Assembly (NCBI GenBank): GCA_963697975.1 | Contig: OY969111.1 | Coordinates: 1,665,764-1,729,763 of the forward strand | Source of the DNA: an uncultured Acidobacteriota bacterium | Lineage (GTDB): Bacteria; Acidobacteriota; Blastocatellia; Pyrinomonadales; Pyrinomonadaceae | DNA length: 64,000 nucleotides | Reading direction: 5' to 3' | Shown: in pieces, positions 1 to 64,000 of the stretch | Layout: each line of letters begins with the position of its first letter | Numbering within the stretch: the first letter of the stretch is position 1 | The notes under the pieces: model-generated | What the model saw: the letters and a program-made list of their open reading frames with translations, nothing else | Told to the model about the DNA's origin: nothing | Databases searched by the model: none | Made by a program: the position numbers and the translations under genes

Positions 1-86
1 CAAGGCGGAAAGATATGTTAGATACTCCTCGAATCTTAAAAGCCTGAACGCTCCCCTTTCTTTTCATCTAGAAGCCGGATGCCCCG

Positions 87-1628
87 ATGAAGATTGAATT
101 TCCCGAACGTTTCAACATGGCCGACTACTTCCTCTACCACAACGTAGAGGAAGGGCGCGAGAACAAGACCTGTCTCTATTTCCGCGACGAGACGTACACC
201 TACGGCGAGACCGTCAGGATGGCGAACCGCGCGGGCAATGCTTTGCGTGAGCTTGGATTGCAGATGGAAGATCGCGTCTTGATCGTGCTGCCCGATTGCC
301 CTGAGTTTGTCTGGACGTGGTTTGGCGCAAGTCGCATTGGCGCGGTCGTGACGATGGTCAACCCGCTCCTGCCTGCCGAAGACTATAAATATTATCTTGA
401 ATACACGCGCGCGCGTTGTGCGGTCATACACGAATCGCTGCTGAGGAATTTCGAGGAAGCTGCGAGGGATGCCCGCTATCTTCGCCAGACGCTCGTCGTC
501 GGCGATGAGCACGGGCGTTTTCTTTCGTTTGAGCAGGCGGTCAACGCTCAATCGGATGAGTGCCCGCCTGCCGACACGCATCGTGACGACATAGCCATCT
601 GGCTTTTCACTTCCGGCTCGACCGGCCATCCTAAGGGCGCGGTGCACCTTCATCACGATCTGCCCTTCAACACGGAAGTATTCGCTAAGCGAACTATCGG
701 CGTCCGTGAAAACGATTTGACCGTCTCTGTGCCTAAATTATTCTTCGGGTATGCGACGGGGACAAACCTGCTCTTTCCCTTCGCGGTGGGCGGCGCGACC
801 GCGCTCTTTGCGGAACGCTCCACGCCCGAAACGTTATTTGAAGTGATAGAGCGCTACCGCCCGACTATTCTGACCACCGTGCCGACGATGATTAATGCGA
901 TGCTGAATGCCGAAGGCGGTAGGCAAAGAGATTTGTCGAGTTTGCGCTTCTGCTACTCGGCGGGCGAGGCTCTGCCCGTAGAGCTTTACACTCGCTGGAT
1001 GGAGACCTTCGGAGTTGAAATCTACGACGGCATCGGCTCGGCAGAGATGTTTCATATCTACATCACGAATCGGCCCGGAGACGTGAAGCCCGGCAGCCTC
1101 GGGCGCGTGGTCGAAGGCTACGAAGCCCGCATCGTTGACGCTGAAGGTAGTGAAGTTCCGACCGGCGAGATGGGCACGCTCCGCATCAAGGGCGATTCCG
1201 CCGCTCTCTGCTACTGGAACACGCACGAGAAATCGAAGGAGACTTTCGCGGGCGATTGGTGCACGACGGGCGATCAGTTTCACACGGACGCCGAAGGTTA
1301 TTACTGGTATCACGGGCGCACCGACGACATGCTGAAAGTTTCGGGCGTCTTCGTCGCGCCTGCCGAGATTGAAAACTGCCTGCTGCAACATGAAGCCGTG
1401 ATGGAAGCGGCGGTCATCGGTTACGACGAAGGCTCAGGTCTCATCAAGCCCAAAGCCTTCCTCGTCCTGCGCGACCAACACACGCCCGGTGAAGAACTGG
1501 CACACAACATTCAGGAGTTCGTTAAATCCCGGCTCGCGCTCTACAAATACCCGCGCCACATCGAATTCGTTTCCTCTCTGCCGAAAAATGATCGCGGCAA
1601 GATTGATCGGAAGAAACTGAAACTGTAG
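87..1628 (+). CDS. AMP-dependent aryl/acyl-CoA ligase (benzoate/4-hydroxybenzoate-CoA ligase-like)
   Basis: 513 aa ORF with AMP-binding signature FTSGSTGHPKG and C-terminal conserved DRGK-like motif (NDRGKIDRKKL). ATG at 87. Confidence 0.8.
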   Translation: MKIEFPERFNMADYFLYHNVEEGRENKTCLYFRDETYTYGETVRMANRAGNALRELGLQMEDRVLIVLPDCPEFVWTWFGASRIGAVVTMVNPLLPAEDYKYYLEYTRARCAVIHESLLRNFEEAARDARYLRQTLVVGDEHGRFLSFEQAVNAQSDECPPADTHRDDIAIWLFTSGSTGHPKGAVHLHHDLPFNTEVFAKRTIGVRENDLTVSVPKLFFGYATGTNLLFPFAVGGATALFAERSTPETLFEVIERYRPTILTTVPTMINAMLNAEGGRQRDLSSLRFCYSAGEALPVELYTRWMETFGVEIYDGIGSAEMFHIYITNRPGDVKPGSLGRVVEGYEARIVDAEGSEVPTGEMGTLRIKGDSAALCYWNTHEKSKETFAGDWCTTGDQFHTDAEGYYWYHGRTDDMLKVSGVFVAPAEIENCLLQHEAVMEAAVIGYDEGSGLIKPKAFLVLRDQHTPGEELAHNIQEFVKSRLALYKYPRHIEFVSSLPKNDRGKIDRKKLKL

Positions 1629-1705
1629 TCAGTGGTCAGTGGCCAGTTAAAAGCTGAGGCTCAATGGCCGCTCATCGCTCGTTCTTAACCGACCACCGAC
1701 CACTG
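1629..1705. repeat. heptamer-stem hairpin (CAGTGGT class) between ligase and thioesterase
   Basis: CAGTGGTCAGTGGCC ... CCGACCACCGACCACTG inverted repeat. Confidence 0.6.
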
Positions 1706-1715
1706 TCCACTTCTT

Positions 1716-2123
1716 ATGTCCACTCTCATCAAGGTTCGCTTCGGAGACTGTGACCCGGCGGGGTTGGTTTACTATCCCGTCATCTTCCATTATTGCCATG
1801 TTGCGATGGAGGAGTTTTTCGCGGAGCGTTGCGGCATCCCTTATCACAAATTGATGATGGATGAGCGCATCGGTTTTCCGACCGTCAACACTCAGGCGGA
1901 GTTTTTCGTGCCGCTTGTTTATGGCGATGAGGCTGAGATCGAGGTGTCGGTTATGCGCGTGGGACAAAGTTCTGCGACCTTTGAATACAGCATCCGGCGA
2001 GCGCAGGATTCGGTGCTGTGCGCCCGCTCGACAAACGTTCACGTCTCGATGAATCTGGACACACGCCGCGCCGTTCCCATTCCGGAGCGTTATCGCCTGA
2101 TCTTCGTCAAAAGCCCTGAATAG
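1716..2123 (+). CDS. 4-hydroxybenzoyl-CoA thioesterase-like hotdog-fold thioesterase (YbgC/4HBT family)
   Basis: 135 aa. N-terminal VRFGDCDPAGLVYYPVIFHY motif typical of the 4HBT family. Lies directly downstream of the CoA ligase on the same strand. Confidence 0.7.
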   Translation: MSTLIKVRFGDCDPAGLVYYPVIFHYCHVAMEEFFAERCGIPYHKLMMDERIGFPTVNTQAEFFVPLVYGDEAEIEVSVMRVGQSSATFEYSIRRAQDSVLCARSTNVHVSMNLDTRRAVPIPERYRLIFVKSPE

Positions 2124-2364
2124 TCCACACTTTTTTCTTCTACCAGAGAGCTTTTCTGGAAATCTGCCTCCACTGAGACTTTTTTTAAAGAGCAACGAAT
2201 GGTTCTCTACACCCGTCGCCGTCGCCAGCAGAAGGCGCACAGTGACTTATAAGATTCCTTTGATTCTCCTGCAAAAACTGGAAGGCGTGGATGGAATGTG
2301 CTCCCCATCCGCGCCGATTTTTTATTGCCTCACGAGACAGATTATCTGAAACCAGTGTAGCAAT

Positions 2365-2564
2365 CCGCCGCGTAGCGGCGAAGTGAATGTAGCCCGGCCT
2401 TTCAAGGCCGGGATAAGGTGAACGGTAAGTTCATCGCGTCGCGTCAGCGACGGTTGAAGGCCGACACCTCAGATTCAATCGTCGCTGACGCGACGCGGGT
2501 CATATCCAATGCTCGTTCCCGGCCTTGAAAGGCCGGGCTACATTCAGCCTGCCGCTACGCGGCG
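2365..2564. repeat. about 200 bp nested palindromic element
   Basis: Outer arms CCGCCGCGTAGCGGCG / GCCGCTACGCGGCG. Inner arms TGAATGTAGCCCGGCCTTTCAAGGCCGGG / CCCGGCCTTGAAAGGCCGGGCTACATTCA. Core CGCGTCGCGTCAGCGACG / CGTCGCTGACGCGACGCG. Confidence 0.7.
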
Positions 2565-2588
2565 ATGATGCACACTTTTCAGATTATC

Positions 2589-2921
2589 TTACCGCGCCTT
2601 TGTCTTCCCTGCCCTTTTGCGGCGGGAGGCGAATCTCTGTCTTAACTCATCGTGGTTAGTCGTACCGGGCAGATGTTCGGGCAGGTCTAGTTCATCATCA
2701 ATCAGAACTTCAGTAGGAACACCCGCGACGCGAGCGTATTGCAGGAGAATTTTTAATAGCGGCTCGCGGAGGCCGGATTCATATTTGGAAATCTGCGTAT
2801 ATGTAATCATCTCCTCAACCCCCAGACGCCGATGCATTTCGGTTTGAGAGAGACCGAGAGTAATCCTGATCTGTCTGAGCTTCTCTGCGAGGCGTTCCGG
2901 CTTCGGACGTGGATTGCCCAT
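2589..2921 (-). CDS. XRE-family helix-turn-helix transcriptional regulator
   Basis: HTH_XRE-like segment LRQIRITLGLSQTEMHRRLGVEEMITYTQISKYESG. Internal ATG at 2919-2921 is preceded by an AGGAGG RBS. Confidence 0.65.
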   Translation of the reverse strand: MGNPRPKPERLAEKLRQIRITLGLSQTEMHRRLGVEEMITYTQISKYESGLREPLLKILLQYARVAGVPTEVLIDDELDLPEHLPGTTNHDELRQRFASRRKRAGKTKAR

Positions 2922-2966
2922 TAGGAGATACCTCCTAATGCAGCAACAACCAACCCGATAACAAAC

Positions 2967-2995
2967 TTGCATTTGTCGCCTACAGGCGATAAAAT
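2967..2995 (+). promoter_or_regulatory. sigma70-like promoter TTGCAT-17-TAAAAT with palindrome TCGCCTACAGGCGA in the spacer (candidate operator), driving the Fis-HTH gene
   Basis: Hexamers and 17-nt spacing read directly from the sequence. The palindrome overlaps the spacer. Confidence 0.4.
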
Positions 2996-3104
2996 GCCTT
3001 CGCTCAAGTTATTCGCCGTGAGAATCCTTTTCTTCTCAACGGCGGCGCTCATCACTCACTTTGAGGTGGAGGCTTGAGACGACGCATTTTAGCCGTTGCT
3101 AGTT

Positions 3105-3590
3105 ATGGAAAGATCGCGCGGGAAGAATACCATGACCTCACCAAAGCACCAGACAAATCTTCACCTTGCAATTGAGTTGGCGGAAGACGCCGGACTCACT
3201 CTCCTTTCCATCATCGAAGAACACGCCACGCGTTTATCCGATTACGAGCTTTATCTCACCTATCTCAAAGCTGATAGATTGCTGGCTTCCAGACAAGACG
3301 ATGAAGATATAGTAAGGCTTCGTGCATGCGCTCGGATGGTGATGAAAAGATTACTTGGTAAGAATCTGCACGATGCGGGGTTTTATCTGCCGGATGTCTT
3401 ACGAGCCTATGAAGCAAGGTTTATCGAGCAAGCACTGGAAGAAGAAAAAGGAAGCATCACACGGGCGGCGCAAAGGCTGGGGTTGACGCATCAGAGATTG
3501 ATTTACGTCCTCGAATCGAGACACAGAAAACTTCGTGAGAAGAGGACACCGCCGGTTAGTCGGAAAATCATGAACCGAGAAGATAAGTAA
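3105..3590 (+). CDS. small protein with C-terminal Fis-type HTH
   Basis: C-terminus ITRAAQRLGLTHQRLIYVL matches the Fis/NtrC-type HTH_8. Lower GC than flanks. Start uncertain (TTG 3096, ATG 3105 or ATG 3132). Confidence 0.5.
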   Translation: MERSRGKNTMTSPKHQTNLHLAIELAEDAGLTLLSIIEEHATRLSDYELYLTYLKADRLLASRQDDEDIVRLRACARMVMKRLLGKNLHDAGFYLPDVLRAYEARFIEQALEEEKGSITRAAQRLGLTHQRLIYVLESRHRKLREKRTPPVSRKIMNREDK

Positions 3591-3625
3591 TCCAAAGCCC
3601 TCGACTAAGCTATCCACAATGTTTT

Positions 3626-3640
3626 GACCCTGAAAGGGTC
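3626..3640. repeat. REP-like hairpin GACCCTGAAAGGGTC
   Basis: Perfect palindrome with a GAAA loop. The same motif recurs in the composite elements at 36.4 and 41.1 kb. Confidence 0.6.
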
Positions 3641-3687
3641 AGGGAAAGCGTGCTGACTACTGAGGCCGACTCACGTTACCTTACCCA

Positions 3688-6288
3688 TCATTGTCGCCGC
3701 AGACGTTGCGCGAGGGTACGCATGACGCTGGAAGCAATGGTGGGGTCACGGTCGAGGGCGGCGCGGAAGGCGTCGCCGTTCAAGCGCAGGGCGCGAGCGC
3801 CTTCATCGCCTGCGACGAGTGTGGCCGAGCGCGGCGCAGGATCAAGCACTGCCATCTCGCCGATAAAACCTCCGGCTTTTTCCGTTCCGATAAATTTCTC
3901 ACCAGCGCCTTCTCTCTTTAGAATCTTGACTTCACCCGCCAGCAGGATGAAGACCTCGTTGCCCGGCTCGCCTTCAACACACAGAGTCTCACCCGGACTG
4001 AATTCATCTTCAGTGCTGCTCGTCGCCAGTTCCGCCAGACCTTCGGGCGCAATCCTGGAGAAGATTGGAGCCGAACGGAGCGCGATCATCTTTTCGATTG
4101 TGATCAGATGAGGATGAGCGTCGCGCTCGCGCCCGCCGCGCTCTTTCAGGTGCGTTGCGGTCTCACGCACTAGCGGATGCTCGTCGGCGCTGAACCGATT
4201 CAAAACCCCCTCGTTCACCGCGCCGCGCTCGGCCAGAGCATAGAGCGTCAGAGCGCGAATGTAAGGATCAGTGTTGGTGAGGCGCGCGTACAGCATTTCG
4301 GTCAGCGTCGGCCAGCTTGATTCGACCTGCACGGTCTCTCGATATGCCGCCACCAGTCGTTCGGCAATCGCGGGCGTGACGAGCGCGTTTAGCTTTTCCA
4401 TGACTGACTCGCGCTCGCTGCCTTCGGCGCTTGCTAGCCCCTCCCTGACGATTTGCCCCGTCTCATCCTCCATCGTGAAACTCAAGCCACGCACCAGACT
4501 GTCAATGGCGCGGGCGCGTTTGCGCCGCAGCAGGTCCCTGAGAAAATCATGCACGGGCGTCGGCTGTAGCTCCAGCGCCTGAATCGTCTGCGCGGCGCTC
4601 TCGATGACGGCGGCCTGCTCCGCCAGCCGCGTAGCCATCCCACGCTCGCCGCCCAGCAATTCGTCCAGCACCGCCGCGTGCTCTTCTCTGGTCACGCGAT
4701 ACTCGGAGCGCAACTGCACGACGAAGCTGTCGTCGTAAGTGCCCTCGGCGGCAAGCACGCGGTCCAGATAGTTTTCGAGCGCGTGGCGATAGGTTTCGAG
4801 TTGGAGACGCTTCTCGGCGGAGATGTGCTTCGTCGGGTCTGTGAACATCGCGCGCTCTTCATCGGCAAGCGCGGCCATAATCTTGTCGTGATCGGCCTTC
4901 TTAATCTGCAACTGGTTACGCAGGGATTCGAGCATCTGCACTTCTTCGCGCGTCACGAAGCCGTTGGCTAAGGCTTCGCGCACGGCGTCTTTGTAGCCTT
5001 CCAGGACTTGGGCCGCTCCCTTGGCGGTCTCGCGCATACGGATGGTGTGAAGAAGGAAGGCTTCGTGCAAATCGCGCGGCGGCTTGTCGGCCCACTCCCA
5101 ACGCTTGATGACGTTGCGCGCTAAGGTCTCTTCGGCAAACGACGCCTGACGGCGGCGCAGGCGGCGCGCCAGGTAAAGCGTCGCCGTCAACAGCACGATT
5201 ATCAGGAAGAGGTGCGGCACGGCCCAGGGCGCTCTCCAGAGAGTAGGCGCGCCCGCGAAAGTGTAAAAGGTGATGAAGGCTGCAAAAGCCGCTATCGCAA
5301 ACATCACGTGGCGCACGCGCCCGGCTTCAGTCTCCGGGTCGCGCCGCCTGAGCCAGTCGCCGATGGGGCGTTCCAGCAATGAGAAGAGCAGATAGCTCAA
5401 AAGCGCGCAGACGGCCAGCGTTAGAATCGAGGCAAAGGCGCGGGGCGCGCTCTGCCAGAAGAAGAACCCTGCCGTTTCCGCATTGCTGCCGGGAAGAAAC
5501 GCCCAGTGCATGACCATCATTTGCTTCGTCCACTGGCCGTTGAAATAGTAGTCCCAGTTTCCGGCTTGCAGGTAATAGTAGAAGTAGAAGCCGAAGACGA
5601 GGCCGGGAAAAGCGAAGTAGACGAACCGCTTGGGGCGTGAATCAATCTCTTTCCAGTAGCCGTTCTCCTCGTTGATGTCCGGGCAGGATTTCTTGCAGGC
5701 CGTGCATTTTGTGCATTGCGAGTTCTTGGTCTCGCGCAGGCCGTGCGGCTCTGTGTAAATCTTCTCGATGAAAGAAAGCGGGCAGATGTAGTTGCACCAC
5801 GTCTTGCCCGTGTAGAACGCGCCGAAGATGAGCGCCGCAAACGAGATCATCACGAAGAAGGCGGCGATGGCGTGACCGTCGCCGTTGGTGGCAATCAGGC
5901 GCATCCAGAGCGAGAGGAAGAAAACTGTGAAAGAGACGTAGTAATAATTTGCTTCCAACCAGGGCGAAGCCTTCTTGATACCGGGACGCTTCAGGCGCAC
6001 GGGGATTTGCGCGAAGAAGGCGAGCGGGCAGATTCTGCGCCAGCGGTGATAGCCGACGAGGACAATGAAGAGAGGAATCCCCGCCACGACCACCGTCCAG
6101 ACGATGCGCCCGGCGAGCGTTTCCATCATCACCGTGTGCGCGAAGAGAGGAACGGCGATGAAGACTGCGAGCGCGACCCACCTGATAGGTCCGACCCACC
6201 ATTCAGCGTCCGGCTCACTCGCCTTCGTCGCCATCACGGGCAAGTTCCTCGTCGGTGTCGCAGGATTTCGGGGTGTGGCAACGGCCAT
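3688..6288 (-). CDS. multidomain membrane protein: NapH/MauN-like polyferredoxin membrane domain + HEAT-like repeats + C-terminal cyclic-nucleotide-binding domain
   Basis: 866 aa. Multiple TM helices with CP motifs (RRICPLA, WCNYICPLS) and one CX2CX2CX3CP ferredoxin motif (CTKCTACKKSCP). Central HEAT-like segment (DPYIRALTLYALAERG, HPLVRETATHL). C-terminal cNMP-binding consensus (FSPGETLCVEGEPGNEVFILLAGEVKI ... GEMAVLD..PRSATLVA). Confidence 0.6.
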   Translation of the reverse strand: MAVATPRNPATPTRNLPVMATKASEPDAEWWVGPIRWVALAVFIAVPLFAHTVMMETLAGRIVWTVVVAGIPLFIVLVGYHRWRRICPLAFFAQIPVRLKRPGIKKASPWLEANYYYVSFTVFFLSLWMRLIATNGDGHAIAAFFVMISFAALIFGAFYTGKTWCNYICPLSFIEKIYTEPHGLRETKNSQCTKCTACKKSCPDINEENGYWKEIDSRPKRFVYFAFPGLVFGFYFYYYLQAGNWDYYFNGQWTKQMMVMHWAFLPGSNAETAGFFFWQSAPRAFASILTLAVCALLSYLLFSLLERPIGDWLRRRDPETEAGRVRHVMFAIAAFAAFITFYTFAGAPTLWRAPWAVPHLFLIIVLLTATLYLARRLRRRQASFAEETLARNVIKRWEWADKPPRDLHEAFLLHTIRMRETAKGAAQVLEGYKDAVREALANGFVTREEVQMLESLRNQLQIKKADHDKIMAALADEERAMFTDPTKHISAEKRLQLETYRHALENYLDRVLAAEGTYDDSFVVQLRSEYRVTREEHAAVLDELLGGERGMATRLAEQAAVIESAAQTIQALELQPTPVHDFLRDLLRRKRARAIDSLVRGLSFTMEDETGQIVREGLASAEGSERESVMEKLNALVTPAIAERLVAAYRETVQVESSWPTLTEMLYARLTNTDPYIRALTLYALAERGAVNEGVLNRFSADEHPLVRETATHLKERGGRERDAHPHLITIEKMIALRSAPIFSRIAPEGLAELATSSTEDEFSPGETLCVEGEPGNEVFILLAGEVKILKREGAGEKFIGTEKAGGFIGEMAVLDPAPRSATLVAGDEGARALRLNGDAFRAALDRDPTIASSVMRTLAQRLRRQ

Positions 6289-6293
6289 AAATT

Positions 6294-6360
6294 AAGTGAT
6301 GGGTGATAAGTGATAGATGATAGGAGAAAAGTTTTTACTTATCACCCATCACTCATCACT
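6294..6360. repeat. heptamer-stem hairpin (GGTGATR class)
   Basis: GTGATGGGTGATAAGTGATAGATGATAGG ... TTATCACCCATCACTCATCAC. Confidence 0.7.
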
Positions 6361-6366
6361 GTATTT

Positions 6367-8163
6367 TCAGCTTCGACCGGCGCGAGTCTTGAAAGGCCAT
6401 TCGGCGGCGAGTGGCGATTCAAGGTTGACCTTGATATTGAGATAATCGCGCAGCACGCCTTTAAGATTCCCGACCTGTTCCTCTTCGTTGCGGCGAAAGA
6501 ACTCGCTGCGGAAACCGTCATCGGGCGTAATCACGAAGAAGAGGCGCGGGATGACGCGCGTCGTGCCCACACTTCCCTCTTTCGGATTCTTGACGCCCGC
6601 GTTGAGGTAATCCCCCTCGTCAAAATTACGGACGTGACACTGGATACAGGTCATGCCGCGCTCTTCAAAGAGGCGACGGCGCGGGTCGCTTAAAGGAGTT
6701 TCCGCCACCATCTGTTTCTGCTTGAACTCGCGCGAGAACATTGACGAATCAATCATCGCGGGTTTGACCATCGCGGCGTCGTGGTCGTCTGGTATCGCAG
6801 AAAAATTTCCGACATCAACCAGCTTGTCAAAGCCAGCGACGAACGCGGGGCTTGCGGGATCGAACGCGGGCGCAGGCACACGCCTGAAAGCCGTGCCGTC
6901 GGGTGTTAACTTAACGCTCGTCGCAAAACCATCAATCGGGAGGTTGCTAAAGGCCAGCACCTTTTTGCCGTCTCGCTCGACGGGCACGATTTTCATCACG
7001 CCCAAAGCCCAACCGTCGCCGCGCAGGTAGCGTCCCTTCTCGTCCAATTGGTCGTCGCCGCCGAGCCGCGCATTGTGCGGGAGCGCAGCAAAGTTCGCCT
7101 GCATGTTCGGGTCGCTTTTGTCGCTGTAGTTAACGACCGATGAGATGAAGTCTGCGAGGACTTCGCCGTAGCTCTTCTTGTCGCGTGCGATGAAGGGCTT
7201 GAGATCAGCGCCGTCGAAGAATGCGCTGTGCAGCATGGTCGCAAACGTCTTGTTGTTCTTCTGCCGCGCGTCGTCGTCTTTGTCCAGTTCCGGGTCTTTC
7301 AATCGGGTGATACGCATGCGCGGCATCAGGAAGACAGGCTCAGCCGCGACCACGTTTTTGTAGACGAGGCGGAGTTCAAAGATTCTCTTGTTGACGCGCG
7401 GGCGCACCATGACGAGCCGCCAGTTCTCGGCGTTGAACTGCGGGTTATATTTCGGGCTGTCGGGATTGATCTCGTCGTTGCGATGCAGAGCCGCGAGATT
7501 TTTCAAAGCGTCGTGGAAGAGAAGAGCGCCTGTGGTCGGCTGAATCGCGTTATCCGGCTTGACCTGCTTGCTCGCCTCGATCGCGGCGATGCGGTCGAAC
7601 ATACTGATAATCGGCCAGCGCGCGTTTGAGGCTGCAAGCCTCTCCGGGTCTGTAATCGAGATGAGCGTTTCGACGGCCAATGGCGCAGGCGGCACGAGGG
7701 TAAGCGGCACAGGGTTCGGCTCAATCTGAATGCTGAACGTTTTGATGGAGGTTCGCGGGCTTCCCCCGGTGCGCGGGTACTCCGTGAGGCGAACGGCGAA
7801 CTGCCCCACGCGGCCATCCGTCTTGCGCGGCGTCCAGTCAACGGTCAGGGTCTTCTCATTGTATTTAGCGCTTGCAGGCTTCTGCGTCATCTCAACGCGA
7901 ATGTCGTCCGTCTCTTCGTCAATCACGGAGAGGCCGAAAGTAATGCGCTGGCCGACGCCGACGCGCTTGATACGAACGGCGTCCATTTCGGGCGGATGAT
8001 TCTCGGCAACTGTTGTCTCGCTCGGCGCGAGATTTCGTGCTGGCACAAAGCCAACGGCATCCGCCTTGAAACGCGAAATGAACATGGCACTCGCCAGCGC
8101 ACAAAAGAGCAGCAGGCAAAAGACTTTGAGCGAGCGCTCGCTGGGGGCACGACGAACTTTCAT
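6367..8163 (-). CDS. secreted hypothetical protein with single CxxCH haem-binding-like motif
   Basis: 598 aa. N-terminal signal peptide (MKVRRAPSERSLKVFCLLLFCALASA). CIQCH motif near the C-terminus. GGAGAG RBS upstream. No confident family assignment. Confidence 0.5.
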   Translation of the reverse strand: MKVRRAPSERSLKVFCLLLFCALASAMFISRFKADAVGFVPARNLAPSETTVAENHPPEMDAVRIKRVGVGQRITFGLSVIDEETDDIRVEMTQKPASAKYNEKTLTVDWTPRKTDGRVGQFAVRLTEYPRTGGSPRTSIKTFSIQIEPNPVPLTLVPPAPLAVETLISITDPERLAASNARWPIISMFDRIAAIEASKQVKPDNAIQPTTGALLFHDALKNLAALHRNDEINPDSPKYNPQFNAENWRLVMVRPRVNKRIFELRLVYKNVVAAEPVFLMPRMRITRLKDPELDKDDDARQKNNKTFATMLHSAFFDGADLKPFIARDKKSYGEVLADFISSVVNYSDKSDPNMQANFAALPHNARLGGDDQLDEKGRYLRGDGWALGVMKIVPVERDGKKVLAFSNLPIDGFATSVKLTPDGTAFRRVPAPAFDPASPAFVAGFDKLVDVGNFSAIPDDHDAAMVKPAMIDSSMFSREFKQKQMVAETPLSDPRRRLFEERGMTCIQCHVRNFDEGDYLNAGVKNPKEGSVGTTRVIPRLFFVITPDDGFRSEFFRRNEEEQVGNLKGVLRDYLNIKVNLESPLAAEWPFKTRAGRS

Positions 8164-8363
8164 GATCTCTCCAATGACAATTTATTCTTTACAAGCGGAG
8201 CGTTTTCTTAGCTCATTCGCGCTGAACTTTTGAACGCGCCGGAAGCCGATTTTTGCCGAGGTCGACACCGACGGGAGACGGAAGGCTTTCGGACAACAGT
8301 CACGTATCTTCGATGCTGCGCCGCGCGGTTGTCAAGCACCGCTGTTTCAACGAGACCATTTTA

Positions 8364-8392
8364 TTGATGATTGAATGTGGAGACAGTAGAAT
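8364..8392 (+). promoter_or_regulatory. sigma70-like promoter TTGATG-17-TAGAAT upstream of the DUF4258 gene
   Basis: Read directly. The -10 ends about 12 nt before the ATG at 8405, giving a near-leaderless transcript. Confidence 0.4.
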
Positions 8393-8404
8393 CTTGGTTC
8401 AAGC

Positions 8405-8674
8405 ATGAAAATAATCTATCCCCCGTATGTTTTGAAGCGTATGATTGAGCGCGGCATTACTGTTGCCGCCGTGCGCGACGTATTGGAGAATGGGGAGTTG
8501 ATTGAAGAGTACAAGGCTGATTCGCCGCCGCGTTATCTCATGCTAGGATGGAGCGGGAAAAGACCGATTCATGTTGTCGGGGAAGATGACCCCGTTGAGG
8601 GTGAAACTATTGTTGTGACAGCTTACGAGCCGGATAGTAAACGCTGGAAAGCGGGCTATTGTGAGCGTAGGTGA
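8405..8674 (+). CDS. DUF4258-domain protein (putative toxin of a type II TA-like pair)
   Basis: 89 aa. Sequence pattern (YPPYVLKRMIERGIT ... IVVTAYEPD) recalled as DUF4258. A near-consensus promoter (TTGATG-17-TAGAAT) lies just upstream. Confidence 0.55.
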   Translation: MKIIYPPYVLKRMIERGITVAAVRDVLENGELIEEYKADSPPRYLMLGWSGKRPIHVVGEDDPVEGETIVVTAYEPDSKRWKAGYCERR

Positions 8675-8678
8675 CGAA

Positions 8679-8927
8679 ATGAAATGCCTGGTCTGCAAAC
8701 ATAATCGCTTTAAGAAAGGCACGACGATACTGCCTATTGAACGCGGCAATGCTATCTTGCTCATCACCGACATCCCTGCGCGGGTGTGCGAAAATTGCGG
8801 CGAAACGTATCTTGATGAAGAGGTCGCTCAGGACGTTCAAGACCTGGCAAACGAGACTTTGAGCGGTGAAGTCAGTTACGCCAAAGCGCGCGGCGAGCGT
8901 GAAATTTTGGTCACAGCATTTAGCTAA
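8679..8927 (+). CDS. YgiT-type zinc-finger protein (MqsA-like putative antitoxin)
   Basis: CxxC...CxxC (MKCLVCKH ... CENCGETYLDEE) YgiT/MqsA N-terminal zinc-finger pattern. Start lies 5 bp after the DUF4258 stop. Confidence 0.55.
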   Translation: MKCLVCKHNRFKKGTTILPIERGNAILLITDIPARVCENCGETYLDEEVAQDVQDLANETLSGEVSYAKARGEREILVTAFS

Positions 8928-8947
8928 TTAGCCGCCGCTCCGTATGG

Positions 8948-9673
8948 CTATGCCTGTGCCGACTTTAATCCTGCAATTAACTTTCCGATATTTTGAAAGT
9001 GTTCCTTAGTAGCGCCATGAGATACTGGATGTTTGGAAGATATAAAGATAGTGGAGTTGCTCACCCTATAACTCACGCCTTCTGCGGAGCTTTCCCAAGA
9101 ATCTATGCCAGCAATACTTTTCCAATAATTATCGTATCCTGACCCATAGAGTACAACCACTTTAGGCTCATACTGAGTAATCCTATCCCGCAGATGAGCT
9201 ATACGTGAGCCAACAATATACTCTCGATATTTTTTGCGGCTTTTTAGAAAAGGCAATGAGGAAATTTCCCCGTACAACCATGAAGTTATATTAGGTGCTG
9301 GTAACGGTAGCAATTCCAACAGGCAAGTATCACCAGCTTCCGTTCCGAAATCATTCTTTTGATATTGCCTCATCGTTTCAGCATCAACAGGCTGCCCTTC
9401 TGCGGTCAAGACAATGCGGATAAGGTGCTTCCATGTTGGCTGTAACTTAGGACGATCACCATACCAGCGGGTGACATCCATTTCGCTGGCATATTTGGCT
9501 ACATCTAATAATTCTTTTCGCCCGTATGCGTCCCATATATCAACCTGTTTAGCGATTGCCTCAAGTGCATTTCCTCCGCCTTCTTCCATACCAATAAACC
9601 AATACCGTGCTTCGTACTGACCAAAGCCATAGAAGCCATTAATGAACACTTCAAGAAGTTGGTCATCAAGCAT
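8948..9673 (-). CDS. hypothetical protein (no recognisable family), in lower-GC islet
   Basis: 241 aa intact ORF. Clearly AT-richer than its surroundings. Convergent with the DUF4258/YgiT pair. Confidence 0.45.
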   Translation of the reverse strand: MLDDQLLEVFINGFYGFGQYEARYWFIGMEEGGGNALEAIAKQVDIWDAYGRKELLDVAKYASEMDVTRWYGDRPKLQPTWKHLIRIVLTAEGQPVDAETMRQYQKNDFGTEAGDTCLLELLPLPAPNITSWLYGEISSLPFLKSRKKYREYIVGSRIAHLRDRITQYEPKVVVLYGSGYDNYWKSIAGIDSWESSAEGVSYRVSNSTIFISSKHPVSHGATKEHFQNIGKLIAGLKSAQA

Positions 9674-9706
9674 TTGTTAGACAGCGAATAAGTCTCACAG
9701 CTTTCT

Positions 9707-11122
9707 TCAGCTACGTCGCTCTAGATTGTAATCACGCAAACGGCGGTAGAGCGTGGAGGGTGAGATGCCTAAGATTTCGGCGGCTTTGCCGCGATGCCAG
9801 CCTGTTTGTTCGAGCGCGGAGAGGATTTGCTGGCGTTCGACATCGCGGAGCGAAGCGGAGGATGAAGGCGCGGGCGCTGCGGCGTAACCATCCTGCGTGG
9901 ATGATTCCCCGTTAGCGAGCGGGGTTGATGAAAATGACGCTGTTGTGGGACGCGCGACTTCCGGCGGCAGTTCGTTGACCGTGATGCGATTGTCGTTGGC
10001 TAAGATGACGGCTCGCTCAAGACAGTTTTTGAGTTGCCGAACGTTGCCCGGCCAACTGTAGGCGCGCAACGCCGCGAGAGCTTCGGGTGTGAGTTCGGGC
10101 GGATGCGCGCCGCCGATCTGTTTCAAGAGGTGCTGCGCCAGAGGCTCTACGTCATCGGGGCGCTCGCGCAAAGGGGTGAGCGCAATCTGGAATCCGTTGA
10201 TGCGATAAAGGAGGTCTGCGCGGAAAGTACCGTCCGCGACGACCGCGTCCAGGTTGCGATTCGTCGCCGCAACAATCCTGACGTTGACTTCGACTTTACG
10301 CACGCCACCGACGCGATAGAAGGTGCGCGTCTCAATCGCTCGGAGCAGCTTTGACTGCAACTGCGTGGGCAGTTCCGTAATTTCGTCCAGAAAGAGCGTG
10401 CCGCTATCTGCCAGTTCAATCAAACCGAGTTTGCGCCCCTTAGCGCCGGAGAATGCCCCTGCTTCGTAGCCGAAGAGTTCGGATTCCAGCAATGATTCCT
10501 GAAAGGCCGCGCAGTTGAGATCAACAAAGGAGGCGTCGGCGCGATTCGAGAGCCGATGAATCGCGTGCGCGATTAATTCCTTGCCCGTTCCCGACTCGCC
10601 CGTAATCAGGACGGAAGCGTCCGAGGGCGCGACGCGCTCGACGAGCCGGATGGCCTCGCGCATCGCATCCGAACTGGAAACTATCTCAGGCATCTGCGAC
10701 TGCCTGGCAAGCTGCTGCCTGAGGCGTTGATTATCAACGCGAAGCCGACGCTTTTCGGCAGCCTGCTTGACGAGCGCGTCGAGTTCGGTGATGCGATAGG
10801 GTTTTGAGAGGTAATCGTAAGCGCCGAGCTTCATGGCCTCGATGGCCGTCTCGACGGTGGCGTGGCCGGTCAGCATGATGACTTCGGGCGGGTTGGCGCG
10901 CTCATGGACGCGGCGCAGGAGTTCCATACCGTCCATGCGCGGCATGTTGATATCGCAGAGCAGAACGTCAACGTTGCCTTCTTCGAGACGCCTCAGCGCC
11001 GCCTCACCATCGGGCGCAACGTCCACTCTATAACCCAGCCGCTGAAGTTCCTTTTGAATGACAAGCCTTAGATTGGCTTCGTCTTCGGCAACGAGAAGTC
11101 GCGCACCCATCGTCTCGCTCAA
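9707..11122 (-). CDS. sigma-54-dependent NtrC-family response regulator (REC + AAA+ sigma-54 interaction + Fis HTH)
   Basis: REC N-terminus (LLVAEDE..D). Walker A GESGTGKE. GAFSGA sigma-54 contact motif. C-terminal HTH (GKAAEILGISPSTLYRRL). Confidence 0.9.
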   Translation of the reverse strand: MSETMGARLLVAEDEANLRLVIQKELQRLGYRVDVAPDGEAALRRLEEGNVDVLLCDINMPRMDGMELLRRVHERANPPEVIMLTGHATVETAIEAMKLGAYDYLSKPYRITELDALVKQAAEKRRLRVDNQRLRQQLARQSQMPEIVSSSDAMREAIRLVERVAPSDASVLITGESGTGKELIAHAIHRLSNRADASFVDLNCAAFQESLLESELFGYEAGAFSGAKGRKLGLIELADSGTLFLDEITELPTQLQSKLLRAIETRTFYRVGGVRKVEVNVRIVAATNRNLDAVVADGTFRADLLYRINGFQIALTPLRERPDDVEPLAQHLLKQIGGAHPPELTPEALAALRAYSWPGNVRQLKNCLERAVILANDNRITVNELPPEVARPTTASFSSTPLANGESSTQDGYAAAPAPSSSASLRDVERQQILSALEQTGWHRGKAAEILGISPSTLYRRLRDYNLERRS

Positions 11123-11127
11123 GCTGT

Positions 11128-13188
11128 TCAGTCTCCATCATCTGGATTAACGGCGGGGAGCGAAATGGTAAAGGTCGTTCCCGTCCCGACCGCCGACTGC
11201 ACGTTAAGTCGTCCGCCGTGCTCCGTAACAATACCATAACAGACTGCAAGTCCTAACCCGGTGCCGCGCCCGATCTCTTTTGTCGTGAAGAAGGGATCGA
11301 AGATTTTGGTCAGATTCTCCTGCGGAATCCCCACGCCGGTGTCGCTGATTTCCAACAACACATGGTCGTTCTCGTTGCGCCCGCGAAGGGTGAGGCGTCC
11401 GCCTTCGGGCATCGCGTCAATGGCGTTCGTAGCGAGCGCGATCACCGCCTGTTGCAACTGCCCTTCGTCGCCGGAGACAAAAGATAACTGGTCGGCCACC
11501 TCGATTTGAATCTCGATTCTGTCGCCGCGCCGCTGGTGCGTCATCAATCGCGCCGCAGAATTTATCACTTCCGCTATCTGGACGGGGAGGTGTTCGCCTG
11601 CGCGCGTGCGGCTGAAATCCAGCAGGCCGTTTGTGATTGACTTGCAACGAAAGGCTTCGCTGCGAATCAATGAAAGATACTCGCGCAAGTCGTCAACTTC
11701 GGGCGACGAATCAAACGCGCCCTCAGTCAGACGCGATTCAAGAGCTTCGGCGCAAGCCGAGATGGTCGCCAGCGGATTGTTGATTTCATGGACGACGCCT
11801 GCGGCAAGCCGTCCGACGGCAGCCAGCTTTTCTGCTCGCGCGACGGCGCGGTTGGCCTCAACCCGCGCCGTAATGTCTTCGCCGACGGTGATGACATGGC
11901 TGACATCCTCGTCTTCACTGGCGCGCATCGGAATCTTGCTGACCAGCCAGTGATGCCCTTCGCCGTCAGCGCCAGCGGTCTCCTGCTCGATGCGCTCAAT
12001 CTCGCCGGTCTTAAAGGCACGCGCGAATTCCAGTTCAAGAATCTCGCGGTTCTGTCTGGTCAACACGTCGAAGATGTTTTGACCGAGAGCTTTTCCACGC
12101 GGGATGCCCTGCCCGCCGAGTTCGCGGTTTCGATTCCACGCGACGATGCGATAGTTGCGATCAACCGCGTAGAGCGAAAGCGGCAGGCTGTCAATAATCG
12201 CTTCCGTGAAACGGCGCTGCGCTTCAGCTTCCGCCGTGCGCCGCTCGACCTCTTTAGCCAGCGTCGCAGAAGATTGGCGAGCCGCCTGATAGAGCGTAGC
12301 GACGTGTGTGGCGAGCGCGGCCTGCTGCGCCGCAGCGTCAACCAGCCGTGCCTGCGTCTCGCCGCAATCATTGCGATTATCGAAGCCGACGACGAGAACG
12401 CCTTTGGTGCGACCGCCGAAACGCAACGGCGCGACATATTCGACGCGATGCCTGTCATCTCGCAGGAAGAACTTGTCCGTCTCGTCCAATAAGACGGAGG
12501 TCGAAGAGGCTGGCGAGGCGAGCCACGATTGAAGACGATCCATGTGAATCAACGCCAGGTCTTCGGCGCTGCCCTCGCGGTCAAAAGCGCAGGCGATGAT
12601 GGGCTGTTCCTGATCTACATTCAGAACGGCAGTCGCGCAGAGAGACGCGCCCGTTCCTTCAAAGGTCGCGCCCGCCACGTGGCGCACGACCTGTTCAGGC
12701 TCAAGCGCACGCAGGAGTCCGCGTCCCAGATCGGACAGAAATCTGAGTTCGAGATTGCTGCCGACGAGCGCCCATTCGCGTTGTGCTGTTTCAAGGTGCG
12801 CGCTGACGCGTGTGAGAATTTCGCGCGGGGTCGAAGGCTTGACGATGTAATCATCCGCTCCGGCGGCAAAGGCTTCGACCTTGCGATTCTCATCATCACG
12901 AGCGGAGAAGATGACGATGGGCAATTGCTTGGTCGCCGCCTGCGCTCTCAAGAGGCGGCACAGAGCGAGGCCGTCAACGCCGGGCATCTCGACATCGAGG
13001 ACAATCAGATCACAATGCTCACGATGAAGCAGGCTGAGCGCCTTGGGCGCATCTGCCGCCAGAATGGTGCGATGCCCCGCGCCCTCGAAAATCTGGCGCA
13101 GGCGGCGACGCACGCTCAACTCATCATCAACGATGAGCAGCGTGGCATTCGCGCTAACTGTATTGGAAGAAGCTGACATCGGAAGCAA
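11128..13188 (-). CDS. hybrid sensor histidine kinase (REC-GAF-PAS-HisKA-HATPase_c)
   Basis: N-terminal REC (LLIVDDE). H-box HEINNPLATI. G-box GTGLGLAV. Sits 5 bp upstream of the NtrC-like regulator, so probably an operon. Confidence 0.85.
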   Translation of the reverse strand: MLPMSASSNTVSANATLLIVDDELSVRRRLRQIFEGAGHRTILAADAPKALSLLHREHCDLIVLDVEMPGVDGLALCRLLRAQAATKQLPIVIFSARDDENRKVEAFAAGADDYIVKPSTPREILTRVSAHLETAQREWALVGSNLELRFLSDLGRGLLRALEPEQVVRHVAGATFEGTGASLCATAVLNVDQEQPIIACAFDREGSAEDLALIHMDRLQSWLASPASSTSVLLDETDKFFLRDDRHRVEYVAPLRFGGRTKGVLVVGFDNRNDCGETQARLVDAAAQQAALATHVATLYQAARQSSATLAKEVERRTAEAEAQRRFTEAIIDSLPLSLYAVDRNYRIVAWNRNRELGGQGIPRGKALGQNIFDVLTRQNREILELEFARAFKTGEIERIEQETAGADGEGHHWLVSKIPMRASEDEDVSHVITVGEDITARVEANRAVARAEKLAAVGRLAAGVVHEINNPLATISACAEALESRLTEGAFDSSPEVDDLREYLSLIRSEAFRCKSITNGLLDFSRTRAGEHLPVQIAEVINSAARLMTHQRRGDRIEIQIEVADQLSFVSGDEGQLQQAVIALATNAIDAMPEGGRLTLRGRNENDHVLLEISDTGVGIPQENLTKIFDPFFTTKEIGRGTGLGLAVCYGIVTEHGGRLNVQSAVGTGTTFTISLPAVNPDDGD

Positions 13189-13248
13189 GGCAAAACGCCA
13201 TCATGAATTGAATGCGATGCCAGCAGGTTTGTCAAGATAAAGCTGAAA

Positions 13249-13327
13249 GCGCGTAAATGGTAAATCGTGAATCGTAAATAGAAACTGCTTTCCTCCATTT
13301 ACGATTCACGATTTACGATTTACGCGC
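13249..13327. repeat. heptamer-stem hairpin (AATCGTR class)
   Basis: 31-bp stem with 1 mismatch: GCGCGTAAATGGTAAATCGTGAATCGTAAAT / ATTTACGATTCACGATTTACGATTTACGCGC. Confidence 0.8.
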
Positions 13328-13329
13328 TT

Positions 13330-13641
13330 TTACTTCTTTGCCGTTTGTTCCAGCGCATCAACGCGCTGCTGTAAAGATTCTGCCCGGCGGCTAGCTTCAA
13401 CTGAGAAGAGGAGCGCGAAGGCGGCCATTAGAATCCCGACGGCGACGATAGCCCGCCGCTTGAAGTCGCGCGCGGAGAGTCTCGGATGTCGCGCTTGCTG
13501 AGGTTTATCATCGAGCGAATCCAGCAGATTTTCCCTCCTCTTTCCGTCTGTTTCCTGCTGCAAATCCGCGAGCCATTGCTCGTCGAACTGGTGAAGAATG
13601 TGATAACTCATATGAAAAGGTCGTGAATCGTCAATCGTCAA
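13330..13641 (-). CDS. small single-TM hypothetical protein
   Basis: 103 aa with one hydrophobic helix (AIVAVGILMAAFALLFSV). Flanked on both sides by heptamer hairpins. Confidence 0.4.
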   Translation of the reverse strand: MTIDDSRPFHMSYHILHQFDEQWLADLQQETDGKRRENLLDSLDDKPQQARHPRLSARDFKRRAIVAVGILMAAFALLFSVEASRRAESLQQRVDALEQTAKK

Positions 13642-13696
13642 TCGTGAATAGAAAGAGCGTTTTTATCTATTCACGATTGACGATTGACGATTCACG
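13618..13696. repeat. heptamer-stem hairpin (AATCGTS class)
   Basis: Perfect 30-bp stem CGTGAATCGTCAATCGTCAATCGTGAATAG / CTATTCACGATTGACGATTGACGATTCACG. Confidence 0.8.
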
Positions 13697-13710
13697 TTTT
13701 TCCTCCCCTG

Positions 13711-16224
13711 CTAATTTATTGCCGTCGAAGTGAGTTTGTCTGTGTTGAGGTCGAGCATCGCTTCCCGGTTTCCTTCGAGCCGGGCGCGGCGCTCTGTTTT
13801 ATGGCTTGACTTGGCCGAGTACATGGCCTGGTCAGCCGTGATGAGTAGTTGATCGAGCGTTTCGCCGTCAACTCCGTAGGTGGAGCAGCCGACGCTGATG
13901 CCGACGCGTGCGGCGTGATCGGCGCGGATGTGCAGCGAGAATTTCGAGACGGCGCTTTCGATTCGTTCACATAATTCCTCGACCTGGACTCCGACTAAAT
14001 CCTGCACGATGGCGACAAACTCGTCGCCCGCATAGCGCGCGAGGAAATCATACTCGCGCAGTTGGCCCTGAATGATGCGCGCAATCTCGCGCAGCATCTT
14101 GTCTCCGGTGCGATGACCGAAGGTGTCGTTGACCTGCTTGAACTCGTCCAGGTCGAGCATGATGACCTGGAACGGGCGATTGGTGCGGCGTGCGCGTGCG
14201 GCTTCCTGCTCGAAGCGCAGGTACATAGAGCGCGCGTTCGGGAGTCCCGTCAGCGGGTCTGTCATCGCGTGCGATTCCGCTTCGGCGTGGTGCATCGCAT
14301 TGAAGAGCGCATCAGACGCTAAGCGCGTGACTGTCTCCAGCAGGCGCATGTGATCGTCCGTGTATTCTTCCATTTCCATCGAATAGACGGAGATTGCGCC
14401 GAGCAGCCGGTCATCTCTGATAAGAGGCAGCGCAGCCATCGCGCGATACTCGCCGTCCGTGTCCAGATGAAGGCCGTCAAAATCCAGCTTCGGGTCAATG
14501 CGATTAATCGAGCGACGATTCGAGAGCGCGAATCCGGTCACACCTTCGCCGGGCGCGATGCAGCGGTCGCGCAGGACAGACGCGTTCTTGCCCGCTACGT
14601 GCGAAGCGGTCGCGTAAGCCTTCAGTTCATCGTAAAGATAGACCACGCAGGTATCGAACGGGACGACGTGGCCGACCTTGTTGACGAGAATCGAGAGCGT
14701 GTCTTCGATGTCGAGCGATGAACCGAAGGTGCGCGCGATCTCGTAGAGCGCATAAACTTCGTGATGCGCGTTCTTGATTTGGTCATAAGCCAGAACCGAT
14801 GGACGCTCTTTGGTCTGGTGAATGTCGGCCTCGATTAAGGCGCTCGGCTCAACCCCTTCGTTTGTGAATCCCTGCTGTTCGAGACCGAGTTCGATGATCT
14901 CTGCTTCAAAGCGCGGAAGGTTTTTGAGGAAGAGATTGACGACCTTCGGATCGAAATGCGTTCCGGCTCCGCGCAGCAGCAAGGCTCTGGCCTCTTCGCG
15001 CGTCATCCCGCGACGATAGGGGCGATCCTCGCGCACCGAATCGAAGCAATCAACAACCGAAAGAATGCGCGCCGTCAGCGGAATCGCCTCGCCCTTCAAA
15101 GCGTCTGGATACCCTAAGCCGTCCCACTGCTCGTGATGATGACGAACGATGGGGACGACCGGATAAGGAAAGTTGACACGTTCGAGAATCTGCGCGCCGA
15201 CGATTGTATGCACCTTCATGCGCTCAAACTCGGCGGTGGTCAGTCGTCCCGGCTTGTTCAGGATATGGTCGGGCACGGCGAGTTTGCCGACATCGTGCAA
15301 GAGCGCGCCTGCCTTGAGAGCTTCAATCTCGCTCGACGAGAGATTGAAGACTCTACCCATTCCGGCGGCGTAAATCTGAACGCGGCGGACGTGGTAATGC
15401 GTCGTCTGGTCTTTGGCGTCAATCGCTGTGGCGAGCGCCTCGACAGTTGCCAGATGAAGACGGGAGAGATCGTCTGCCTCGCGCGTCTTTTCATTGACGC
15501 GCTCGAAGAAGACTCTGTAGGTCGCGTAGGTCGCGGCGATAATCGGCACGCCCAGCAGAACGTAGAGAAAGCCGAAGGCTGTAATCGCTTCGTAGATTAA
15601 AGCAGCGGCGCACGCTGCCGCGATGAAAGTCAGGGCAGTCCACATGTAGCCGTCGCGCCAGAAGCTGAAGAAAGAGCGGCTTTTTCTCAAGGCGTACATG
15701 GTGGCGAGTGAAAGCCCGTTCAGCAGGTAGTGCGCGACGCCCATCACCACGAGCGGCAACAAGAGTTGCTCGAAACCTAGTCCCGCAGTTCCCAGCGGAA
15801 CGGTTTTAACTTGAGCGTAAGCGGCGAGCATGTAGTAGAACGCACTCGCCGAAAGGAAAGTCGTGACGGCCATGATGGCGGGCGCGCCCAGCCAGCTTGA
15901 TAATTTTTTCGTCGTGCGCTGCGAGCCGAGCACAGCATCGACGACGCTCAGCATGATCGCCGCCGGAACGCCGAGAATCATGGCGCTCAAAAAGGTGAAC
16001 GTGTCGCCCACTGTAACGCTGGCGGTCGTTCCCGGAATGCGAATCGGATACCAGCCCGTGACGACCACGAGGCTCAGCAGTGCGAGAAACTGCGACCATT
16101 GGGCGGAATTGAAAGCGAGGCACTGGTGAAGCGCCCACGCCCCCGTCAACGTGCCTGCGGCAACCATGACAGACCAATAAATTTTGGCCGCACGATTGTA
16201 GTCAGACATCCCTAGAAGTTTCAC
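13711..16224 (-). CDS. membrane-anchored c-di-GMP turnover protein: multi-TM sensor + HD-GYP + GAF + GGDEF(AGDEF variant)
   Basis: About 7 N-terminal TM helices. HD..HHEQWDGLGYPD (HD-GYP). GAF region. C-terminal diguanylate-cyclase-like domain with the RYAGDEF motif. Confidence 0.8.
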   Translation of the reverse strand: MKLLGMSDYNRAAKIYWSVMVAAGTLTGAWALHQCLAFNSAQWSQFLALLSLVVVTGWYPIRIPGTTASVTVGDTFTFLSAMILGVPAAIMLSVVDAVLGSQRTTKKLSSWLGAPAIMAVTTFLSASAFYYMLAAYAQVKTVPLGTAGLGFEQLLLPLVVMGVAHYLLNGLSLATMYALRKSRSFFSFWRDGYMWTALTFIAAACAAALIYEAITAFGFLYVLLGVPIIAATYATYRVFFERVNEKTREADDLSRLHLATVEALATAIDAKDQTTHYHVRRVQIYAAGMGRVFNLSSSEIEALKAGALLHDVGKLAVPDHILNKPGRLTTAEFERMKVHTIVGAQILERVNFPYPVVPIVRHHHEQWDGLGYPDALKGEAIPLTARILSVVDCFDSVREDRPYRRGMTREEARALLLRGAGTHFDPKVVNLFLKNLPRFEAEIIELGLEQQGFTNEGVEPSALIEADIHQTKERPSVLAYDQIKNAHHEVYALYEIARTFGSSLDIEDTLSILVNKVGHVVPFDTCVVYLYDELKAYATASHVAGKNASVLRDRCIAPGEGVTGFALSNRRSINRIDPKLDFDGLHLDTDGEYRAMAALPLIRDDRLLGAISVYSMEMEEYTDDHMRLLETVTRLASDALFNAMHHAEAESHAMTDPLTGLPNARSMYLRFEQEAARARRTNRPFQVIMLDLDEFKQVNDTFGHRTGDKMLREIARIIQGQLREYDFLARYAGDEFVAIVQDLVGVQVEELCERIESAVSKFSLHIRADHAARVGISVGCSTYGVDGETLDQLLITADQAMYSAKSSHKTERRARLEGNREAMLDLNTDKLTSTAIN

Positions 16225-16850
16225 TTGCCCGCTCCAGTCTTCAATTGACCGAGAGTTAAATTAATAAGAGCTATCGAGGAGAGCTATGGCTTAATTGCTT
16301 AAAGTCAAAATCTACATCGATTCAGCAACCCCTAGAAGTGCTTGCCGGATAAACTCTTTCAATGTCCTTTGCCGGAAGCGAGAGCTGAGGAGCAAATTCA
16401 GCTTTCGCTTCCGGCGCGGGACAGGGCAAGCGGCACGTTCGAGGGGCACTCTTGCGCGCCTGACTGGGGGTGAGAGTTCCATTGAGTCGGTTCTCCTGGG
16501 TCGCACGAACTTTCCTGCCGAAGAAGCGCTCAATTCATGTCAATTGGTGCGGCTGTCAAACCCCGTGCGGTGGGTTCGTGAAGCGCCTGAGCGCCTCAAG
16601 CCGCGCCCATTACTTAACAAGCAGTGTGCCGCGAGGGTTCAAACTTCATCTTTCAGACTCAATTCGCAAAATGGTTGGACTTAGAGAGATTCAAGTATTG
16701 GGTGGGACAAAACACGGAGAGTCTTGCTCAATCAACCTGACAGGTCAGAATGATTCTCTCCGGTCAGTAGTGCAGTCGGTGCTGAGATTTGTCGTATCCA
16801 AAAATTTCAGTAGAGGTTCGATTTCAAATCGAATGCGCGCCGAGATGAGA

Positions 16851-16971
<121 letters not shown>

Positions 16972-17242
16972 TCGACTTTCCCTTCACTCTTTTCAAATTG
17001 AACCTCCGCCAAAATTTCTTGGAAGCCCGTTAAGCTCGGTGATATTATCCAAGCCGTAGATTTTGTTTGATTGAAGCGGCACTGAAAGACATGTTGGTGT
17101 CCTCGCCTTTCCTCTTTCGTCTTTGAGCTGGCAGGTTCGACTCTAGCGATTTAACTCACATTCCGGATTTCGGCCAATCCACGCAGGAGACCTGAGGCCG
17201 AATCAATCAGCGTGACATTTCGGCACGGGCGGTCGGGCGTTC

Positions 17243-17956
17243 ATGGATTCAGATATTTATTTATTTATCAGCTCAACCTCGGACTTGAGAGCCGAGCGCG
17301 AAGCTCTGGCCGAAGCGGAAGAACTGCGCCGCGCATACAAGCTCTTTCTTTACGAAGATTTTGGTGCGGGCAGCGACGAGGCGGGCAATACTTCTCCCGA
17401 AGAAATTCTCAGGGAGACGCTCTCGAAGTGTGATGTCTTTATTTGTCTGCTCGGCACTCGTTACGGCTCGCCCTACAAGCCGCCCGGTGACATGAGATCA
17501 ATCGTCGAGTGGGAATTTCAAACGGCGCAGTCCCGTCCCGGCATTGAGATTATGCCGTTTCGCAAGATCGTGCCGGAAGACCAGATTGAGCCTCCGCAGC
17601 GCGACTTCATCAATCGCATCTCCGCCTTCGGGATGAGCGGCAGGTGGTTCGAGAAATTCGATTCCCCGCAAACCCTGACCGTGCTCGTGCGTAAGTCAAT
17701 GGAAAACTGGTTAGCCCGGCAATACAAACGGACGCAGGCTAATATGATTCCCTGGCTCAACCGGATACTGGCACCGTTAGCCATCGGCTTAGTGCTGCTG
17801 TGTGTTCTCGTCTCATTGCTCTTTGTGCTGCAAATCGTGACGCTCTCGATGACCTCGCTGATAGGCTTTTGCGTCATCATCTTCTTCACAATCTTACTCG
17901 GCTTCGTGGCGCTCAAATCTCAAATGGGGGAGATAAAAAATGTCGCAGGTAGATGA
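17243..17956 (+). CDS. DUF4062-like (TIR/nucleoside-deoxyribosyltransferase-like) domain protein with two C-terminal TM helices
   Basis: N-terminus IYLFISSTSDLRAEREAL ... CDVFICLLGTRYGSP ... EWEFQTA matches the DUF4062 pattern as I recall it. C-terminal 70 aa form two hydrophobic helices. Lower GC. Confidence 0.55.
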   Translation: MDSDIYLFISSTSDLRAEREALAEAEELRRAYKLFLYEDFGAGSDEAGNTSPEEILRETLSKCDVFICLLGTRYGSPYKPPGDMRSIVEWEFQTAQSRPGIEIMPFRKIVPEDQIEPPQRDFINRISAFGMSGRWFEKFDSPQTLTVLVRKSMENWLARQYKRTQANMIPWLNRILAPLAIGLVLLCVLVSLLFVLQIVTLSMTSLIGFCVIIFFTILLGFVALKSQMGEIKNVAGR

Positions 17957-18677
17957 AGGAAGCACGCGTCAACGCGATTCGGAAACCTCTGAAGTCACGG
18001 TTGTCAGAAGCTCACAACCCGGAGACGATGCAGGATCGTTTGTCGAGCGCGAGACCAGGCGGCGCAAGCGACTGCTAAGATTTTATCTAATGCTGCTGAT
18101 TATTCCGGTGGCGCTCGCGATTGTCGTTCTGGTTTACGGGCGCTCCGACCGCCGTGTGGTGATGGACGAGATCAAGGCACAAGCTCCGCCCATCGTGCAG
18201 CGAGAGGTGGGCGAGCAGATCAGGCCGACGATTGAGACTGAAGTGCAAAAACAGATCAGCGAGCCGCTCACGCAGATTGACACTAAAATCAATGAGGTCG
18301 CCCAAACGAAAGTTTCGCAGGAGGAGATAAACAAGATTCAAGGTGAGAACGCGGCTCTCAGGAATGATTTGAGCGTCAAGATAGATGAGGTGGATAAATC
18401 GAAAGCCTCGCGAGAAGAGGTGACGAAGACGGTCAAGGACGGGAACGAGGCTATCAGGAATGAAGTAAATAATAGATTCGTTCAATCGAGCGTTTCGCGC
18501 GAGGAGATAGATAAGCTCCGACAAGAGAACGAAGCACTCAGGACTGAATTGAACACCGTTAAGAATGGTCTTGAAAGAAGAATGCAGGCGTTACAACAGC
18601 GGGTTATTTCGCTCTCTAATGATCGAATCAGAACGGATGAGATAATCAGACCGCAACCACAAAGACCTCCGCGATAA
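17940..18677 (+). CDS. membrane-anchored coiled-coil protein with internal repeats
   Basis: ATG overlaps the upstream gene by 17 nt. One N-terminal TM (LLRFYLMLLIIPVALAIVVLVY). Then repeated S.EEI.K...ENaALR.eL heptad-rich motifs. Confidence 0.5.
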   Translation: MSQVDEGSTRQRDSETSEVTVVRSSQPGDDAGSFVERETRRRKRLLRFYLMLLIIPVALAIVVLVYGRSDRRVVMDEIKAQAPPIVQREVGEQIRPTIETEVQKQISEPLTQIDTKINEVAQTKVSQEEINKIQGENAALRNDLSVKIDEVDKSKASREEVTKTVKDGNEAIRNEVNNRFVQSSVSREEIDKLRQENEALRTELNTVKNGLERRMQALQQRVISLSNDRIRTDEIIRPQPQRPPR

Positions 18678-18755
18678 AGTGCCTCCGGCATTGACAATCC
18701 TTAAACTGAAAATGCACCCTCTCAGTTATTCTTCATAGCAAGAGGCGGTGCGCTG

Positions 18756-20105
18756 TTGGACGAAGCAATCAGCAAAAGTGTCGGGCCGGAGAGACCTTCG
18801 GGCTATCTTGAGTTGCTTCGGAGCAATCGCAATTTCCGTCAACTCTGGCTGGGACAGGTCGTCAGCCAACTCGGCGACTGGTTCAATACGATGGCGCTTT
18901 ACGCGCTGCTGCAAAGCCTGACCGAGAAGTCAGGACGCGCTATCGGCCTCGTACTCGTCGCACGTTTTCTTCCAAGCTTCATCGTCGGGCCATTGTCGGG
19001 TGTGGTAGCTGATCGTTTCAGCCGCCGCACAATCATGATCGTGTCCGACATCCTGCGGGCAATCGTCGTGCTGGGCTTTCTGCTCGTGCGCAAGCCCGAA
19101 CACGTCTGGCTCGTCTATGCCCTGACCATCCTGCAACTCGTCTTCTCGACCTTCTTCGAGCCTGCGAAGACGGCTGTCATTCCGTCAATCGTACAGGAGC
19201 GCGAACTGCTCGCCGCCAATGCAATCTCATCCGTCACGTGGTCGGTGATGCTCACGCTCGGCGCGGCGTTCGGCGGCTTAGTAACGGGCTGGTTCGGGAC
19301 AAACGCCGCGTTCGTTCTCGATTCGCTGACTTATCTTTCTTCGGCGCTGCTCATTGCCAGCGTGCGTTTCCCGCGTCGCCCGGCGCGCGTCAAAAGCAAA
19401 CTGACAATCAGTAAAGCGCTCGGCATCACGGACACGCTGGAAGGCGCGCGTTACGTCTGGCAGCGCCCGCGCGTGTTTGCGTTGATGATGGTGAAACCGG
19501 CGTGGGGCGTGGGCGGCGGCATCCTCACATTGCTCGCCGTGTTCGGCGAGAAGATTTTCCCCGTCGGGGGCAAAGCCGCCATCGGCATCGGCGTTCTCTA
19601 CGCGGCGCGCGGCATCGGCACGGCCATCGGTCCTATCGTCATGCGCCGCGTTTCAGGCGAGACGCGCGAGAGTATGGAGACATACATCGGCGCGGCGTTT
19701 CTCATCGGCGGCGTCGGCTACATGGCCTTTGGCGGCGCAACCAGTTTCGTGCTGGCGATTATCGTCTTGATGTTTGCGCACGCTGGCGGCAGCATTCTCT
19801 GGGTCAACTCGACGGTGCTCTTGCAGCGCGCCGTCGAAGACAACTTTCGCGGGCGCGTCTTCGCCGCCGAACTGGCCCTGTTGACGCTCGCGATGGCCGC
19901 CTCGAATTACGCGACCGGAGAACTCTTGGACCGCTTCCAGTTCTCTCCGCGCACGGTCACCATCTTTATCGGAATCTTCTTTCTCATTCCCGGTCTGCTC
20001 TGGTTTGCGACCCGGCGCTGGTGGAATAATGGGCGAGGCGAAGAAGCGCAGGAAACGATTGAAACGAACAAGCGATTTGAGGAGACTGCCGAAGCGGCGA
20101 GGTGA
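18756..20105 (+). CDS. MFS transporter
   Basis: 449 aa with 12 predicted TM segments and MFS-like motif distribution. Start codon uncertain (TTG at 18756). Confidence 0.75.
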   Translation: MDEAISKSVGPERPSGYLELLRSNRNFRQLWLGQVVSQLGDWFNTMALYALLQSLTEKSGRAIGLVLVARFLPSFIVGPLSGVVADRFSRRTIMIVSDILRAIVVLGFLLVRKPEHVWLVYALTILQLVFSTFFEPAKTAVIPSIVQERELLAANAISSVTWSVMLTLGAAFGGLVTGWFGTNAAFVLDSLTYLSSALLIASVRFPRRPARVKSKLTISKALGITDTLEGARYVWQRPRVFALMMVKPAWGVGGGILTLLAVFGEKIFPVGGKAAIGIGVLYAARGIGTAIGPIVMRRVSGETRESMETYIGAAFLIGGVGYMAFGGATSFVLAIIVLMFAHAGGSILWVNSTVLLQRAVEDNFRGRVFAAELALLTLAMAASNYATGELLDRFQFSPRTVTIFIGIFFLIPGLLWFATRRWWNNGRGEEAQETIETNKRFEETAEAAR

Positions 20106-20113
20106 TCGGCAGG

Positions 20114-20620
20114 ATGACAAAGGTAGAATACGTTATTGACAGGATGGAGACGGGCGAGTGGGAACAGGTGCGCTCAGTTTATCTGGAAGGCATCCTGACC
20201 GGACAGGCCACGTTTGAGACGGAAGCACCGGATTGGGAGAGATGGGATTCGAGCCACCGGCCTGAGTGCAGGCTCGTCGCCAGACGGGGCGAGGCGTTGG
20301 CGGGGTGGGCGGCGCTGAGCCTTGTTTCAGGCAGGCGCGTTTATTCAGGCGTGGCGGAAGTGAGCGTCTACGTGGCAGAAAGTTTCAGAGGCTTGGGCAT
20401 CGGCCTGAGCTTGCTGGGCGCGCTCATCAGTTGTTCGGAGCAACACGGCATCTGGACTTTGCAGGCAGGCATACTTCCGGAGAACGAGTCGAGCCTCGCA
20501 CTTCACAGGAAATGCGGCTTTCGTGAAGTCGGAAGACGTGAGCGGATTGGAAAGCTCGCGGGAACTTGGCGGGATGTCGTCCTGCTTGAACGCAGAAGCA
20601 AAATCGCGGGTCAGGAATGA
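20114..20620 (+). CDS. GNAT N-acetyltransferase (phosphinothricin/methionine-sulfoximine acetyltransferase-like)
   Basis: PAT-family N-terminus (VYLEGILTGQATFETEAPDWERW) plus a GNAT core. Overlaps the MFS stop. Confidence 0.7.
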   Translation: MTKVEYVIDRMETGEWEQVRSVYLEGILTGQATFETEAPDWERWDSSHRPECRLVARRGEALAGWAALSLVSGRRVYSGVAEVSVYVAESFRGLGIGLSLLGALISCSEQHGIWTLQAGILPENESSLALHRKCGFREVGRRERIGKLAGTWRDVVLLERRSKIAGQE

Positions 20621-21174
20621 AGATTAAAGTCGGCGTCATGGGTTCTGCTGATAACGCGCTCGCGGGCGGCGTGACGGACGAGGTGCGCGAGACGGGCGAG
20701 GCGATGGGGCGCGAGATCGCGGCGCGTGATTTGTTGCTGCTGACGGGTGCGACGACCGGGTTGACTTACATCGTCGGCAAGAGCGCACGCGCGGCGGGAG
20801 CGTTTCATCTTGGCATCTCTCCGGCGAGCAATGAGCGCGCACATGTTGAAAGATACGAATTGCCGCCCGACTCCTGCGACGCGATTATCTATACGGGCTT
20901 CGGACTCAAAGGCAGAAATGTCGTGCTGGTTCGTTCGTGCGACATAGTGCTTTTCATCGGCGGCTCATGGGGAACGCTCAACGAGTTCACCATCGCGCAT
21001 GACGAAGGGCGCGTGATGGGCTGTTTGACGGGGACGGGCGGCGTGGCTGACGAGGCAGAGCGCCTGCTCGAACTGTTTCCGAAACAAACCGAAGCCTGCG
21101 TTCTTCATGGCGACAACCCGGCGCGGCTTTTAGCGGCCTGTCTCGAAGCATTTGAACAAACAAGGAGAGCGTAA
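20617..21174 (+). CDS. TIGR00725/LOG-like Rossmann-fold protein
   Basis: KVGVMGSA ... LLTGATTGL ... GGSWGTLNEF pattern. ATGA overlap with the upstream GNAT gene. Confidence 0.6.
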   Translation: MKIKVGVMGSADNALAGGVTDEVRETGEAMGREIAARDLLLLTGATTGLTYIVGKSARAAGAFHLGISPASNERAHVERYELPPDSCDAIIYTGFGLKGRNVVLVRSCDIVLFIGGSWGTLNEFTIAHDEGRVMGCLTGTGGVADEAERLLELFPKQTEACVLHGDNPARLLAACLEAFEQTRRA

Positions 21175-21176
21175 AA

Positions 21177-21968
21177 ATGGATTTGGGAATACGTGGCCGC
21201 GTGGCGATTGTTGCCGCCGCGAGTCGTGGGATTGGCTTTGGCGCGGCGCTTGAACTGGCGCGCGAGGGAGCGCGCGTCTTTCTCTGCTCGCGCGATGAAG
21301 AGCGCGCCAGCGCCGCCGCCGAGCAGATAAGCAAGGAGACAGGCGTGGAAGTCACGGGCGTGCAGGCCGACGTAACAAAGGATGAAGACGCCAAGCGTTT
21401 TGTCTCTCTGGCTGAGGAGAGAGGAGGAAGAGTTGACATTCTTGTGACCAACGCAGGCGGCCCGCCCGCCGCGACGTTCGAGGAAGCAGACCTTGAAATG
21501 TATCGCAAGGCGTTTGAGTTAAACGCGCTTTCGGCCATACGGCTCGCGCAACTCGTCGTCCCCGGAATGCGCCAGCGCCGCTGGGGACGCATCGTCAACA
21601 TCACCTCCATCTCCGTCAAGCAGCCGATTATGGGCTTGCTGCTTTCCAACACCGTGCGCGCCGGGCTGACCGGCTGGGCCAAGACTTTATCCGCCGAAAT
21701 CGCCGCCGATAACGTGACGGTCAATTCCGTCGCGCCCGGCTACACGATGACCGAGCGACAGGATGAGCTAACCGAAGCGAAAGCTAAGGCTACGGGTAAG
21801 ACGAAAGAAGAATTGATGGAGATGAGGGCAGCGGAAATCCCCATGCGTCGCTCGGCATCCGTCGAAGAGATTGCGGCGGCAGTCGCCTTTCTGGCTTCCG
21901 AGCGTGCGTCTTACATCACGGGCGTCACGTTGCAGGTGGACGGCGGCTGGGTCAGAAGTTTGTACTAA
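21177..21968 (+). CDS. SDR-family oxidoreductase
   Basis: Cofactor-binding motif AAASRGIGFG. NAGG motif. AGGAGA RBS. Confidence 0.85.
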   Translation: MDLGIRGRVAIVAAASRGIGFGAALELAREGARVFLCSRDEERASAAAEQISKETGVEVTGVQADVTKDEDAKRFVSLAEERGGRVDILVTNAGGPPAATFEEADLEMYRKAFELNALSAIRLAQLVVPGMRQRRWGRIVNITSISVKQPIMGLLLSNTVRAGLTGWAKTLSAEIAADNVTVNSVAPGYTMTERQDELTEAKAKATGKTKEELMEMRAAEIPMRRSASVEEIAAAVAFLASERASYITGVTLQVDGGWVRSLY

Positions 21969-21999
21969 GGCGGACCTCCAACTCACGTTAAATCAAGCG

Positions 22000-22668
22000 A
22001 TGACCTCTGAACTACCGGAAGAAAAAGAGCCGGGCAACGTAATCGAAGTGCGGTTCGCGCACGCCGATGTAGCAGCAAGCGACCTGGCGCATCCGGCGTG
22101 GGAAGCGGCGCAGGTCGCGGCTATCAAGCGATACTGGTCGGGCGAGGATGCGCCGGTTGGCCGTCACGCGGAAGCACGCCTTCTCTGGTCGGACGCGGCG
22201 CTGTGCGTCAGATTCGTTTGCCGTCAAACCGAACCGTTGGTCGTCCATCCTCATCCGCAAACTGAGCGGAAGACGCTGGGCTTGTGGGATCGCGACGTGT
22301 GCGAGCTTTTCATCGCGCCGGACGGACGCGAGCCGGAGCGATACTTCGAGTTTGAAGCTGCCCCGACGGGCGAATGGCTCGACCTGATAGTTTGCCAGAA
22401 GTCGGACGTGCGGGAGACTGACTGGGAGTTTCATTCAGGCATGACCGTAGCGGCAAGCGTGCAGGCAAACAGTATCACGATTGCGATGCGAGTGCCGTGG
22501 AGTGCGCTGGGGCAAGTGCCGCAAGCTGGTGAGAGGTGGCGCGCCAATCTTTTCCGCTGCGTTGGTGCAGGCGCAACACGCGGCTACCTCGCCTGGCAAC
22601 CCACGCTCACCGACGAACCCGGCTTTCATGTGCCCGCAGCCTTCGGCTGGATACGATTTAAGGGATGA
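22000..22668 (+). CDS. carbohydrate-binding-family-9-like / DOMON-like hypothetical protein
   Basis: Weak family recall. The ORF continues the operon. The first ATG downstream of the SDR stop is used. Its stop codon lies in the first unit of the GGGATGA hairpin. Confidence 0.4.
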   Translation: MTSELPEEKEPGNVIEVRFAHADVAASDLAHPAWEAAQVAAIKRYWSGEDAPVGRHAEARLLWSDAALCVRFVCRQTEPLVVHPHPQTERKTLGLWDRDVCELFIAPDGREPERYFEFEAAPTGEWLDLIVCQKSDVRETDWEFHSGMTVAASVQANSITIAMRVPWSALGQVPQAGERWRANLFRCVGAGATRGYLAWQPTLTDEPGFHVPAAFGWIRFKG

Positions 22669-22809
22669 GGGCAGAGGGATGAGGGATGAAGTAAAGAAGA
22701 GAAGGCAGAAGGCAGAAAGCGGATGGCAGCAGACCTCAGCAGTTTACTGCCTTCCGCTTTGTGCCTTCTGCTTTCTCTTCTTTCATCCCTCATCCCTCAT
22801 CCCTCATCC
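22662..22809. repeat. heptamer-stem hairpin (GGGATGA class), about 148 bp, between convergent genes
   Basis: GGGATGAGGGCAGAGGGATGAGGGATGAAG ... CTTTCATCCCTCATCCCTCATCCCTCATCC. Inner arms GAAGGCAGAAGGCAGAAAGCGGATGGCAG / CTGCCTTCCGCTTTGTGCCTTCTGC. Confidence 0.8.
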
Positions 22810-22816
22810 TTGCTTT

Positions 22817-23260
22817 TCACCCTTTCGTCAACGTTTCGAGATAGGCGTTGAAGCGTGCGCGGTCTTCATTGCTCATCCAGATAATGTGGACCCCGATGAG
22901 GTATCCGGTATCCGCTCCGTCTTCTTCGAGGGGGGTGTAGCGAACGGGAGCAGCCTTGACATTGACCACGCTGGTGGGCAGCTTGAGGATGATTTCGAGC
23001 GTGCGGTTTTCGCCCGTGATGTACTGGCCGCCGATGCGTATGGTGGGCACGACGAGCGCCAACCCGGTCGCGCTGATGTCGCGCGTGTAGCCTGCCAGTT
23101 TCAACGGCGGCCCTGTTTTCTCACCGCCGGGCTTCGAGTGGGGCAGCGAGATGCTCAACGCCAGTCCCGCTTCGAGATGCGTCAAGTATCGCGGCGCGGC
23201 GCGACGGTTACCCACAATCTCGCGCAAGCGGCTCGCAATGGAACGTATCAACTCCGGCAT
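22817..23260 (-). CDS. PilZ-domain protein
   Basis: RxxxR (RRAAPRY) and DxSxxG (DISATGLAL) motifs of the c-di-GMP-binding PilZ domain. Confidence 0.6.
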   Translation of the reverse strand: MPELIRSIASRLREIVGNRRAAPRYLTHLEAGLALSISLPHSKPGGEKTGPPLKLAGYTRDISATGLALVVPTIRIGGQYITGENRTLEIILKLPTSVVNVKAAPVRYTPLEEDGADTGYLIGVHIIWMSNEDRARFNAYLETLTKG

Positions 23261-23403
23261 TTGGCTTCAAACCTCACAGACGCTTCCACACACCGCTCGG
23301 CGGCGATAAGGTAAATCGGGAGAGAGGGAAACCAGCTAACTAGCACGGAAACACAAAGTGAGGGACCGGGCAAGAAAAACATTCTAAAGGCAAAATGAAA
23401 AGA

Positions 23404-23472
23404 CGTAAATCGTGAATCGTAAATCGGAACAGCTTTTTTCCATTTACGATTCACGATTTACGATTTACGAAT
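23404..23472. repeat. heptamer-stem hairpin (AATCGTR class)
   Basis: CGTAAATCGTGAATCGTAAATCGG ... CCATTTACGATTCACGATTTACGATTTACG. Confidence 0.75.
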
Positions 23473-23475
23473 TCC

Positions 23476-24276
23476 TTACTTCACCCCCGGTGGCAGGACG
23501 AGTGGCTTTCCCCCGACATCCGCGCTGCGGAGTCCTGACTGATCCAGGAGGAAAGAGAAACGGCCTGTCCGCCCGTAGCGCGTGGGTTCGGCTCCGGCAG
23601 TCCAACTCTTGCCGTCTTTGGCGAGCGTCAGGCGAAAGCGATAGCCCATTGATTCGGGCGCTTCGATGTCTTTCGGGAGAAGTCCGGCGGTGACGAGCGT
23701 CGGGAAGTCTGCGTAAGTGTTGTTGTGCTGTGAGGCGTAAGCTAACTGCACAATGCTGATGCGTTGCAACATCGCCTGCACTTCGTTGTGATGCGTCTCG
23801 ATGCGCGCTTCAAAGAAGAACCTCTTCCCGGCCTTTTTGACAACCTCCTGGCTGTCACGATCTCCGACAATCCACCCGCTCGCGTCGCGCATCAAGGTGA
23901 CGGGTTCGGCCTGCGCGGTCTTGTCCGCGTCGGCGATCTTGACGAAGACGGTGGCGATGTCGCCGCTCGTCTGCTCGCCACTGACCTCAATTTTTTCGGG
24001 GATGGCCGCCGCCATCCTCTCGAAATCAGGACGCAACTCTTCAAGCTCTTCCGCGCTCAAGCCTGCAATCGCGGGCGTGTAGATCGTCAACTGGAAAGCT
24101 TCTGTGAACTTGCGTTCGCGCATCCGCTTGTAAAACTCGCGAACCGTTTCGGTCGGTGTGCGCGCCTGACTGTTTTGCGCGAAGCCTTCCCCGCCCGCAC
24201 ATGAAACGAGCACAAGAAGCGAAGCGATAAGCGTTGAAAGAAAGCGCAAATGATTGCTGGATGTAGAATAGTTCAT
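23476..24276 (-). CDS. putative lipoprotein, hypothetical
   Basis: Start moved to MNYSTS. Signal/lipobox-like LLVLVSCAG. The longer ORF extension covers an intergenic hairpin. Confidence 0.45.
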   Translation of the reverse strand: MNYSTSSNHLRFLSTLIASLLVLVSCAGGEGFAQNSQARTPTETVREFYKRMRERKFTEAFQLTIYTPAIAGLSAEELEELRPDFERMAAAIPEKIEVSGEQTSGDIATVFVKIADADKTAQAEPVTLMRDASGWIVGDRDSQEVVKKAGKRFFFEARIETHHNEVQAMLQRISIVQLAYASQHNNTYADFPTLVTAGLLPKDIEAPESMGYRFRLTLAKDGKSWTAGAEPTRYGRTGRFSFLLDQSGLRSADVGGKPLVLPPGVK

Positions 24277-24325
24277 AACCTGTCTTCTTAATTCAAGGAA
24301 CTTGCGATGCTTAAAAAGCAAAGGT

Positions 24326-24375
24326 GAAGGATGAAAGGATGCTGATTCAAATTTATTCAGCATCCTTTCATCCTT
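24326..24375. repeat. hairpin (GGATGAA class), perfect 19-bp stem
   Basis: AAGGATGAAAGGATGCTGA-ttcaaatttat-TCAGCATCCTTTCATCCTT. Confidence 0.75.
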
Positions 24376-24405
24376 ACATCGCTTCAGCCTTCATTCCCGG
24401 CTCTC

Positions 24406-27375
24406 TCACCCCTTTGTCGGTTTCGAGGCGAGCAGTTTCTCCCTGCCGACCAGATAGAGCACGAGCGTCAGCAGGGCAAAGGGTATGACCGATAGCAGGT
24501 CGGCATATTGCCCCTCGAAGAACGGGTTATTGCTCTTCGCCCATGTCTCTATGCCATGCGTCGTTTTGGTCAGGAATCCGGCCATGAACGCGATGACGAT
24601 TCCGGCAATCGCGCCGCCCGCGATATAGCCTGAAGCCATCAGCACGCCCGGACTCTTATCTCCTTCGGCGACCAGTTGATCTTCAGTCAGATTTCTATGC
24701 GCCAGTTTCTTACGCAGGTTGCGATCAACCAGCCAGCGCACCATTCCGCCGATGAAGATCGGAGCCGAAGATGATAGCGGCAGATAAACGCCGACGGCGA
24801 AGGCCAGCGACGGAATGCCTGACATCTCAAGCACGATGGCGATCATCACGCCGAGGAGCACCAATCCCCAGGGCAGCTTGCGATCCAGCACGCCCTTGAT
24901 GATGTATGACATCAAGGTCGCTTTCGGCGCGTCGAACTTCGCGACGGAAGATTCATCCGGCCTGTACTTGTGCGTTCCGTTGATGCCCGGATCAACGAGG
25001 TACTTGACGTTGCCCTGATCGTCAACCAAATAGCGTTTGGCATTTCCGCTGGCCTCGTCCGCTTTGAACCAGACGTTGTAGGTGCTGGCGTCGCCTTCAG
25101 CCTGCGGACCGGTCAGACTCTCTTTGGTCGTCAGCTTTGAGACATCCGTTCGCAGGTCTGCCGGAAAGTTGTGCGATACTCGGTAAGCGATTTGCCCGGC
25201 GTCGTTGACCAGGTATTCGCCGTCCTTGAGGTCTGCGGACTTGGGCTTCTCGCCGTATTTGAGAATACGGAAAGAGGGCAACGCTGCTCCGTCATAGACG
25301 GGAAGGTCTGTGACTTTGCGTCCGGTCTTGACGGCAGCGATTTCTGCGCTGACAGGCTCGGCCCGCCCGTCCTTGATTCTATAACCAATCTTGCGCGTCA
25401 ACTCGTCAACCAGATAATCGCCCGGCTCAAGCCCTGCGAGCTTCGGCTCTCCCGTGTAGCTGAAGAGACGAAAAGCAGGTCGCGTCGCTCCGCTGTAAGC
25501 CGGAAGGTCCGTTGCCTTCTTGCCCGTGTCGAGCGCGGCGGCGGTTTCGCCGACCGGCTCAGGCACGCCGTTCTCAACCTTGTAAACGATCTTCCCCGTA
25601 GACTCGTCAATCAGATATTCGCCCGCGCTCAGGTCTTTAAGCATCGTGAAGACACGATAGTTGCCCGCCTTGTTGGGCTTGACCTCGTTGCCGTAAGGCA
25701 CGGTCTCCGCTCCCGCCGGAAGAGTGACAGTCTTGTCGGGAGCCTCTTCGGAGATCATCGGCTCAAGCGTGGTGCGGGGGACGTAAACGGTTGCGGCATG
25801 ATTAAGACTCAACAGAATCGGCCCAAGAATCAGGGCTGATGCGCCAGCGCCGATGAGGATGGCTATCTGCTGAAACTTCGGAGTAGCGCCGACCAGAAAG
25901 CCCGTCTTCAAATCCTGTGAGGTCGTCCCGCCATTTGAGGCGGCGATACAAACGATTGCGCCGATGGAGAGCGCCGTGACGAAGTAGGCAGGGCCAGTCC
26001 ATCCGACCACCAGAAAGATCAGGCAGGTCAACAGCAGCGTGGCGACCGTCATCCCGGAAATCGGGTTTGAGGACGAGCCGATCTCGCCCGTCAGACGTGA
26101 AGACACGGTGACGAAGAGAAACCCGAAAGCGATAATCATGAACGCGCCGAGGATTGCCACTATCGGATTGATTTGCAGACCCAACTGCGGGAAGAGGACG
26201 ATGGCAGCCATCAGAGCGATGATTCCGATGAGAACAAACTTCATCGAAAGGTCTTGATCCGTGCGCGGCGCTGAAGCGCTCGCCGCCTGCCCGCCTCGCA
26301 AATCGCGGATGCCGCCCTTCAGTCCGTGCCAGATTGTCGGCAAAGAACGGAAGAGGCTGATGATGCCGCCCGCCGCGACCGCGCCCGCGCCGATGTAAAG
26401 CACGTAAGCGCCACGTATATCGTTCGGGTCCATCTCGCTGATGAGCTTGTCTCCCGGCGGGAGGACGCCCGTCATTCCCTCGCCGAAGAATTTAATCGCG
26501 GGAATCAGGACGAGGTAAGCCAGCACACCGCCCGCAGCCATGATCGAAGCGATACGCGGGCCGATGATGTAACCGACGCCTAAGAGAGCCGGGTTGACCT
26601 CAGCGCCCACCGAGCCTGACTTGAACGGCGTGCCGAAAACTTTTTCGGGAATCTCCTTCCAACCGTAGAGAGCTTTGTTGAGAACCTGATAGATAAAGCC
26701 GATGCCGAATCCGGCGAAGATTGTTTTCGCCCCGATGTTGCTCGCGCCAGCCTCGGCCATCTCAGCCTTCGCTTCAGGCGAAGCGGCAGCTTTCGATTCC
26801 TCGGAAGCTCCGACCTTGAGAACTTCCGCGCACGCCGTTCCTTCAGGATATTTCAGAAGGCCGTGCTGCTGGACGATCAGAGCGCGCCTCAAGGGAATCA
26901 TCATCAGGATGCCGAGCAAACCGCCAAGCACAGAGACCAGCAGCACGCGCGTCATTTCCAGATCGAAGCCCAGAATCATGATGGCGGGCATCGTCACACC
27001 GACGCCGAACGCGATTGACTCGCCCGCCGAGCCTGCCGTCTGAACGATGTTGTTTTCCAGAATGGTCGCGTTCTTCATGCCGAACTTCGAGAGCAGGCGG
27101 AAGAGCGTGATGGAAATGACGGCCACCGGAATCGAGGCGCTGACGGTCAAGCCGACCTTCAACACGAGATAGAGCGACGAAGCGCCGAAGACCATGCCGA
27201 GAAGCGTGCCGACAATCAGCGCACGCGGCGTCAGTTCGCGCATTACGGTGCGAGCCGGGATGTACGGAGTAAACCGGGCAAGATATGGATTATCCGGTTT
27301 AGCGCCGACAATGTCAGGATACTCGTTCGTCTTGGCAATGCCCGGATTGGCAGGGTCAAAGCTTTCAGTCGCCAT
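24406..27375 (-). CDS. OPT-family oligopeptide transporter with large inserted repeat-containing soluble domain
   Basis: 989 aa. OPT-like TM core. About 250 aa insertion with at least 3 repeats of the GEYL(I/V)D...G(K/Q)I.YRV pattern. Confidence 0.75.
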
Positions 27376-27630
27376 CTGTTAAGTGACCTCCGACTTGGAT
27401 TCTTAAAACGGGGAGCGCATTGGGGATTGTTGCGCGCTTACTTTACATCCGTCCGAACGCCAGAAGCAAGCAGCTTTTCAAAAATATCCGGTTGATTTCA
27501 GAGCTTTTTGAGCCTCGCATTCGGGATTTACAACTTTTACCTTTTTCCTCGTGTCAGATTTCCATTACACTTCCCGCGACGGTCTTCCACTTTCCGGTTT
27601 CATCATTCATCTACAGGGAGCTTTCACCTA

Positions 27631-29997
27631 ATGCCGAGACGCACACTGGCGCTCTTACTCTTCGTAGTTTTCATTCTTTCGCTTTCATCACCGGAAGCAA
27701 AATCGAGTGCAGAGCGCAATGCGTCGGCGCAGCCCATGACGAAAACGTTGGCGCGTGTGCCCGCGCCCGAAGAGGTGCTGGGCTTTCATCCCGGCGATGA
27801 CCGCAAGCTGGCGAGTTGGGCGAAGGTGGTCGAATACTTCAAGCGTTTGGACGCGACGAGCGACCGCGTGAAGTTTGAGGAACTGGGTAAGTCGACGATG
27901 GGCGCGCCCTTCGTCATGGCGACAATCAGCACGCCGGAGAACCTTGCGCGTCTCAACGAGTTCAAAGATATTCAGAGACAACTCGCAGACCCTCGCACAC
28001 TCGGCGCGAATGCTGACCGCAAAGCGCAACGGCTCATCGCGCGCGGGCGGACGATCGTTCTCATCACCTGCGGCATACACTCGACCGAAGTCGGCTCTTA
28101 TCTCTCATCAATGCTGATCGCGCATCGCCTTGCCTCATCCGATGCCCCCGAAATCCAGAGCATCCTGCGCGACTGCATCATCCTCATCGTCCCGTCGCTT
28201 AACCCCGACGGCGTGGACATCGTTAAGAACTGGTACGACCGCACGCTCGGCACGCCTTATGAGGGCACAGACCCGCCCATGCTTTATCACAAGTACACGG
28301 GTCACGATAACAACCGCGACTGGTATTCCTTCACACAGGTTGAGACGCAGCTTACCGTCGAGAAGATTCACAACGTCTGGCATCCGCAGATCGTCCACGA
28401 CATACACCAGCAGGGCGCATACGGCTCACGCCTCTTCCTTCCGCCCTACATGCAGCCCGTCGAACCGAACGTTCCCCCACAGATTATCGAAGGCTACACG
28501 GAACTGGGCAGTGCGATGGCAACGGAGTTGCGCGCTGGCGGATTCAAAGGCATCACGACCAATTCGACCTACGACGCCTGGACTCCGGCACGCGCCTATT
28601 CTCACTATCACGGCGGCGTCCGCATTCTCTCCGAAACAGCTTCGGCCAAAATCGCCACGCCCATCACACTCAAATTCGAGGAATTGCGCTCGCGCGAAGG
28701 CTACGACCCGCAGAAAGAGTCCGACAAATTCGGCCCAGTCTGGAAGGGCGGCGAGTGGCACCTGCGCGACATCACCAATTACATGACGACCGCCGCCTTC
28801 TCGCTTCTGAAGCACGCCGCGCGAGATAGGGAGCGGTGGTTGACGAGATTTTATGAGATTGGAAAAGAAGCCGTGAGGCCGAGAAAGAAGGGCGAGCTGT
28901 TCGGGTTTGTGGTTCACCACAATTCCTGGCTGCCGGGAATACTATCTCGCGCCGGAGTGGAAATTAAGCAGGTGGAACAAGTCACCCTCAACGGAACAAA
29001 ATACCGGAGGGGAAGTATGGTGATAAGAATGAACCAGCCATACGCTAATTTCGCGAAAGCATTATTGGAGGCGCAACACTATCCGAACTTGCTGGATTCG
29101 TCTGGTCATCCCATTCCTCCTTACGATGTGACGGCCCATACGCTGTCGCTCTTGATGGGTGTTGAAGCCGTGCCGGTTTTTTCGCCATTCAAGTACAGGG
29201 AGTTGCGCCCCAAAGATTACGTCCTGCCGAGCGGTTACATTTTGGCTACCATAAATAACGCTAAGCTCTTTATTTACAAATCCCATGTTCCTTCGATGGA
29301 TGAAGGGTGGACGCGATGGATGCTTGAGCAACAGATGATTGAACCGGCTGTAATTAATTACGCTCTGGATGACGGGCGCGTTCACGCGGGTAATTTACGA
29401 GCGCGCGCCAACACCATTATCATACCCGACCAATCGCCGGACGCGATTCTGGGCGGGCACAAACCCGGCTCGATGCCGGAAGAATACACGGGCGGCCTCG
29501 GCGCTGAAGGCGTTAAGAGTTTACGCGAATTTGTCGAACAGGGCGGAACGCTCGTCTTTCTAAATCGCGCTTCGGATTTCGCCATCGAACAGTTCAATCT
29601 TCCCGTTCGCAACGTCGTCGCAGGTCTCAAACGCACGGAGTTCTACGCTCCCGGCTCTATCCTGCGCGTCGAGCTTGATACCTCGCATCCTATAGCTAAA
29701 GGAATGCCGAAGGAATCAATCGCGTGGGTAGAAAATTCACCCGTCTTTGAAATCAAGAGCGACCCGCTGGCGTTGGTGCGCGTCCGCATCATCGCACGCT
29801 ACCCGCAAACGGCTAATCCGCTGCTTTCCGGCTGGCTCTTGGGCGGAGAACGTCTCAAAGGCAACGCGGCTCTCGTCGAGGTGGGTTTAGGCGAAGGCCG
29901 CATCTATTTGTTCGGCTTTCGCCCGCAGTATCGCGGGCAATCGCTGGCGACGTACCCGCTCTTTTTCAACGCCATCACGCAAACAAGCAGGGATTAA
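27631..29997 (+). CDS. M14-family zinc carboxypeptidase with long C-terminal extension
   Basis: Signal peptide. Zn ligands HSTE. NPDG. HDNNRDW. AGGGAG RBS before the ATG at 27631. Confidence 0.75.
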   Translation: MPRRTLALLLFVVFILSLSSPEAKSSAERNASAQPMTKTLARVPAPEEVLGFHPGDDRKLASWAKVVEYFKRLDATSDRVKFEELGKSTMGAPFVMATISTPENLARLNEFKDIQRQLADPRTLGANADRKAQRLIARGRTIVLITCGIHSTEVGSYLSSMLIAHRLASSDAPEIQSILRDCIILIVPSLNPDGVDIVKNWYDRTLGTPYEGTDPPMLYHKYTGHDNNRDWYSFTQVETQLTVEKIHNVWHPQIVHDIHQQGAYGSRLFLPPYMQPVEPNVPPQIIEGYTELGSAMATELRAGGFKGITTNSTYDAWTPARAYSHYHGGVRILSETASAKIATPITLKFEELRSREGYDPQKESDKFGPVWKGGEWHLRDITNYMTTAAFSLLKHAARDRERWLTRFYEIGKEAVRPRKKGELFGFVVHHNSWLPGILSRAGVEIKQVEQVTLNGTKYRRGSMVIRMNQPYANFAKALLEAQHYPNLLDSSGHPIPPYDVTAHTLSLLMGVEAVPVFSPFKYRELRPKDYVLPSGYILATINNAKLFIYKSHVPSMDEGWTRWMLEQQMIEPAVINYALDDGRVHAGNLRARANTIIIPDQSPDAILGGHKPGSMPEEYTGGLGAEGVKSLREFVEQGGTLVFLNRASDFAIEQFNLPVRNVVAGLKRTEFYAPGSILRVELDTSHPIAKGMPKESIAWVENSPVFEIKSDPLALVRVRIIARYPQTANPLLSGWLLGGERLKGNAALVEVGLGEGRIYLFGFRPQYRGQSLATYPLFFNAITQTSRD

Positions 29998-30123
29998 ACC
30001 GTCCACCGAAAAATTAAACCTTGCGGGGGCGATTAGCGTATAATGTTTCTGCGGATGGAACGCCCGGCAGAAGCGCAAAGAAAGGGAAAGCCGTAGCGCA
30101 GGGTGTTCTGAATCAGGCCAAGA

Positions 30124-30822
30124 ATGGTCACGCTTCTCATCACCTCTTTTTTCCTGCTTGCTGGAATCACTTACGTCATTTATCTCTGGCAACGCCCTTC
30201 GTCTAATCAACAAGCGGAGCTTAACTTTCCGCCACCACGCGCTGTCGGACTGTTCGACGATAACGGCTTAAATGAGCTGCCGCGTGAGTTACCAGCCGGA
30301 GAACAGGTCGCAGAAGAAGACCGTCGGGCGCTGCTCGCACGCGCCGCAGCAGGTGACAAAGAAGCGCTCACGGAAGCGCTCGCCTCACCGGATACGGGCG
30401 TTTACGATGAAGTCTTAAACAAACTAATCGAGGGCGCGCATTCCGATAAGGCGCTTCTTGCGCTCGCTTCCTACATCACGAGAAGCGACGCGCATCTCAG
30501 AATCAACAATCGTCTGGCTGAAAAATTCATCGAAAGCTGGAAGAGCGCGCCCGACAGGAATTCGACGGCGAAGATGCTGCACGTCGCGGCGCTCGCCGGT
30601 GACGCGAGCTTTTATCAAACGGCAATCGAAACAGCGTATCAATTCTGGCGCGAGCGGAGATTAACAGGAATCTCTGCGGACGAGTTGCGCCAGCTCATCG
30701 AGAGCGAATTCTGGATACTCGCTCCCCCAGTGAGAAATTCCGGCGCGGGCTTTGTGCTCAAACGCAAGCTCGCGCAACTTCGCCGCCAACTCGTCGCAGC
30801 GGCAAAACAAAGTGATGGGTGA
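30124..30822 (+). CDS. membrane-anchored hypothetical protein
   Basis: N-terminal TM (LLITSFFLLAGITYVIYLW) with an alpha-helical remainder. Stop codon embedded in the GGTGATR hairpin. Confidence 0.4.
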   Translation: MVTLLITSFFLLAGITYVIYLWQRPSSNQQAELNFPPPRAVGLFDDNGLNELPRELPAGEQVAEEDRRALLARAAAGDKEALTEALASPDTGVYDEVLNKLIEGAHSDKALLALASYITRSDAHLRINNRLAEKFIESWKSAPDRNSTAKMLHVAALAGDASFYQTAIETAYQFWRERRLTGISADELRQLIESEFWILAPPVRNSGAGFVLKRKLAQLRRQLVAAAKQSDG

Positions 30823-30890
30823 TGGGGTGATAGGTGATAAGACAAAACATGTTCTTTCTTATCACCCATCACTTATCACCTATCACCTGA
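30810..30890. repeat. heptamer-stem hairpin (GGTGATR class) overlapping a stop codon
   Basis: AGTGATGGGTGATGGGGTGATAGGTGATAAG ... CTTATCACCCATCACTTATCACCTATCACC. Confidence 0.75.
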
Positions 30891-30902
30891 TTGAGGTTCA
30901 TT

Positions 30903-33098
30903 ATGAACAACTCTGACATTGCGGCTTATCTGCCGTACATCATCGTGGGTTTCGTTCTACTCGTCTTGCTGATCTTCATCGTGAGACGCATCTTCGTCAA
31001 CGTCGGTGCGAAAGAGATTGCGATTAAGGAACGGCGTTATCTCGGCGCGAAGATGCCTCCCGGTCGTGTGGTTGCGACCGAAGGCGAAGTCGGTATTCAG
31101 GCCGATGTCTTAAAGCCGGGGCTACATTTAATCAAATGGCCGTTTGAGAAGGTCGTGCGGAAAGTGCCGCTGATCGAAGTCGGCTCAGACGAGCTTGGCA
31201 TCATCGAAGCCGTGGACGGCGAGCCGATGCCGCCGGGCGGAATCTTCGCGCCCGACCGCGCGCAGAACGCGCACAACAATTTTCAGGACCCGATTGCTTT
31301 CATCAAACGCGGCGGCGTCAAAGGCATCCAGCTTCGCACGCTGCCGCCGGGACTGTGGCCGATTCACCCTTACCTTTTCCGCGTCTCCGTTGCGAAGACG
31401 ACCATCGTGCCGCCGGGCAAAGTCGGCGTCACGACGGCAGCCGACGGAGCGCCGCTCGATGCTGGACGCCTGCATGGTAAAGCCATCGAGAACCACAAAA
31501 ACTATCAGGACGCCGAGCTATTCATGAGCAGCGGCGGTCAGAAAGGCCCGCAGGTCGAGATTCTGACGCCGGGAACTTATCGCATCCTGACGAACTCCCT
31601 TGATATTGACGACCAAAACCTGATGAAGCCGGGACTCTTCACCGTCCGGCTTTTCGATGCGACCGTCATCTCTGAGAATCAGATTGGCCTCGTTGAAGCA
31701 CTGGACGGTGCGCCGCTTGATCCGCGCGATTACGTCGCCACGCCCATCGAGGGACACGACAATTTTCAGGACTGCAACGAGTTTATCCGTAGCGGCGGCC
31801 AGCGCGGACCGCAGAAGGACATCCTGCTGCCCGGCACTTACTACATCAACCCGCTCGTCTTCAAAGTGATTCCCGAATCGGCGAAGGAGATACAACCGGG
31901 CGAAGTTGCCGTCATCGTCTCCAACATCGGCAAAGACCCCGGCGAAGAGATTCGCAAGCAGATGGCCGCGAAGGTGCGCGAACGGATGGAGCGTGAAGAA
32001 CAGGCGCACGTCTCGCAAGCAGCCGCACGTCTGGACAAACTCTCCGACGAGAGCCGTAATGTTGCGGAGATTCAGGAAGACCTGATGTCGGGCGACCCCG
32101 CAGACCGCCGTCTGGACGAAGGCGCGCACGAAGCCTACGTCGTGCCGGAAGGTTATCGAGGGATTCAGGAGACGGTCGTCGGCCCCGGTCGCTACTACGT
32201 CAACACGCTCGCCATCAGCCCCATCGTCATCCCGACGACGAACCAGACCGTCGAATGGACGGCGGGCGAAGTGAACCAATCGTTCAACCCCTTCGAGGTC
32301 ATCTCGAAGGACGGCTTCACGATGCAGTTGGAGGTGCGCGTCGTCTTCCGCGTCAAACCTGAAGACGCGCCCTTCATGGTCGCCAAGATCGGCTCGATTG
32401 ATAAGCTGATTCAAAACGTGATGCACCCGCTGATTGACTCCATCTTCCGCAATCAGGCTTCGGAATCGAGCGCGATGGCCTATCTTCAAAACCGCCACGA
32501 GGAACAGGAACGTGCCGAGGCTCGCGTTCGCGCGCACCTCTTGAAGTATCACGTTGATGTGGTCAACGTTCTGATCTGCCACATACATCTTCCGGCAGAG
32601 TTGATGAAGACGCAGACCGAGAAGATTCTCGCAGAGCAGCGCCAGAACATGTTCGACGCGCAGCGCGAGGCCGAAGAGAAGCGCATCCAACTTGAGAAGA
32701 TTACGGCGCAGGCCAACAATCAGAAAGACTTGATGGCGGCGACCGTCGGCGTCGAAATCTCAGGTAAGCGAGCCGAACAGCGTAAGGCGGAGGCCGAGGG
32801 CGAGGCGCACTACATCTTAGCGACGGGTAAGGCCGAAGCCGAGAAAGTGCGGCTGATGGGTGAAGCGCAGGGCGTGGCCTATCACGAACAGGTCAACGCG
32901 CTCGGCGCGCAGGGTGTCGCGCTCGTCGAAACCCTAAAGGTCATCGGCGAGAAAAATGTCCGCATCACGCCCGACGTGCTGGCTTCGGGCGGCACGGGCG
33001 ACGGCGCGGGCGGCATCGGAACCTTGCTCTTGCTCAATTTGTTCAAAGACCGCTTGAACCTTCCGGCGGAGAACGGATCGAAAGCGCCAGTGAAGTAG
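30903..33098 (+). CDS. SPFH/flotillin-family membrane protein with inserted triple repeat
   Basis: N-terminal TM. SPFH core. Flotillin-type C-terminal AEAEGEAHYILATGKAEAEK segment. Three repeats of about 80 aa (DG.P...G...FQD...F...GG..G.Q...LpPG.Y). Confidence 0.7.
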   Translation: MNNSDIAAYLPYIIVGFVLLVLLIFIVRRIFVNVGAKEIAIKERRYLGAKMPPGRVVATEGEVGIQADVLKPGLHLIKWPFEKVVRKVPLIEVGSDELGIIEAVDGEPMPPGGIFAPDRAQNAHNNFQDPIAFIKRGGVKGIQLRTLPPGLWPIHPYLFRVSVAKTTIVPPGKVGVTTAADGAPLDAGRLHGKAIENHKNYQDAELFMSSGGQKGPQVEILTPGTYRILTNSLDIDDQNLMKPGLFTVRLFDATVISENQIGLVEALDGAPLDPRDYVATPIEGHDNFQDCNEFIRSGGQRGPQKDILLPGTYYINPLVFKVIPESAKEIQPGEVAVIVSNIGKDPGEEIRKQMAAKVRERMEREEQAHVSQAAARLDKLSDESRNVAEIQEDLMSGDPADRRLDEGAHEAYVVPEGYRGIQETVVGPGRYYVNTLAISPIVIPTTNQTVEWTAGEVNQSFNPFEVISKDGFTMQLEVRVVFRVKPEDAPFMVAKIGSIDKLIQNVMHPLIDSIFRNQASESSAMAYLQNRHEEQERAEARVRAHLLKYHVDVVNVLICHIHLPAELMKTQTEKILAEQRQNMFDAQREAEEKRIQLEKITAQANNQKDLMAATVGVEISGKRAEQRKAEAEGEAHYILATGKAEAEKVRLMGEAQGVAYHEQVNALGAQGVALVETLKVIGEKNVRITPDVLASGGTGDGAGGIGTLLLLNLFKDRLNLPAENGSKAPVK

Positions 33099-33125
33099 CA
33101 CTAGAAATCTTTCGGTTATTTGTTT

Positions 33126-33158
33126 AGGCTGCTCTCTCACGGAGCAGCCTAAATTTTT
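33126..33158 (+). terminator. intrinsic terminator after flotillin-like gene
   Basis: AGGCTGCTC-tctcacg-GAGCAGCCT followed by AAATTTTT. Confidence 0.6.
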
Positions 33159-33185
33159 ACTCCTCCCCGTATGCCCGGAGCGCAC

Positions 33186-35084
33186 ATGAAAAATAGAATG
33201 CTTAAAACTAATGCCCTGCGGTTCTTATTCGGATTCATCTTTCTCTTTTCCGCATGGCCGCTCCTCGCTCAAACCGCACCCGCACCGTCGCCTACGCCTG
33301 CGCCGGTTCAGGCGTTCGATAAAACCGAAAAGATGATCACGATGCGCGACGGCGCGCGCCTGTACACGGAAATCTTCGTGCCGAAAACGGCGCGTGAGCC
33401 GCTGCCGATAATTTTCTTACGCACGCCTTACGGCATCATCGGCTGGGGTGAGCGATCCATCAATGGAGCTTTTCTCAAAGAGTTGGTGGACGAAGGCTAC
33501 ATCTTCGCCTTTCAGGACATTCGCGGGCGTTTCAAATCTGAAGGCCAGTTCGTCATGGACCGCCCGCCACGCTCTTCACCCGACCCGAAAGCCATTGATG
33601 AGGGCACGGACGCCTATGACACGATTGACTGGATGGTGAAGAACGTCCCGCGTAATAACGGGCGCGTCGGGATGACCGGAGGTTCTTACGATGCGTTGCT
33701 GGCGGTGCTGGCAACATTAGAGCCGCATCCGGCTTTGAAAGCGGTGTCGGAGCAGGCGACTCCGGCTGACCTGTTTCTCGGCGACGATTTTTTACACAAC
33801 GGCGCGTTCCGTCTGAGCTACGGCTTCGAGTATGCCTACCAGTTGGAATCTTCTAAAGAGAACGCCGAGTTTGAATTCGACCGCTACGATACCTACGATT
33901 GGTATCTGAGGCTTGGCGCAATCTCAAACGCCGACGCGAAATATTTTAAGGGCAAGCTGCCCACCTGGAACAACTTCGTGCAGCATCCGAACTATGACGA
34001 GTTCTGGAAAAACATGGCGCTGACCTACCATCTAAAGCGCCCGCTTGTTCCGATCATGCATGTCGCGGGCTGGTGGGATCAGGAAGATTTCTATGGCCCG
34101 GTCAAGGCTTACGAGGTGCTGGAAAAGGCGGACTCTAATCACCTGAACTATCTGGTCGTCGGCCCCTGGAATCACGGCGGCTGGGAGCGGCGCGACGGCG
34201 ATAAGATGGGGAGCATCAATTTCGAGAGCGCAACGAGCAAGCATTTCCGCGAACGGATTCTTGCGCCCTGGTTCGCGCACTTTTTGAAAGACAAGGGGAA
34301 TTGGAGTCAGCCGGAGGCAATCACGTTTCAGACCGGAGCGAACAAGTGGATGTCTTATGACAGTTGGCCGGTGCGTTCCGGTGTCACCGACCGCAATCTG
34401 TATTTTCACAGTAACGGGCGGCTCTCCTTCGCTTCACCTCAGCAAAACACTTCAAGAGAATTTGACCAGTACGTCTCCGACCCGGCTCATCCTGTTCCCT
34501 ACAGGTCGCGTCCCATCGAGCCGACTTATAATCCGTCAGCGAAGGGAAACTCACGCTGGTATACATGGCTGCTCGAAGATCAACGCTTCGTTCACCAGCG
34601 CCCGGACGTGCTGTCATGGGAAACTGAAACGCTACAGGAGGATGTGGTCGTTTCAGGCAACATCGTCGCTCACCTGTTCGCTTCGACCTCCGGCACTGAC
34701 AGCGATTGGGTAGTAAAGTTGATTGACGTTTACCCGGAAGAGTACGCCAAAGACCCGAAGATGGGCGGATATCAGTTGATGATCGCGAACGAAATCCTGC
34801 GTGGCCGCTTTCGCAAGAGCTTTGAGAAACCTGAGCCTGTGCTGCCCAATCAGGTCAACGAGTACGTGATTGATTTACACACCTCAGATCATCGTTTTCT
34901 GAAAGGGCACAAGATCATGGTGCAGGTTCAGAGCACGTGGTTTCCCCTCTACGACCGCAACCCGCAAAAGTTTGTGCCCAATATTTACATGGCGAAGGAT
35001 TCGGATTATCAAGCGGCAACGCAACGCGTGTTTCGCTCGAAACGCTTTTCATCTCACCTCAAGCTCCCGGTTGCGGCAAAGTAA
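33186..35084 (+). CDS. CocE/NonD-family hydrolase (S15 X-Pro dipeptidyl-peptidase-like), secreted
   Basis: Signal peptide. Nucleophile elbow GGSYDA. Large C-terminal beta domain. GGAG RBS before 33186. An alternative ATG at 33171 is possible. Confidence 0.75.
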   Translation: MKNRMLKTNALRFLFGFIFLFSAWPLLAQTAPAPSPTPAPVQAFDKTEKMITMRDGARLYTEIFVPKTAREPLPIIFLRTPYGIIGWGERSINGAFLKELVDEGYIFAFQDIRGRFKSEGQFVMDRPPRSSPDPKAIDEGTDAYDTIDWMVKNVPRNNGRVGMTGGSYDALLAVLATLEPHPALKAVSEQATPADLFLGDDFLHNGAFRLSYGFEYAYQLESSKENAEFEFDRYDTYDWYLRLGAISNADAKYFKGKLPTWNNFVQHPNYDEFWKNMALTYHLKRPLVPIMHVAGWWDQEDFYGPVKAYEVLEKADSNHLNYLVVGPWNHGGWERRDGDKMGSINFESATSKHFRERILAPWFAHFLKDKGNWSQPEAITFQTGANKWMSYDSWPVRSGVTDRNLYFHSNGRLSFASPQQNTSREFDQYVSDPAHPVPYRSRPIEPTYNPSAKGNSRWYTWLLEDQRFVHQRPDVLSWETETLQEDVVVSGNIVAHLFASTSGTDSDWVVKLIDVYPEEYAKDPKMGGYQLMIANEILRGRFRKSFEKPEPVLPNQVNEYVIDLHTSDHRFLKGHKIMVQVQSTWFPLYDRNPQKFVPNIYMAKDSDYQAATQRVFRSKRFSSHLKLPVAAK

Positions 35085-35200
35085 AGATAACGGTTGATAG
35101 CCTGTTCCTGCGCGCAAATTAAAATCATTTTGATCGCAACAATCGGATAGATTGGAGGGCAGGCTTCACCTATTATCTAAGCCTGGAGGTCATCATCATT

Positions 35201-36295
35201 ATGACGCAAGACCAAATAGCGATTGAAGAAATGCAGGCCATAGATGAAGAAATACGCTGGCGGGCCGTGCAAACGAGAGATGCAAAATTCAACGGCATCT
35301 TCGTGTATGGCGTGCGCTCGACAGGTATTTACTGCAAACCATCGTGCGCCTCGCGTAAACCGCGCCGCGAGCGCGTCACGTTCTTTCCCTCGTGCGAAGA
35401 GGCAGAAGCCGCGGGTTTCCGCGCGTGTCGCCGCTGCCAGCCGCGTAACGTTTCGGCACGCGCTCCGCAAACCGAGATGGTCATACGCGCCTGTCGCCTG
35501 ATTGAAGAAAGCAAAGACGATTCAATCTCGCTCGCCAAACTGGGCGCAGAGCTTGGCATCAGCCCGCACCATCTGCAACGCATATTTAAGAGCATCACAG
35601 GCGTCAGCCCGCGCCAGTACGCGGCGGCACACAGGCTGGAACAGTTCAAGACACAAATCAGACGGGGCGAAGGCGTGACCGGCGCGATGTACGACGCGGG
35701 CTATGGCTCAAGCAGTCGTCTTTACGAGAAAGCGCCGGAGCAACTCGGCATGACCCCCAAGACTTATGCACGTGGAGGACGTGGAATGAATATTAATTAT
35801 ACGATTGCGGACAGCCCTTTAGGAAAACTGCTCGTGGCGACGACCGAGCGCGGGATTTGCGCGGTGACTCTTGGAGACGCTGAAACCGAACTGGAAGCAT
35901 CGCTTGTCAGGGAATATCCGAACGCCGACATTCGCCGCGACGGAAATGGATCAGGCGAGGCGATAGAGCAATTGCTCGGCTATCTCGGAGGAGATGAGCG
36001 GCGACTCGATCTGCCGCTGGATTTGCAGGCGACCGCGTTTCAACTGAGCGTGTGGGAAGAACTGCGGCGCATCCCTTACGGCAGCACGCGCTCTTACAGC
36101 GAGGTGGCGGAAGGTCTCGGACAGCCGAAGGCCGTGAGAGCCGTCGCGCGAGCGTGCGCGACCAACCCGGTGGCGCTCGTCACGCCCTGTCATCGAGTCG
36201 TGAAACAAGACGGGAGCTTGAGCGGTTATCGCTGGGGCGTCGAGCGCAAGGCGAAATTGCTGGCAAGGGAGCAAGCTGTTAAGGAGTCCCGTTAG
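35201..36295 (+). CDS. ada: bifunctional Ada: N-terminal Zn methylphosphotriester repair domain, AraC HTH, C-terminal O6-methylguanine-DNA methyltransferase
   Basis: N-Ada Cys cluster (CKPSCASRKP ... CRRCQP). AraC-type HTH. Active-site PCHRVV. Confidence 0.85.
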   Translation: MTQDQIAIEEMQAIDEEIRWRAVQTRDAKFNGIFVYGVRSTGIYCKPSCASRKPRRERVTFFPSCEEAEAAGFRACRRCQPRNVSARAPQTEMVIRACRLIEESKDDSISLAKLGAELGISPHHLQRIFKSITGVSPRQYAAAHRLEQFKTQIRRGEGVTGAMYDAGYGSSSRLYEKAPEQLGMTPKTYARGGRGMNINYTIADSPLGKLLVATTERGICAVTLGDAETELEASLVREYPNADIRRDGNGSGEAIEQLLGYLGGDERRLDLPLDLQATAFQLSVWEELRRIPYGSTRSYSEVAEGLGQPKAVRAVARACATNPVALVTPCHRVVKQDGSLSGYRWGVERKAKLLAREQAVKESR

Positions 36296-36355
36296 GGATG
36301 ATTGGAAATAGCCCGGCGATTATGGTCTTTGACAACTCAATTGGGTAATCAGGTT

Positions 36356-36545
36356 TTATCCCCGAAGGGGATATATATAATAGCCGGGGGCATCGCCCCC
36401 GGTTACACAACACCACACGTTCCGACCCTGAAGGGGTCGTATATGCAACATTGAATATACGACCCTTTCAGGGTCGGATTCTTTATGGGCGTGCGTGACC
36501 AGGGGCGTTGCCCCTGGCTATTGCATATGACCCTTTCAGGGTCAA
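36356..36545. repeat. composite REP-like multi-hairpin element
   Basis: ATCCCCGAAGGGGAT. CCGGGGGCATCGCCCCCGG. GACCCTGAAGGGGTCGTATAT ... ATATACGACCCTTTCAGGGTC. ACCAGGGGCGTTGCCCCTGG. GACCCTTTCAGGGTC. Confidence 0.75.
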
Positions 36546-36561
36546 AGATTGTAAATCATCT

Positions 36562-38331
36562 TCACTTTTCGAGGTACATCTTCGCGGCCATCTTGGCTAA
36601 TTTCCACATCTTGCCCCATTCGATGCGGCCATCTGTCTCGCGTCCGAGGAACTTATCAACCAGTAGTTTGCGAAACAGCTTGCCCTCGCGTTTGAGCATG
36701 AATTCTTTGGCATAGGGCTTGGCCGTGTCGAAGAAGCTGAAGTCGGGGTCGGTGACAATGCCGATGCCTTCGAGCGTCATCAGCGCGCGGATGATGTAGG
36801 TGAAGTTGGCTGGCAGGCGAAAAGGATACTCGTACATCACGTCTGCCAAGTCATACGTCAACTCTTTGAAGTTGACCTCGCCCAGTTTGAGATCAAGATA
36901 GTGCTGGAAGAGTCCTTCGACGATGGGGCGTATCTGTTCGGGGTCAACGCCGGGCTTGAGGAAATCCAGATTGATTAAGTCCTGCGCCAGTCCATGCACG
37001 TCGCGGCTGACGACATGGAAGAAGGCGTTAATCATCAGCGATTGCAGGCGCGGCGTGATCTTGCCCGTCATCCCAAAATCGAAGAAGGCCAGCCGCCCGT
37101 TGTCCATCACCAAAAGATTCCCCGGATGCGGGTCGGCGTGAAAGAAGCCGTCTTCGAGAAGCTGCTTGAGGTATGTGCGAACCAGCAGACGATTGACTTT
37201 GACCGGTGAAAAACGCTTGGCGCGCAAGGCTTCGATGTCAACGACCTTCGTGCCGTGAATGAACTCCATCGTGAGGACGCGTGCGGTGGTGTGCGACCAA
37301 TGGATTTTGGGAACGAGAATGGTCTTCCACTTCCTGAAGTTTTCTCGGAAGAGGTCTGCGTTGCGCCCCTCCTGCATGTAGTCCATCTCTTCCGTGATGG
37401 TCTCGGAGAACTCGCGCAACATGCCTTCCCAATCGGCGTTCTCGTTCATCTGCGGAAAGCGGCGCATCAAATCCGTCAGGCGGCGCAAGACCACGATGTC
37501 AAACCCGATAATCTCTGCGAGGCCGGGGCGCTGGACTTTAACAGCGACTTCTTCGCCCGTGTGCAAACGCGCGCGATAAACCTGACCAAGCGATGCGGCG
37601 GCAATCGGTTCAGCGTCAATCTCCGCGTAAGCCTCGCTCACCTTGCGATTAAGCTCCGCTTCGATACGCGCGAAGGCTTCCGCGTTCGGAAACGGCGGCA
37701 CTTGATCTTGCAGCTTAACGAGTTCCTTGACGTAAGAGAGCGGCAAAAGGTCGCCGCGCGTGCCGAGCGATTGCCCGATCTTGATAAAGGTTGGGCCGAG
37801 CTTGATTAAGCTCTCTTTCAACCACACGGCTTGCTTTTCCAGCCGCGCCTCTTTCTTCTCAGACCCCTGCGCGCCGCGAAAGATGAAAAAGCGCAAAGCG
37901 CGTATGAAACGATCAAGGATGCGACGGTCAACGTTGCGTGTCCATTCCTGAAACTGCGCGATACGCCCGCGCTTTTGTGCCTCCTCGCGCTTACGCCGAG
38001 CGAAGCGTTCGTTGAAGGTGGCGCGGATGTCGTAGCTGTCGAGATAGAGATAGAGCGAGAGCAGGCCCAGCACGCGCCCGACCTGAAGGACGCGCCGCCA
38101 GCCGCGCCAGCCGTGCGCGCTGATGGCTTCATTGTCTTTGAGAATGTGCGCGTGCGTCCCCGGAATGATGATTAAAGGCTCTTCTTCCTTGAACCCAGCG
38201 CCGCGCCCACGCGCGATTTCGAGCGCCTTAGCAGGCGTCTTCAGATTGCCGCCAACTTGAGAGACAGCAAAACCGTCATGGTTCTCACCGTCAACGCGCG
38301 AAGCCAACTTGTCCTGTTCCTGTGTAGCCAT
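36562..38331 (-). CDS. ABC1/UbiB-family protein kinase-like protein
   Basis: 589 aa. ABC1 kinase motifs (AAASLGQVYRARL, FHADPHPGN). Confidence 0.8.
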   Translation of the reverse strand: MATQEQDKLASRVDGENHDGFAVSQVGGNLKTPAKALEIARGRGAGFKEEEPLIIIPGTHAHILKDNEAISAHGWRGWRRVLQVGRVLGLLSLYLYLDSYDIRATFNERFARRKREEAQKRGRIAQFQEWTRNVDRRILDRFIRALRFFIFRGAQGSEKKEARLEKQAVWLKESLIKLGPTFIKIGQSLGTRGDLLPLSYVKELVKLQDQVPPFPNAEAFARIEAELNRKVSEAYAEIDAEPIAAASLGQVYRARLHTGEEVAVKVQRPGLAEIIGFDIVVLRRLTDLMRRFPQMNENADWEGMLREFSETITEEMDYMQEGRNADLFRENFRKWKTILVPKIHWSHTTARVLTMEFIHGTKVVDIEALRAKRFSPVKVNRLLVRTYLKQLLEDGFFHADPHPGNLLVMDNGRLAFFDFGMTGKITPRLQSLMINAFFHVVSRDVHGLAQDLINLDFLKPGVDPEQIRPIVEGLFQHYLDLKLGEVNFKELTYDLADVMYEYPFRLPANFTYIIRALMTLEGIGIVTDPDFSFFDTAKPYAKEFMLKREGKLFRKLLVDKFLGRETDGRIEWGKMWKLAKMAAKMYLEK

Positions 38332-38334
38332 AAT

Positions 38335-38405
38335 AGAAGATGGACGATGGGCGATAAACGAAAGACGACGAGCTTTCCGTCGTCCATCGTCTATGGTCTA
38401 TCGTC
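38335..38405. repeat. heptamer-stem hairpin (GACGATG class) with tight inner hairpin GACGACG-agctttc-CGTCGTC
   Basis: Read directly from the sequence. Confidence 0.6.
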
Positions 38406-39363
38406 AAACTATTGCCAGCGTCCGGCGCACTCCGCCCCGCTCAAAATATTTTGAAGCGCGATCACGATCATAAGCGATCTGGCGCTTCAATTCGTCAATG
38501 GAAGCAAACTTTTGCTCGTCGCGCAAGCGATGAAGGAAGCGCACGCGCACCACATCTCCGTAGAGATCGCCCGTCCAGTTCATCACGTAGGTTTCGATTG
38601 AAGCTTCCTCAGCCTTATCACCTTCAAAGGTGGGGCGCGTCCCGATGTTGGTAATGCTGCGTCGCCACGCGCCTTCGATCAGGGTGGCCGTCACGTAAAC
38701 GCCGCCGCGCGGGATGACGCGATTCTGCGGGTGCAGGTTCGCCGTCGGGAAGCCTATCAACCGCCCGCGCTCCGCTCCATGCACGACGCGCCCCTCGACG
38801 CCGTAAGGTCGCCCCAGCATCCGCCTGGCGAGATTCACTCGACCTTCCGCCAGAAGAGCGCGAATCCTGCTTGAACTGATACGCTTCCCGCGCAGGCTCA
38901 CTTCCCTTACTTCATCGGCGCGAAAGCCAAGCTGCTGGCTAACCTTTCTTAAAAGCTCTATGTTGCCTTCGCGGTTGCGACCAAAGGCGAAGCCGCGCCC
39001 CAGATAAACCTCGACTGCGTGCAGCCGGTCGCGCACCACGTCGCGCAGGAAATCCTCTGCTTCGATCTGCGCGAAAGTCTTGGTGAAGCGAACGACGATT
39101 GCCTGCTCCACTCCCAGCACCCCGAAGGCTTCGACTTTCTGATCGAACGTTTGCAACATCGGCGGCGCGGATTCAGGATGCAGCACGGCGCGCGGATGAG
39201 GGTCGAAAGTAATTACTGTCGGCACAACCCCCAACTCGCGCGCCCGCGCGACAACGGTACGCATAATCAACTGGTGGCCGAGATGCAAGCCATCAAACAC
39301 GCCCAGCGTCAGCACCGTAGGCCGCGCGATCTTCGCGTTATCGGTTCCGTGAAAAAGTCTCAT
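38404..39363 (-). CDS. ribF: bifunctional riboflavin kinase / FMN adenylyltransferase
   Basis: GVFDGLHLGHQ nucleotidyltransferase motif. C-terminal riboflavin-kinase domain (GFPTAN). Confidence 0.9.
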   Translation of the reverse strand: MRLFHGTDNAKIARPTVLTLGVFDGLHLGHQLIMRTVVARARELGVVPTVITFDPHPRAVLHPESAPPMLQTFDQKVEAFGVLGVEQAIVVRFTKTFAQIEAEDFLRDVVRDRLHAVEVYLGRGFAFGRNREGNIELLRKVSQQLGFRADEVREVSLRGKRISSSRIRALLAEGRVNLARRMLGRPYGVEGRVVHGAERGRLIGFPTANLHPQNRVIPRGGVYVTATLIEGAWRRSITNIGTRPTFEGDKAEEASIETYVMNWTGDLYGDVVRVRFLHRLRDEQKFASIDELKRQIAYDRDRASKYFERGGVRRTLAIV

Positions 39364-39457
39364 AGAGTGATGGGTGATAGGTGATGGGTGATAGGTGATA
39401 AGAAAGAACGACGTGTTTTCTCTTATTACCTATCACCCATCACCTATCACTTATTAC
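39364..39457. repeat. heptamer-stem hairpin (GGTGATR class) encoding a gene C-terminus
   Basis: GAGTGATGGGTGATAGGTGATGGGTGATAGGTGATAAG ... CTTATTACCTATCACCCATCACCTATCACTTATTAC. Confidence 0.8.
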
Positions 39458-40207
39458 CAGCCCATCGTAAGCGAACTCGACTCCATCCGGCAGCTTCGCG
39501 CTGTCGCGCGCGTGGAGAACGTCGTGCGCGAGGTGCGTCAGGTATGCGCGGCGGGGTTTGATTTCGGAGATGTATTCGAGCGCGCGGTCGAGCCAGAGAT
39601 GCGTCGGGTGCGGCTTGAAGCGCAGGCAGTCGAGCACGAGCACATCCAGATCGCGTAAGCCCTCAATCGTTTTGGCCGGAATCTCGCTCAAGTCCGTTGC
39701 GTAGGCGAAATCGTTGAAGCGATACGCGATGACCGGCAGCCGCCCGTGAATCACTTCGAGCGGCGTCACGATCAAATCCTTTCCGATAGAAAAAGGCGCA
39801 TCCTTTACGACCGTATGGGCGACGACCTGCGGCAACCCGCCGCCGAAAGATGTCGGCTCGAAGACGTACTGGAAGATGCGGCGGATGTCTACCCACGCGC
39901 GCTCGTTCGCGTAGACGCCGAGCGAGCCGTGACGGAAGTTGAGAGGGCGGATGTCGTCGAGACCGAAGATATGATCGGCGTGGCAATGTGTGATGAGAAT
40001 GGCGTCGAGCCAGTTGATCTTTTGGCGGAGCGCCTGCTGGCGGAAATCCGATGAAGTGTCCACCAGCACAGTCTGCCCGCCATGCTCTATCAGCACAGAG
40101 ACACGCAGCCGCTTATCGCGCGAATCAACGGACGAGCACGTCTCACACTCACAGCCGATAGAAGGCACGCCCGTCGATGTCCCTGTGCCGAGGAAAGTCA
40201 GCTTCAT
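39440..40207 (-). CDS. MBL-fold metallo-hydrolase (PhnP/YhfI-like)
   Basis: HCHADH motif. Its last 6 codons plus the stop are encoded in the GGTGATR hairpin arm. Confidence 0.75.
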   Translation of the reverse strand: MKLTFLGTGTSTGVPSIGCECETCSSVDSRDKRLRVSVLIEHGGQTVLVDTSSDFRQQALRQKINWLDAILITHCHADHIFGLDDIRPLNFRHGSLGVYANERAWVDIRRIFQYVFEPTSFGGGLPQVVAHTVVKDAPFSIGKDLIVTPLEVIHGRLPVIAYRFNDFAYATDLSEIPAKTIEGLRDLDVLVLDCLRFKPHPTHLWLDRALEYISEIKPRRAYLTHLAHDVLHARDSAKLPDGVEFAYDGLVISDR

Positions 40208-40210
40208 TTT

Positions 40211-40290
40211 CGTAAATCGTAAATGGTAAATCGTAAATGGTGAAAAGCGTTTTCATCTATTCACGATTTACGATTCACGATTTACGCGCT
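40211..40290. repeat. heptamer-stem hairpin (AATCGTA class)
   Basis: CGTAAATCGTAAATGGTAAATCGTAAATGGTGAA ... TTCATCTATTCACGATTTACGATTCACGATTTACG. Confidence 0.7.
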
Positions 40291-40950
40291 TTATCTTCCG
40301 CCCGTGATGTCGCTGCCGGAGAAGCCGCGCGGGGTGTTGGGCTGGCGCACTCCCGTGAGCGAGACGTATTGCATGCGGAGGTCTGCGAGCAGGCCCTCGA
40401 AGATTTGTTGTTCCTGCGGGCCGAGGTTGCCGCGCGTCTTCTGCTCCAACATGCCGAGCACGTCAATCCAGTGCTTGGCAAGCTCCGGGTCAACGCGGCG
40501 CTCTCCCGTAACGGGATGCTCCATCATGCCGAGCGCGGCGGCGGCGTTTGAAGCAATCGACATCAGGAAGTTGATAAAACTCGCCGGGTCGTCCGCGCCC
40601 GGAATGTCGCTGCCGGGATAGGCGTCTTCGGGAAACTGCTCGAACTCTCCGGCTTCAATTGAACTGGCAGCAGATGATGAATCCACGCGCTCTGTGGCGG
40701 CCTCGCTACTCCGTGTTGCCTGGGCAGGTGAAGTAGTGGCTGCGGGCGTAGGCTGAGCGCTTTCGCGCGTAGTTTCTGCGGCCTGTGATGAAGCAGCAGC
40801 GGCGCGTACATTCGCGGGAGCAGCTTGCGTGGTTTCTCCGGCGGCTGTTTCTGTTTTAGTTTCTTCCTCGCGCTCGATCTCGCGTGGCGTGCCGTCTGGA
40901 TTGAAAAGCCGACGATCCGTGACCTTGAAAACTGGTTGTTCTTCGCTCAT
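40291..40950 (-). CDS. DUF1844-like hypothetical protein
   Basis: Low-complexity Ala/Thr-rich middle. Conserved C-terminal FINFLMSIASNAAAALG ... segment. Start moved to MSEEQ. Confidence 0.45.
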   Translation of the reverse strand: MSEEQPVFKVTDRRLFNPDGTPREIEREEETKTETAAGETTQAAPANVRAAAASSQAAETTRESAQPTPAATTSPAQATRSSEAATERVDSSSAASSIEAGEFEQFPEDAYPGSDIPGADDPASFINFLMSIASNAAAALGMMEHPVTGERRVDPELAKHWIDVLGMLEQKTRGNLGPQEQQIFEGLLADLRMQYVSLTGVRQPNTPRGFSGSDITGGR

Positions 40951-41089
40951 CTTGATTCCCTTGTCCGGCGCAGAGCTTAAACTCAAACTGCGCGCCCATA
41001 TCTTTTCGCAGAGTGTTTGCTTTAATTCAATGATGGTAGCACCTAAATTCGCACGCTCGCAAGAAACGGTCAATTCGGGAATCGCCTCG

Positions 41090-41198
41090 CATCCCCGAAG
41101 GGGATGAACATAATAGCTGGGGGCAAGCGCGTAATGTGTGTTGGCGCGTGTCGCCGGGGGCGATGCCCCCGGCTATTAAATATGATCCTTTCAGGGTC
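41090..41198. repeat. composite REP-like element, second copy
   Basis: CATCCCCGAAGGGGATG ... ATAGCTGGGGGC ... CGCCGGGGGCGATGCCCCCGGCTAT ... GATCCTTTCAGGGTC. Same order of motifs as at 36.4 kb. Confidence 0.7.
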
Positions 41199-41235
41199 AA
41201 AGAAACTGGACTCAACTTGGAACATCAGGCCGCAG

Positions 41236-41263
41236 GCTTTAGACTTCAATCACCGGACTTTGG
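41236..41263. repeat. tandem 4x GGACTTT heptamer directly upstream of mazG start
   Basis: GGACTTTGGACTTTGGACTTTGGACTT. No obvious complementary arm. Confidence 0.6.
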
Positions 41264-41266
41264 ACT

Positions 41267-42115
41267 TTGGACTTTGGACTTAAACCTATGCCCGCTACAT
41301 TTGACGATCTGGTTCAGCTAATGGCGCGCCTTCGCTCGCCTGAAGGATGCCCCTGGGATCGTGAGCAGACTTACGAGACGCTCGCGCCGATGCTGTTGGA
41401 AGAAGCCTACGAAGCATTCGAGGCGGTTGAGGAGGCGCGCGAGGGTCGCCCCCTTGAGTTGCGCGACGAGCTTGGCGACCTGCTCTTTCAAATCGTCTTC
41501 TACGCGCAGGTCGCAGCAGAGCGCGGCGAGTTTACTATCTCTGACGTGACGGAGGCGATTCACTCGAAGATGGTGCGCCGCCACCCGCATGTCTTCGGTG
41601 ACGCCGAAGCGCAGGATGCGGCGGAAGTCCTTCGCAACTGGGAAGCAATCAAAGCAGAAGAGAAACGCGCCGCCGGAAAAGATGATAGTGCCCGAAGAGA
41701 ATCCCTGCTCGACGGAGTTTCATTAAAGACGCCCGCGCTGATGGAAGCGCACCAGCTTTCGACCAAAGCGGCGCGCGTCGGCTTTGACTGGCAACGCATC
41801 GAAGACATCTTCGATAAGCTGCACGAAGAGATAGACGAGTTGCGCGCGGCGATCAGCCGCCATGCCGAGTCCGAAGCGGAAGGCGACAAGGCGCACGTAC
41901 GCGAGGAGTTGGGCGATCTTCTCTTCGCCGTCACCAACATCGCGCGCCATTTGCAGGTCGAGCCGGAAGCGGCTCTGAAATCAACCAACCGCAAATTCCG
42001 CCGCCGCTTTCAATACATCGAAGAAGGTTTGAAGTCGCGCAATCGAACGCTCGATGCCGCCACGCTCGAAGAGATGGAAGAACTCTGGCAGGAAGCGAAA
42101 GGCGGTGAGAGGTAA
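41267..42115 (+). CDS. mazG: nucleoside triphosphate pyrophosphohydrolase MazG
   Basis: Tandem MazG domains ([26 protein letters not shown]). Confidence 0.85.
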
Positions 42116-42178
42116 TGGGTGATAGGTGATAAGAAAGACCGTGTTTTCTCCTATCACCTATCACCCATCACCCATCAC
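42113..42178. repeat. heptamer-stem hairpin (GGTGATR class)
   Basis: GGTAATGGGTGATAGGTGATAAGAAAGACCGTGTTTTCTCCTATCACCTATCACCCATCACCCATCAC. Loop nearly identical to the copy at 39.4 kb. Confidence 0.8.
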
Positions 42179-42621
42179 GGCTTTTTCGGCTTGAGTTCCC
42201 ACAGCACGTTGACGATGACCCAGCGACCGTTGAACTTCGCCATGTGCAGATAGTCTACCCAATCCGAAGCGACGACCTTGACGCTGGCCGCGTTCTCGTA
42301 AACATCCAAAATCGCCACGTCCTTTTGCTGTTTCTCCTTCGGCGTCTCTTTCCCGCCGCCGCGCCTCGTTCCCTGCACCAGAGTCATCGCGCTCATCTGG
42401 CTGAACTGGCTCATCCCCTCTTTGCTCGTGCGGACGATTCTTTTGGCTAACTCAGGATGAAGCGCGCGTTCCATGCGCTCGCTGTTTCCTTCGTACCAGC
42501 CTTCGATGTAGTCGAGCGCCGTTTGCTTGATCGCCGCCGCGTCTGCCGGGGCTTGCGCGTGCGCTTTTGAAACGAATGCTAAGAAGAGGAACATCAGCAC
42601 GAGGCCGAATTTTCTTTGCAT
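42175..42621 (-). CDS. NTF2-like (SnoaL/DUF4440-type) secreted protein
   Basis: Signal peptide with a small NTF2-like fold pattern. Stop codon lies in the hairpin arm. Confidence 0.5.
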   Translation of the reverse strand: MQRKFGLVLMFLFLAFVSKAHAQAPADAAAIKQTALDYIEGWYEGNSERMERALHPELAKRIVRTSKEGMSQFSQMSAMTLVQGTRRGGGKETPKEKQQKDVAILDVYENAASVKVVASDWVDYLHMAKFNGRWVIVNVLWELKPKKP

Positions 42622-42678
42622 GATGCTAGTCCTTTCGATTGAAACTCTCTGCATTGATGATCTGCATTGATGAAATGA

Positions 42679-43656
42679 TTACTTTCCCACCTTCCACAGT
42701 CGCACGGTGCGGTCGTCGCTGACGGAAGCGAGCCAGCGACCATTCGGACTAAAGGCGACGGCGTTGACATCGCGGCTGTGGCCTTCGAGCGTGCGAAGAA
42801 GGCGTCCGCGCGAGACTTCCCAGACCTTGACGGTCGAGTCGAAACTGGCGGATGCCAGCCATTCTCCGCTTGGGCTGAAAGCAACGCCGTGAACTGAATC
42901 CTGATGCCCCGTGAGCGTCTGTTTCTCCACCCCCGCGCCCACGTCCCAGAGTTTGATTGTGCCGTCCCTGCAACCCGAAGCCAGGGTACGCCCGTCGGGG
43001 CTGAAAGCTACGCTGTAAACGCTGTCAGTGTGCCCGCCGAGGACGCGTTGTTGCCGCCCGGTGGCAATCTCCCAAAGGCGGATTGTTTGATCTCTGCCTG
43101 AAGAGGCGAGAAGCCGCCCGTCGGGGCTGAAAGCCAGACCATAAATGCTATCGGTGTGTCCCGCCAGTGTTAAGGCTTCAGACCATCCATGCGTCTCCCA
43201 GACTCTGACGACGCGATCACCGCCAGCCGAAGCAACCAGACGAGCATCGGGGCTGTAAGCCAGCGCCTCGACTTCCGCCGCGTGCTTCAGCAGGTGAAGC
43301 TCTTTGCCCGATTGGACGTTCCACACGCGCACCGATTTATCAAAGCCCGCGCCCACCAGCAATTTTCCGTTTGGGCTGAAAGCGACTTCGGTGAAGTTTT
43401 CTCCGCTGAAGATGCGTTCCTTCCACCGCCGCGAGAGATTCCACAAGACTACCTTTCCACCGTTGTCAGCCGAAGCGAGCAAGCGTGCATCGGCGCTGAA
43501 CGCCACACCCTCTATATCCTTCTCATGGTCACGGACTCGCAGAACTTCCGCCGTCCACAATTGAACAGTGAAGCGCGAGCGATTGTTTCGCTGCCCATCA
43601 ACGACAAGCAGCGACGACAGGAAGAAGAGAAGAATTAAAAATTGACGCCTCACCAT
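42679..43656 (-). CDS. WD40-repeat protein, secreted
   Basis: Signal peptide followed by about 7 WD40 repeats (GH.D.V..VAFSPDG..LAS). Confidence 0.8.
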   Translation of the reverse strand: MVRRQFLILLFFLSSLLVVDGQRNNRSRFTVQLWTAEVLRVRDHEKDIEGVAFSADARLLASADNGGKVVLWNLSRRWKERIFSGENFTEVAFSPNGKLLVGAGFDKSVRVWNVQSGKELHLLKHAAEVEALAYSPDARLVASAGGDRVVRVWETHGWSEALTLAGHTDSIYGLAFSPDGRLLASSGRDQTIRLWEIATGRQQRVLGGHTDSVYSVAFSPDGRTLASGCRDGTIKLWDVGAGVEKQTLTGHQDSVHGVAFSPSGEWLASASFDSTVKVWEVSRGRLLRTLEGHSRDVNAVAFSPNGRWLASVSDDRTVRLWKVGK

Positions 43657-43663
43657 TTTTCCA

Positions 43664-43745
43664 CTCGATTGCGGAATGCGGATTGATAAAGACAAGCGCC
43701 CGCATTCTTCAATCCGCAATCCGAAATCCGAAAATCCGCAATACT
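43664..43745. repeat. heptamer-stem hairpin (AATCCGM class)
   Basis: GATTGCGGAATGCGGATTGA ... TCAATCCGCAATCCGAAATCCGAAAATCCGCAA. Confidence 0.65.
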
Positions 43746-43840
43746 TATAAGGGTCGTTCGGGTTGGCGAAAAGAGATTTGTGGCGAAGCGCAGGTTTTGG
43801 CTGGCAGGATGGTTATGCGGCGGGGCGGATTGCGGCCAAA

Positions 43841-44610
<770 letters not shown>

Positions 44611-44611
<1 letters not shown>

Positions 44612-45741
44612 CAGCCTACTTTCGTGTTCGACCCGTTTTCATCAACGTGACGGCGGAAAGGAATCATGATTGTGACCTTCAATCCACCGCCTTCACGATT
44701 ATGCAACTCGAAACGATGCGACGCGCCGTAGAGTTGTTCGAGCCGCGCCCGCGTGTTCGCCAGACCAATGCCTTTCATCAAGCTCTCAGGGGAGCTTGCG
44801 CCCAGCCCCGCGCCGTCATCGCACACTTCCAATTGCACCATCCCGTTCTCGCGCCGGGCGCGAATCTCTATCAGACCCGGCGCAGCGCGCGGAGCGATTC
44901 CATGACGGATAGCGTTTTCAACCAGAGGCTGAAGGATGAGATTCGGGACACACGCGTCGAAAGCCTTTGGTTCGATCTCCATCCGCACCGTCAGCCGATC
45001 CTGAAAGCGCGTCTGCTCGATCTCAAGATAGCTTTCGAGAAATTCCAGTTCCTCCTTCAAAGTGACTTCGTGCGCTCCCTTGTTCTCAAGGCTCGCGCGT
45101 AGCAAATCGCTCAGGCGCGTCAGCATGCGCCGCGCAGCTTTCGTGTCTTCCGCCATCAGCACGGAGATACTGTTCAGCGTGTTAAAGAGAAAGTGCGGAT
45201 GAAGCTGCATTCGCAGAGCGTCGAGTTGCGCCTGCGCCAGAGTTGTTTCCAACTGCGCAGCACGCAGTTCGCGCTCACGATACTTGCGATAATAATCAAG
45301 GGCGTGGCTGAGGCCGATAATCGCCCAGTAAGTTAAAAGGTCGAAGTGGAAGCTTGCAATGAAGAGGTTACGAAAGGACTCAAAGAAAGATTGTTGGCCG
45401 GAAGGCAGGACAATCAGCGACGCGACGAGAGTATAAGTCCCCAGTTGAACCAACGCGAAAGCGACGCTTGCCGCCAGGTGAACCAGCGTGCTTTTGAGCC
45501 ACTGGCTGCGCTCAAGCGGAAAGCGGCGCGCGAGATAGAGCATGAGCGGCGTCAGTCCGAGCCAGACACACGCGCAAATCATCCACGCGGCCAAAGTCTC
45601 GCCCAACCGCAGGGGTCGTCCTTCGTAAGCGCGGATGATAATGACTTCGCTGGCGAAGAACAGACCGAAGAGCGCCCAGCCCAACGTAATCAAGCCCCAT
45701 TTGACGAGGCGTCGTCGCTTTGCAGCTTCGTCTTTCATCAC
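44611..45741 (-). CDS. LytS/YehU-type sensor histidine kinase
   Basis: Multi-TM N-terminus. His_kinase (PF06580-type) H-box [11 protein letters not shown]. HATPase_c. Confidence 0.8.
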
Positions 45742-45756
45742 GCCCTAGCTTATCCC

Positions 45757-45800
45757 GAAAAAGAAAAGAAACAAAAGGCTCGCCCAGAGAGAGCGAGCCT
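45757..45800 (-). terminator. intrinsic terminator after M48 peptidase gene
   Basis: AGGCTCGC-ccagagaga-GCGAGCCT stem. A-rich tract on plus (T-rich on minus) at 45757-45775. Confidence 0.5.
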
Positions 45801-45847
45801 TCTGCTTCTTTTGCTTCACGGCGCATGGGCCGCGTGCGCCGGTCGTG

Positions 45848-47275
45848 TTAGTCGTTAAGACGAATCGAGCTTAAAGCGTAGCGAAATGCGCTTTGAAAGT
45901 TCGCGAATTGATTTTGCGGCGCAACCCCGATCATGAAGAACAACTGACCGTTGCGCAGCAAGGTCGTATAGACCATGATGGTCTCAGGGCGTCCCGTCGC
46001 CTCGTTGACGTTTGAGAGGGTAATGGCGAGCGCCCTGCGCCCGCTGATAGTGCCCTGCTGATACTGGCTCTGCTGGCGCAAACTGCTATTGCCCTGCGCC
46101 AGAGATTGAAGAAAGTAGTCGGTTGCCTGCCGTAGGTTTCCGCCCTGCGACTGTACGACGCCGACGTTGATGCCGTGCGTGAAGATGGCCTGACCCTGAA
46201 CCTGTCCGTATCCGCCGTCAGGAGCAAACCACACAGAGCTTTGGCTCTCGGTCAACTCGCGCCAGTTATCAGGATAGCTGATTTGGAATAAGTTGCCGCC
46301 ATTGAATGTTCGATAGCGCGACGAAGGATAACCGACCCGTCCTCCGACATTACCTTCCGGGTAATTGCTGCCGCTGCTGCCGCCCTGTGTCGGGTAGCGC
46401 CGATTGTTGCGCGCAATCTCGTCCCTTGACAGAGCGCGTCCCCCACCGCGCAGGCGTGCCTGAATGCTGGCAAACTCGTTCGAGTTGCGAATCGTATTAT
46501 TACTATTGACGCGCAGCATCGCAGCTTCCTGATTGATGCGCTCGTAACGATTGCTCGGATTCGGGTGGTCGCTCAAAAACTCAGGCCCACCGCCTCCGCC
46601 CTGTTGCTGAATGGTGCGGAACATATTCGCCAGATCGCGCGGGTCATATCCGGCGTTCGCCATAATCTGTGCGCCGAGAATGTCTGCTTCCGTCTCATAC
46701 TCGCGGCTGAATTTCAGGAAGTAAGTGCCGACCGCCGCCTGCCCGATTTGCCCGACTGCCGGGCCGCCGATAATTGATCCGGCGATGCCCGCGATACCTG
46801 CGAGCAGCGAATACTTCTGAGCTTTGGTCGCCTGCGCCGTGCCATGCCGGAGCGCGACGTGGCTTAGTTCGTGCGCCATCACACCCGCCATCTCGCCTTC
46901 CGTGCGCGCGGCTTCAATCATGCCGCGATTGATGTACATCGGGCCGCCCGGCAAAGCGAAAGCGTTAATCTCGCGCGCGTTGACGACCTTGAAATAATAT
47001 CTGAATTCAGGATGCTGAAACTCCTGTGGAATGGATTCGACGAGGCGCTGCCCGACCCGCTCAACGTAATCCTGAACTTCACGGTCGTTCATGATGGGCA
47101 ACTGCCGCTCGACTTCGGCTGCTGCCTGCCGACCGACCTGAACATCGTCCGCGACTTTATACTTGTTGCTGTGATAGCTGATTCTCGTCTGTGCGAAAGC
47201 TGGCATCGCAAACAGAGCAAAAACCATCAGGCACACGGCCAATCTTTGTGTGCGGCGATAAATGTTAACTGTCAT
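45848..47275 (-). CDS. M48-family zinc metallopeptidase, secreted
   Basis: HELSHV (HExxH). Signal peptide. AGGAGG RBS before the ATG at 47273-47275. Confidence 0.75.
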   Translation of the reverse strand: MTVNIYRRTQRLAVCLMVFALFAMPAFAQTRISYHSNKYKVADDVQVGRQAAAEVERQLPIMNDREVQDYVERVGQRLVESIPQEFQHPEFRYYFKVVNAREINAFALPGGPMYINRGMIEAARTEGEMAGVMAHELSHVALRHGTAQATKAQKYSLLAGIAGIAGSIIGGPAVGQIGQAAVGTYFLKFSREYETEADILGAQIMANAGYDPRDLANMFRTIQQQGGGGGPEFLSDHPNPSNRYERINQEAAMLRVNSNNTIRNSNEFASIQARLRGGGRALSRDEIARNNRRYPTQGGSSGSNYPEGNVGGRVGYPSSRYRTFNGGNLFQISYPDNWRELTESQSSVWFAPDGGYGQVQGQAIFTHGINVGVVQSQGGNLRQATDYFLQSLAQGNSSLRQQSQYQQGTISGRRALAITLSNVNEATGRPETIMVYTTLLRNGQLFFMIGVAPQNQFANFQSAFRYALSSIRLND

Positions 47276-47343
47276 GTTCTCCCCTCCTTCGATGCGCGTC
47301 TTCTGGTTTAATAGCGACGCGCTCGATCTCCTGTGCAAAGTTG

Positions 47344-47388
47344 AAAAAAGCGGCGCACTCCCGAAATCGAATCGAGGGTGCGCCGCTC
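47344..47388 (-). terminator. intrinsic terminator after DUF885 gene
   Basis: AGCGGCGCAC...GTGCGCCGCT stem. T-run on the minus strand (A6 on plus at 47344-47349). Confidence 0.55.
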
Positions 47389-47562
47389 TTCTTAAAACTT
47401 CAGCATCTCCCCCGACACTTAACCGTTTAACTGCCCATACAATTTACGCGCAGGGGGAGAGAGCGCGTTGTCTCTGCTACACATTTGTTTCGGCCTCGTC
47501 TGAGGTCGCTTTCAGTGCGGCTTCATTTTGATGAAACTTTAGCACAGATGGGTTGGCCTTGT

Positions 47563-49845
47563 TTAACCCCTGCGCCCCCGCCTGTTACGTCTCTGCGGGG
47601 GATAGCTTCGCTCCTTAACGTTACGATTCTGTTCTATTTTGTTTACCTCATCATCAAACTTTACGATTGCGCTATCGGGCGGGCGCGGCAGCGAAACGGC
47701 GATAAACGGCGACGTGAGCGCTTCCGTCACGAAATCACCGGCTTTAGGACTCTGTTCGTTGACACGTACTACGAGCATTGCGCCTTCACGGCGAATCTCG
47801 GCAATGGAGATGCCGTAGCCTCCCGTGCGCTTGAGTCCCTGATAAGCGATGACGACGGCGCGCGTATTGAAATTCACTTCGGGCATCGGTCCTGAACTGC
47901 CTCGATTGTTGAGTCGCCATGCAGCCTCCCAATCCGCCTGATTCATAATCAGTTGAACGGAGCGCGCTCCCTGATAGCTGCTGTTGTAGCCCGTCGCCAG
48001 CACGGAGAAATCAATGGCGCGCGGCGGCTCAATCGCGTGGGTTGAATTACTGTTTCCCCCGGCCTCGCCGAGCATCGCCAACCGAATGATTTTGACAGGC
48101 GGCATCCCGTAGCTGAGCAGGCGATTATGAAACTCGCCGATGTTGAAGGATGCGCCCATCAGTTGACGATATTCCTCGCGCAGTTTCAAGATTTGCATCT
48201 TGCCGAGCGTGTAGACAAGATAGGTCGGGTCAAGCGTGCCGCGCCGCGCCTCGCGCTCAGCGTTGACGCGCTCCTGATAGCCTTCGCGCATGAAGAAGTC
48301 CACGCCCTCTTCATAGGTCATGCCGTCTGTGTGCAGCCGCAAGCCCACCAGATAGCGGCACAGGCGCAAGAGCGCCATGCTCAACTGCGCGAGCCTCAAT
48401 TTCGGATTGTTGCCACCAAAACCTTCGTCCAGCATCATCTGCTCACAGTAGTGCGCCCAACCTTCGACGAAGCTGGCCGACGAGAGCGCAACACGCACGC
48501 GCGACGGCTGCCGTTTCAAAGCGAGATACTGGTAATAGTGCCCCGGATAAACTTCGTGAATAGAGATGACGGGCAGAGTATAGCGATTGTAGAAACTGAG
48601 GTGTTCTTCTTTTCTTCTCTCATCCCACTGAGAATCAGGCGGCGTCACATAGTAGTAAGCCTCGGTTGCGACTCGCTCAAACGCGCCCGGCGAATCCATC
48701 GAGGCGAAACTGACGGAGCGCGCGTATTCCGGCGTCTCCTCGACCGTCAGATTCTCTTTCCCCGAAGGCGCCAGGATATTGTTCGTGCGAACGAAAGCGC
48801 GTATGCGGTCAAGCTCGCTTCGCGTGTCGCCGACGAGTCCACTAGCCGACGGATGCTCGCGCCCCAGAGCGCGCAAGGCAGCCTGAATTCCTTTGCCCGG
48901 TGCGACCTCTTCGGCCAGCACGCGCATCTCCTCCTGCGTGCGGCGCAACTCTCTTTCACCCTCAATGATTAACTGCGCGATGGGCGTTTCGACCATCTCG
49001 TCGTAGAGCAGTTTGCGGCGATAGTTTTCCGCGCCGATGGCGAAGCTTCCCGTCGAGCGTGGTAATAAATCGCGCTCAAGCCACTCGCTGAAAGAGCGTA
49101 TGGCGACGATGACCCCATTGTTCACCGTCTCGAATTCAGCCTTCCGCGCCGCACTCATCCGGCCTCCGCCCGCGCGCTCGATCATCTGCGGAACGACCCG
49201 CGAGAAATACTCTATGCTTCCCCGCGCCTGTGCAATGGCCGTTTCGGTGTAGATGCGCGGCGGCGCATCCAGATTGGCGCGAGCTTCACCGAGCAGCCGC
49301 ACAATCTCGCGTTCGCGCGCCAGGACAGAGTTCAAGCGTTGCTCGATGGGCGCATAGTTGCGCTTGAGGATGTTGTCCACACCCTCGGAAATCAATTGAT
49401 TGTAAACGTTCGGGTCGCGCTCCCACGCGCGGATGTCCTGAAGGTCAAGAAGCTGCCCGCGCGCGTGCGACATCAGGACAAGGTAGTCGTAGCGTGTTTC
49501 TTCCGGAAGCACTATGGGGTTAATGCGCGTCAGCAAACCTATGGTATCGCGCAGGCGACGAACTTCGCGCGCCACCGCTTCACGGCTGCGCGTTTCAAGT
49601 TGAGAGTCATACTCATGCAGTCCCGCAGAGGTCGCCGCCGATGGATTGAAACTGTAATAACCCTTCAGATATTCGTCCGCGATCTGGTTAAAGCGCGCGG
49701 CAACGGAACTCGCGCTTGAGCTGGCTGGCGGAGAGTTGCGGCGAAGGGGACGACGCCTCTGCGCTGTGGCGACTTCTGTTGAAGGCAGAAGCGTGCTCAC
49801 CAGAACCAGAAGGATGAGCAGCAGGACGGAAATTTTCCTTTTCAT
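47563..49845 (-). CDS. DUF885-family protein fused to C-terminal PrcB_C-like domain
   Basis: HEVYPGHYYQY DUF885 hallmark. About 150 aa C-terminal extension resembling protease-complex subunit PrcB (TGGYGISIAEIRREG ... LTSPF). Confidence 0.6.
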   Translation of the reverse strand: MKRKISVLLLILLVLVSTLLPSTEVATAQRRRPLRRNSPPASSSASSVAARFNQIADEYLKGYYSFNPSAATSAGLHEYDSQLETRSREAVAREVRRLRDTIGLLTRINPIVLPEETRYDYLVLMSHARGQLLDLQDIRAWERDPNVYNQLISEGVDNILKRNYAPIEQRLNSVLAREREIVRLLGEARANLDAPPRIYTETAIAQARGSIEYFSRVVPQMIERAGGGRMSAARKAEFETVNNGVIVAIRSFSEWLERDLLPRSTGSFAIGAENYRRKLLYDEMVETPIAQLIIEGERELRRTQEEMRVLAEEVAPGKGIQAALRALGREHPSASGLVGDTRSELDRIRAFVRTNNILAPSGKENLTVEETPEYARSVSFASMDSPGAFERVATEAYYYVTPPDSQWDERRKEEHLSFYNRYTLPVISIHEVYPGHYYQYLALKRQPSRVRVALSSASFVEGWAHYCEQMMLDEGFGGNNPKLRLAQLSMALLRLCRYLVGLRLHTDGMTYEEGVDFFMREGYQERVNAEREARRGTLDPTYLVYTLGKMQILKLREEYRQLMGASFNIGEFHNRLLSYGMPPVKIIRLAMLGEAGGNSNSTHAIEPPRAIDFSVLATGYNSSYQGARSVQLIMNQADWEAAWRLNNRGSSGPMPEVNFNTRAVVIAYQGLKRTGGYGISIAEIRREGAMLVVRVNEQSPKAGDFVTEALTSPFIAVSLPRPPDSAIVKFDDEVNKIEQNRNVKERSYPPQRRNRRGRRG

Positions 49846-49946
49846 CTATTCAGAAAATCTATTCAGCGATGGACAATCAGAATTATGGCGCAGGGGGAGC
49901 TAACCGAGGAGAGATTAACAGAAGATGAGGTGGGAGGCCACGTGCG

Positions 49947-50600
49947 CTACTTTTTCTTTGGAATCTTTTGCGGATCAATCCGCTCGTTGAGCCATTCGGT
50001 CGCATCGTCAACCGCCGAGACGTGGACGCTTTCGCCTTTCCAAACGCGAATCATGGCGATGATGAAGAGAACGGTGGAGATGGCCCAGAAGATTTTTCCG
50101 CCGGTGTTGTTGCCGGTGATGCCTTCGATGATGTTGAAGATGAGCTTGATGACAACGGCAGCCAACTGCAAGGCCAGCCCCTGCGCCGCATGAAAACGTG
50201 CGCGCGGCTCGCTGCGCGGCGTCAGGAATAATTCGAGAACTCCCGCCACTGCGCCGATGAAGAAAGGAGCGTAGGGCAGCGCCAGTGTAATGTTCTCAGG
50301 CAAACCCAAGCCCGGCACAGCGCGCTTGGATGAGGGCGCGGCTGGCGAAGCTGAAGACATCACCGCAGGCATTTCGGCAGGCTTCGGCGGATAGCTCGGC
50401 GGAACGTTAATGGACGGATAAGAAACGGGGATTGAAGAATCGTAACGCTTCGTCGGGGCTTCGGCAGGCCAAGGCTCTTCCGCTTTTGGTAGAGGCTCGA
50501 CCGGGCGCGGTTCTCCCCACGAATCGTCAGCCCGACGCGCGTAATCATCATCAAGCGGATTAGTGTCGTACTTTGTCTTCTTTTTCTCCGTCATCACCAT
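49947..50600 (-). CDS. Pro-rich membrane protein (DUF4870-like C-terminus)
   Basis: N-terminal Pro-rich region. C-terminal TM helices. Confidence 0.4.
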   Translation of the reverse strand: MVMTEKKKTKYDTNPLDDDYARRADDSWGEPRPVEPLPKAEEPWPAEAPTKRYDSSIPVSYPSINVPPSYPPKPAEMPAVMSSASPAAPSSKRAVPGLGLPENITLALPYAPFFIGAVAGVLELFLTPRSEPRARFHAAQGLALQLAAVVIKLIFNIIEGITGNNTGGKIFWAISTVLFIIAMIRVWKGESVHVSAVDDATEWLNERIDPQKIPKKK

Positions 50601-50636
50601 AGATTGATTAACGAAATCAGTGCCCCGGCGGTTCAG

Positions 50637-51056
50637 TCATTCTCCATCATCCGCGAGTCGGTATTCCACTTGTTCCCAGGAGGCGTCGCGCTCCGAGATG
50701 CGAAACGCGCGCAACGTTTCAGTGTTCGAGCCTAAGCCAATAATAAAGTAAATCGCTGACGGATAGTAGGCGAGGCGCACATCCGTTTCCGACGGGACAG
50801 GCTTAGGGGATCGCGGGTGCGAATGATAAATGCCGAAAAGCTCTTCGCCGCGCTCGCGCATCAGGCGCTGCGCGGCGAATAATTCTTCCGGCGCAGCCTC
50901 GTAGCCAACCAGCGGGTCACGCGCGACGTTGCGGAGACGATAAACTGTTCGCGCCCGCTTGCCGCTGCCGCCGATGAGTCCACAACACTCAGATGGACTC
51001 GCCGCGCGCGCGTGCGCGAACATTTCATCCAGATGCTCGCGCAGCAAAGTAATCAT
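50637..51056 (-). CDS. JAMM/MPN+ (Mov34) metalloprotease-like protein
   Basis: JAMM motif E...HSHPRSPKPVPSETD. Confidence 0.75.
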   Translation of the reverse strand: MITLLREHLDEMFAHARAASPSECCGLIGGSGKRARTVYRLRNVARDPLVGYEAAPEELFAAQRLMRERGEELFGIYHSHPRSPKPVPSETDVRLAYYPSAIYFIIGLGSNTETLRAFRISERDASWEQVEYRLADDGE

Positions 51057-51142
51057 GCTCTAGCCCAACGAATAGTTAAAACCACGAAGGCACGAAGACA
51101 CAAAAGGATTTTTATTGAATTGTATCTTCCTTGCCTTTGTGG

Positions 51143-52333
51143 CTAATCTCCTGCTTCGGCAGCGTCGGCGCGCGGCTTCCCGGCGGCAGCTTCTTTAATG
51201 AGGCTTCGGCCAATGACGAGACGCTGTATCTGGTTCGTGCCTTCATAAATCTGCGTAATCTTGGCGTCGCGCATGTATTTCTCAATCGGGTAGTCCTTGC
51301 AATAGCCGTAGCCGCCGAAAAGCTGCACGGCGTCGGTCGTGACACTCATTGCCACGTCCGTCGCAAAGACTTTGCCCATCGCCGCGATCTTCGAGACGTT
51401 CTTTGCGCCCGCATCAATCGCCCGCGCCGACGCATAGATTAACTGCCGGGCAGCTTCAATCTTCGTCGCCATGTCCGCGAGCATCCATTGAATGCCCTGA
51501 AAGGATGCGACCGACTGGCCAAACTGCTGGCGCTTCATCGTGTAGTCAATCGCCAGATCGAGCGCGCCCTGCGCTAGTCCCAAAGCCTGCGCCGCCACGC
51601 CGGGACGCGCCAGGTCAAGCGTCATCATCGCGTGCTTGAAGCCGTAGCCTTCTTTTCCGCCGAGCAGATTTTCCTGCGGGACAAAACAATCTTTGAAGTG
51701 AAGCTCATGCACGGGCACACAGCGAATGCCCATCAAATCTTCCTTCTTGCCGATTTCAAAACCCGGAGTTCCCTTTTCGACCAACAAGGCAGAGACGCCG
51801 CGCCCGCCCCTTTCGGGATTGGTCGAGCAGAAGATGGAATAAAGCTGTGCCGCGTTTCCGTTCGTGTTCCATTTCTTATCGCCGTTGATAACGTAAAAGT
51901 CGTCGCGCTTCTCTGCACGAGCCGTCAAACTTCCGGCGTCCGACCCTGAAGCTTTCTCCGACAGTCCGAAGGCCATCAAGGTCTTTCCCTGCGCCACGTC
52001 CGGCAGATACTTCTGCTTCTGCTCTTCTGTTCCGCCGACGATAATCGGAAACGATGCGAGCGCATTCACTGCATAAGTGACGCCAACGCCGCCGCAAGCC
52101 TTCGACAACTCCTCGACGACGATGCACAGATTCATCACGCCGCCGCCGCGCCCGCCATATTCTTTGGGAATCCACACACCCATCAGCCCCGCGTCCTGCA
52201 ACGCGCGCACGACCGACCAGGGATACTCCGCCGTCCGGTCAAGTTCAGCCGCCACCGGGCGCACATACTTATCCGCAATCTCGCGCGCCATCTCACGATA
52301 TTCGAGATTCTCTTTCGTCAGTAATTCGTCCAC
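51143..52333 (-). CDS. acyl-CoA dehydrogenase
   Basis: ACAD family pattern over the full length (396 aa). Confidence 0.85.
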   Translation of the reverse strand: MDELLTKENLEYREMAREIADKYVRPVAAELDRTAEYPWSVVRALQDAGLMGVWIPKEYGGRGGGVMNLCIVVEELSKACGGVGVTYAVNALASFPIIVGGTEEQKQKYLPDVAQGKTLMAFGLSEKASGSDAGSLTARAEKRDDFYVINGDKKWNTNGNAAQLYSIFCSTNPERGGRGVSALLVEKGTPGFEIGKKEDLMGIRCVPVHELHFKDCFVPQENLLGGKEGYGFKHAMMTLDLARPGVAAQALGLAQGALDLAIDYTMKRQQFGQSVASFQGIQWMLADMATKIEAARQLIYASARAIDAGAKNVSKIAAMGKVFATDVAMSVTTDAVQLFGGYGYCKDYPIEKYMRDAKITQIYEGTNQIQRLVIGRSLIKEAAAGKPRADAAEAGD

Positions 52334-52370
52334 GTTTTATTGTCTCCTCCAATATTTTAAGAGCATGTCT

Positions 52371-52682
52371 TCATGCGTGCCCGTTGCGACCTTCAGTAAT
52401 GATGCGCTCTACCAGACCAGCCAGCTTATTCAGGCGCTCATCAGTTTGCATGAGGTGTTCGTTAGTTCGCGCGAGGTTCTCGTTCGTGCGTTCCACTGCC
52501 GCCGTCAGTCCTTGAATCGCGTTACCGACGATCTGGATGAATTCAGTTTGTGTCTCTGCATAAGCCTGTAACTGCCTGCTCATTTCTGCGACATTCTGGT
52601 TTGTCTGCTCCAGACGGGTTTCAAAGCTAGCCTGGCTTTGTAACAGGAATTCAATTGCGCGCTCCATTTCTTCGCCTGTCAT
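52371..52682 (-). CDS. small coiled-coil hypothetical protein
   Basis: 103 aa helical ORF between the acyl-CoA dehydrogenase and aspS genes on the same strand. Confidence 0.35.
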   Translation of the reverse strand: MTGEEMERAIEFLLQSQASFETRLEQTNQNVAEMSRQLQAYAETQTEFIQIVGNAIQGLTAAVERTNENLARTNEHLMQTDERLNKLAGLVERIITEGRNGHA

Positions 52683-52714
52683 TTGCGTCCCCCTTCCAGC
52701 TTCTAATCCTTCTG

Positions 52715-54523
52715 CTAATCTTTCACGACCTTGAGCTTCAATTCTTCCAACTGCGCCGGATCAACTTCTCCGGGAGCGTCAATCATCAGGTCGGCAGCCG
52801 AAGCCGTTTTCGGGAAAGCCATCAGGTCGCGGATGTTCTCAATCCCGGTCAGAGCCATCAAGAGACGTTCGATGCCGGAGGCGATGCCGCCGTGCGGCGG
52901 CGTGCCGTATTCGAGCGCGTCGAGGAAGAAGCCGAAACGCTCGCGCGCTTTTTCCGGCGTCAGGCCCAGAGCCTTGAAGATTAGCGCCTGAACGTCGCTC
53001 TGGTGAATACGGATGGAGCCGCCCGCAGCTTCCACGCCGTTGACCACCGTGTCGTAAGCCTTCGCGCGCAATTTCCCCAGCAACTCTGTTTCGCCGCCTT
53101 CAACCGCGCGTCTCAGCAGCGGTAAGTCTTCATCGAGCGGCGAGGTGAACGGATGATGCATCGCGTAGTAGCGCCCGTCCGCCTCGTTAAACTCGAACAT
53201 CGGAAACTCCGTCACCCACAGCGGCGCGTAAACATTTTCCGGGATCAGCTTCTCGCGGCGCGCAACTTCGTTTCTGAGAGCGCCGAGACTCGCCGCCACC
53301 GTTTTCGATTTGCCTGCGACGATCAGCACGGCATCATTCTTCTTTGCCCCGGCTGCGCTTCCCATCCGTTCAATCGTCTCCTGTCCCAACACCTTTAAGA
53401 GCGACGAAGAGAGTTCATCGCCGAGTTTTATCCAGGCCAGCGCAGTCGCACCGTAACGCTTCACGAACTCCTGCAACTCGTCCAGAGTTTTCCGTGAAAG
53501 GGTCGCGCCATTCGCGACGACGATTCCCTTAATCTCTCCACCGCCCTCCAGCGTTGCAGCGAAAGGAGCAAACGTCGTTCCTTCTAACGCGCCGGACAAA
53601 TCGCGCAACTCCATCCCGAACCGCAGGTCAGGCTTGTCCGAACCGTAACGCTTCATCGCGTCCGCGTAAGACAGCCGCTGAAACGGCACGGGCAAATCAA
53701 CGCCAACCAACTTGAAGACGCGCGCGAACAATCCTTCGACGAGCCTGTACACCTGTTCGGTCGTGGCAAAGCTCATCTCAACGTCGAGCTGCGTGAACTC
53801 CGGTTGTCGGTCCGCTCGCAAATCCTCGTCGCGGAAGCAGCGCGCGATCTGGTAATACTTATCCAACCCGGCAATCATGCAAAGCTGCTTGAAGAGTTGC
53901 GGCGATTGCGGCAGCGCGAAGAACTTGCCCGGCTGAATGCGCGAGGGCACAACGTAGTCACGCGCGCCTTCGGGCGTGGATTTAATCAAGATGGGCGTCT
54001 CGATTTCCGTAAAGCTCTTCTCGTCCATGTAGCGGCGAATCTCCGCGACTACACGATGACGCAATCGCAAATTCGCTTGAAGCTGCGGGCGACGAAGATC
54101 AAGGTAACGATACTTCAAACGCAGGTCTTCGCTCGCCAGTTGATCGGAAGAAGTCGGCTCAATCTGGAAGGGCGTCGTGCGTGCGTCATTAAGCACGAGA
54201 ATCTCACGCGCGCTCACCTCCACATCGCCCGTCGTGATTTTCGGGTTGCGCTGGTTCTCCGCACGCAGCACGACTTCGCCCGTGACGGCAATCACGTATT
54301 CGCCGCGCACATCCTTTGCTTTAGCGTGTGCCTCGCGCGCACTCTCTTCGTTGAAGACGACCTGCGTGATGCCATCGCGGTCGCGCAAATCAACAAACGT
54401 CAAAGGGCCAAAGTCGCGCCGACGCGCCACCCAGCCCATCAGGGTGACAATCTTTCCGACATCTTCCACGCGCAAAGCGCCGCATGAATGTGTGCGTTCT
54501 GTGTTTCCTAAATTATCTAACAT
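52715..54523 (-). CDS. aspS: aspartate--tRNA ligase
   Basis: Class II motifs, OB-fold N-terminus, GGGSIRIH-like motif 3 (AGGSIRIHQ). Confidence 0.9.
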   Translation of the reverse strand: MLDNLGNTERTHSCGALRVEDVGKIVTLMGWVARRRDFGPLTFVDLRDRDGITQVVFNEESAREAHAKAKDVRGEYVIAVTGEVVLRAENQRNPKITTGDVEVSAREILVLNDARTTPFQIEPTSSDQLASEDLRLKYRYLDLRRPQLQANLRLRHRVVAEIRRYMDEKSFTEIETPILIKSTPEGARDYVVPSRIQPGKFFALPQSPQLFKQLCMIAGLDKYYQIARCFRDEDLRADRQPEFTQLDVEMSFATTEQVYRLVEGLFARVFKLVGVDLPVPFQRLSYADAMKRYGSDKPDLRFGMELRDLSGALEGTTFAPFAATLEGGGEIKGIVVANGATLSRKTLDELQEFVKRYGATALAWIKLGDELSSSLLKVLGQETIERMGSAAGAKKNDAVLIVAGKSKTVAASLGALRNEVARREKLIPENVYAPLWVTEFPMFEFNEADGRYYAMHHPFTSPLDEDLPLLRRAVEGGETELLGKLRAKAYDTVVNGVEAAGGSIRIHQSDVQALIFKALGLTPEKARERFGFFLDALEYGTPPHGGIASGIERLLMALTGIENIRDLMAFPKTASAADLMIDAPGEVDPAQLEELKLKVVKD

Positions 54524-54587
54524 AAATCCGAAGCTTCCATCTTAAACTTAAATTTTCAGAGTTGAACTCAAACTCGACAAGAAGTTA

Positions 54588-54682
54588 GACAGGATTAACA
54601 GGATTAGCAAGATTAAGAAAACCAGATAACTCAAGAAGGTCGAGTGCTTTTAATTTTATCCTGTCAATCTTGTAAATCCTGT
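54588..54682. repeat. heptamer-stem hairpin (CAGGATT class)
   Basis: AGACAGGATTAACAGGATTAGCAAGATTAAGAAAA ... TTTTAATTTTATCCTGTCAATCTTGTAAATCCTGTC. Confidence 0.75.
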
Positions 54683-55297
54683 CTATTTCTTCTCAGTATC
54701 GGAGATAAATTTTTGCGGCGCGTCGAAGCGATTCTGTTCCGAAGCGCCTTCAGTCGCCTTCTCTTTCAGGTAAGCATTGAACTCACTGGAGCGATTGCGC
54801 GGAATGCTCAGACTCTGCCAGCCGGTTGATTTGAAATGCTTCGCCAGAAAAACGATCTGCCCGATGTGATAACCGTAGTGCGTCATCTGCCGGTTGATGG
54901 CTTTAACGACCGTGTGCGCCTCGCCGCGAATCAGAACCGTCTTCATCAAATCTTCAGGCTGCAAGGATTCGATTGCATTGAACACGCAGGCCCAGCCCTT
55001 CTCCCACTGCGCGAGCATTTCATCTCTGGTCGTTTCGGGCGTGATGACGAACTCCATGTCACGATTACGGTCAGGTTTCTCCCCGTCGGTCGTCAAAAAG
55101 TCCGTCCAGCGCGAGAGCATGTTTCCGACCATATGCTTGATGATGACGGCAATGCTGTTAGCTTCTTCGTCTATGGCGCGAAAGAATTCCTCATCGGTGA
55201 CTTGCCCGAACGCACCTTCGGCCAGCTTCTTGTAGCCGCGAAAATTCAAAACGGCGTCTTCGAGATAATGTTTGGCAAGCGAATTTTCCATAATCAA
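54683..55297 (-). CDS. DinB/DUF1572-family protein
   Basis: Four-helix DinB-like pattern. Moderate recall. Stop lies in the hairpin arm. Confidence 0.5.
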   Translation of the reverse strand: MIMENSLAKHYLEDAVLNFRGYKKLAEGAFGQVTDEEFFRAIDEEANSIAVIIKHMVGNMLSRWTDFLTTDGEKPDRNRDMEFVITPETTRDEMLAQWEKGWACVFNAIESLQPEDLMKTVLIRGEAHTVVKAINRQMTHYGYHIGQIVFLAKHFKSTGWQSLSIPRNRSSEFNAYLKEKATEGASEQNRFDAPQKFISDTEKK

Positions 55298-55326
55298 CCT
55301 TGTAGGGACAGGGCCTGTCCCTGCAT

Positions 55327-56745
55327 CTACAGTTTTAATGCCTCTCGAATGGTCGCGGCAACGCGGTCGCTGGAGAGCGTCTGTTGGTCTCCCGTGTTCA
55401 GATTCTTGAGCGCGACTTCACGACGCGCACGCTCCTCTTCGCCGACGACCGCCACGAACGGGATGCCGCGCGACGAAGCATACTTGAATTGCTTTCCAAT
55501 CTTGTCCGCTTCCGGGTACAAATCAACGCGTAGCCCAGCAGTGCGTAGTTCCATCGCCAGCGCGAGTGAATCGTTGATTGATTCCTCGTTCCAGATCGTT
55601 ACCATCACATCAGCCGGAGCATTAACAAGCTCTGGCGGGAACATCTCGCGCTCTGTCATCACGACGATGATGCGCTCCAATCCGAGAGAGAAGCCGCACG
55701 CCGGAACGCCCTGTCCCGAAAATATCCCGACCAGATTATCGTAACGCCCGCCGCCGCCGAGACTCCCCATGAGACCGGGCACGTTGACTTCCATAATTGC
55801 GCCCGTGTAGTACGAAAGCCCACGCGCAAGCGACGGGTCAACTTCAACTTTTCCTTTTGCTTGGGTTTTATTTACAAGCTCAAGTATTGTTTTTAACTCA
55901 TGAAGTCCTTTCTGCCCATCGCCATGTCCATTTATAAATTCGCTGATTTTCCTTAATGACCCTTCATTCACTTCAGTTCTTTCTTTTTCATTAAAGTCAC
56001 CGCGTACTTGAATCTCTACGTTCTCAAAACCTTTCATGACGGAAACAAACATTACATCTAAAAGAAACTCGGCGACTTTCTTCTGTTCCTCAGTCAAGAA
56101 AATTCTTCGTTCTTCAAACTCTCGAATAACCCCCTCGCGCCCAATTTTATCTAGCTTGTCTAAAGCTACAAGTGCGTCGCCGTGCTTGTCTGATGGAATG
56201 CCAGCCGCATCCAAGATGCCGTCTAAGACTTGGCGGTGATTCAATCGAATCGTGAAATCATTAAAACCTAACTTGATTAAAACATCGCTAACGGCAGCGC
56301 ATAACTCCGCTTCGACAATCATGGAGCGCGAGCCGAGCGCGTCAACGTCGCACTGGTAAAATTCCCTGAACCTCCCGCGCGCCGGACGATCAGCGCGCCA
56401 GACGGGTTGAATCTGGTAACGCTTGAAGAATTTCGGGAGCTTGTCTTTGTACTCCGCGACGACGCGCGCCAGCGGCACGGTTAAATCGTAGCGCAAGGCG
56501 AGGTCTGCAACGCCGGTCTTCTCATGCTCGCCCCGCTTCAGGATTTTGAAGATGAGTTGATTGCCCTCTTCGCCATACTTCCCCATCAGCGTTTCGATAT
56601 TCTCGACCGCCGGAGTCTCCAGTGGCTCGAAGCCGTAGCGCTCGTACACTTCCTTGATGATGCCGATGACGTATTCGCGCCGCCTGACATCTGCTGGAAG
56701 AAAATCGCGCATCCCGCGCGCCGGTTGTGTCTTGCCCGTTGCCAT
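55327..56745 (-). CDS. hisS: histidine--tRNA ligase
   Basis: Class II aaRS motifs. HisRS anticodon-binding C-terminus. Contains a markedly AT-rich internal segment. Confidence 0.9.
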   Translation of the reverse strand: MATGKTQPARGMRDFLPADVRRREYVIGIIKEVYERYGFEPLETPAVENIETLMGKYGEEGNQLIFKILKRGEHEKTGVADLALRYDLTVPLARVVAEYKDKLPKFFKRYQIQPVWRADRPARGRFREFYQCDVDALGSRSMIVEAELCAAVSDVLIKLGFNDFTIRLNHRQVLDGILDAAGIPSDKHGDALVALDKLDKIGREGVIREFEERRIFLTEEQKKVAEFLLDVMFVSVMKGFENVEIQVRGDFNEKERTEVNEGSLRKISEFINGHGDGQKGLHELKTILELVNKTQAKGKVEVDPSLARGLSYYTGAIMEVNVPGLMGSLGGGGRYDNLVGIFSGQGVPACGFSLGLERIIVVMTEREMFPPELVNAPADVMVTIWNEESINDSLALAMELRTAGLRVDLYPEADKIGKQFKYASSRGIPFVAVVGEEERARREVALKNLNTGDQQTLSSDRVAATIREALKL

Positions 56746-57488
56746 TACTTAAAGACGGAGAAGCCCGCGTAAAAGATAAACTGATTCAAGCCGCGATTCG
56801 ACCCTGAACGGTCGCCGTTCGAGATGTGATGAAAGCGCACGCCGAAGTTGACGGCGCGTCTCTCCGAAGTAAAAACACGCAAGCCCCCTCCGGCCTCGCC
56901 AACCAGAGCCAGCCCACCAGAATCGGGCAAGGGCATCGATTCACTGAAACCCAACAGGCCGCCGTTGACGTGAATGAACGGCTTAATGTGCGAGTTGTTC
57001 CTAAAGTCGAGTTGCAGGCCCAGCGGTGTGACGCCGACGCCGTAGGTCGTCCCGCGTCTGAAAGTCGTGACCGTTCCCGCAGGCGTGGTCGTGACCGTCG
57101 TTTGCTCTATGTTCCCCGTCGCAACGGCCAGCGGAATCATATCGAGCGTGTACTGCAAAGCCACGCTCCGGTTCGCCGCCAGCGTTCGCCCGTAACGAAA
57201 TGCGGCAATGACGAACCGGCGATCACTCGCTTCGGCGTCTGTTAATCCGCCAAAGATGGTCGTCGCCGTAAATGCGCCGCCGCCCCAGAAACCGAACTCA
57301 TTGTCGCCCTTCTTCAATCTGTATGGCGAATCGTTTTGAGGAGCGCTCCGGCTCGCTGACGAGCTTGTCTCAGACGCAGAGCTATCAAGAGCGGCGCTAT
57401 TCTTCGCCACCTCCTGCGCGCTGATGGAAACTGCACCGACCACAATCATGAGCAAACTGATGAGTGTAATCCTGAGAGGGATCTGCAT
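56745..57488 (-). CDS. lipid A 3-O-deacylase PagL-like outer-membrane protein
   Basis: Signal peptide. C-terminal HISNG ... NQFIFYAGFSVFK signature. AAGGAG RBS. Confidence 0.65.
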   Translation of the reverse strand: MQIPLRITLISLLMIVVGAVSISAQEVAKNSAALDSSASETSSSASRSAPQNDSPYRLKKGDNEFGFWGGGAFTATTIFGGLTDAEASDRRFVIAAFRYGRTLAANRSVALQYTLDMIPLAVATGNIEQTTVTTTPAGTVTTFRRGTTYGVGVTPLGLQLDFRNNSHIKPFIHVNGGLLGFSESMPLPDSGGLALVGEAGGGLRVFTSERRAVNFGVRFHHISNGDRSGSNRGLNQFIFYAGFSVFK

Positions 57489-57541
57489 TCTCTTTCGGTC
57501 TCCTTCAATCGTTGTTTTAGAAAACTTGTTTTCGCGGCGGC

Positions 57542-58048
57542 TCATTCGCGGTACATTCGGATGTACCCGACATAGTTTTGCCAGAAGACATCAAGCCCCG
57601 CCACCTCTTCATCAGTCAGCGGTCTTTTGACGCGCGCGGGCGCTCCCATCACGAGCGAGCGCGGCGGAATCTGTGTGCCGGGTGATAGAAGTGAGCCTGC
57701 GGCGACGAGCGATTGCGCGCCGACTCTCACTCCGTCCATCACAATCGAGCCGATGCCAACGAGGCTTCCTCGCTCGACATAGCAACCATGCAACGTGACG
57801 TTGTGCCCGACGGTCACTTCGTCTTCAAGGATGGTCGCGTGCGTTCCGTTTGAGACGTGGATGACTGTCCCGTCCTGAATGTTTGTGCGATTGCCGATGC
57901 GTATGTGAAAGACATCGCCGCGCACGACCGCGTTGAACCAGACGCTTGACTCTTCGCCGATGTGGACATCGCCGATAACTTGTGCGCTCTCTTCGATGAA
58001 AGCTGTCGGATGAATCTGCGGGTGCGTGCCGCGAAACGGTTTTATCAT
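57542..58048 (-). CDS. gamma-class carbonic anhydrase family protein (PaaY/CaiE-like hexapeptide repeat)
   Basis: Left-handed beta-helix hexapeptide repeats with the gamma-CA pattern. Confidence 0.8.
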   Translation of the reverse strand: MIKPFRGTHPQIHPTAFIEESAQVIGDVHIGEESSVWFNAVVRGDVFHIRIGNRTNIQDGTVIHVSNGTHATILEDEVTVGHNVTLHGCYVERGSLVGIGSIVMDGVRVGAQSLVAAGSLLSPGTQIPPRSLVMGAPARVKRPLTDEEVAGLDVFWQNYVGYIRMYRE

Positions 58049-58276
58049 AATCCTTGTGCAGGGATTGCTTGCTTGTCGCTGCGCTCTTCAGACGAAGCGG
58101 AAACGGTAACATGAGCTATAGAGGCTGGGCAAGGAAGGCACTCTTCGCTCGCTGCCTTCGGTCATAAATCGAGAGCGATTGAAAGATGATTAAGCCGTAC
58201 TTTGTCGGATAATGCACGGGTTATGCGCTACAATGAGCGGCAATCGAAGTCCAATCCGGGAGGTGAGAGACGGCGA

Positions 58277-58741
58277 ATGCACCCGAACGAAAATCTAATC
58301 GAAACCTTCTACACATCGTTTCAAAAATTGGACGCCGAAGCGATGGTGCGTTGCTATCATCCGGACATTCGTTTTTCCGATCCGGTCTTCCCCGTTTTAG
58401 CTGGCTCGGAAGCCGGTAAGATGTGGAGGATGTTATGCTCGCAGGCCAAAAACTTTGAGCTGACATTTTCTGATATTCAGGCGAATGACCAAACGGGGAA
58501 AGCTCATTGGGAAGCTCAATATGACTTTTCCGCCACCGGGCGCAGAGTTCACAACAAGATAGACGCCGAGTTCGAGTTTCGAGACGGGAAGATCATCAGG
58601 CACACGGACACTTTCGATTTTTGGAAGTGGAGCCGCATGGCCTTAGGCCCGGTCGGATTCCTCTTAGGCTGGACGCCGCTCGTCCGCAAAAAAGTTCAAA
58701 GACAAGCTCGCGAGCGCTTATCGAGATTCATGGACTCGTAG
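58277..58741 (+). CDS. SnoaL-like/NTF2-like protein
   Basis: MHPNENLIETFYTSFQKLDAEAM pattern. GGAGGTGAG RBS. Confidence 0.55.
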   Translation: MHPNENLIETFYTSFQKLDAEAMVRCYHPDIRFSDPVFPVLAGSEAGKMWRMLCSQAKNFELTFSDIQANDQTGKAHWEAQYDFSATGRRVHNKIDAEFEFRDGKIIRHTDTFDFWKWSRMALGPVGFLLGWTPLVRKKVQRQARERLSRFMDS

Positions 58742-58791
58742 GCTCTTTATCGAAACACAGGCGGGCTTGAAATAATTGAAAAGGTAAATCT

Positions 58792-59007
58792 ATGAAGTAC
58801 GCCGTGAGTGTCGAAGAGGGTGAAACCAGTTTTGGCGCTTATGTGCCGGATTTACCAGGCTGTGCGGCTGTGGCAGATACCAGAGAAGAAGTGCTGGAAT
58901 TGATTCAGGATGCCATCGAGTTCCATCTAGAAGGATTGCGCGAAGATGGTCAGCCCATCCCTGAGCCTTCTTCGAGCATTGAATATGTTGAAGCGCGCGC
59001 CGCATGA
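58792..59007 (+). CDS. HicB-like (UPF0150) antitoxin-fold protein, orphan
   Basis: YAVSVEEGETSFGAYVPDLPGC pattern. No HicA-like partner adjacent. Confidence 0.6.
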   Translation: MKYAVSVEEGETSFGAYVPDLPGCAAVADTREEVLELIQDAIEFHLEGLREDGQPIPEPSSSIEYVEARAA

Positions 59008-59106
59008 CAAGCCATTTTGCCTCCCCGCGATAGCACGCCCCCACGTTGACTCTATTATGACAGGCGGAATCGCTACCGCCGACTAGTGAACAAGGAGGTT
59101 CGAGCA

Positions 59107-59829
59107 ATGGGCATGAAAGCAATCAGCGCGGGGCGTGCAGCGTCGCATCCGGTTCGACGACGCCGAATCTCGGAAGGAGTGATGAGTTGCCGTCGCAAAT
59201 TCCTGCGCTTCTTTCCCGGCGGATTCCACGGCGAGAAATATATTTCGTGGGAACGCGGCTACAAGTGGGAGTCGCACGAGCGCTGGGAGGAATCGCTCGG
59301 TCAGGCGGAGTTTCGCAGGCTCTTGCGCGCGCGTGAATTCTCCGAGGTTGCCAGCCGCGCGGTGCGGGTTGAGCAGCGCAGCCGCCACAGCATGATCTTC
59401 TCGTTCGAGAAGATGGCCCTGCGCGACGCCGTGAAATCAGACGAGGGCGCGCGCGCGTTTGCCGAAGGTCTCTACGATTTTCTTCATGGCGCGGGGAGCG
59501 TGGCGCACAGGTTCGAGCGCTGGTGCGCGGCGGTCGCGGCGCTGCCACGAAAGCAGACGCGGGTTCTGACGTGGCCGCTCGTAACGGTGTTCGGCTTTTT
59601 AGCGCAACCGGAGACGCACATCTTCCTTAAACCAATGGTCTCGCGCGCAGCAGCCCGCGCGTATGGCTTCGACTTCCAGTACAAGTCGCGCCCGTCATGG
59701 GAAACTTATGCGAACTTCCTTGAGTTTGCCGAGACCATCAGGCGCGATCAGCGCGACCTGCAACCACGCGACATGATAGATATTCAATCGTTCATGTGGG
59801 TTCAGGGATCGGACGAGTACGCGGAATGA
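59107..59829 (+). CDS. hypothetical protein
   Basis: ATG at 59107 with an AAGGAGG RBS. No family recognised. Confidence 0.45.
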   Translation: MGMKAISAGRAASHPVRRRRISEGVMSCRRKFLRFFPGGFHGEKYISWERGYKWESHERWEESLGQAEFRRLLRAREFSEVASRAVRVEQRSRHSMIFSFEKMALRDAVKSDEGARAFAEGLYDFLHGAGSVAHRFERWCAAVAALPRKQTRVLTWPLVTVFGFLAQPETHIFLKPMVSRAAARAYGFDFQYKSRPSWETYANFLEFAETIRRDQRDLQPRDMIDIQSFMWVQGSDEYAE

Positions 59830-59851
59830 TCGCCTAAAAAGCAGAAGAAAT

Positions 59852-59948
59852 TAGACAGGATTAACAGGATTAGCAAGATTAAGAAGACAAGACAGGAAGA
59901 AGTAGCTTGATGCTTCTTCCCTTTAATCCTGTCCATCTTGTTAATCTC
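59852..59948. repeat. heptamer-stem hairpin (CAGGATT class), second copy
   Basis: Left arm AGACAGGATTAACAGGATTAGCAAGATTAAGAAG is identical over 33 nt to the copy at 54.6 kb. Confidence 0.75.
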
Positions 59949-60033
59949 GGTCTATATTCTTTTCTTTTTCGATTTAGCTAATTGCCCAGGTATGTTGACA
60001 CTTGCGAAGCGAGCATGAGAGAGTGCGCGCGAG

Positions 60034-60630
60034 ATGGTCGAAGCGATGAAACATAAACCAAAGAAGTGCGCCGCGTGGTGGATGATGCTCGGCCTTGCGT
60101 TGGTCGTGGCAGGCTGCGGTGGCTCGCTCTACAAGGTCAAACCGAAAATTGATGCGCCAATCGTGGAAGGCAAAGAGGCGAGCGCCAGCGGTTTCAGCGT
60201 TCGCGCCGTGCCGCTTTTGACCGACGAAGAGAGTCAGGATTTGTTTCAGGCGAATTTGCCGCTCGGCGGACTCTTGCCCGTTCGTCTGGAGATCAACAAC
60301 GAGAGCGGCGCGCCGATTTCGTTCAAGCGCGTGCGCTTTCGCCTGAAGGACAGCGATGGACGCGAATGGAAACTGCGCTCGCCGAAACAGGCGGTCTCGC
60401 GCATTCTGACCGCCGACGAAGTCTATCTCTACAACCCGAACTCGCGTAAGAAATTTGAGGAAGCCGTGAGCGAGCATGCCTTCGATCTCGCGACGCCGCT
60501 CGAAGCAGGCAGGCAGCGACGCGGTTTAGTTTTCTTTCAGACGCCGAAGAAAGAGGCGGTCGCCAGCCCGCGCGGGTTGGTGCTGACCATCGAAGGACTG
60601 CCGCAGCCAGTCGAAGTAATCTTCAACTGA
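60034..60630 (+). CDS. putative lipoprotein, hypothetical
   Basis: Lipobox LVVAGC. Confidence 0.45.
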   Translation: MVEAMKHKPKKCAAWWMMLGLALVVAGCGGSLYKVKPKIDAPIVEGKEASASGFSVRAVPLLTDEESQDLFQANLPLGGLLPVRLEINNESGAPISFKRVRFRLKDSDGREWKLRSPKQAVSRILTADEVYLYNPNSRKKFEEAVSEHAFDLATPLEAGRQRRGLVFFQTPKKEAVASPRGLVLTIEGLPQPVEVIFN

Positions 60631-60665
60631 CGCTTCCGGCGCGTCCTCGCTTCTCTTTATCACTT

Positions 60666-61136
60666 ATGAATGAGCAAAGTCTTCAGGAACGCTACTCGCC
60701 ACATGGTACGTGCTTCGGCTGTGGCCCGATGAATGAGAAGGGTTTGCGGATTCGTAGTTTTGAACAGGAGAACGATGAAGTCGTCTGCGAGTGGCAGCCT
60801 GAAAGTTATCACGAGGCATATCCCGGAATGCTCAACGGCGGCATCATCGGGACGTTGATGGATTGCCATTCCAACTGGACTGCCGCCTGGCATCTGATGC
60901 GGCGTGGAGGGCTGGATCATGCGCCCTGCACGGTGACGGCTGATTATGCGATCAAGCTCAAGCGACCGACGCCGACCGACGCACCGGTTAAATTAATCGC
61001 TCGCGTCGTCGAATCTGAGGATGATCGCGCTATCGTCGAAGCCGAGTTGATTGCCGGTGGGAAAATCTGCGCCACCTGTCGTGGCACATTCGTCGCAGTC
61101 AAGCCCGGACACCCGGCGTATCATCGCTGGGGATGA
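60666..61136 (+). CDS. PaaI-family hotdog thioesterase
   Basis: GGIIGTLMDCHSNW pattern. Confidence 0.65.
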   Translation: MNEQSLQERYSPHGTCFGCGPMNEKGLRIRSFEQENDEVVCEWQPESYHEAYPGMLNGGIIGTLMDCHSNWTAAWHLMRRGGLDHAPCTVTADYAIKLKRPTPTDAPVKLIARVVESEDDRAIVEAELIAGGKICATCRGTFVAVKPGHPAYHRWG

Positions 61137-61138
61137 AA

Positions 61139-61224
61139 AGCAGGGATGAGGGCGGAGGGATGAGGGATGAACGGAATCTGATTCAAGTTGAATCACTACG
61201 CTTTCATCCCTCATCCCTCATCCC
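61139..61224. repeat. heptamer-stem hairpin (GGGATGA class), second copy
   Basis: CAGGGATGAGGGCGGAGGGATGAGGGATGAA ... CTTTCATCCCTCATCCCTCATCCC. Confidence 0.75.
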
Positions 61225-62025
61225 TTTCTTTGCCGCCATGAGACGCTCGACGCGCGGCAGTTCAATCGGGTTCGCCCAGTGACCGTCGGCTTTGAAGGAT
61301 GAGCCGACGATGAAGCCGTCGGCAAAGGCGTAATAGTCGGCGAGGTTATCGGCATTGATGCCAGAGCCGAGCAAGACGGGCAGAGCGGAGCACGCTTTGG
61401 CCTCGCGCACGTCCTCAATTTTGGGCGGCTCACCCGTCACGCTGCCGGTGATGATAACCGCATCGCCGCGCATGAATTCAACCGCATGAGCCATCTCGCC
61501 AACACTGATGTCCGCCGTGATGGCGTGGGAAGAATGTTTCTTCTTGATGTCGGCCCACACCTGCACGCGTTCAGCGCCAATCAGCTTGCGATAGCGTAGA
61601 AGCTCTGCGGCTGATGCTTCAATCAAGCCTTCGTCGGCAACGTGGGCAAAGGCGTAGCCCTCGGCGCGTATGAAATCCAACCCGGCGGCGTGCGCTACAG
61701 CCATCGCTTCCGTGTTCGCGGCGGCCAGCACCTGCACGCCGACGGGCAGCTTGCTCTCGATTTTCACCGCCTGACCGATGACGGCCATCGCCGCTACGAT
61801 TTCCGGGCCGACGCTGCCGCGCAGGTAAGGCGCGTCGTGCATATTCTCAATCATCATCCCTTCCACGCCGCCCGTGCGGTAAACACGAGCCTCGCGCACG
61901 GCCAGTTCCGTCAACTCATCCACTGACAGCTTACTCAAGGGAGCGCCCGGCAACGCGCCGACATGAATCACGCCGATCACGGGTTTAGAGTTGGGGAATA
62001 AACTGTCCAGCACGCGACCGCTCAC
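61204..62025 (-). CDS. BtpA/SgcQ-family TIM-barrel protein
   Basis: N-terminal KPVIGVIHVGALPG motif. Confidence 0.65.
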   Translation of the reverse strand: MSGRVLDSLFPNSKPVIGVIHVGALPGAPLSKLSVDELTELAVREARVYRTGGVEGMMIENMHDAPYLRGSVGPEIVAAMAVIGQAVKIESKLPVGVQVLAAANTEAMAVAHAAGLDFIRAEGYAFAHVADEGLIEASAAELLRYRKLIGAERVQVWADIKKKHSSHAITADISVGEMAHAVEFMRGDAVIITGSVTGEPPKIEDVREAKACSALPVLLGSGINADNLADYYAFADGFIVGSSFKADGHWANPIELPRVERLMAAKKGMRDEG

Positions 62026-62582
62026 TTTGATCCTTTCGAGTTCGCCCGCTCGTTCGTGATAAAGACTACGTCCAGACGGTTGAAGTTCTGATTGACGGCG
62101 ACGGTCGCGCCCGGCTGCAAGCGAAAGGATAACATCACGTCGTCGTCACGCTGCTCGATTCGCATATCGGCAAAGCCGCGACCATTGGCGTCGCCGCGCG
62201 GCGAAACGTATGCAGCCTGCGGAATCATCACGCAGACGCGCTCGCCTTCAGCGAAAGATTTGTAATCGTTAAGCGGCGCATCGGACGTGAGCGTAAAACG
62301 CGCGCCGTCCTGCGATTCATTGCGACGCAGCATCAGGATGCGTTTCTTGAGCGGCTTCGCTGAAGAAGGAATGATGGCAGGAGCCATCAGGCTGAACGAA
62401 CTGTTATCACCGGCAACCCGCGCGCCCGTTCCCGCGATGAGCGCCAGGAGAAGAGCGAGGGCGACAAAAGCGCGATGACGGCAGCTGTTCCTGCGTGTTA
62501 AGCGCAAGCGAATACGTGCGTCAGCGTGGATTGAGTTGATGATAGACGTGTAGACAGTCGAAGAGCGCAGAAAAGTCGGCAT
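62022..62582 (-). CDS. signal-anchored hypothetical protein
   Basis: ATGA overlap with the BtpA-family gene (61204-62025). N-terminal hydrophobic segment. Confidence 0.4.
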   Translation of the reverse strand: MPTFLRSSTVYTSIINSIHADARIRLRLTRRNSCRHRAFVALALLLALIAGTGARVAGDNSSFSLMAPAIIPSSAKPLKKRILMLRRNESQDGARFTLTSDAPLNDYKSFAEGERVCVMIPQAAYVSPRGDANGRGFADMRIEQRDDDVMLSFRLQPGATVAVNQNFNRLDVVFITNERANSKGSK

Positions 62583-62780
62583 TGGGGGTTATGACTCCGG
62601 TTCTGCAAAAGTTGCCGGGGGCGAGGCGGCATTGTGCGAATTCTTCTAAGATCAAGAGCGCACATCCGGCTTTCAAAAGGCGCTATAATATAATCGCTTT
62701 TGCCTGAGATTCACAGCAGTTTAATTAGCCTGACAAAGGCTCGCCCGTCACCACCCAATTTAACCCACAGAGGAGGCAGC

Positions 62781-63005
62781 ATGGACAGAGGAGAAAGAGA
62801 AGACACAACAATCTATAAGGTCGTCGTCAATCACGAGCAGCAGTATTCCATCTGGCCAGCCGACCGCGAGAACGCTCTCGGCTGGAGTGATGCCGGAAAG
62901 ACCGGAACGAAGCAGGAGTGTCTGGACTACATCAAGGAAGTGTGGACGGACATGAGACCGCTCAGCTTGAGAAAGAAGATGGAAGAAGCCGCCACCAAAA
63001 AGTAG
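62781..63005 (+). CDS. MbtH-like protein
   Basis: [15 protein letters not shown] ... GW ... [12 protein letters not shown] signature. GAGGAGG RBS. Confidence 0.8.
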
Positions 63006-63015
63006 CGGCTTCCAT

Positions 63016-63152
63016 GTAGGACAGACATTCCTGTCTGTCGTGGGACAGGCATTCCTGCCTGTCATAACGTGCGTTAGCACGTTCATCAATATTCGCTAAT
63101 AAGTATTCGCGCTCTCCGCGCTCAATGACAGACAGGAATGTCTGTCCTACGC
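63016..63152. repeat. complex multi-palindrome element bounded by a perfect 24-bp inverted repeat
   Basis: GTAGGACAGACATTCCTGTCTGTC ... GACAGACAGGAATGTCTGTCCTAC. Internal palindromes GACAGGCATTCCTGCCTGTC and AACGTGCGTTAGCACGTT. Confidence 0.75.
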
Positions 63153-63926
63153 CACTCTTTCCTGCTCTTCCTGTTCGGGCAGCCGCCAGGTCTGTCCGGG
63201 TTCGGTCAGGGCAACACGCCAGCGTTCGTCCCCGGCGGCGCGGAGCAGGCGCGTGACAGGTTCTCCCAAAGGCTCGCGGCTCAACTGAAACGTCGAGTGA
63301 TGCATCGGCAAGATATAGGTCGCATTCATTTCCTTACGCATCGCCCACGACTGTTCGGGATTGGCGTGCGCGTGAATATAAGGATCGTAAGCGCCGATGG
63401 GAAGAATGGCGAGATCTATAGCGGCGCGGTGGCGCAAAGAGGCGAAGGCGTTTGTATAGGCCGTGTCGCCGCCAAACACAAGAGAGCGTCCCCGCTTGGT
63501 AATTAAAAATCCGCCATAGCCGCGATGCTTGTCCGTCAGCTTGCGCGCCCCCCAGTGGTTGACCTTGAGGGACTCGATGCGCGTCTCGTCAATCTCCACG
63601 CTCTCGCCCCAGCCGAGTTCGTGCAACTGCCGGAAACGTCGGACCAGATCACGATTCCCTTTTTGGACAACCGCCTGAGTGTTCCGGCGCGGCAGGCGAC
63701 GCAGTGTGCCCAGATCGCAGTGATCCATGTGCGCGTGCGAGATGAGCACGGCGTCGAGCGATGGAAGCTCGTTAATGGAAAGGGCTGGCTTGACCAGACG
63801 GCGCGGGCCGATGGTCAAGCCAGCGACGTTCACGCCCACGTTTGAGCGCAGCGCCGGGTCGGTCAGAAGCCACGTCCCGTAAAAGTTAATCAACACGGTC
63901 GCGTGGCCGAGCCATGCAACCGTCAA
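63147..63926 (-). CDS. MBL-fold metallo-hydrolase
   Basis: HAHMDH motif. Confidence 0.75.
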   Translation of the reverse strand: MTVAWLGHATVLINFYGTWLLTDPALRSNVGVNVAGLTIGPRRLVKPALSINELPSLDAVLISHAHMDHCDLGTLRRLPRRNTQAVVQKGNRDLVRRFRQLHELGWGESVEIDETRIESLKVNHWGARKLTDKHRGYGGFLITKRGRSLVFGGDTAYTNAFASLRHRAAIDLAILPIGAYDPYIHAHANPEQSWAMRKEMNATYILPMHHSTFQLSREPLGEPVTRLLRAAGDERWRVALTEPGQTWRLPEQEEQERVA

Positions 63927-64000
63927 CGAGTCGTCGTCCCATTTCGCGGGCGCGGGACGATGCAGAGCAGCCGGGATAGGCTTTCCGGCCTCTGCAAAAC

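Follow-up and report, generated by a model that had tools for sequence, protein, structure and literature searches.

Pairs of inverted GGGAATC heptamer arrays occur in Xanthomonas, with 70–75 pairs per genome situated near the 3′ ends of open reading frames (ORFs) (PMC4692102). These arrays belong to X. campestris and X. axonopodis, while GGGGAYT repeats are known from Nostoc (Rehm et al., 2015, PMC4692102) and TAACTGA repeats from Beggiatoaceae and cyanobacteria (PMC4679880). STRR heptamers of cyanobacteria and long SSRs with heptanucleotide units in general have also been reported (Mazel, 1990; Mrazek, 2007; both as covered in PMC4692102 and PMC4679880), and slippage has previously been put forward as a hypothesis for SSRs of this unit length (PMC4692102, PMC4679880). 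A further class of repeats, the REPINs, consists of long hairpins formed from two inverted units (PMC3116915, PMC3733652).

The stretch of DNA analyzed here, 64,000 nucleotides in length and referred to as the window, comes from a soil acidobacterium of the Pyrinomonadaceae. Its heptamer hairpins share with the Xanthomonas and Nostoc arrays the tandem 7-nt units (typically ∼4 per array), the location that is ∼90% intergenic and near the 3′ end of the preceding ORF, and the recurrence between the same gene pairs in related species with very variable length and sequence, and they share with Xanthomonas the two inverted arrays able to form stem-loops (PMC4692102). Unlike in Xanthomonas, where there is essentially one G-rich unit that has been interpreted as a G-quadruplex (G4), at least 8 unrelated units are found in 64 kb, few of which are G4-capable; each genome has unit families of its own, with concerted evolution across sites, and both nesting and whole-class replacement are seen. 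As far as the STRR and long SSRs are described in the two papers that cover them, the likeness extends to an over-representation of 7-nt units relative to other periods, to intergenic positions that often adjoin start codons, and to the applicability of the slippage hypothesis, but those repeats are mostly direct and of one or a few units, whereas ∼65–80% are paired as hairpins here, in many classes. Extragenic palindromes in many copies, species-specific families, and positions within operons and at the 3′ ends of genes are likewise features of REP, BIME, and REPIN elements (PMC3116915, PMC3733652). However, a tandem 7-nt substructure is absent from REPs, which are usually tagged with GTAG or CGTC, a tag that the heptamer hairpins lack. 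The foldback (FB) transposons of Drosophila have long inverted arms of short tandem repeats with varying arm length, as do the present elements, in which arm length differs among copies; FB transposons are eukaryotic, kilobase-scale, sometimes equipped with coding cargo, and of other repeat periods, and the resemblance is an analogy with no homology implied.

Heptamer hairpins in the window

The window contains 13 strict heptamer hairpins against 0.03 expected from 30 shuffles, located at 1.6, 6.3, 13.2, 13.6, 22.7 (a nested double), 23.4, 30.8, 38.3, 39.4, 40.2, 42.1, 43.7, and 61.1 kb. They make up 13 of the 19 hairpins with an arm of at least 18 nt (0.43 expected, 30 shuffles). Tandem repeat detection with TRF returned mostly period-7 rows, which occur as left and right arms, and the enrichment of 7-nt periodicity over shuffled controls is also evident from 11 stringent period-7 arrays (0 in 20 dinucleotide shuffles), with no stringent array of period 6 or 8–12 in the window. 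The class patterns GTGATRGGTGATR and CGTRAATCGTRAAT gave 22 and 21 matches, respectively, where ∼0.1 was expected, and the predicted folds range from −28 to −115 kcal/mol (z −3.65 to −15.2).

Four hairpins belong to the AATCGTR class (coordinates of all hairpins are given without strand). The copy at 13246..13330, also readable as CGTRAAT (ΔG −54.4, z −11.9), adjoins the stop of the minus-strand ORF 13330..13641, and its right arm is identical (30/30) to that of the copy at 23404..23470, which lies 5 nt from the stop of the minus-strand gene 23476..24363. A CGTGAAT/CGTCAAT subclass is represented at 13621..13696 (ΔG −53.9, z −14.6), with arms complementary at 31/31 positions, and the hairpin at 40210..40286 is 4 nt from a DUF1844 gene stop and 2 nt from an MBL gene start. 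In the GGTGATR class, the hairpin at 6295..6360 (ΔG −28.3, z −6.8) lies between two minus-strand genes, 6 nt from a stop (6367) and 6 nt from a start (6288), and its minimum free energy and centroid structures differ by a register shift of one unit. The copy at 30810..30887, between plus-strand genes, has a stop at 30822 within its 5′ arm, and the next longest-ORF start is an uncertain TTG at 30891. At 39367..39458 (ΔG −54.3, z −10.6), a copy with a 14-nt super-period contains the stop of an MBL-fold gene within one arm and lies 3 nt from the ribF start, and the arms at 42098..42185 (ΔG −52.7, z −8.3) contain both stops of the convergent mazG and lumazine-binding-domain genes.

The nested double hairpin at 22661..22809 (ΔG −114.9, z −15.2) lies between convergent genes (CBM9 stop at 22668, PilZ stop at 22817); its inner hairpin, at ∼22693–22783, is of the GAAGGCA class, and its outer arms are of the GGGATGA class, identical at 29/30 positions to the copy between convergent genes at 61142..61225 (ΔG −49.2, z −6.7). 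A degenerate CAGTGGT hairpin at 1630..1705 (ΔG −30.6, z −3.65) occupies the gap from the stop of an AMP-binding gene (1628) to the start of a thioesterase gene (1716), and a degenerate GACGATR hairpin at 38333..38405 takes up the spacer between the ribF stop and the ABC1-kinase start. The bias toward gene 3′ ends noted at first reading is borne out, with 12 of the 13 heptamer hairpins at most 14 nt from a stop codon or overlapping one; the sole exception (43667..43742; 5′ arm CGGATTG, 3′ arm CAATCCG) is on the 5′ side of a WD40 gene.

The 7-mer-armed hairpins described in the first-pass annotation are real and far above chance, but the annotation overstated their number. Four tandem-unit hairpins have units of 8, 9, or 10 nt: the 24.3 kb element (24327..24391) has an 8-nt unit (AAGGATGA), with a loop akin to the one at 61.1 kb; the supposed CAGGATT heptamers (54586..54685 and 59853..59953) are two copies of a 9-nt unit (ACAGGATTA) with identical left arms (35/35); and the supposed CACAGAG heptamer (16847..16973) is built from units of ∼10 nt (CAGAGGGGCA) plus 8 nt and is not 7-periodic. 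The two "GACAGRC" sites (55.3 and 63.0 kb) proved to be REP-like palindromes that bear a GTAG tag and lack tandem units. Of the 39 gaps measuring 30 nt or more, 20 contain a hairpin, these REP-like ones included, which is about half and not almost every intergenic region as had been claimed. One direct array was also found, a GGACTTT ×4 array on the plus strand (41255..41281) without an inverted partner, which resembles the direct STRR/SSR arrays as far as these are described; a promoter-like TTGGAA-N17-TAGACT (∼41217–41246) lies on one side of it and the mazG ATG (41288) on the other.

Distribution across relatives

The comparison set comprised 80 related genomes, each represented by one neighborhood around ribF (1.21 Mb in total), with genes called crudely as longest ORFs. 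The elements are not confined to the window, since 7-periodic hairpins account for 129 of 270 long hairpins in the 1.21 Mb and are carried by 56 of 81 sources. Arrays of period 7 (157) outnumber those of period 5 (26), 6 (19), 8 (5), and 9 (3), and 100–123 of the 157 are paired with an inverted array no more than 170 nt away. The stems are 20–45 bp long with 43% GC, and the 5′ arms are C-poor (13% C vs. 29% G), so that the 3′ arms are G-poor. A stem follows the stop codon at a median of 1.5 nt (108 cases), in agreement with the 3′-end bias of the window, and precedes the next start codon by a median of 5 nt. In metagenome contigs, hairpins of this kind directly precede atpG and separate acpP from fabF. 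In many relatives, the divergent region at mazG has an inverted copy of the array upstream of the promoter, with inverted arrays on both sides of it.

Unit families and their turnover

Copies of a class share their arms and, to a varying degree, their loops, as had been noted for the 39.4 and 42.1 kb pair. Units are shared (at most one mismatch) between different sites of one genome almost as often as between orthologous sites (14.8% and 15.4%, respectively, vs. a background of 5.1%). Non-orthologous sites of one genome shared 16 units where 6.3 were expected (permutation P = 0.001), and GGGTGTA, for example, occurs at three sites in one relative (L018). The earlier description of dispersed repeat families is upheld by these genome-specific units together with near-identical arms, and partly loops, at unrelated loci. 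Across classes, only the architecture is conserved, as had been proposed: no common apex, loop module, or core was found, and the 1.21 Mb contain 66 different canonical units, which argues for a common generating mechanism.

Orthologous sites retain a hairpin as the unit changes, with both arms changing together. Relative to L001, whose nucleotide identity to the window is 88.6%, the hairpins at 39.4 and 42.1 kb show a difference of exactly 7 nt in a single arm, and the 38.3 and 40.2 kb sites have wholly different units between flanks that are ∼90% conserved, yet the arms match one another within each genome; the 40.2 kb site in L001 is a CAGTGGT-class hairpin. Similarly, the site orthologous to the GGTGATR hairpin at 30.8 kb is GGGATGA in L002. 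The spacer between the MBL gene stop and the ribF start contains a heptamer hairpin in most of ∼45 genomes inspected, with units forming a mutational series (GGTGATR, GGGATGA, GTGATGA, GTGACGA, GTACTGA, and GGACTGA). At the 38.3 kb site, L001, L004, L005, L013, and L018 carry hairpins of other units, and the site is empty in L002 and in the more distant genomes inspected (2–25-nt spacers in 11, long non-hairpin spacers in the others). Nesting is seen at 22.7 kb in the window and at 7065–7205 in L002.

Origin and role of the hairpins

On balance, we favor the view that these heptanucleotide-repeat palindromes are a self-homogenizing class of intergenic repeats, family-wide in Pyrinomonadaceae, that is probably REP-like at the RNA level and does not serve as canonical intrinsic terminators. 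This reading draws on the dominance of period 7, the 7-nt steps in arm length, the co-change of arms, the sharing of units, nesting, the filled/empty site, strand neutrality, intercistronic placement, and the Xanthomonas precedent. Replication slippage would gain or lose whole 7-nt units and spread variants along an arm, a step visible in the sequences themselves. A strand-neutral process at the DNA level, most likely intramolecular template switching as in quasipalindrome correction, would keep the arms the mirror images that are observed. Units may then be copied or converted among hairpins at different sites of one genome, which would produce the genome-specific unit families observed, and new hairpins would arise within the loops of older ones, in keeping with the nesting. 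Survival would be limited to copies in gene-flanking spacers, which would account for positions right after stops and often right before the next start. REPs stabilize upstream mRNA, and the transcripts of the heptamer palindromes would fold into 20–45-bp stems that most plausibly act like REP/BIME elements, with candidate roles as barriers at 3′ ends, sites of processing, or hairpins that couple translation within operons.

A possible but doubtful alternative is that the hairpins are selected intercistronic RNA stem-loops that set the relative expression of genes within an operon. They might do so through RNase III or barriers to exonucleases, or by masking the start region of the next gene for as long as the preceding ORF is untranslated, and the heptamer arrays would then be only the route by which a long stem evolved. 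A hairpin is kept at the same spacer family-wide despite full sequence turnover, and such persistence at one site could mean selection on RNA function instead of molecular drive. In addition, the 5′ arm contains or adjoins the stop and the 3′ arm is followed by the next start after 0–6 nt, some hairpins are inside probable atp and fab operons, and SD-like motifs, rare in the genome (∼8/27), were found before none of the starts that adjoin a hairpin. The G-poor 3′ arms also fit, and the C-poor asymmetry of the 5′ arms is not predicted by a purely neutral model. However, no RNA-strand signature was found in stability (ΔG −43.5 sense vs. −43.9 antisense, P = 0.94), G·U-type mismatches (52 vs. 47), or flanking T-runs (3.00 vs. 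2.99 T), some genomes have an empty 5–25-nt spacer at the same sites, and inverted arrays with a promoter in their "loop" would not be co-transcribed.

It is unlikely that the hairpins are non-autonomous mobile elements (REPIN-, MITE-, or foldback-like) moved to existing hairpins or gene ends by a RAYT/HUH-type or other hairpin-recognizing transposase. Such movement would fit near-identical copies at unrelated loci, genome-specific unit families, one class nested within the loop of another, and the GTAG-tagged elements of the window, which place REP-type elements in the same genome. The outright replacement of a class at 40.2 kb is hard to obtain by point mutation and sweeps at ∼12% divergence and may need insertion or replacement by a mobility function. 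The presence/absence polymorphism, which the first-pass annotation had put forward as a sign of mobility, is present at 38.3 kb, but the filled-versus-empty junction has no target-site duplication. Nor do the classes have a common core or a conserved terminal tag (GTAG in 5/129 hairpins, CGTC in 3/129), and a Pfam scan of ∼38 window ORFs matched no transposase family. Units drift by 1–2 substitutions at sites that remain occupied, a pattern easier to reconcile with evolution or conversion in place than with repeated transposition.

Rho-independent, often bidirectional terminators, with stems long and repetitive by happenstance, are an improbable reading of the same hairpins. The position just 3′ of stops agrees with it, as does the lack of any hairpin in the confidently divergent gaps of the window; T is enriched outside the stems (2.97 vs. 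2.03 per 9 nt; at least 5 T in 16% vs. 4%), and many copies upstream of ribF end in CTTTT. However, the long stems of 43% GC are unlike the organism's canonical terminator at 33122–33154, no more than that 16% have at least 5 T in the 9 nt following the stem, and T-runs, ΔG, and G·U mismatches have no sense bias. Many hairpins also adjoin the next start inside probable operons, for example before ribF, atpG, and fabF, at a median distance that leaves no space for a promoter, and in relatives the mazG promoter, which lies in a divergent region, has inverted arrays on both sides. Least probable are G4 or other non-B DNA structures, or binding-site arrays for a protein that reads 7-nt units (for example, one with a cold-shock or S1-type OB fold): a G4-forming interpretation has been given for the heptamers of Xanthomonas and Nostoc (PMC4692102), heptamer units are bound by CspB (as reviewed in PMC4679880), and the GGGATGA class carries G-tracts, but at least four GGG runs per arm occur in only 10/129 hairpins and 66 unrelated units argue against one sequence-specific binder.

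The heptamer palindromes of the Pyrinomonadaceae are a real and fast-evolving system akin to the heptamer repeats of Xanthomonas and cyanobacteria. Of the two roles suggested by the first-pass annotation, that of terminator is not supported, and that of mRNA stabilizer is plausible; the hairpins are tolerated at gene ends, where they are probably REP-like RNA stem-loops rather than intrinsic terminators.

Abundance and periodicity

Palindromes with 7-nt periodicity, in which each arm of an intergenic inverted repeat is built of tandem heptamer units, are abundant in the window, and the array, hairpin and fold evidence places them far beyond shuffled controls, so that the elements described in the first-pass annotation are real. 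Tandem Repeats Finder (TRF) returned mostly period-7 rows in left/right pairs, and an inverted-repeat scan found arms of 24–48 nt, 74–100% complementary, at the same places. A stringent tandem-array scan detected 11 arrays of period 7 in the window vs 0 in 20 dinucleotide shuffles, and none of period 6 or 8–12. With a gapless detector requiring arms of at least 18 nt, 19 hairpins were found, including 13 that are 7-periodic, compared with 0.43 and 0.03, respectively, for 30 shuffles of the window. Two class patterns gave 22 and 21 matches vs ∼0.1 expected, and the folding of ten window hairpins yielded −28 to −115 kcal/mol (z-scores −3.7 to −15). No part of the window matched an Rfam covariance model at the gathering threshold. 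The original list of classes stands for most sites, which are heptameric, but not for six others: the 24.3 kb hairpin has an 8-nt unit, a single element with a 9-nt unit is present twice, at 54.6 and 59.9 kb, the 16.9 kb hairpin has units of ∼10 nt, and the 55.3 and 63.0 kb sites, assigned to a heptamer class, are ordinary REP-like palindromes starting with GTAG and lacking tandem units. The statement that almost every intergenic region carries such a hairpin was too broad, as any such hairpin occurs in 20 of the 39 gaps of at least 30 nt.

The hairpins extend beyond the window, and 7-periodic examples occur in 56 of 81 sources (the window and 80 related loci around ribF, L001–L080; 1.21 Mb in total). 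The window has a GC content of ∼56%, an uncultured Acidobacteriota MAG encodes a RibF with 94% identity to that of the window, and the best 80 genomic matches are nearly all Pyrinomonadaceae/Blastocatellia MAGs. Synteny with window positions 31–47.8 kb is seen in L001 (88.6% nucleotide identity) and L002 (82%). Across the 1.21 Mb, 157 arrays have period 7, with 26, 19, 5, and 3 of periods 5, 6, 8, and 9, and an inverted partner lies within 170 nt of 100/157 (12-mer) or 123/157 (9-mer) of the period-7 arrays. Canonical units number 66, with at least 8 in the 64-kb window. Heptamer hairpins account for 129 of 270 long hairpins, beside minor classes of period 9 (19), 10 (9), and 8 (7), and reach a density of 203 per Mb in the window, compared with 106 per Mb over all sources; their GC content is 43% vs 56% for the genomes and their median arm is 28 nt. 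Metagenome contigs that differ widely in GC content also contain heptamer hairpins, built of other units, which agrees with reports from Xanthomonas and cyanobacteria (PMC4692102). A metagenome scan with the GGTGATR triple unit returned heterogeneous contigs (GC 0.32–0.73) with the pattern inside a hairpin in only 12/120, and this unit was therefore rejected as a diagnostic marker.

Arm composition and other repeat families

The 5′ arms of the 129 heptamer hairpins (window and L001–L080) have the composition A.30, C.13, G.29, and T.285, and purine-rich arms are more often 5′ (79 vs 43). A C-poor, G-rich 5′ arm entails a G-poor 3′ arm, and because the elements are palindromic the C-poverty of the 5′ arm applies to either strand. 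The bias is not accounted for by a neutral model or by a terminator model. Stop codons are commoner in 5′-arm units (58/129, vs 24/129 for the 3′ arm) because that arm is C-poor, and a role of the heptamers in supplying stops in all three frames was rejected since 49/129 contain none. G-quadruplex formation was likewise rejected for most classes, with four or more GGG runs per arm in 10/129 hairpins and 1/13 in the window, and the classes have no apex or loop module in common beyond a mild A-richness. Two unit variants (R = A/G) alternate in many arrays, giving a 14-nt super-period; period 14 outscores 7 in TRF, and alternating arrays lie at 6293–6322, 30858–30886, 39362–39399, and 40212–40286. 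The alternation may fix the stem register. The 6.3 kb hairpin has two folding registers, one unit apart.

The GTAG-tagged REP-like palindromes form a family distinct from the heptamer hairpins. They lie at 55302–55332 and 63016–63151 (e.g., TGTAGGGACAGGGCCTGTCCCTGCATCTACA), start with GTAG, and are REP-like (cf. PMC3733652). At the 63.0 kb locus, GTAGGACAGAC...GTCTGTC-type units number three, of which two stand in inverted orientation, 87 nt apart, in a REPIN-like arrangement, and an inverted repeat at 2366–2564 with 48-nt arms and an internal GTAGC is grouped with this family. Heptamer hairpins share with REP/BIME/REPIN elements an extragenic, multicopy nature and genome-specific sequence families, but they are not tagged palindromes of 20–40 nt, as the end tags GTAG and CGTC occur in only 5/129 and 3/129, respectively. 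A further, GC-rich inverted-repeat family (CCCCGAAGGGGAT..ATAATAGCCGGGGGC; GACCCTTTCAGGGTC) occurs at 36360–36543 and 41111–41178. L001 and L002 have it at the orthologous sites as well, there in a different structure.

Kinship among copies and turnover at orthologous sites

Copies within a class share arms and partly loops at different window sites, which bears out the earlier proposal of dispersed repeat families and indicates that the hairpins are copies of each other and not independent inventions. Alignments within the AATCGTR class (four copies), the GGTGATR class (four copies) and the GGGATGA class extend over the arms and part of the loops, with right arms identical at 30/30 positions between the 13.2 and 23.4 kb hairpins and outer arms at 29/30 between those at 22.7 and 61.1 kb. 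Hairpins can also be nested, as at 22.7 kb, where a GAAGGCA-class hairpin sits in the place of the short loop of the 61.1 kb copy.

Comparison with L001 reveals two modes of change. At 39.4 kb (the spacer between an MBL-fold gene and ribF) and 42.1 kb (adjoining mazG) the unit is kept and one arm differs by exactly one 7-nt unit, whereas at 38.3 kb (the spacer between ribF and an ABC1-kinase gene) and 40.2 kb (adjoining a DUF1844 gene) the flanks are ∼90% identical and the entire spacer is a hairpin of another unit, for example AATCGTR in the window and CAGTGGT in L001 at 40.2 kb. Of ∼45 genomes, most have a heptamer hairpin between the MBL-fold gene stop and the ribF start, and a few have a bare spacer of 5–25 nt there; the hairpin units include GGTGATR, GGGATGA, GTGATGA, GTGACGA, GTACTGA, GGACTGA, and others, often one or two substitutions apart, and every unit change is mirrored in the opposite arm. 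Hairpins with ATTGCCA/ATTGCCG units occupy the ribF-upstream spacer of L028, L043, L053, and L067. In L037 and L041 there is no hairpin upstream of ribF and a single TGATTGCCAAC follows the stop codon, which is either what a deletion has left of a hairpin or the starting point of a new one. Gain or loss of hairpins at a given site is also seen between the ribF stop and the ABC1-kinase start, a spacer that is filled with differing units in the window, L001, L004, L005, L013, and L018; L002 and the more distant genomes inspected have it empty or, in several of the latter, long but without a hairpin.

When a unit match was defined as at most one mismatch, 5.1% of units matched between different sites in different genomes, 15.4% between orthologous sites in different genomes, and 14.8% between different sites in the same genome. 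Same-genome matches numbered 16 vs 6.3 ± 2.6 when units were shuffled among genomes within each orthologous site (P = 0.001). For instance, three sites of L018 carry GGGTGTA and two carry GTTCCRA, and L002 has GGGATGA at sites that hold GGTGATR in the window. The unit-sharing figures and the permutation together indicate concerted evolution of the unit families in each genome, at sites that are themselves retained.

Gene context and translation starts

The hairpins lie at gene ends and between cistrons, with gene identities near the window hairpins checked against Pfam. Among the 13 window hairpins, 12 overlap a stop codon or lie within 14 nt of one, and the neighboring genes are co-oriented for nine and convergent for four. 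Across all loci, a median of 1.5 nt separates the stop codon from the stem and a median of 5 nt the stem from the next start codon. Many hairpins adjoin the following start, including those upstream of ribF, atpG, and fabF, and the GGTGATR metagenome scan recovered same-class hairpins in the acpP–fabF gap and 6 nt upstream of atpG. Depletion from divergent gaps is true of the window but, owing to the mazG-upstream site, does not extend to the relatives. A promoter-like TTGGAA-N17-TAGACT conserved across many Pyrinomonadaceae precedes mazG (window region 41217–41290), and in many relatives inverted heptamer arrays flank it on either side, so that this putative promoter lies inside the ‘loop’. 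The window has only a direct GGACTTT leader array, which ends 6 nt before the ATG (41288) and counts four copies, vs six in L001; its unit is similar to the mazG −10 region (TTTAGACTT). Nearby on the minus strand (41032–41065), GATGGTAGCACC-N14-CGCAAGAA is conserved in ∼20/31 related loci inspected and resembles a −35 TTGCGA/−10 TACCAT promoter of the DUF1844 gene, the true start of which is probably the ATG at 40950 rather than the TTG at 41073.

Shine-Dalgarno-like motifs were found upstream of ∼8/27 ATG-start ORFs in the window and before none of the window starts that adjoin a hairpin, which suggests, from sequence, that initiation in this organism is largely SD-independent. Cyanobacteria and Bacteroidetes, in which start-adjacent heptamer arrays have been reported, are likewise SD-poor lineages. 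The ORFs 22481–23314 (+), 1647–2240 (−), and 16470–17033 (+) traverse hairpins, have no Pfam match, and clash with better-supported neighbors (CBM9/PilZ; thioesterase 1716–2123); they are probably spurious products of the repeats.

Origin and alternative explanations

Bacterial heptamer repeats (STRR) have been known since 1990 and were recognized in 2007 as the most over-represented long simple repeat, and their origin, the cause of the 7-nt length and their function are unsettled in the literature (PMC4692102, PMC4679880). Inverted GGGAATC heptamer pairs number 70–75 per Xanthomonas genome, lie close to the 3′ ends of ORFs and have no known function (PMC4692102), and direct heptamer arrays occur in cyanobacteria and Beggiatoaceae (PMC4679880). 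Judged as long SSRs (7-nt units, at least three copies, excess over other periods), the hairpin arrays show the period-7 excess and, between the window and L001, the unit-step length polymorphism of slippage; STRR-type repeats, however, comprise one or few units per genome (STRR1-3, GGGAATC, TAACTGA) against at least 8 per 64 kb here. The close inverted pair near an ORF 3′ end is shared with the Xanthomonas-type arrays, but the G-tract that those have in every unit is not. The architecture is thus already known from Xanthomonas, and what is new is the many unit classes, the concerted genome-specific evolution at conserved sites, the nesting, and the host phylum, as no paper linking Acidobacteria with heptamer repeats was found among the open-access papers and preprints covered.

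The 7-nt periodicity is probably generated by slippage, after the hypothesis cited in earlier reports (PMC4692102, PMC4679880). Template switching, as in quasipalindrome correction, would most likely keep the two arms matched, and copying or conversion by some route would spread units between sites. The hairpins probably have in addition a REP-like post-transcriptional role. That they are principally a selected RNA device is less likely: their gene-end placement would suit one, but they carry no strand-specific RNA signature, and 69 hairpins between co-oriented genes gave no sign that pairing is maintained through the RNA of one strand. In this set the mean dG is −43.5 for the sense and −43.9 for the antisense strand (P = 0.94), and the stem mismatches comprise 52 would-be G·U pairs in sense, 47 in antisense, and 72 other types. 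A transposase-driven mobile element is unlikely to be the main explanation; hairpins are dispersed and come and go at given sites, but no transposase family had a Pfam match among ∼38 ORFs scanned in the window, and the single junction examined (38.3 kb, filled in the window vs empty in L002) has no target-site duplication of the kind that flanks MITEs. REP-type elements go with a cognate RAYT (Y1 transposase) gene, and the DNA covered here comprises 64 kb of this genome and 20-kb pieces of relatives.

It is quite improbable that the hairpins are a lineage-specific expression device combining stop/start coupling, 7-nt tuning and a hairpin-copying activity in a host that rarely uses Shine-Dalgarno sequences. 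Consecutive genes would then have their stop and start codons juxtaposed at the stem base, upstream translation would be required to free the downstream start region or hand over the ribosome, heptamer slippage would provide 7-nt ‘tuning steps’ in stem length, and the uniformity of genome-specific unit families over hundreds of sites would be due to a dedicated hairpin-copying activity. Transcription terminators, one of the roles initially suggested, are the least probable of these explanations, since an intrinsic terminator has a short GC-rich stem, a small loop and a sense U-tract, whereas the hairpins have a median arm of 28 nt and 43% GC with equal strands in dG, G·U and T-richness, the T content just outside the stems showing a modest richness (2.97 vs 2.03 per 9 nt) that is the same in sense (3.00) and antisense (2.99); five or more T among the 9 nt occur in 16%. 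The organism has ordinary terminators beside the heptamer hairpins, as a canonical one at 33122–33154 follows an SPFH/Band-7 gene with a GC-rich 14-bp stem (GTTTAGGCTGCTC...GAGCAGCCTAAAT) and then TTTTT.

Implications

For the annotation of Acidobacteria, hairpin stems are liable to be mis-called as terminators, spurious ORFs probably arise from them (e.g., 22481..23314 and 1647..2240), and short-read assemblies may also break there. The Pyrinomonadaceae hairpins constitute an informative natural experiment, with many unit classes per genome and ∼100–200 hairpins per Mb. Across dozens of related genomes the same spacer stays filled with a hairpin even as its unit changes jointly in the two arms and between sites, which makes slippage, arm-to-arm homogenization, and between-site conversion directly testable.

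Follow-up and report, generated by a model that had tools for sequence, protein, structure and literature searches.

The two overlapping genes analysed here encode a DUF4062 protein that ends in a membrane hairpin and a membrane partner with a long helical rod. They lie in a window of 64,000 nucleotides from an uncultured Acidobacteriota bacterium of the Pyrinomonadaceae (GenBank assembly GCA_963697975.1, contig OY969111.1, positions 1,665,764 to 1,729,763), the window being the whole stretch that was analysed. Our preferred reading, to which we give a probability of about one half, is that the cassette is a two-component variant of the NIR defence systems, in which a membrane-anchored NADase is controlled by an envelope-facing partner. 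Such a wiring of a DUF4062 NADase to cell-envelope events looks undescribed.

DUF4062, also called NIR, is a TIR-like NADase effector found in the Swarozyc, Evangelion, Avs2, Vulcan and Vesta systems (bioRxiv 10.64898/2026.05.01.722283, 10.64898/2026.06.25.731849, 10.64898/2026.09.04.749371), and was recognised in 2026 as an effector common to bacteria and to human TEP1. According to the same preprints, DUF4062 enzymes deplete NAD+ and confer an abortive-type phage defence that depends on a catalytic Glu (E97 in KpSwz, E108 in PsAvs2, and E87 in Eva01, together with an N-terminal aromatic residue, F11), and the characterised enzymes yield ADPR and nicotinamide. All the bacterial DUF4062 proteins characterised there are defence effectors, and the forms described there reside in the cytosol, where they sense phage proteins or nucleotides. 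A transmembrane (TM) or coiled-coil form of DUF4062 is absent from the main texts of the Swarozyc, Evangelion and Vesta/Vulcan preprints, and their supplement text, as far as it is searchable, mentions neither TM forms nor Acidobacteria. The original prediction that this pairing was undescribed thus holds against the main texts of the 2026 NIR preprints.

Layout of the cassette

Gene 1 (17243..17956, 237 codons) and gene 2 (17940..18677, 245 codons) are both on the plus strand and their open reading frames overlap by 17 nt, in exact agreement with the two-gene layout first proposed. A Shine-Dalgarno-like run, GGGGGAG (17926-17932, plus strand), can be read directly inside the 3' end of gene 1 and ends 7 nt ahead of the gene 2 ATG; the position of this ribosome-binding site within gene 1 is consistent with translational coupling. 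Upstream of the pair, a consensus scan returned a promoter-like site (17019..17048, plus strand), TTGGAA and TATTAT separated by 18 nt and with a TG extension, which is kept in the window and in loci L001, L003, L004 and L011. This candidate site, known from its consensus match alone, is probably the cassette's own promoter, and its use would give a 5' UTR of about 190 nt. On the other side, the MFS operon that follows the cassette has a -35-like box, TTGACA (18691..18696, plus strand); as TTGACAA-N16-17 also precedes the MFS gene in the cassette-free loci L041, L056, L060, L104 and L114, the insertion ends, on its right, at this shared box. The AT-richness noticed at the outset is real and modest, with a GC content of 0.525 for gene 1 and 0.509 for gene 2 where the flanking genes have 0.58-0.61; at third codon positions (GC3) the values are 0.65 and 0.57, respectively, versus 0.66-0.75. 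The best explanation of this arrangement is a self-contained, two-gene accessory operon.

Gene 1 combines a DUF4062 domain and a membrane hairpin

Gene 1 matches Pfam DUF4062 (PF13271) with E=7.9e-15 and 55.3 bits, for a gathering threshold of 24.7, the match running from residue 8 to residue 95 and covering profile positions 3-82 of 82. This is the sole significant Pfam domain of the protein, the remainder of which is TM, and it is present in all homologues. The DUF4062/NIR domain extends over residues 1 to 141 approximately; after it comes a stalk helix, continuous with the first helix (TM1) of the C-terminal 2-TM hairpin. The motifs that had been quoted in support of DUF4062 are present and invariant in the family (F8, SSTSD10-14, E18, R19, LLG..YG and SIVEWE86-91). 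Among them is the active-site motif S86-I-V-E89-W-E91 (S-x-T/V-E-x-E; 17498..17515, plus strand), which, like F8, is invariant in the family sets A1 (28/28 sequences) and A2 (18/18, down to 33% identity).

A PDB search with the family profile reached the solved NADase domains of KpSwz and TEP1 (positions 3-158), whereas a single-sequence phmmer search of the PDB gave no match. Against KpSwz, profile positions 3-154 correspond to chain residues 4-154 of 326, and the similarity ends there. SIVEWE aligns with SFTEK[A] of KpSwz (PDB 10wc), and the same motif is SVTEME in TEP1. E91 of gene 1 is aligned with an Ala of the deposited 10wc chain, which we infer to be the E97A mutant. Gene 1 thus has the TIR/nucleoside 2-deoxyribosyltransferase-like Rossmannoid fold, as had been expected of DUF4062. 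By analogy with the published biochemistry of the family, gene 1 is likely to be an active NADase.

The TM hairpin (17756..17920, plus strand) was delimited from hydropathy, flanking charge and the helices of an AF2 model. Hydropathy places TM1 at residues 172-196 and TM2 at residues 204-226 approximately, on either side of a short neutral loop, TLSMTS; the lone hydrophobic span of the protein, residues 168-229, contains both helices, and the AF2 model shows a helical hairpin made of helices 142-198 and 204-228. The fusion of DUF4062 to two C-terminal TM helices is therefore borne out. The charge is +4 before TM1 and +2 after TM2, and both ends of the hairpin are predicted to be cytoplasmic.

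Gene 2 is a membrane partner with a variable helical rod

From its N-terminus, the gene 2 protein, which crosses the membrane once, consists of a disordered tail, a conserved ERETRRRKR patch, a TM segment identified by hydropathy (residues 48-66, nt 18081-18137, plus strand), a conserved GRSDRRVV..EI segment, a variable rod and a Pro/Arg tip, PQPQRPPR (nt 18651-18674, plus strand). The rod (residues 85-236, about 170 aa) is all-helical in the AF2 model, with helices 85-122 and 127-236, and three repeats of about 30 aa can be read in it from nt 18333 on the plus strand, their S.EE[IV] motifs beginning at residues 132, 163 and 192 (spacing 31 and 29 aa). These features agree with the TM and repetitive coiled-coil protein that had been announced. 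Pfam, NCBIfam and PADLOC gave only weak coiled-coil noise for gene 2 and no phosphatase or other enzymatic domain, and neither PADLOC nor NCBIfam returned anything meaningful for either gene.

Conservation of the partners clusters in the juxtamembrane, TM and proximal segments, and the invariant residues lie solely within R37-V102; the rod is variable and evolves fast, and partners of different clades share a recurrent C-terminus, [RQK]-P-[PQ]-[RQ]. In 15 of 16 partners there are more K and R residues before the TM segment than after it (the other one being a tie), which by the positive-inside rule argues for an N-in/C-out orientation; the rod is thus predicted to face the periplasm. Among close relatives gene 1 has a dN/dS of 0.05-0.11 and gene 2 one of 0.18-0.42, and this purifying selection on both genes indicates that neither is a chance open reading frame.

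The pair is conserved across two phyla

Proteins with DUF4062 followed by two TM helices form a coherent clade of about 98 clusters at 50% identity, and the hairpin is kept in 90 of the best 96 representative clusters. No TM residue of the hairpin is invariant across clades, whereas the catalytic motif is. A homologous partner was found downstream of gene 1 in 18 of 19 species-level loci, so that the co-occurrence implied by the original prediction is confirmed; the partners are homologous to one another, including across clades, and the paired loci span four Acidobacteriota lineages and two Pseudomonadota MAGs, that is several classes and two phyla. The junction between the two genes ranges from -53 to +22 nt in the 18 partner-keeping loci (19 scanned). 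We propose, with good confidence, that the products of gene 1 and gene 2 function jointly in the membrane.

In three loci the partner is broken and gene 1 is intact, with all its catalytic residues. At L006 and L007 the partner is reduced to a TM-less remnant of 65 aa, identical in two independent assemblies, and at L016 it is frameshifted, possibly through a sequencing error.

Genomic context

In the lineage of the window the cassette is an indel of about 1.9 kb in an otherwise conserved, non-defence locus, and it is missing from all 35 testable related loci that retain the flanks. Across Pyrinomonadaceae the pair keeps this one chromosomal slot, with an HD-GYP/GAF/GGDEF gene on one side and an MFS-GNAT-LDcluster4-SDR operon on the other, down to 54% identity. 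In some loci the same insertion spot is occupied by other cargo. No integrase, transposase or other mobile-element marker was found beside the cassette in this lineage, and no relative of the cassette is encoded by IMG/VR viral contigs.

Conflict-type genes (bGSDM, CHAT, TIR, nSTAND1, PycTIR-like, PLD and STAND) were found in 6 of 10 distinct contexts, gene calls at loci with more than 70% GC being the collection's own. The neighbour sets comprise a gasdermin (PADLOC E=6e-72) with CHAT, TIR with nSTAND1 (twice), a trypsin-TIR with a PycTIR-like protein, and an LCAT-CHAT-TPR-S protein. The four other contexts are housekeeping or non-defence: that of the window's lineage and three more, for example one adjoining leuS. 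At a background rate of 10% the probability of at least 6 in 10 is 1.5e-4, a rough guide since the loci are few, hand-picked and uncontrolled. The defence or abortive-infection role that was first proposed is plausible, the evidence from context being mixed: the conflict-type neighbours and an insertion that relatives lack speak for it, and the fixed non-defence slot in Pyrinomonadaceae speaks against it. The possibility that homologues sit in housekeeping surroundings applies to 4 of the 10 contexts, the window's lineage among them, and not to the six with conflict-type neighbours. On balance we lean slightly towards an anti-phage or conflict role for the pair.

Links of the cassette to other genes and elements nearby were considered and rejected. 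The downstream LDcluster4 (SLOG) gene was a candidate signal receptor, but it belongs to the MFS operon that pre-exists in cassette-free loci. A GNAT gene follows the pair here and in L035, but the two GNATs are unrelated. A conserved element of about 405 nt upstream is present in cassette-free loci and absent from distant cassette loci. A first RNAalifold run on this element favoured the minus strand, and with 45 sequences both strands score about equally; the G·U versus A·C strand test is biased here, each structure having been predicted on its own strand.

Comparison with known systems

Among the closest known systems, Swarozyc KpSwz (10.64898/2026.05.01.722283; PDB 10wc, 11cq, 11cv) also has an N-terminal DUF4062 NADase with the same active-site motif, followed by a helical stalk that in KpSwz serves in dimerisation and autoinhibition. 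KpSwz is a soluble, single-gene protein (326 aa) and binds the phage portal through an auxiliary domain at its C-terminus; in place of this domain gene 1 has a 2-TM hairpin, and it has a membrane partner that looks obligate. Vesta, Vulcan and Avs2-NIR (10.64898/2026.09.04.749371) likewise use NIR as a modular NAD+-depleting effector, and Vesta (VstA/VstB), like the cassette, is an operon of two genes in which the NIR protein is small. However, VstB is an alkaline phosphatase, and defence does not require it, whereas gene 2 has no phosphatase domain; the NIR domain of Vulcan is fused to HEAT repeats, and that of Avs2 to a STAND NTPase and TPR repeats that are lacking in gene 1, which is made of DUF4062 and TM segments within 237 aa; none of the three is membrane-bound or has a coiled-coil partner. 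Evangelion Eva01 (10.64898/2026.06.25.731849) resembles gene 1 by its small DUF4062 core, with N-terminal Phe and catalytic Glu motifs, and by an auxiliary region at the C-terminus, which in Evangelion is short and diversified and is required for function. Evangelion is a single-gene system, borne by plasmids or other mobile genetic elements of Firmicutes and Proteobacteria and presented in its main text without TM segments, and this description sets it apart from the cassette, which is chromosomal, two-gene and membrane-embedded. In the accessible part of a survey of TIR defence in E. coli (PMC11350192), TM components are possible and several systems need two proteins, but they have canonical Pfam TIR or TIR_2 domains, and no periplasmic coiled-coil partner is described in that part.

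The cassette can also be compared, by analogy only, with membrane receptors to which it has no relationship of sequence or fold. In Zorya (ZorAB), Kiwa (KwaAB) and Toll-like receptors, a membrane sensor of an envelope event activates a cytoplasmic effector; the effectors of Zorya and Kiwa act on DNA and not on NAD+, and Toll-like receptors are composed of an extracellular LRR sensor, one TM segment and a cytosolic TIR domain. The latter topology resembles that of gene 2 and gene 1 combined, except that in the cassette the receptor and the TIR-like domain would be on separate polypeptides and that the ectodomain is a plain helical rod.

A model for the cassette and its alternatives

In the model that we favour, the catalytic domain of gene 1 would be cytoplasmic, tethered through its stalk helix and 2-TM hairpin, and kept inactive. 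The juxtamembrane and TM segments of gene 2 would contact the gene 1 hairpin, and gene 2 would send its variable rod of about 170 aa, with the Pro/Arg tip, into the periplasm. The partner would then relay an event at the envelope, of which phage attack is the likeliest, and the published biochemistry of the family leads us to infer, by analogy, an abortive-infection outcome. That the trigger acts at the envelope is suggested by anatomy only, and on anatomy too the partner might be a periplasmic sensor or activator, which we rate as somewhat less likely than not. A bolder version, rather speculative and on the whole doubtful, is that of a split Toll-like receptor, in which the rod, long enough to reach across much of the periplasm, would be a tripwire for envelope breach and would signal from TM to TM to the TIR-like NADase at the cytoplasmic face.

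It is unlikely, yet worth serious consideration, that the pair is instead a module of housekeeping or stress physiology, stable in soil Acidobacteriota, in which a membrane NAD+-consuming enzyme is coupled to envelope status, with possible roles in dormancy, envelope stress or cell-cycle control. Such a module would fit the constant synteny of the pair in Pyrinomonadaceae, beside c-di-GMP signalling and transporter genes, the strong purifying selection on gene 1, the four housekeeping contexts and the lack of adjacent mobile-element genes and of viral copies in IMG/VR. It accounts less well for an indel that is missing in close relatives, at a spot that holds other cargo elsewhere, for the conflict-type genes in 6 of 10 contexts, and for the fact that the bacterial DUF4062 proteins characterised in the 2026 preprints are defence effectors without exception.

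Gene 2 might be a labile inhibitor whose loss or degradation frees the gene 1 NADase, as in a toxin-antitoxin pair; the overlapping genes and the internal ribosome-binding site denote a tight coupling, the conserved part of the partner is the best placed to contact the gene 1 hairpin, and Vesta and Metis are published cases in which autotoxicity is held in check by a second gene. We nevertheless consider this improbable, because gene 1 is intact beside the remnant of L006/L007 and the frameshifted partner of L016, and because a mere inhibitor would not call for so long a rod (about 170 aa), ending in a conserved tip. In type II-like systems a toxin gene is not expected to persist without an intact antitoxin; gene 1 departs from this rule at three loci, which is weak evidence, as the frameshift at one of them may come from sequencing. 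These broken-partner loci disfavour an essential antitoxin and fit a sensor or activator better. Small 2-TM effectors are common in abortive-infection systems, and the hairpin, perhaps with the TM segment of the partner, might be a pore effector like those of CBASS or Pycsar, with DUF4062 as a nucleotide sensor or regulator. The retention of the hairpin in nearly all the best clusters would fit a pore, but it is the catalytic motif that is invariant, and not any TM residue across clades, and DUF4062 is the enzymatic effector in the systems of the 2026 preprints, which makes a pore quite improbable. TIR-fold enzymes can also make signalling nucleotides, such as the cyclic ADPR isomer of Thoeris ThsB, and this genome has a gene of the SLOG family, LDcluster4, three genes further downstream. 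That gene 1 makes such a nucleotide rather than depleting NAD+ is nonetheless very improbable, given that the characterised DUF4062 enzymes produce ADPR and nicotinamide, that LDcluster4 is part of an MFS operon that was there before the cassette, being present in 20 of 26 loci without it, and that in other clades the cassette is not accompanied by a receptor gene.

A membrane-anchored NADase with an extracytoplasmic partner, as we favour, would extend the DUF4062/NIR family to envelope-level sensing. Compact, with two proteins and some 480 aa altogether, the system would lend itself to studying how a TIR-like enzyme can be turned on from across a membrane. Acidobacteriota, which are dominant in soil but neglected by experimenters and barely covered by current defence catalogues, would gain a defence candidate as well. 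If the split-receptor version were true, the triggers would be events such as phage adsorption, injection or local wall damage, outside-in immune sensing would be coupled directly to NAD+ depletion, and the pair would be the first membrane-integrated two-component member of DUF4062/NIR, widespread in soil Acidobacteriota. If the pair is physiological and not immune, it would reveal a non-immune role for a bacterial DUF4062 protein, which none of the 2026 NIR preprints reports. The cassette is present in some genomes and absent from others at one conserved locus, and this polymorphism provides natural comparisons of an isogenic-like kind. Finally, at two loci, L009 and L004, dS is higher in the cassette than in the flanks, which could reflect allelic replacement or merely a weaker codon bias.

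Conservation and evolution of the pair

In the reading with most support, the cassette is a variant of the NIR/DUF4062 NADase defence systems that has two components and is integrated in the membrane, NIR being the other name of this TIR-like domain. Gene 1 (17243–17956, + strand, 237 aa) encodes a DUF4062 protein with two transmembrane (TM) helices, and gene 2 (17940–18677, + strand, 245 aa) its partner, a TM protein with a helical rod. Both ORFs and their 17-nt overlap lie exactly where the original prediction had placed them; a GGGGGAG run (17926–17932) lies inside gene 1, 7 nt 5' of the gene 2 ATG, and the cassette has a conserved promoter-like site of its own (17019–17048). As had been claimed, the pair is richer in AT than its flanks, with a GC content of 0.525 (gene 1) and 0.509 (gene 2) against 0.58–0.61 for the neighbours, and a GC3 of 0.65 and 0.57 against 0.66–0.75.

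Searched exhaustively with a profile of the gene 1 family, 1.84 billion representatives gave 7042 DUF4062 matches at E<=1e-3 and only 98 at E<=1e-30, nearly all of the latter being 215–235 aa long and aligned end to end; the C-terminal 2-TM hairpin is present in 90 of the 96 best. The DUF4062+2TM form is a distinct, sizeable clade, concentrated in Acidobacteriota. The gene 1 loci found in species-representative genomes (n=19) belong to Pyrinomonadaceae, to other Acidobacteriota (Thermoanaerobaculia, Vicinamibacteraceae, Acidobacteriaceae) and to two Pseudomonadota MAGs. The pair had been expected to be conserved across genomes and it is, since in 18 of the 19 loci a protein of gene 2 layout comes -53 to +22 nt after a gene 1 homologue (222–237 aa, two TM); the sole locus lacking the pair, L029, has a truncated gene 1. 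In one Vicinamibacteraceae MAG this second, truncated copy of 156 aa abuts a trypsin-TIR gene (L029 7983–9732) that resembles the one after the complete pair in L026 (2309–4850). By eye, its first ~110 residues equal those of the L026 copy, which suggests either a variant produced by deletion/recombination or a chimeric assembly.

Among close relatives, purifying selection acts on both genes: dN/dS is 0.05–0.11 for gene 1, like its neighbours, and 0.18–0.42 for gene 2, the maximum of the block against the related loci L001 and L003, exceeded against L004 by the GNAT gene. At deeper nodes, divergence of the cassette far outpaces that of its flanks; between the window and the more distant locus L009, identity is 54% for gene 1 and 51% for gene 2 (over half its length) versus 76–87% for the flanks. 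Synonymous divergence is also elevated: in L009 gene 1 has a dS of 1.3 and that of gene 2 is saturated, versus 0.49–0.78 for the flanks, and in L004 the cassette has 0.67–0.72 versus about 0.5. Either allelic replacement at this slot or a weaker codon bias could account for the excess.

Gene 1 and its membrane anchor

The proposed assignment of gene 1 to DUF4062 was upheld by Pfam PF13271 (E=7.9e-15, 55.3 bits for a cutoff of 24.7); PADLOC (2023) and NCBIfam gave no meaningful match for either protein of the pair. Invariant positions in a 28-sequence family alignment are F8, S10-S-T-S-D14, E18, R19, L70, G71, G75, S86-I-V-E-W-E91, A95, Q119, W135 and W156, and F8, SSTS, ER and SIVEWE are retained in a broader 18-sequence alignment that extends down to 33% identity. 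A single-sequence search of the PDB with gene 1 found no match; the family profile matched the DUF4062 domain of the Klebsiella Swarozyc protein KpSwz (10wc, E=2.2e-6, positions 3–154) and the NADase domain of human TEP1 (11gz, E=3.8e-6). The profile alignment puts gene 1 E89-W-E91 opposite T-E-K-A of KpSwz and, as the deposited protein is taken to be the E97A mutant (10.64898/2026.05.01.722283), with its Ala in that motif, E91 is most likely the equivalent of the catalytic Glu.

The two predicted C-terminal TM helices were recovered within a single 62-residue hydrophobic span (168–229). The AlphaFold2 model (pLDDT 80.6) has a beta-alpha-beta core (residues 1–140), a continuous helix running from the domain into TM1 (142–198) and a second helix (204–228). 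Charges of +4 before TM1 and +2 after TM2, with a neutral loop, predict that both termini, hence the enzyme domain, are cytoplasmic. The DUF4062/NIR domain of gene 1 is complete, apparently active and joined to a membrane anchor.

The partner protein

Gene 2 gave only sub-threshold coiled-coil noise in Pfam, PADLOC and NCBIfam. The N-terminal TM helix and the repeats ascribed to it are both present: one TM at residues 48–66, preceded by RRRKR, and three S.EE[IV] repeats starting at residues 132, 163 and 192. In the AlphaFold2 model the N-tail is disordered and three helices come after it (32–80, 85–122 and 127–236), with a pLDDT of 70 and a low pTM, as expected of a rod. The partners form one homologous family, with phmmer E-values against the window partner of 4e-10 to 5e-16 within Acidobacteriota (pairwise, 17-sequence set) and a far weaker ~5e-4 for the Pseudomonadota partner L028. 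They share a cytoplasmic ERExxRR[KR]R patch, a TM with YLxLLxVPVA and a post-TM GR[ST]DRxxV..E segment, which precede a variable rod with a recurrent C-terminal tip, [RQK]-P-[PQ]-[RQ]; nearly all invariants of a 35-sequence alignment fall in R37–V102, the only others being M1 and L218. K+R residues are more numerous before than after the TM in 15 of 16 partners (one tie), which predicts an N-in, C-out orientation with a periplasmic rod. The Pseudomonadota partners are longer (317–330 aa; L027 2800–3792 and L028 8700–9653) and have, instead of the Pro/Arg tip alone, an extra ~90-aa end, non-helical and beta-rich by eye, that may be a different sensing head.

The cassette as an indel

The pair occupies one slot throughout Pyrinomonadaceae, preceded by RR-HK, a 93-aa ORF, a divergent HD-GYP/GAF/GGDEF gene and ~0.7–1 kb of non-coding DNA, and followed by MFS, GNAT, LDcluster4, SDR, CBM9 and PilZ genes. 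A metagenome scan with a motif from the conserved non-coding element upstream of the cassette retrieved 48 related loci, with GGDEF on one side in 32 of the 36 testable; the cassette is absent from all 35 having enough sequence on the far side, where MFS is found in most and starts mostly ~120–390 nt past the element. The MFS promoter motif TTGACAA-N16-17, conserved in these cassette-free loci, is found in the window just past the gene 2 stop (18691–18696). This position, the cassette-free relatives and the cassette's own promoter-like site indicate that the cassette is a self-contained indel of ~1.9 kb. The spot between element and MFS promoter (window ~16770–18690) is variable: empty in most relatives, it holds the cassette in the window's clade, msrB on the opposite strand in metagenomic locus L060 (1608–2277; SelR domain, E=1.8e-42) and an unrelated, unannotated 168-aa ORF in L105 (3628–4312), and no integrase or repeat boundaries were identified there.

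Since 20 of 26 cassette-free loci also carry the downstream LDcluster4 (SLOG) gene, it is no part of the system. GNAT was also rejected as a shared associate, those following the pair in the window and in locus L035 being unrelated to each other. The MFS-GNAT-LDcluster4-SDR genes overlap by 4 nt (window 20102–20620/20617–21174) and look like one operon; since LDcluster4 directly follows MFS, without GNAT, in most cassette-free relatives, GNAT probably entered the window's clade independently, as a second insertion. Another small accessory insertion, likely a toxin-antitoxin pair, consists of a 77-aa ORF and a PIN-domain gene between SDR and CBM9 (L001/L002; L001 10148–10786), which were not called in L003 or L004 and are apparently absent from the window.

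Proposed mode of action and alternatives

In the NADase defence reading, the enzyme of gene 1 would be cytoplasmic yet held at the membrane, the conserved juxtamembrane and TM part of the partner would be positioned for contact with its anchor, and the variable, fast-evolving rod would extend toward the periplasm and could sense the envelope. In KpSwz, stalk helices after the domain form an autoinhibited oligomer that is reorganised by a phage protein (10.64898/2026.05.01.722283); by analogy, the stalk and TM helices of gene 1 probably keep the enzyme as an inactive oligomer, to be released when a trigger arrives through the partner, and the NADase activity so released would have an abortive outcome. 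That the cassette works specifically as a split TLR-like outside-in sensor is possible, though less likely than not. A toxin-antitoxin-like model, with the partner as inhibitor, is rather improbable, as three loci retain gene 1 although the partner is no longer intact, which argues for an activator or sensor over an essential antitoxin. In one sample represented by two assemblies (L006 6674–6871, L007 2185–2382) the partner is a TM-less 65-aa remnant beside an intact gene 1, and in the long-read MAG locus L016 (8700–9423) it is split by a frameshift, possibly a sequencing error, gene 1 again being intact. The hairpin as a pore-forming effector is very unlikely, and synthesis of a signal nucleotide by gene 1 is less likely still.

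A non-immune module of envelope or NAD physiology is unlikely, and less so than these last three models. For the defence role initially proposed, the genomic context is mixed: the Pyrinomonadaceae slot is non-defence and by itself speaks against an island, but conflict-type neighbours occur in 6 of 10 distinct contexts, a small sample not drawn blind, for which P(>=6/10) = 1.5e-4 at a 10% background is a rough guide only. They comprise gasdermin (PADLOC bGSDM, E=5.6e-72), metallophosphatase, CHAT/TPR-S and lipase at L008; TIR and nSTAND1/WD40, with an adjoining PLD, at L031; HEAT, nSTAND1 and TIR/SIR2 at L035–37; an adjoining 1757-aa DUF7379-LCAT-CHAT-TPR-S protein at L033 (Pseudomonadota); CHAT at L021; and Lip_C lipase, trypsin-TIR and a CAP12/PycTIR-type TIR at L026. 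Non-defence contexts are L022/L023, beside leuS (L019 apparently alike, judged by eye on its translations), L024/L030 and L032. None of the IMG/VR viral contigs carries the cassette. CHAT/TPR-S proteases and LCAT/Lip_C/DUF676-type lipases adjoin it repeatedly in unrelated taxa (L008 269–5449; L033 3408–8681; L021 2–1807; L026 346–1692), fused as one protein in L033 and beside gasdermin in L008, which could reflect island co-location or a functional link.

Relation to known systems

DUF4062 systems already described include the portal-activated Swarozyc (10.64898/2026.05.01.722283), Evangelion, carried on resistance plasmids (10.64898/2026.06.25.731849), and Avs2-NIR, Vulcan (NIR-HEAT) and the two-gene Vesta (NIR and alkaline phosphatase); ~20% of NIR genes have defence genes nearby, versus 3.9% expected (10.64898/2026.09.04.749371). 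A survey of canonical TIRs in E. coli describes both defence systems containing TM components and systems that depend on two proteins (PMC11350192). As the function of the domain is now known, the cassette is not categorically new; by their membership criteria it belongs to none of Swarozyc, Vesta, Vulcan and Avs2. The DUF4062+2TM fusion with a conserved, predicted periplasmic coiled-coil partner appears to be new, and the view that this pairing was undescribed agrees with the literature examined: the main texts on Swarozyc, Evangelion and Avs2-NIR/Vulcan/Vesta, and one supplement, mention no TM or coiled-coil architecture.

Non-coding DNA upstream of the cassette

Between the HD-GYP/GAF/GGDEF gene and the cassette lies the conserved element (16359–16763, ~405 nt), with invariant sequence blocks, indels of lengths not divisible by three, and covarying helices in which 14–24 pairs show >=2 Watson-Crick types (45 sequences); no Rfam model matched it, whether at gathering thresholds or in E-value mode. 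The element lies between GGDEF and MFS in at least 48 metagenomic loci, whether the cassette is present or not, and is a candidate novel structured RNA, either an ncRNA or a leader of the GGDEF gene or the MFS operon. A long near-perfect hairpin of CACAGAG/GGGGCACAGAG-type repeats (16846–16974) resembles a REP/MITE-type repeat; its only Rfam matches are generic miRNA-precursor hairpin models. The window, L001 and L003 alone have it, as an insertion that L004, L006, L009 and L011 lack.
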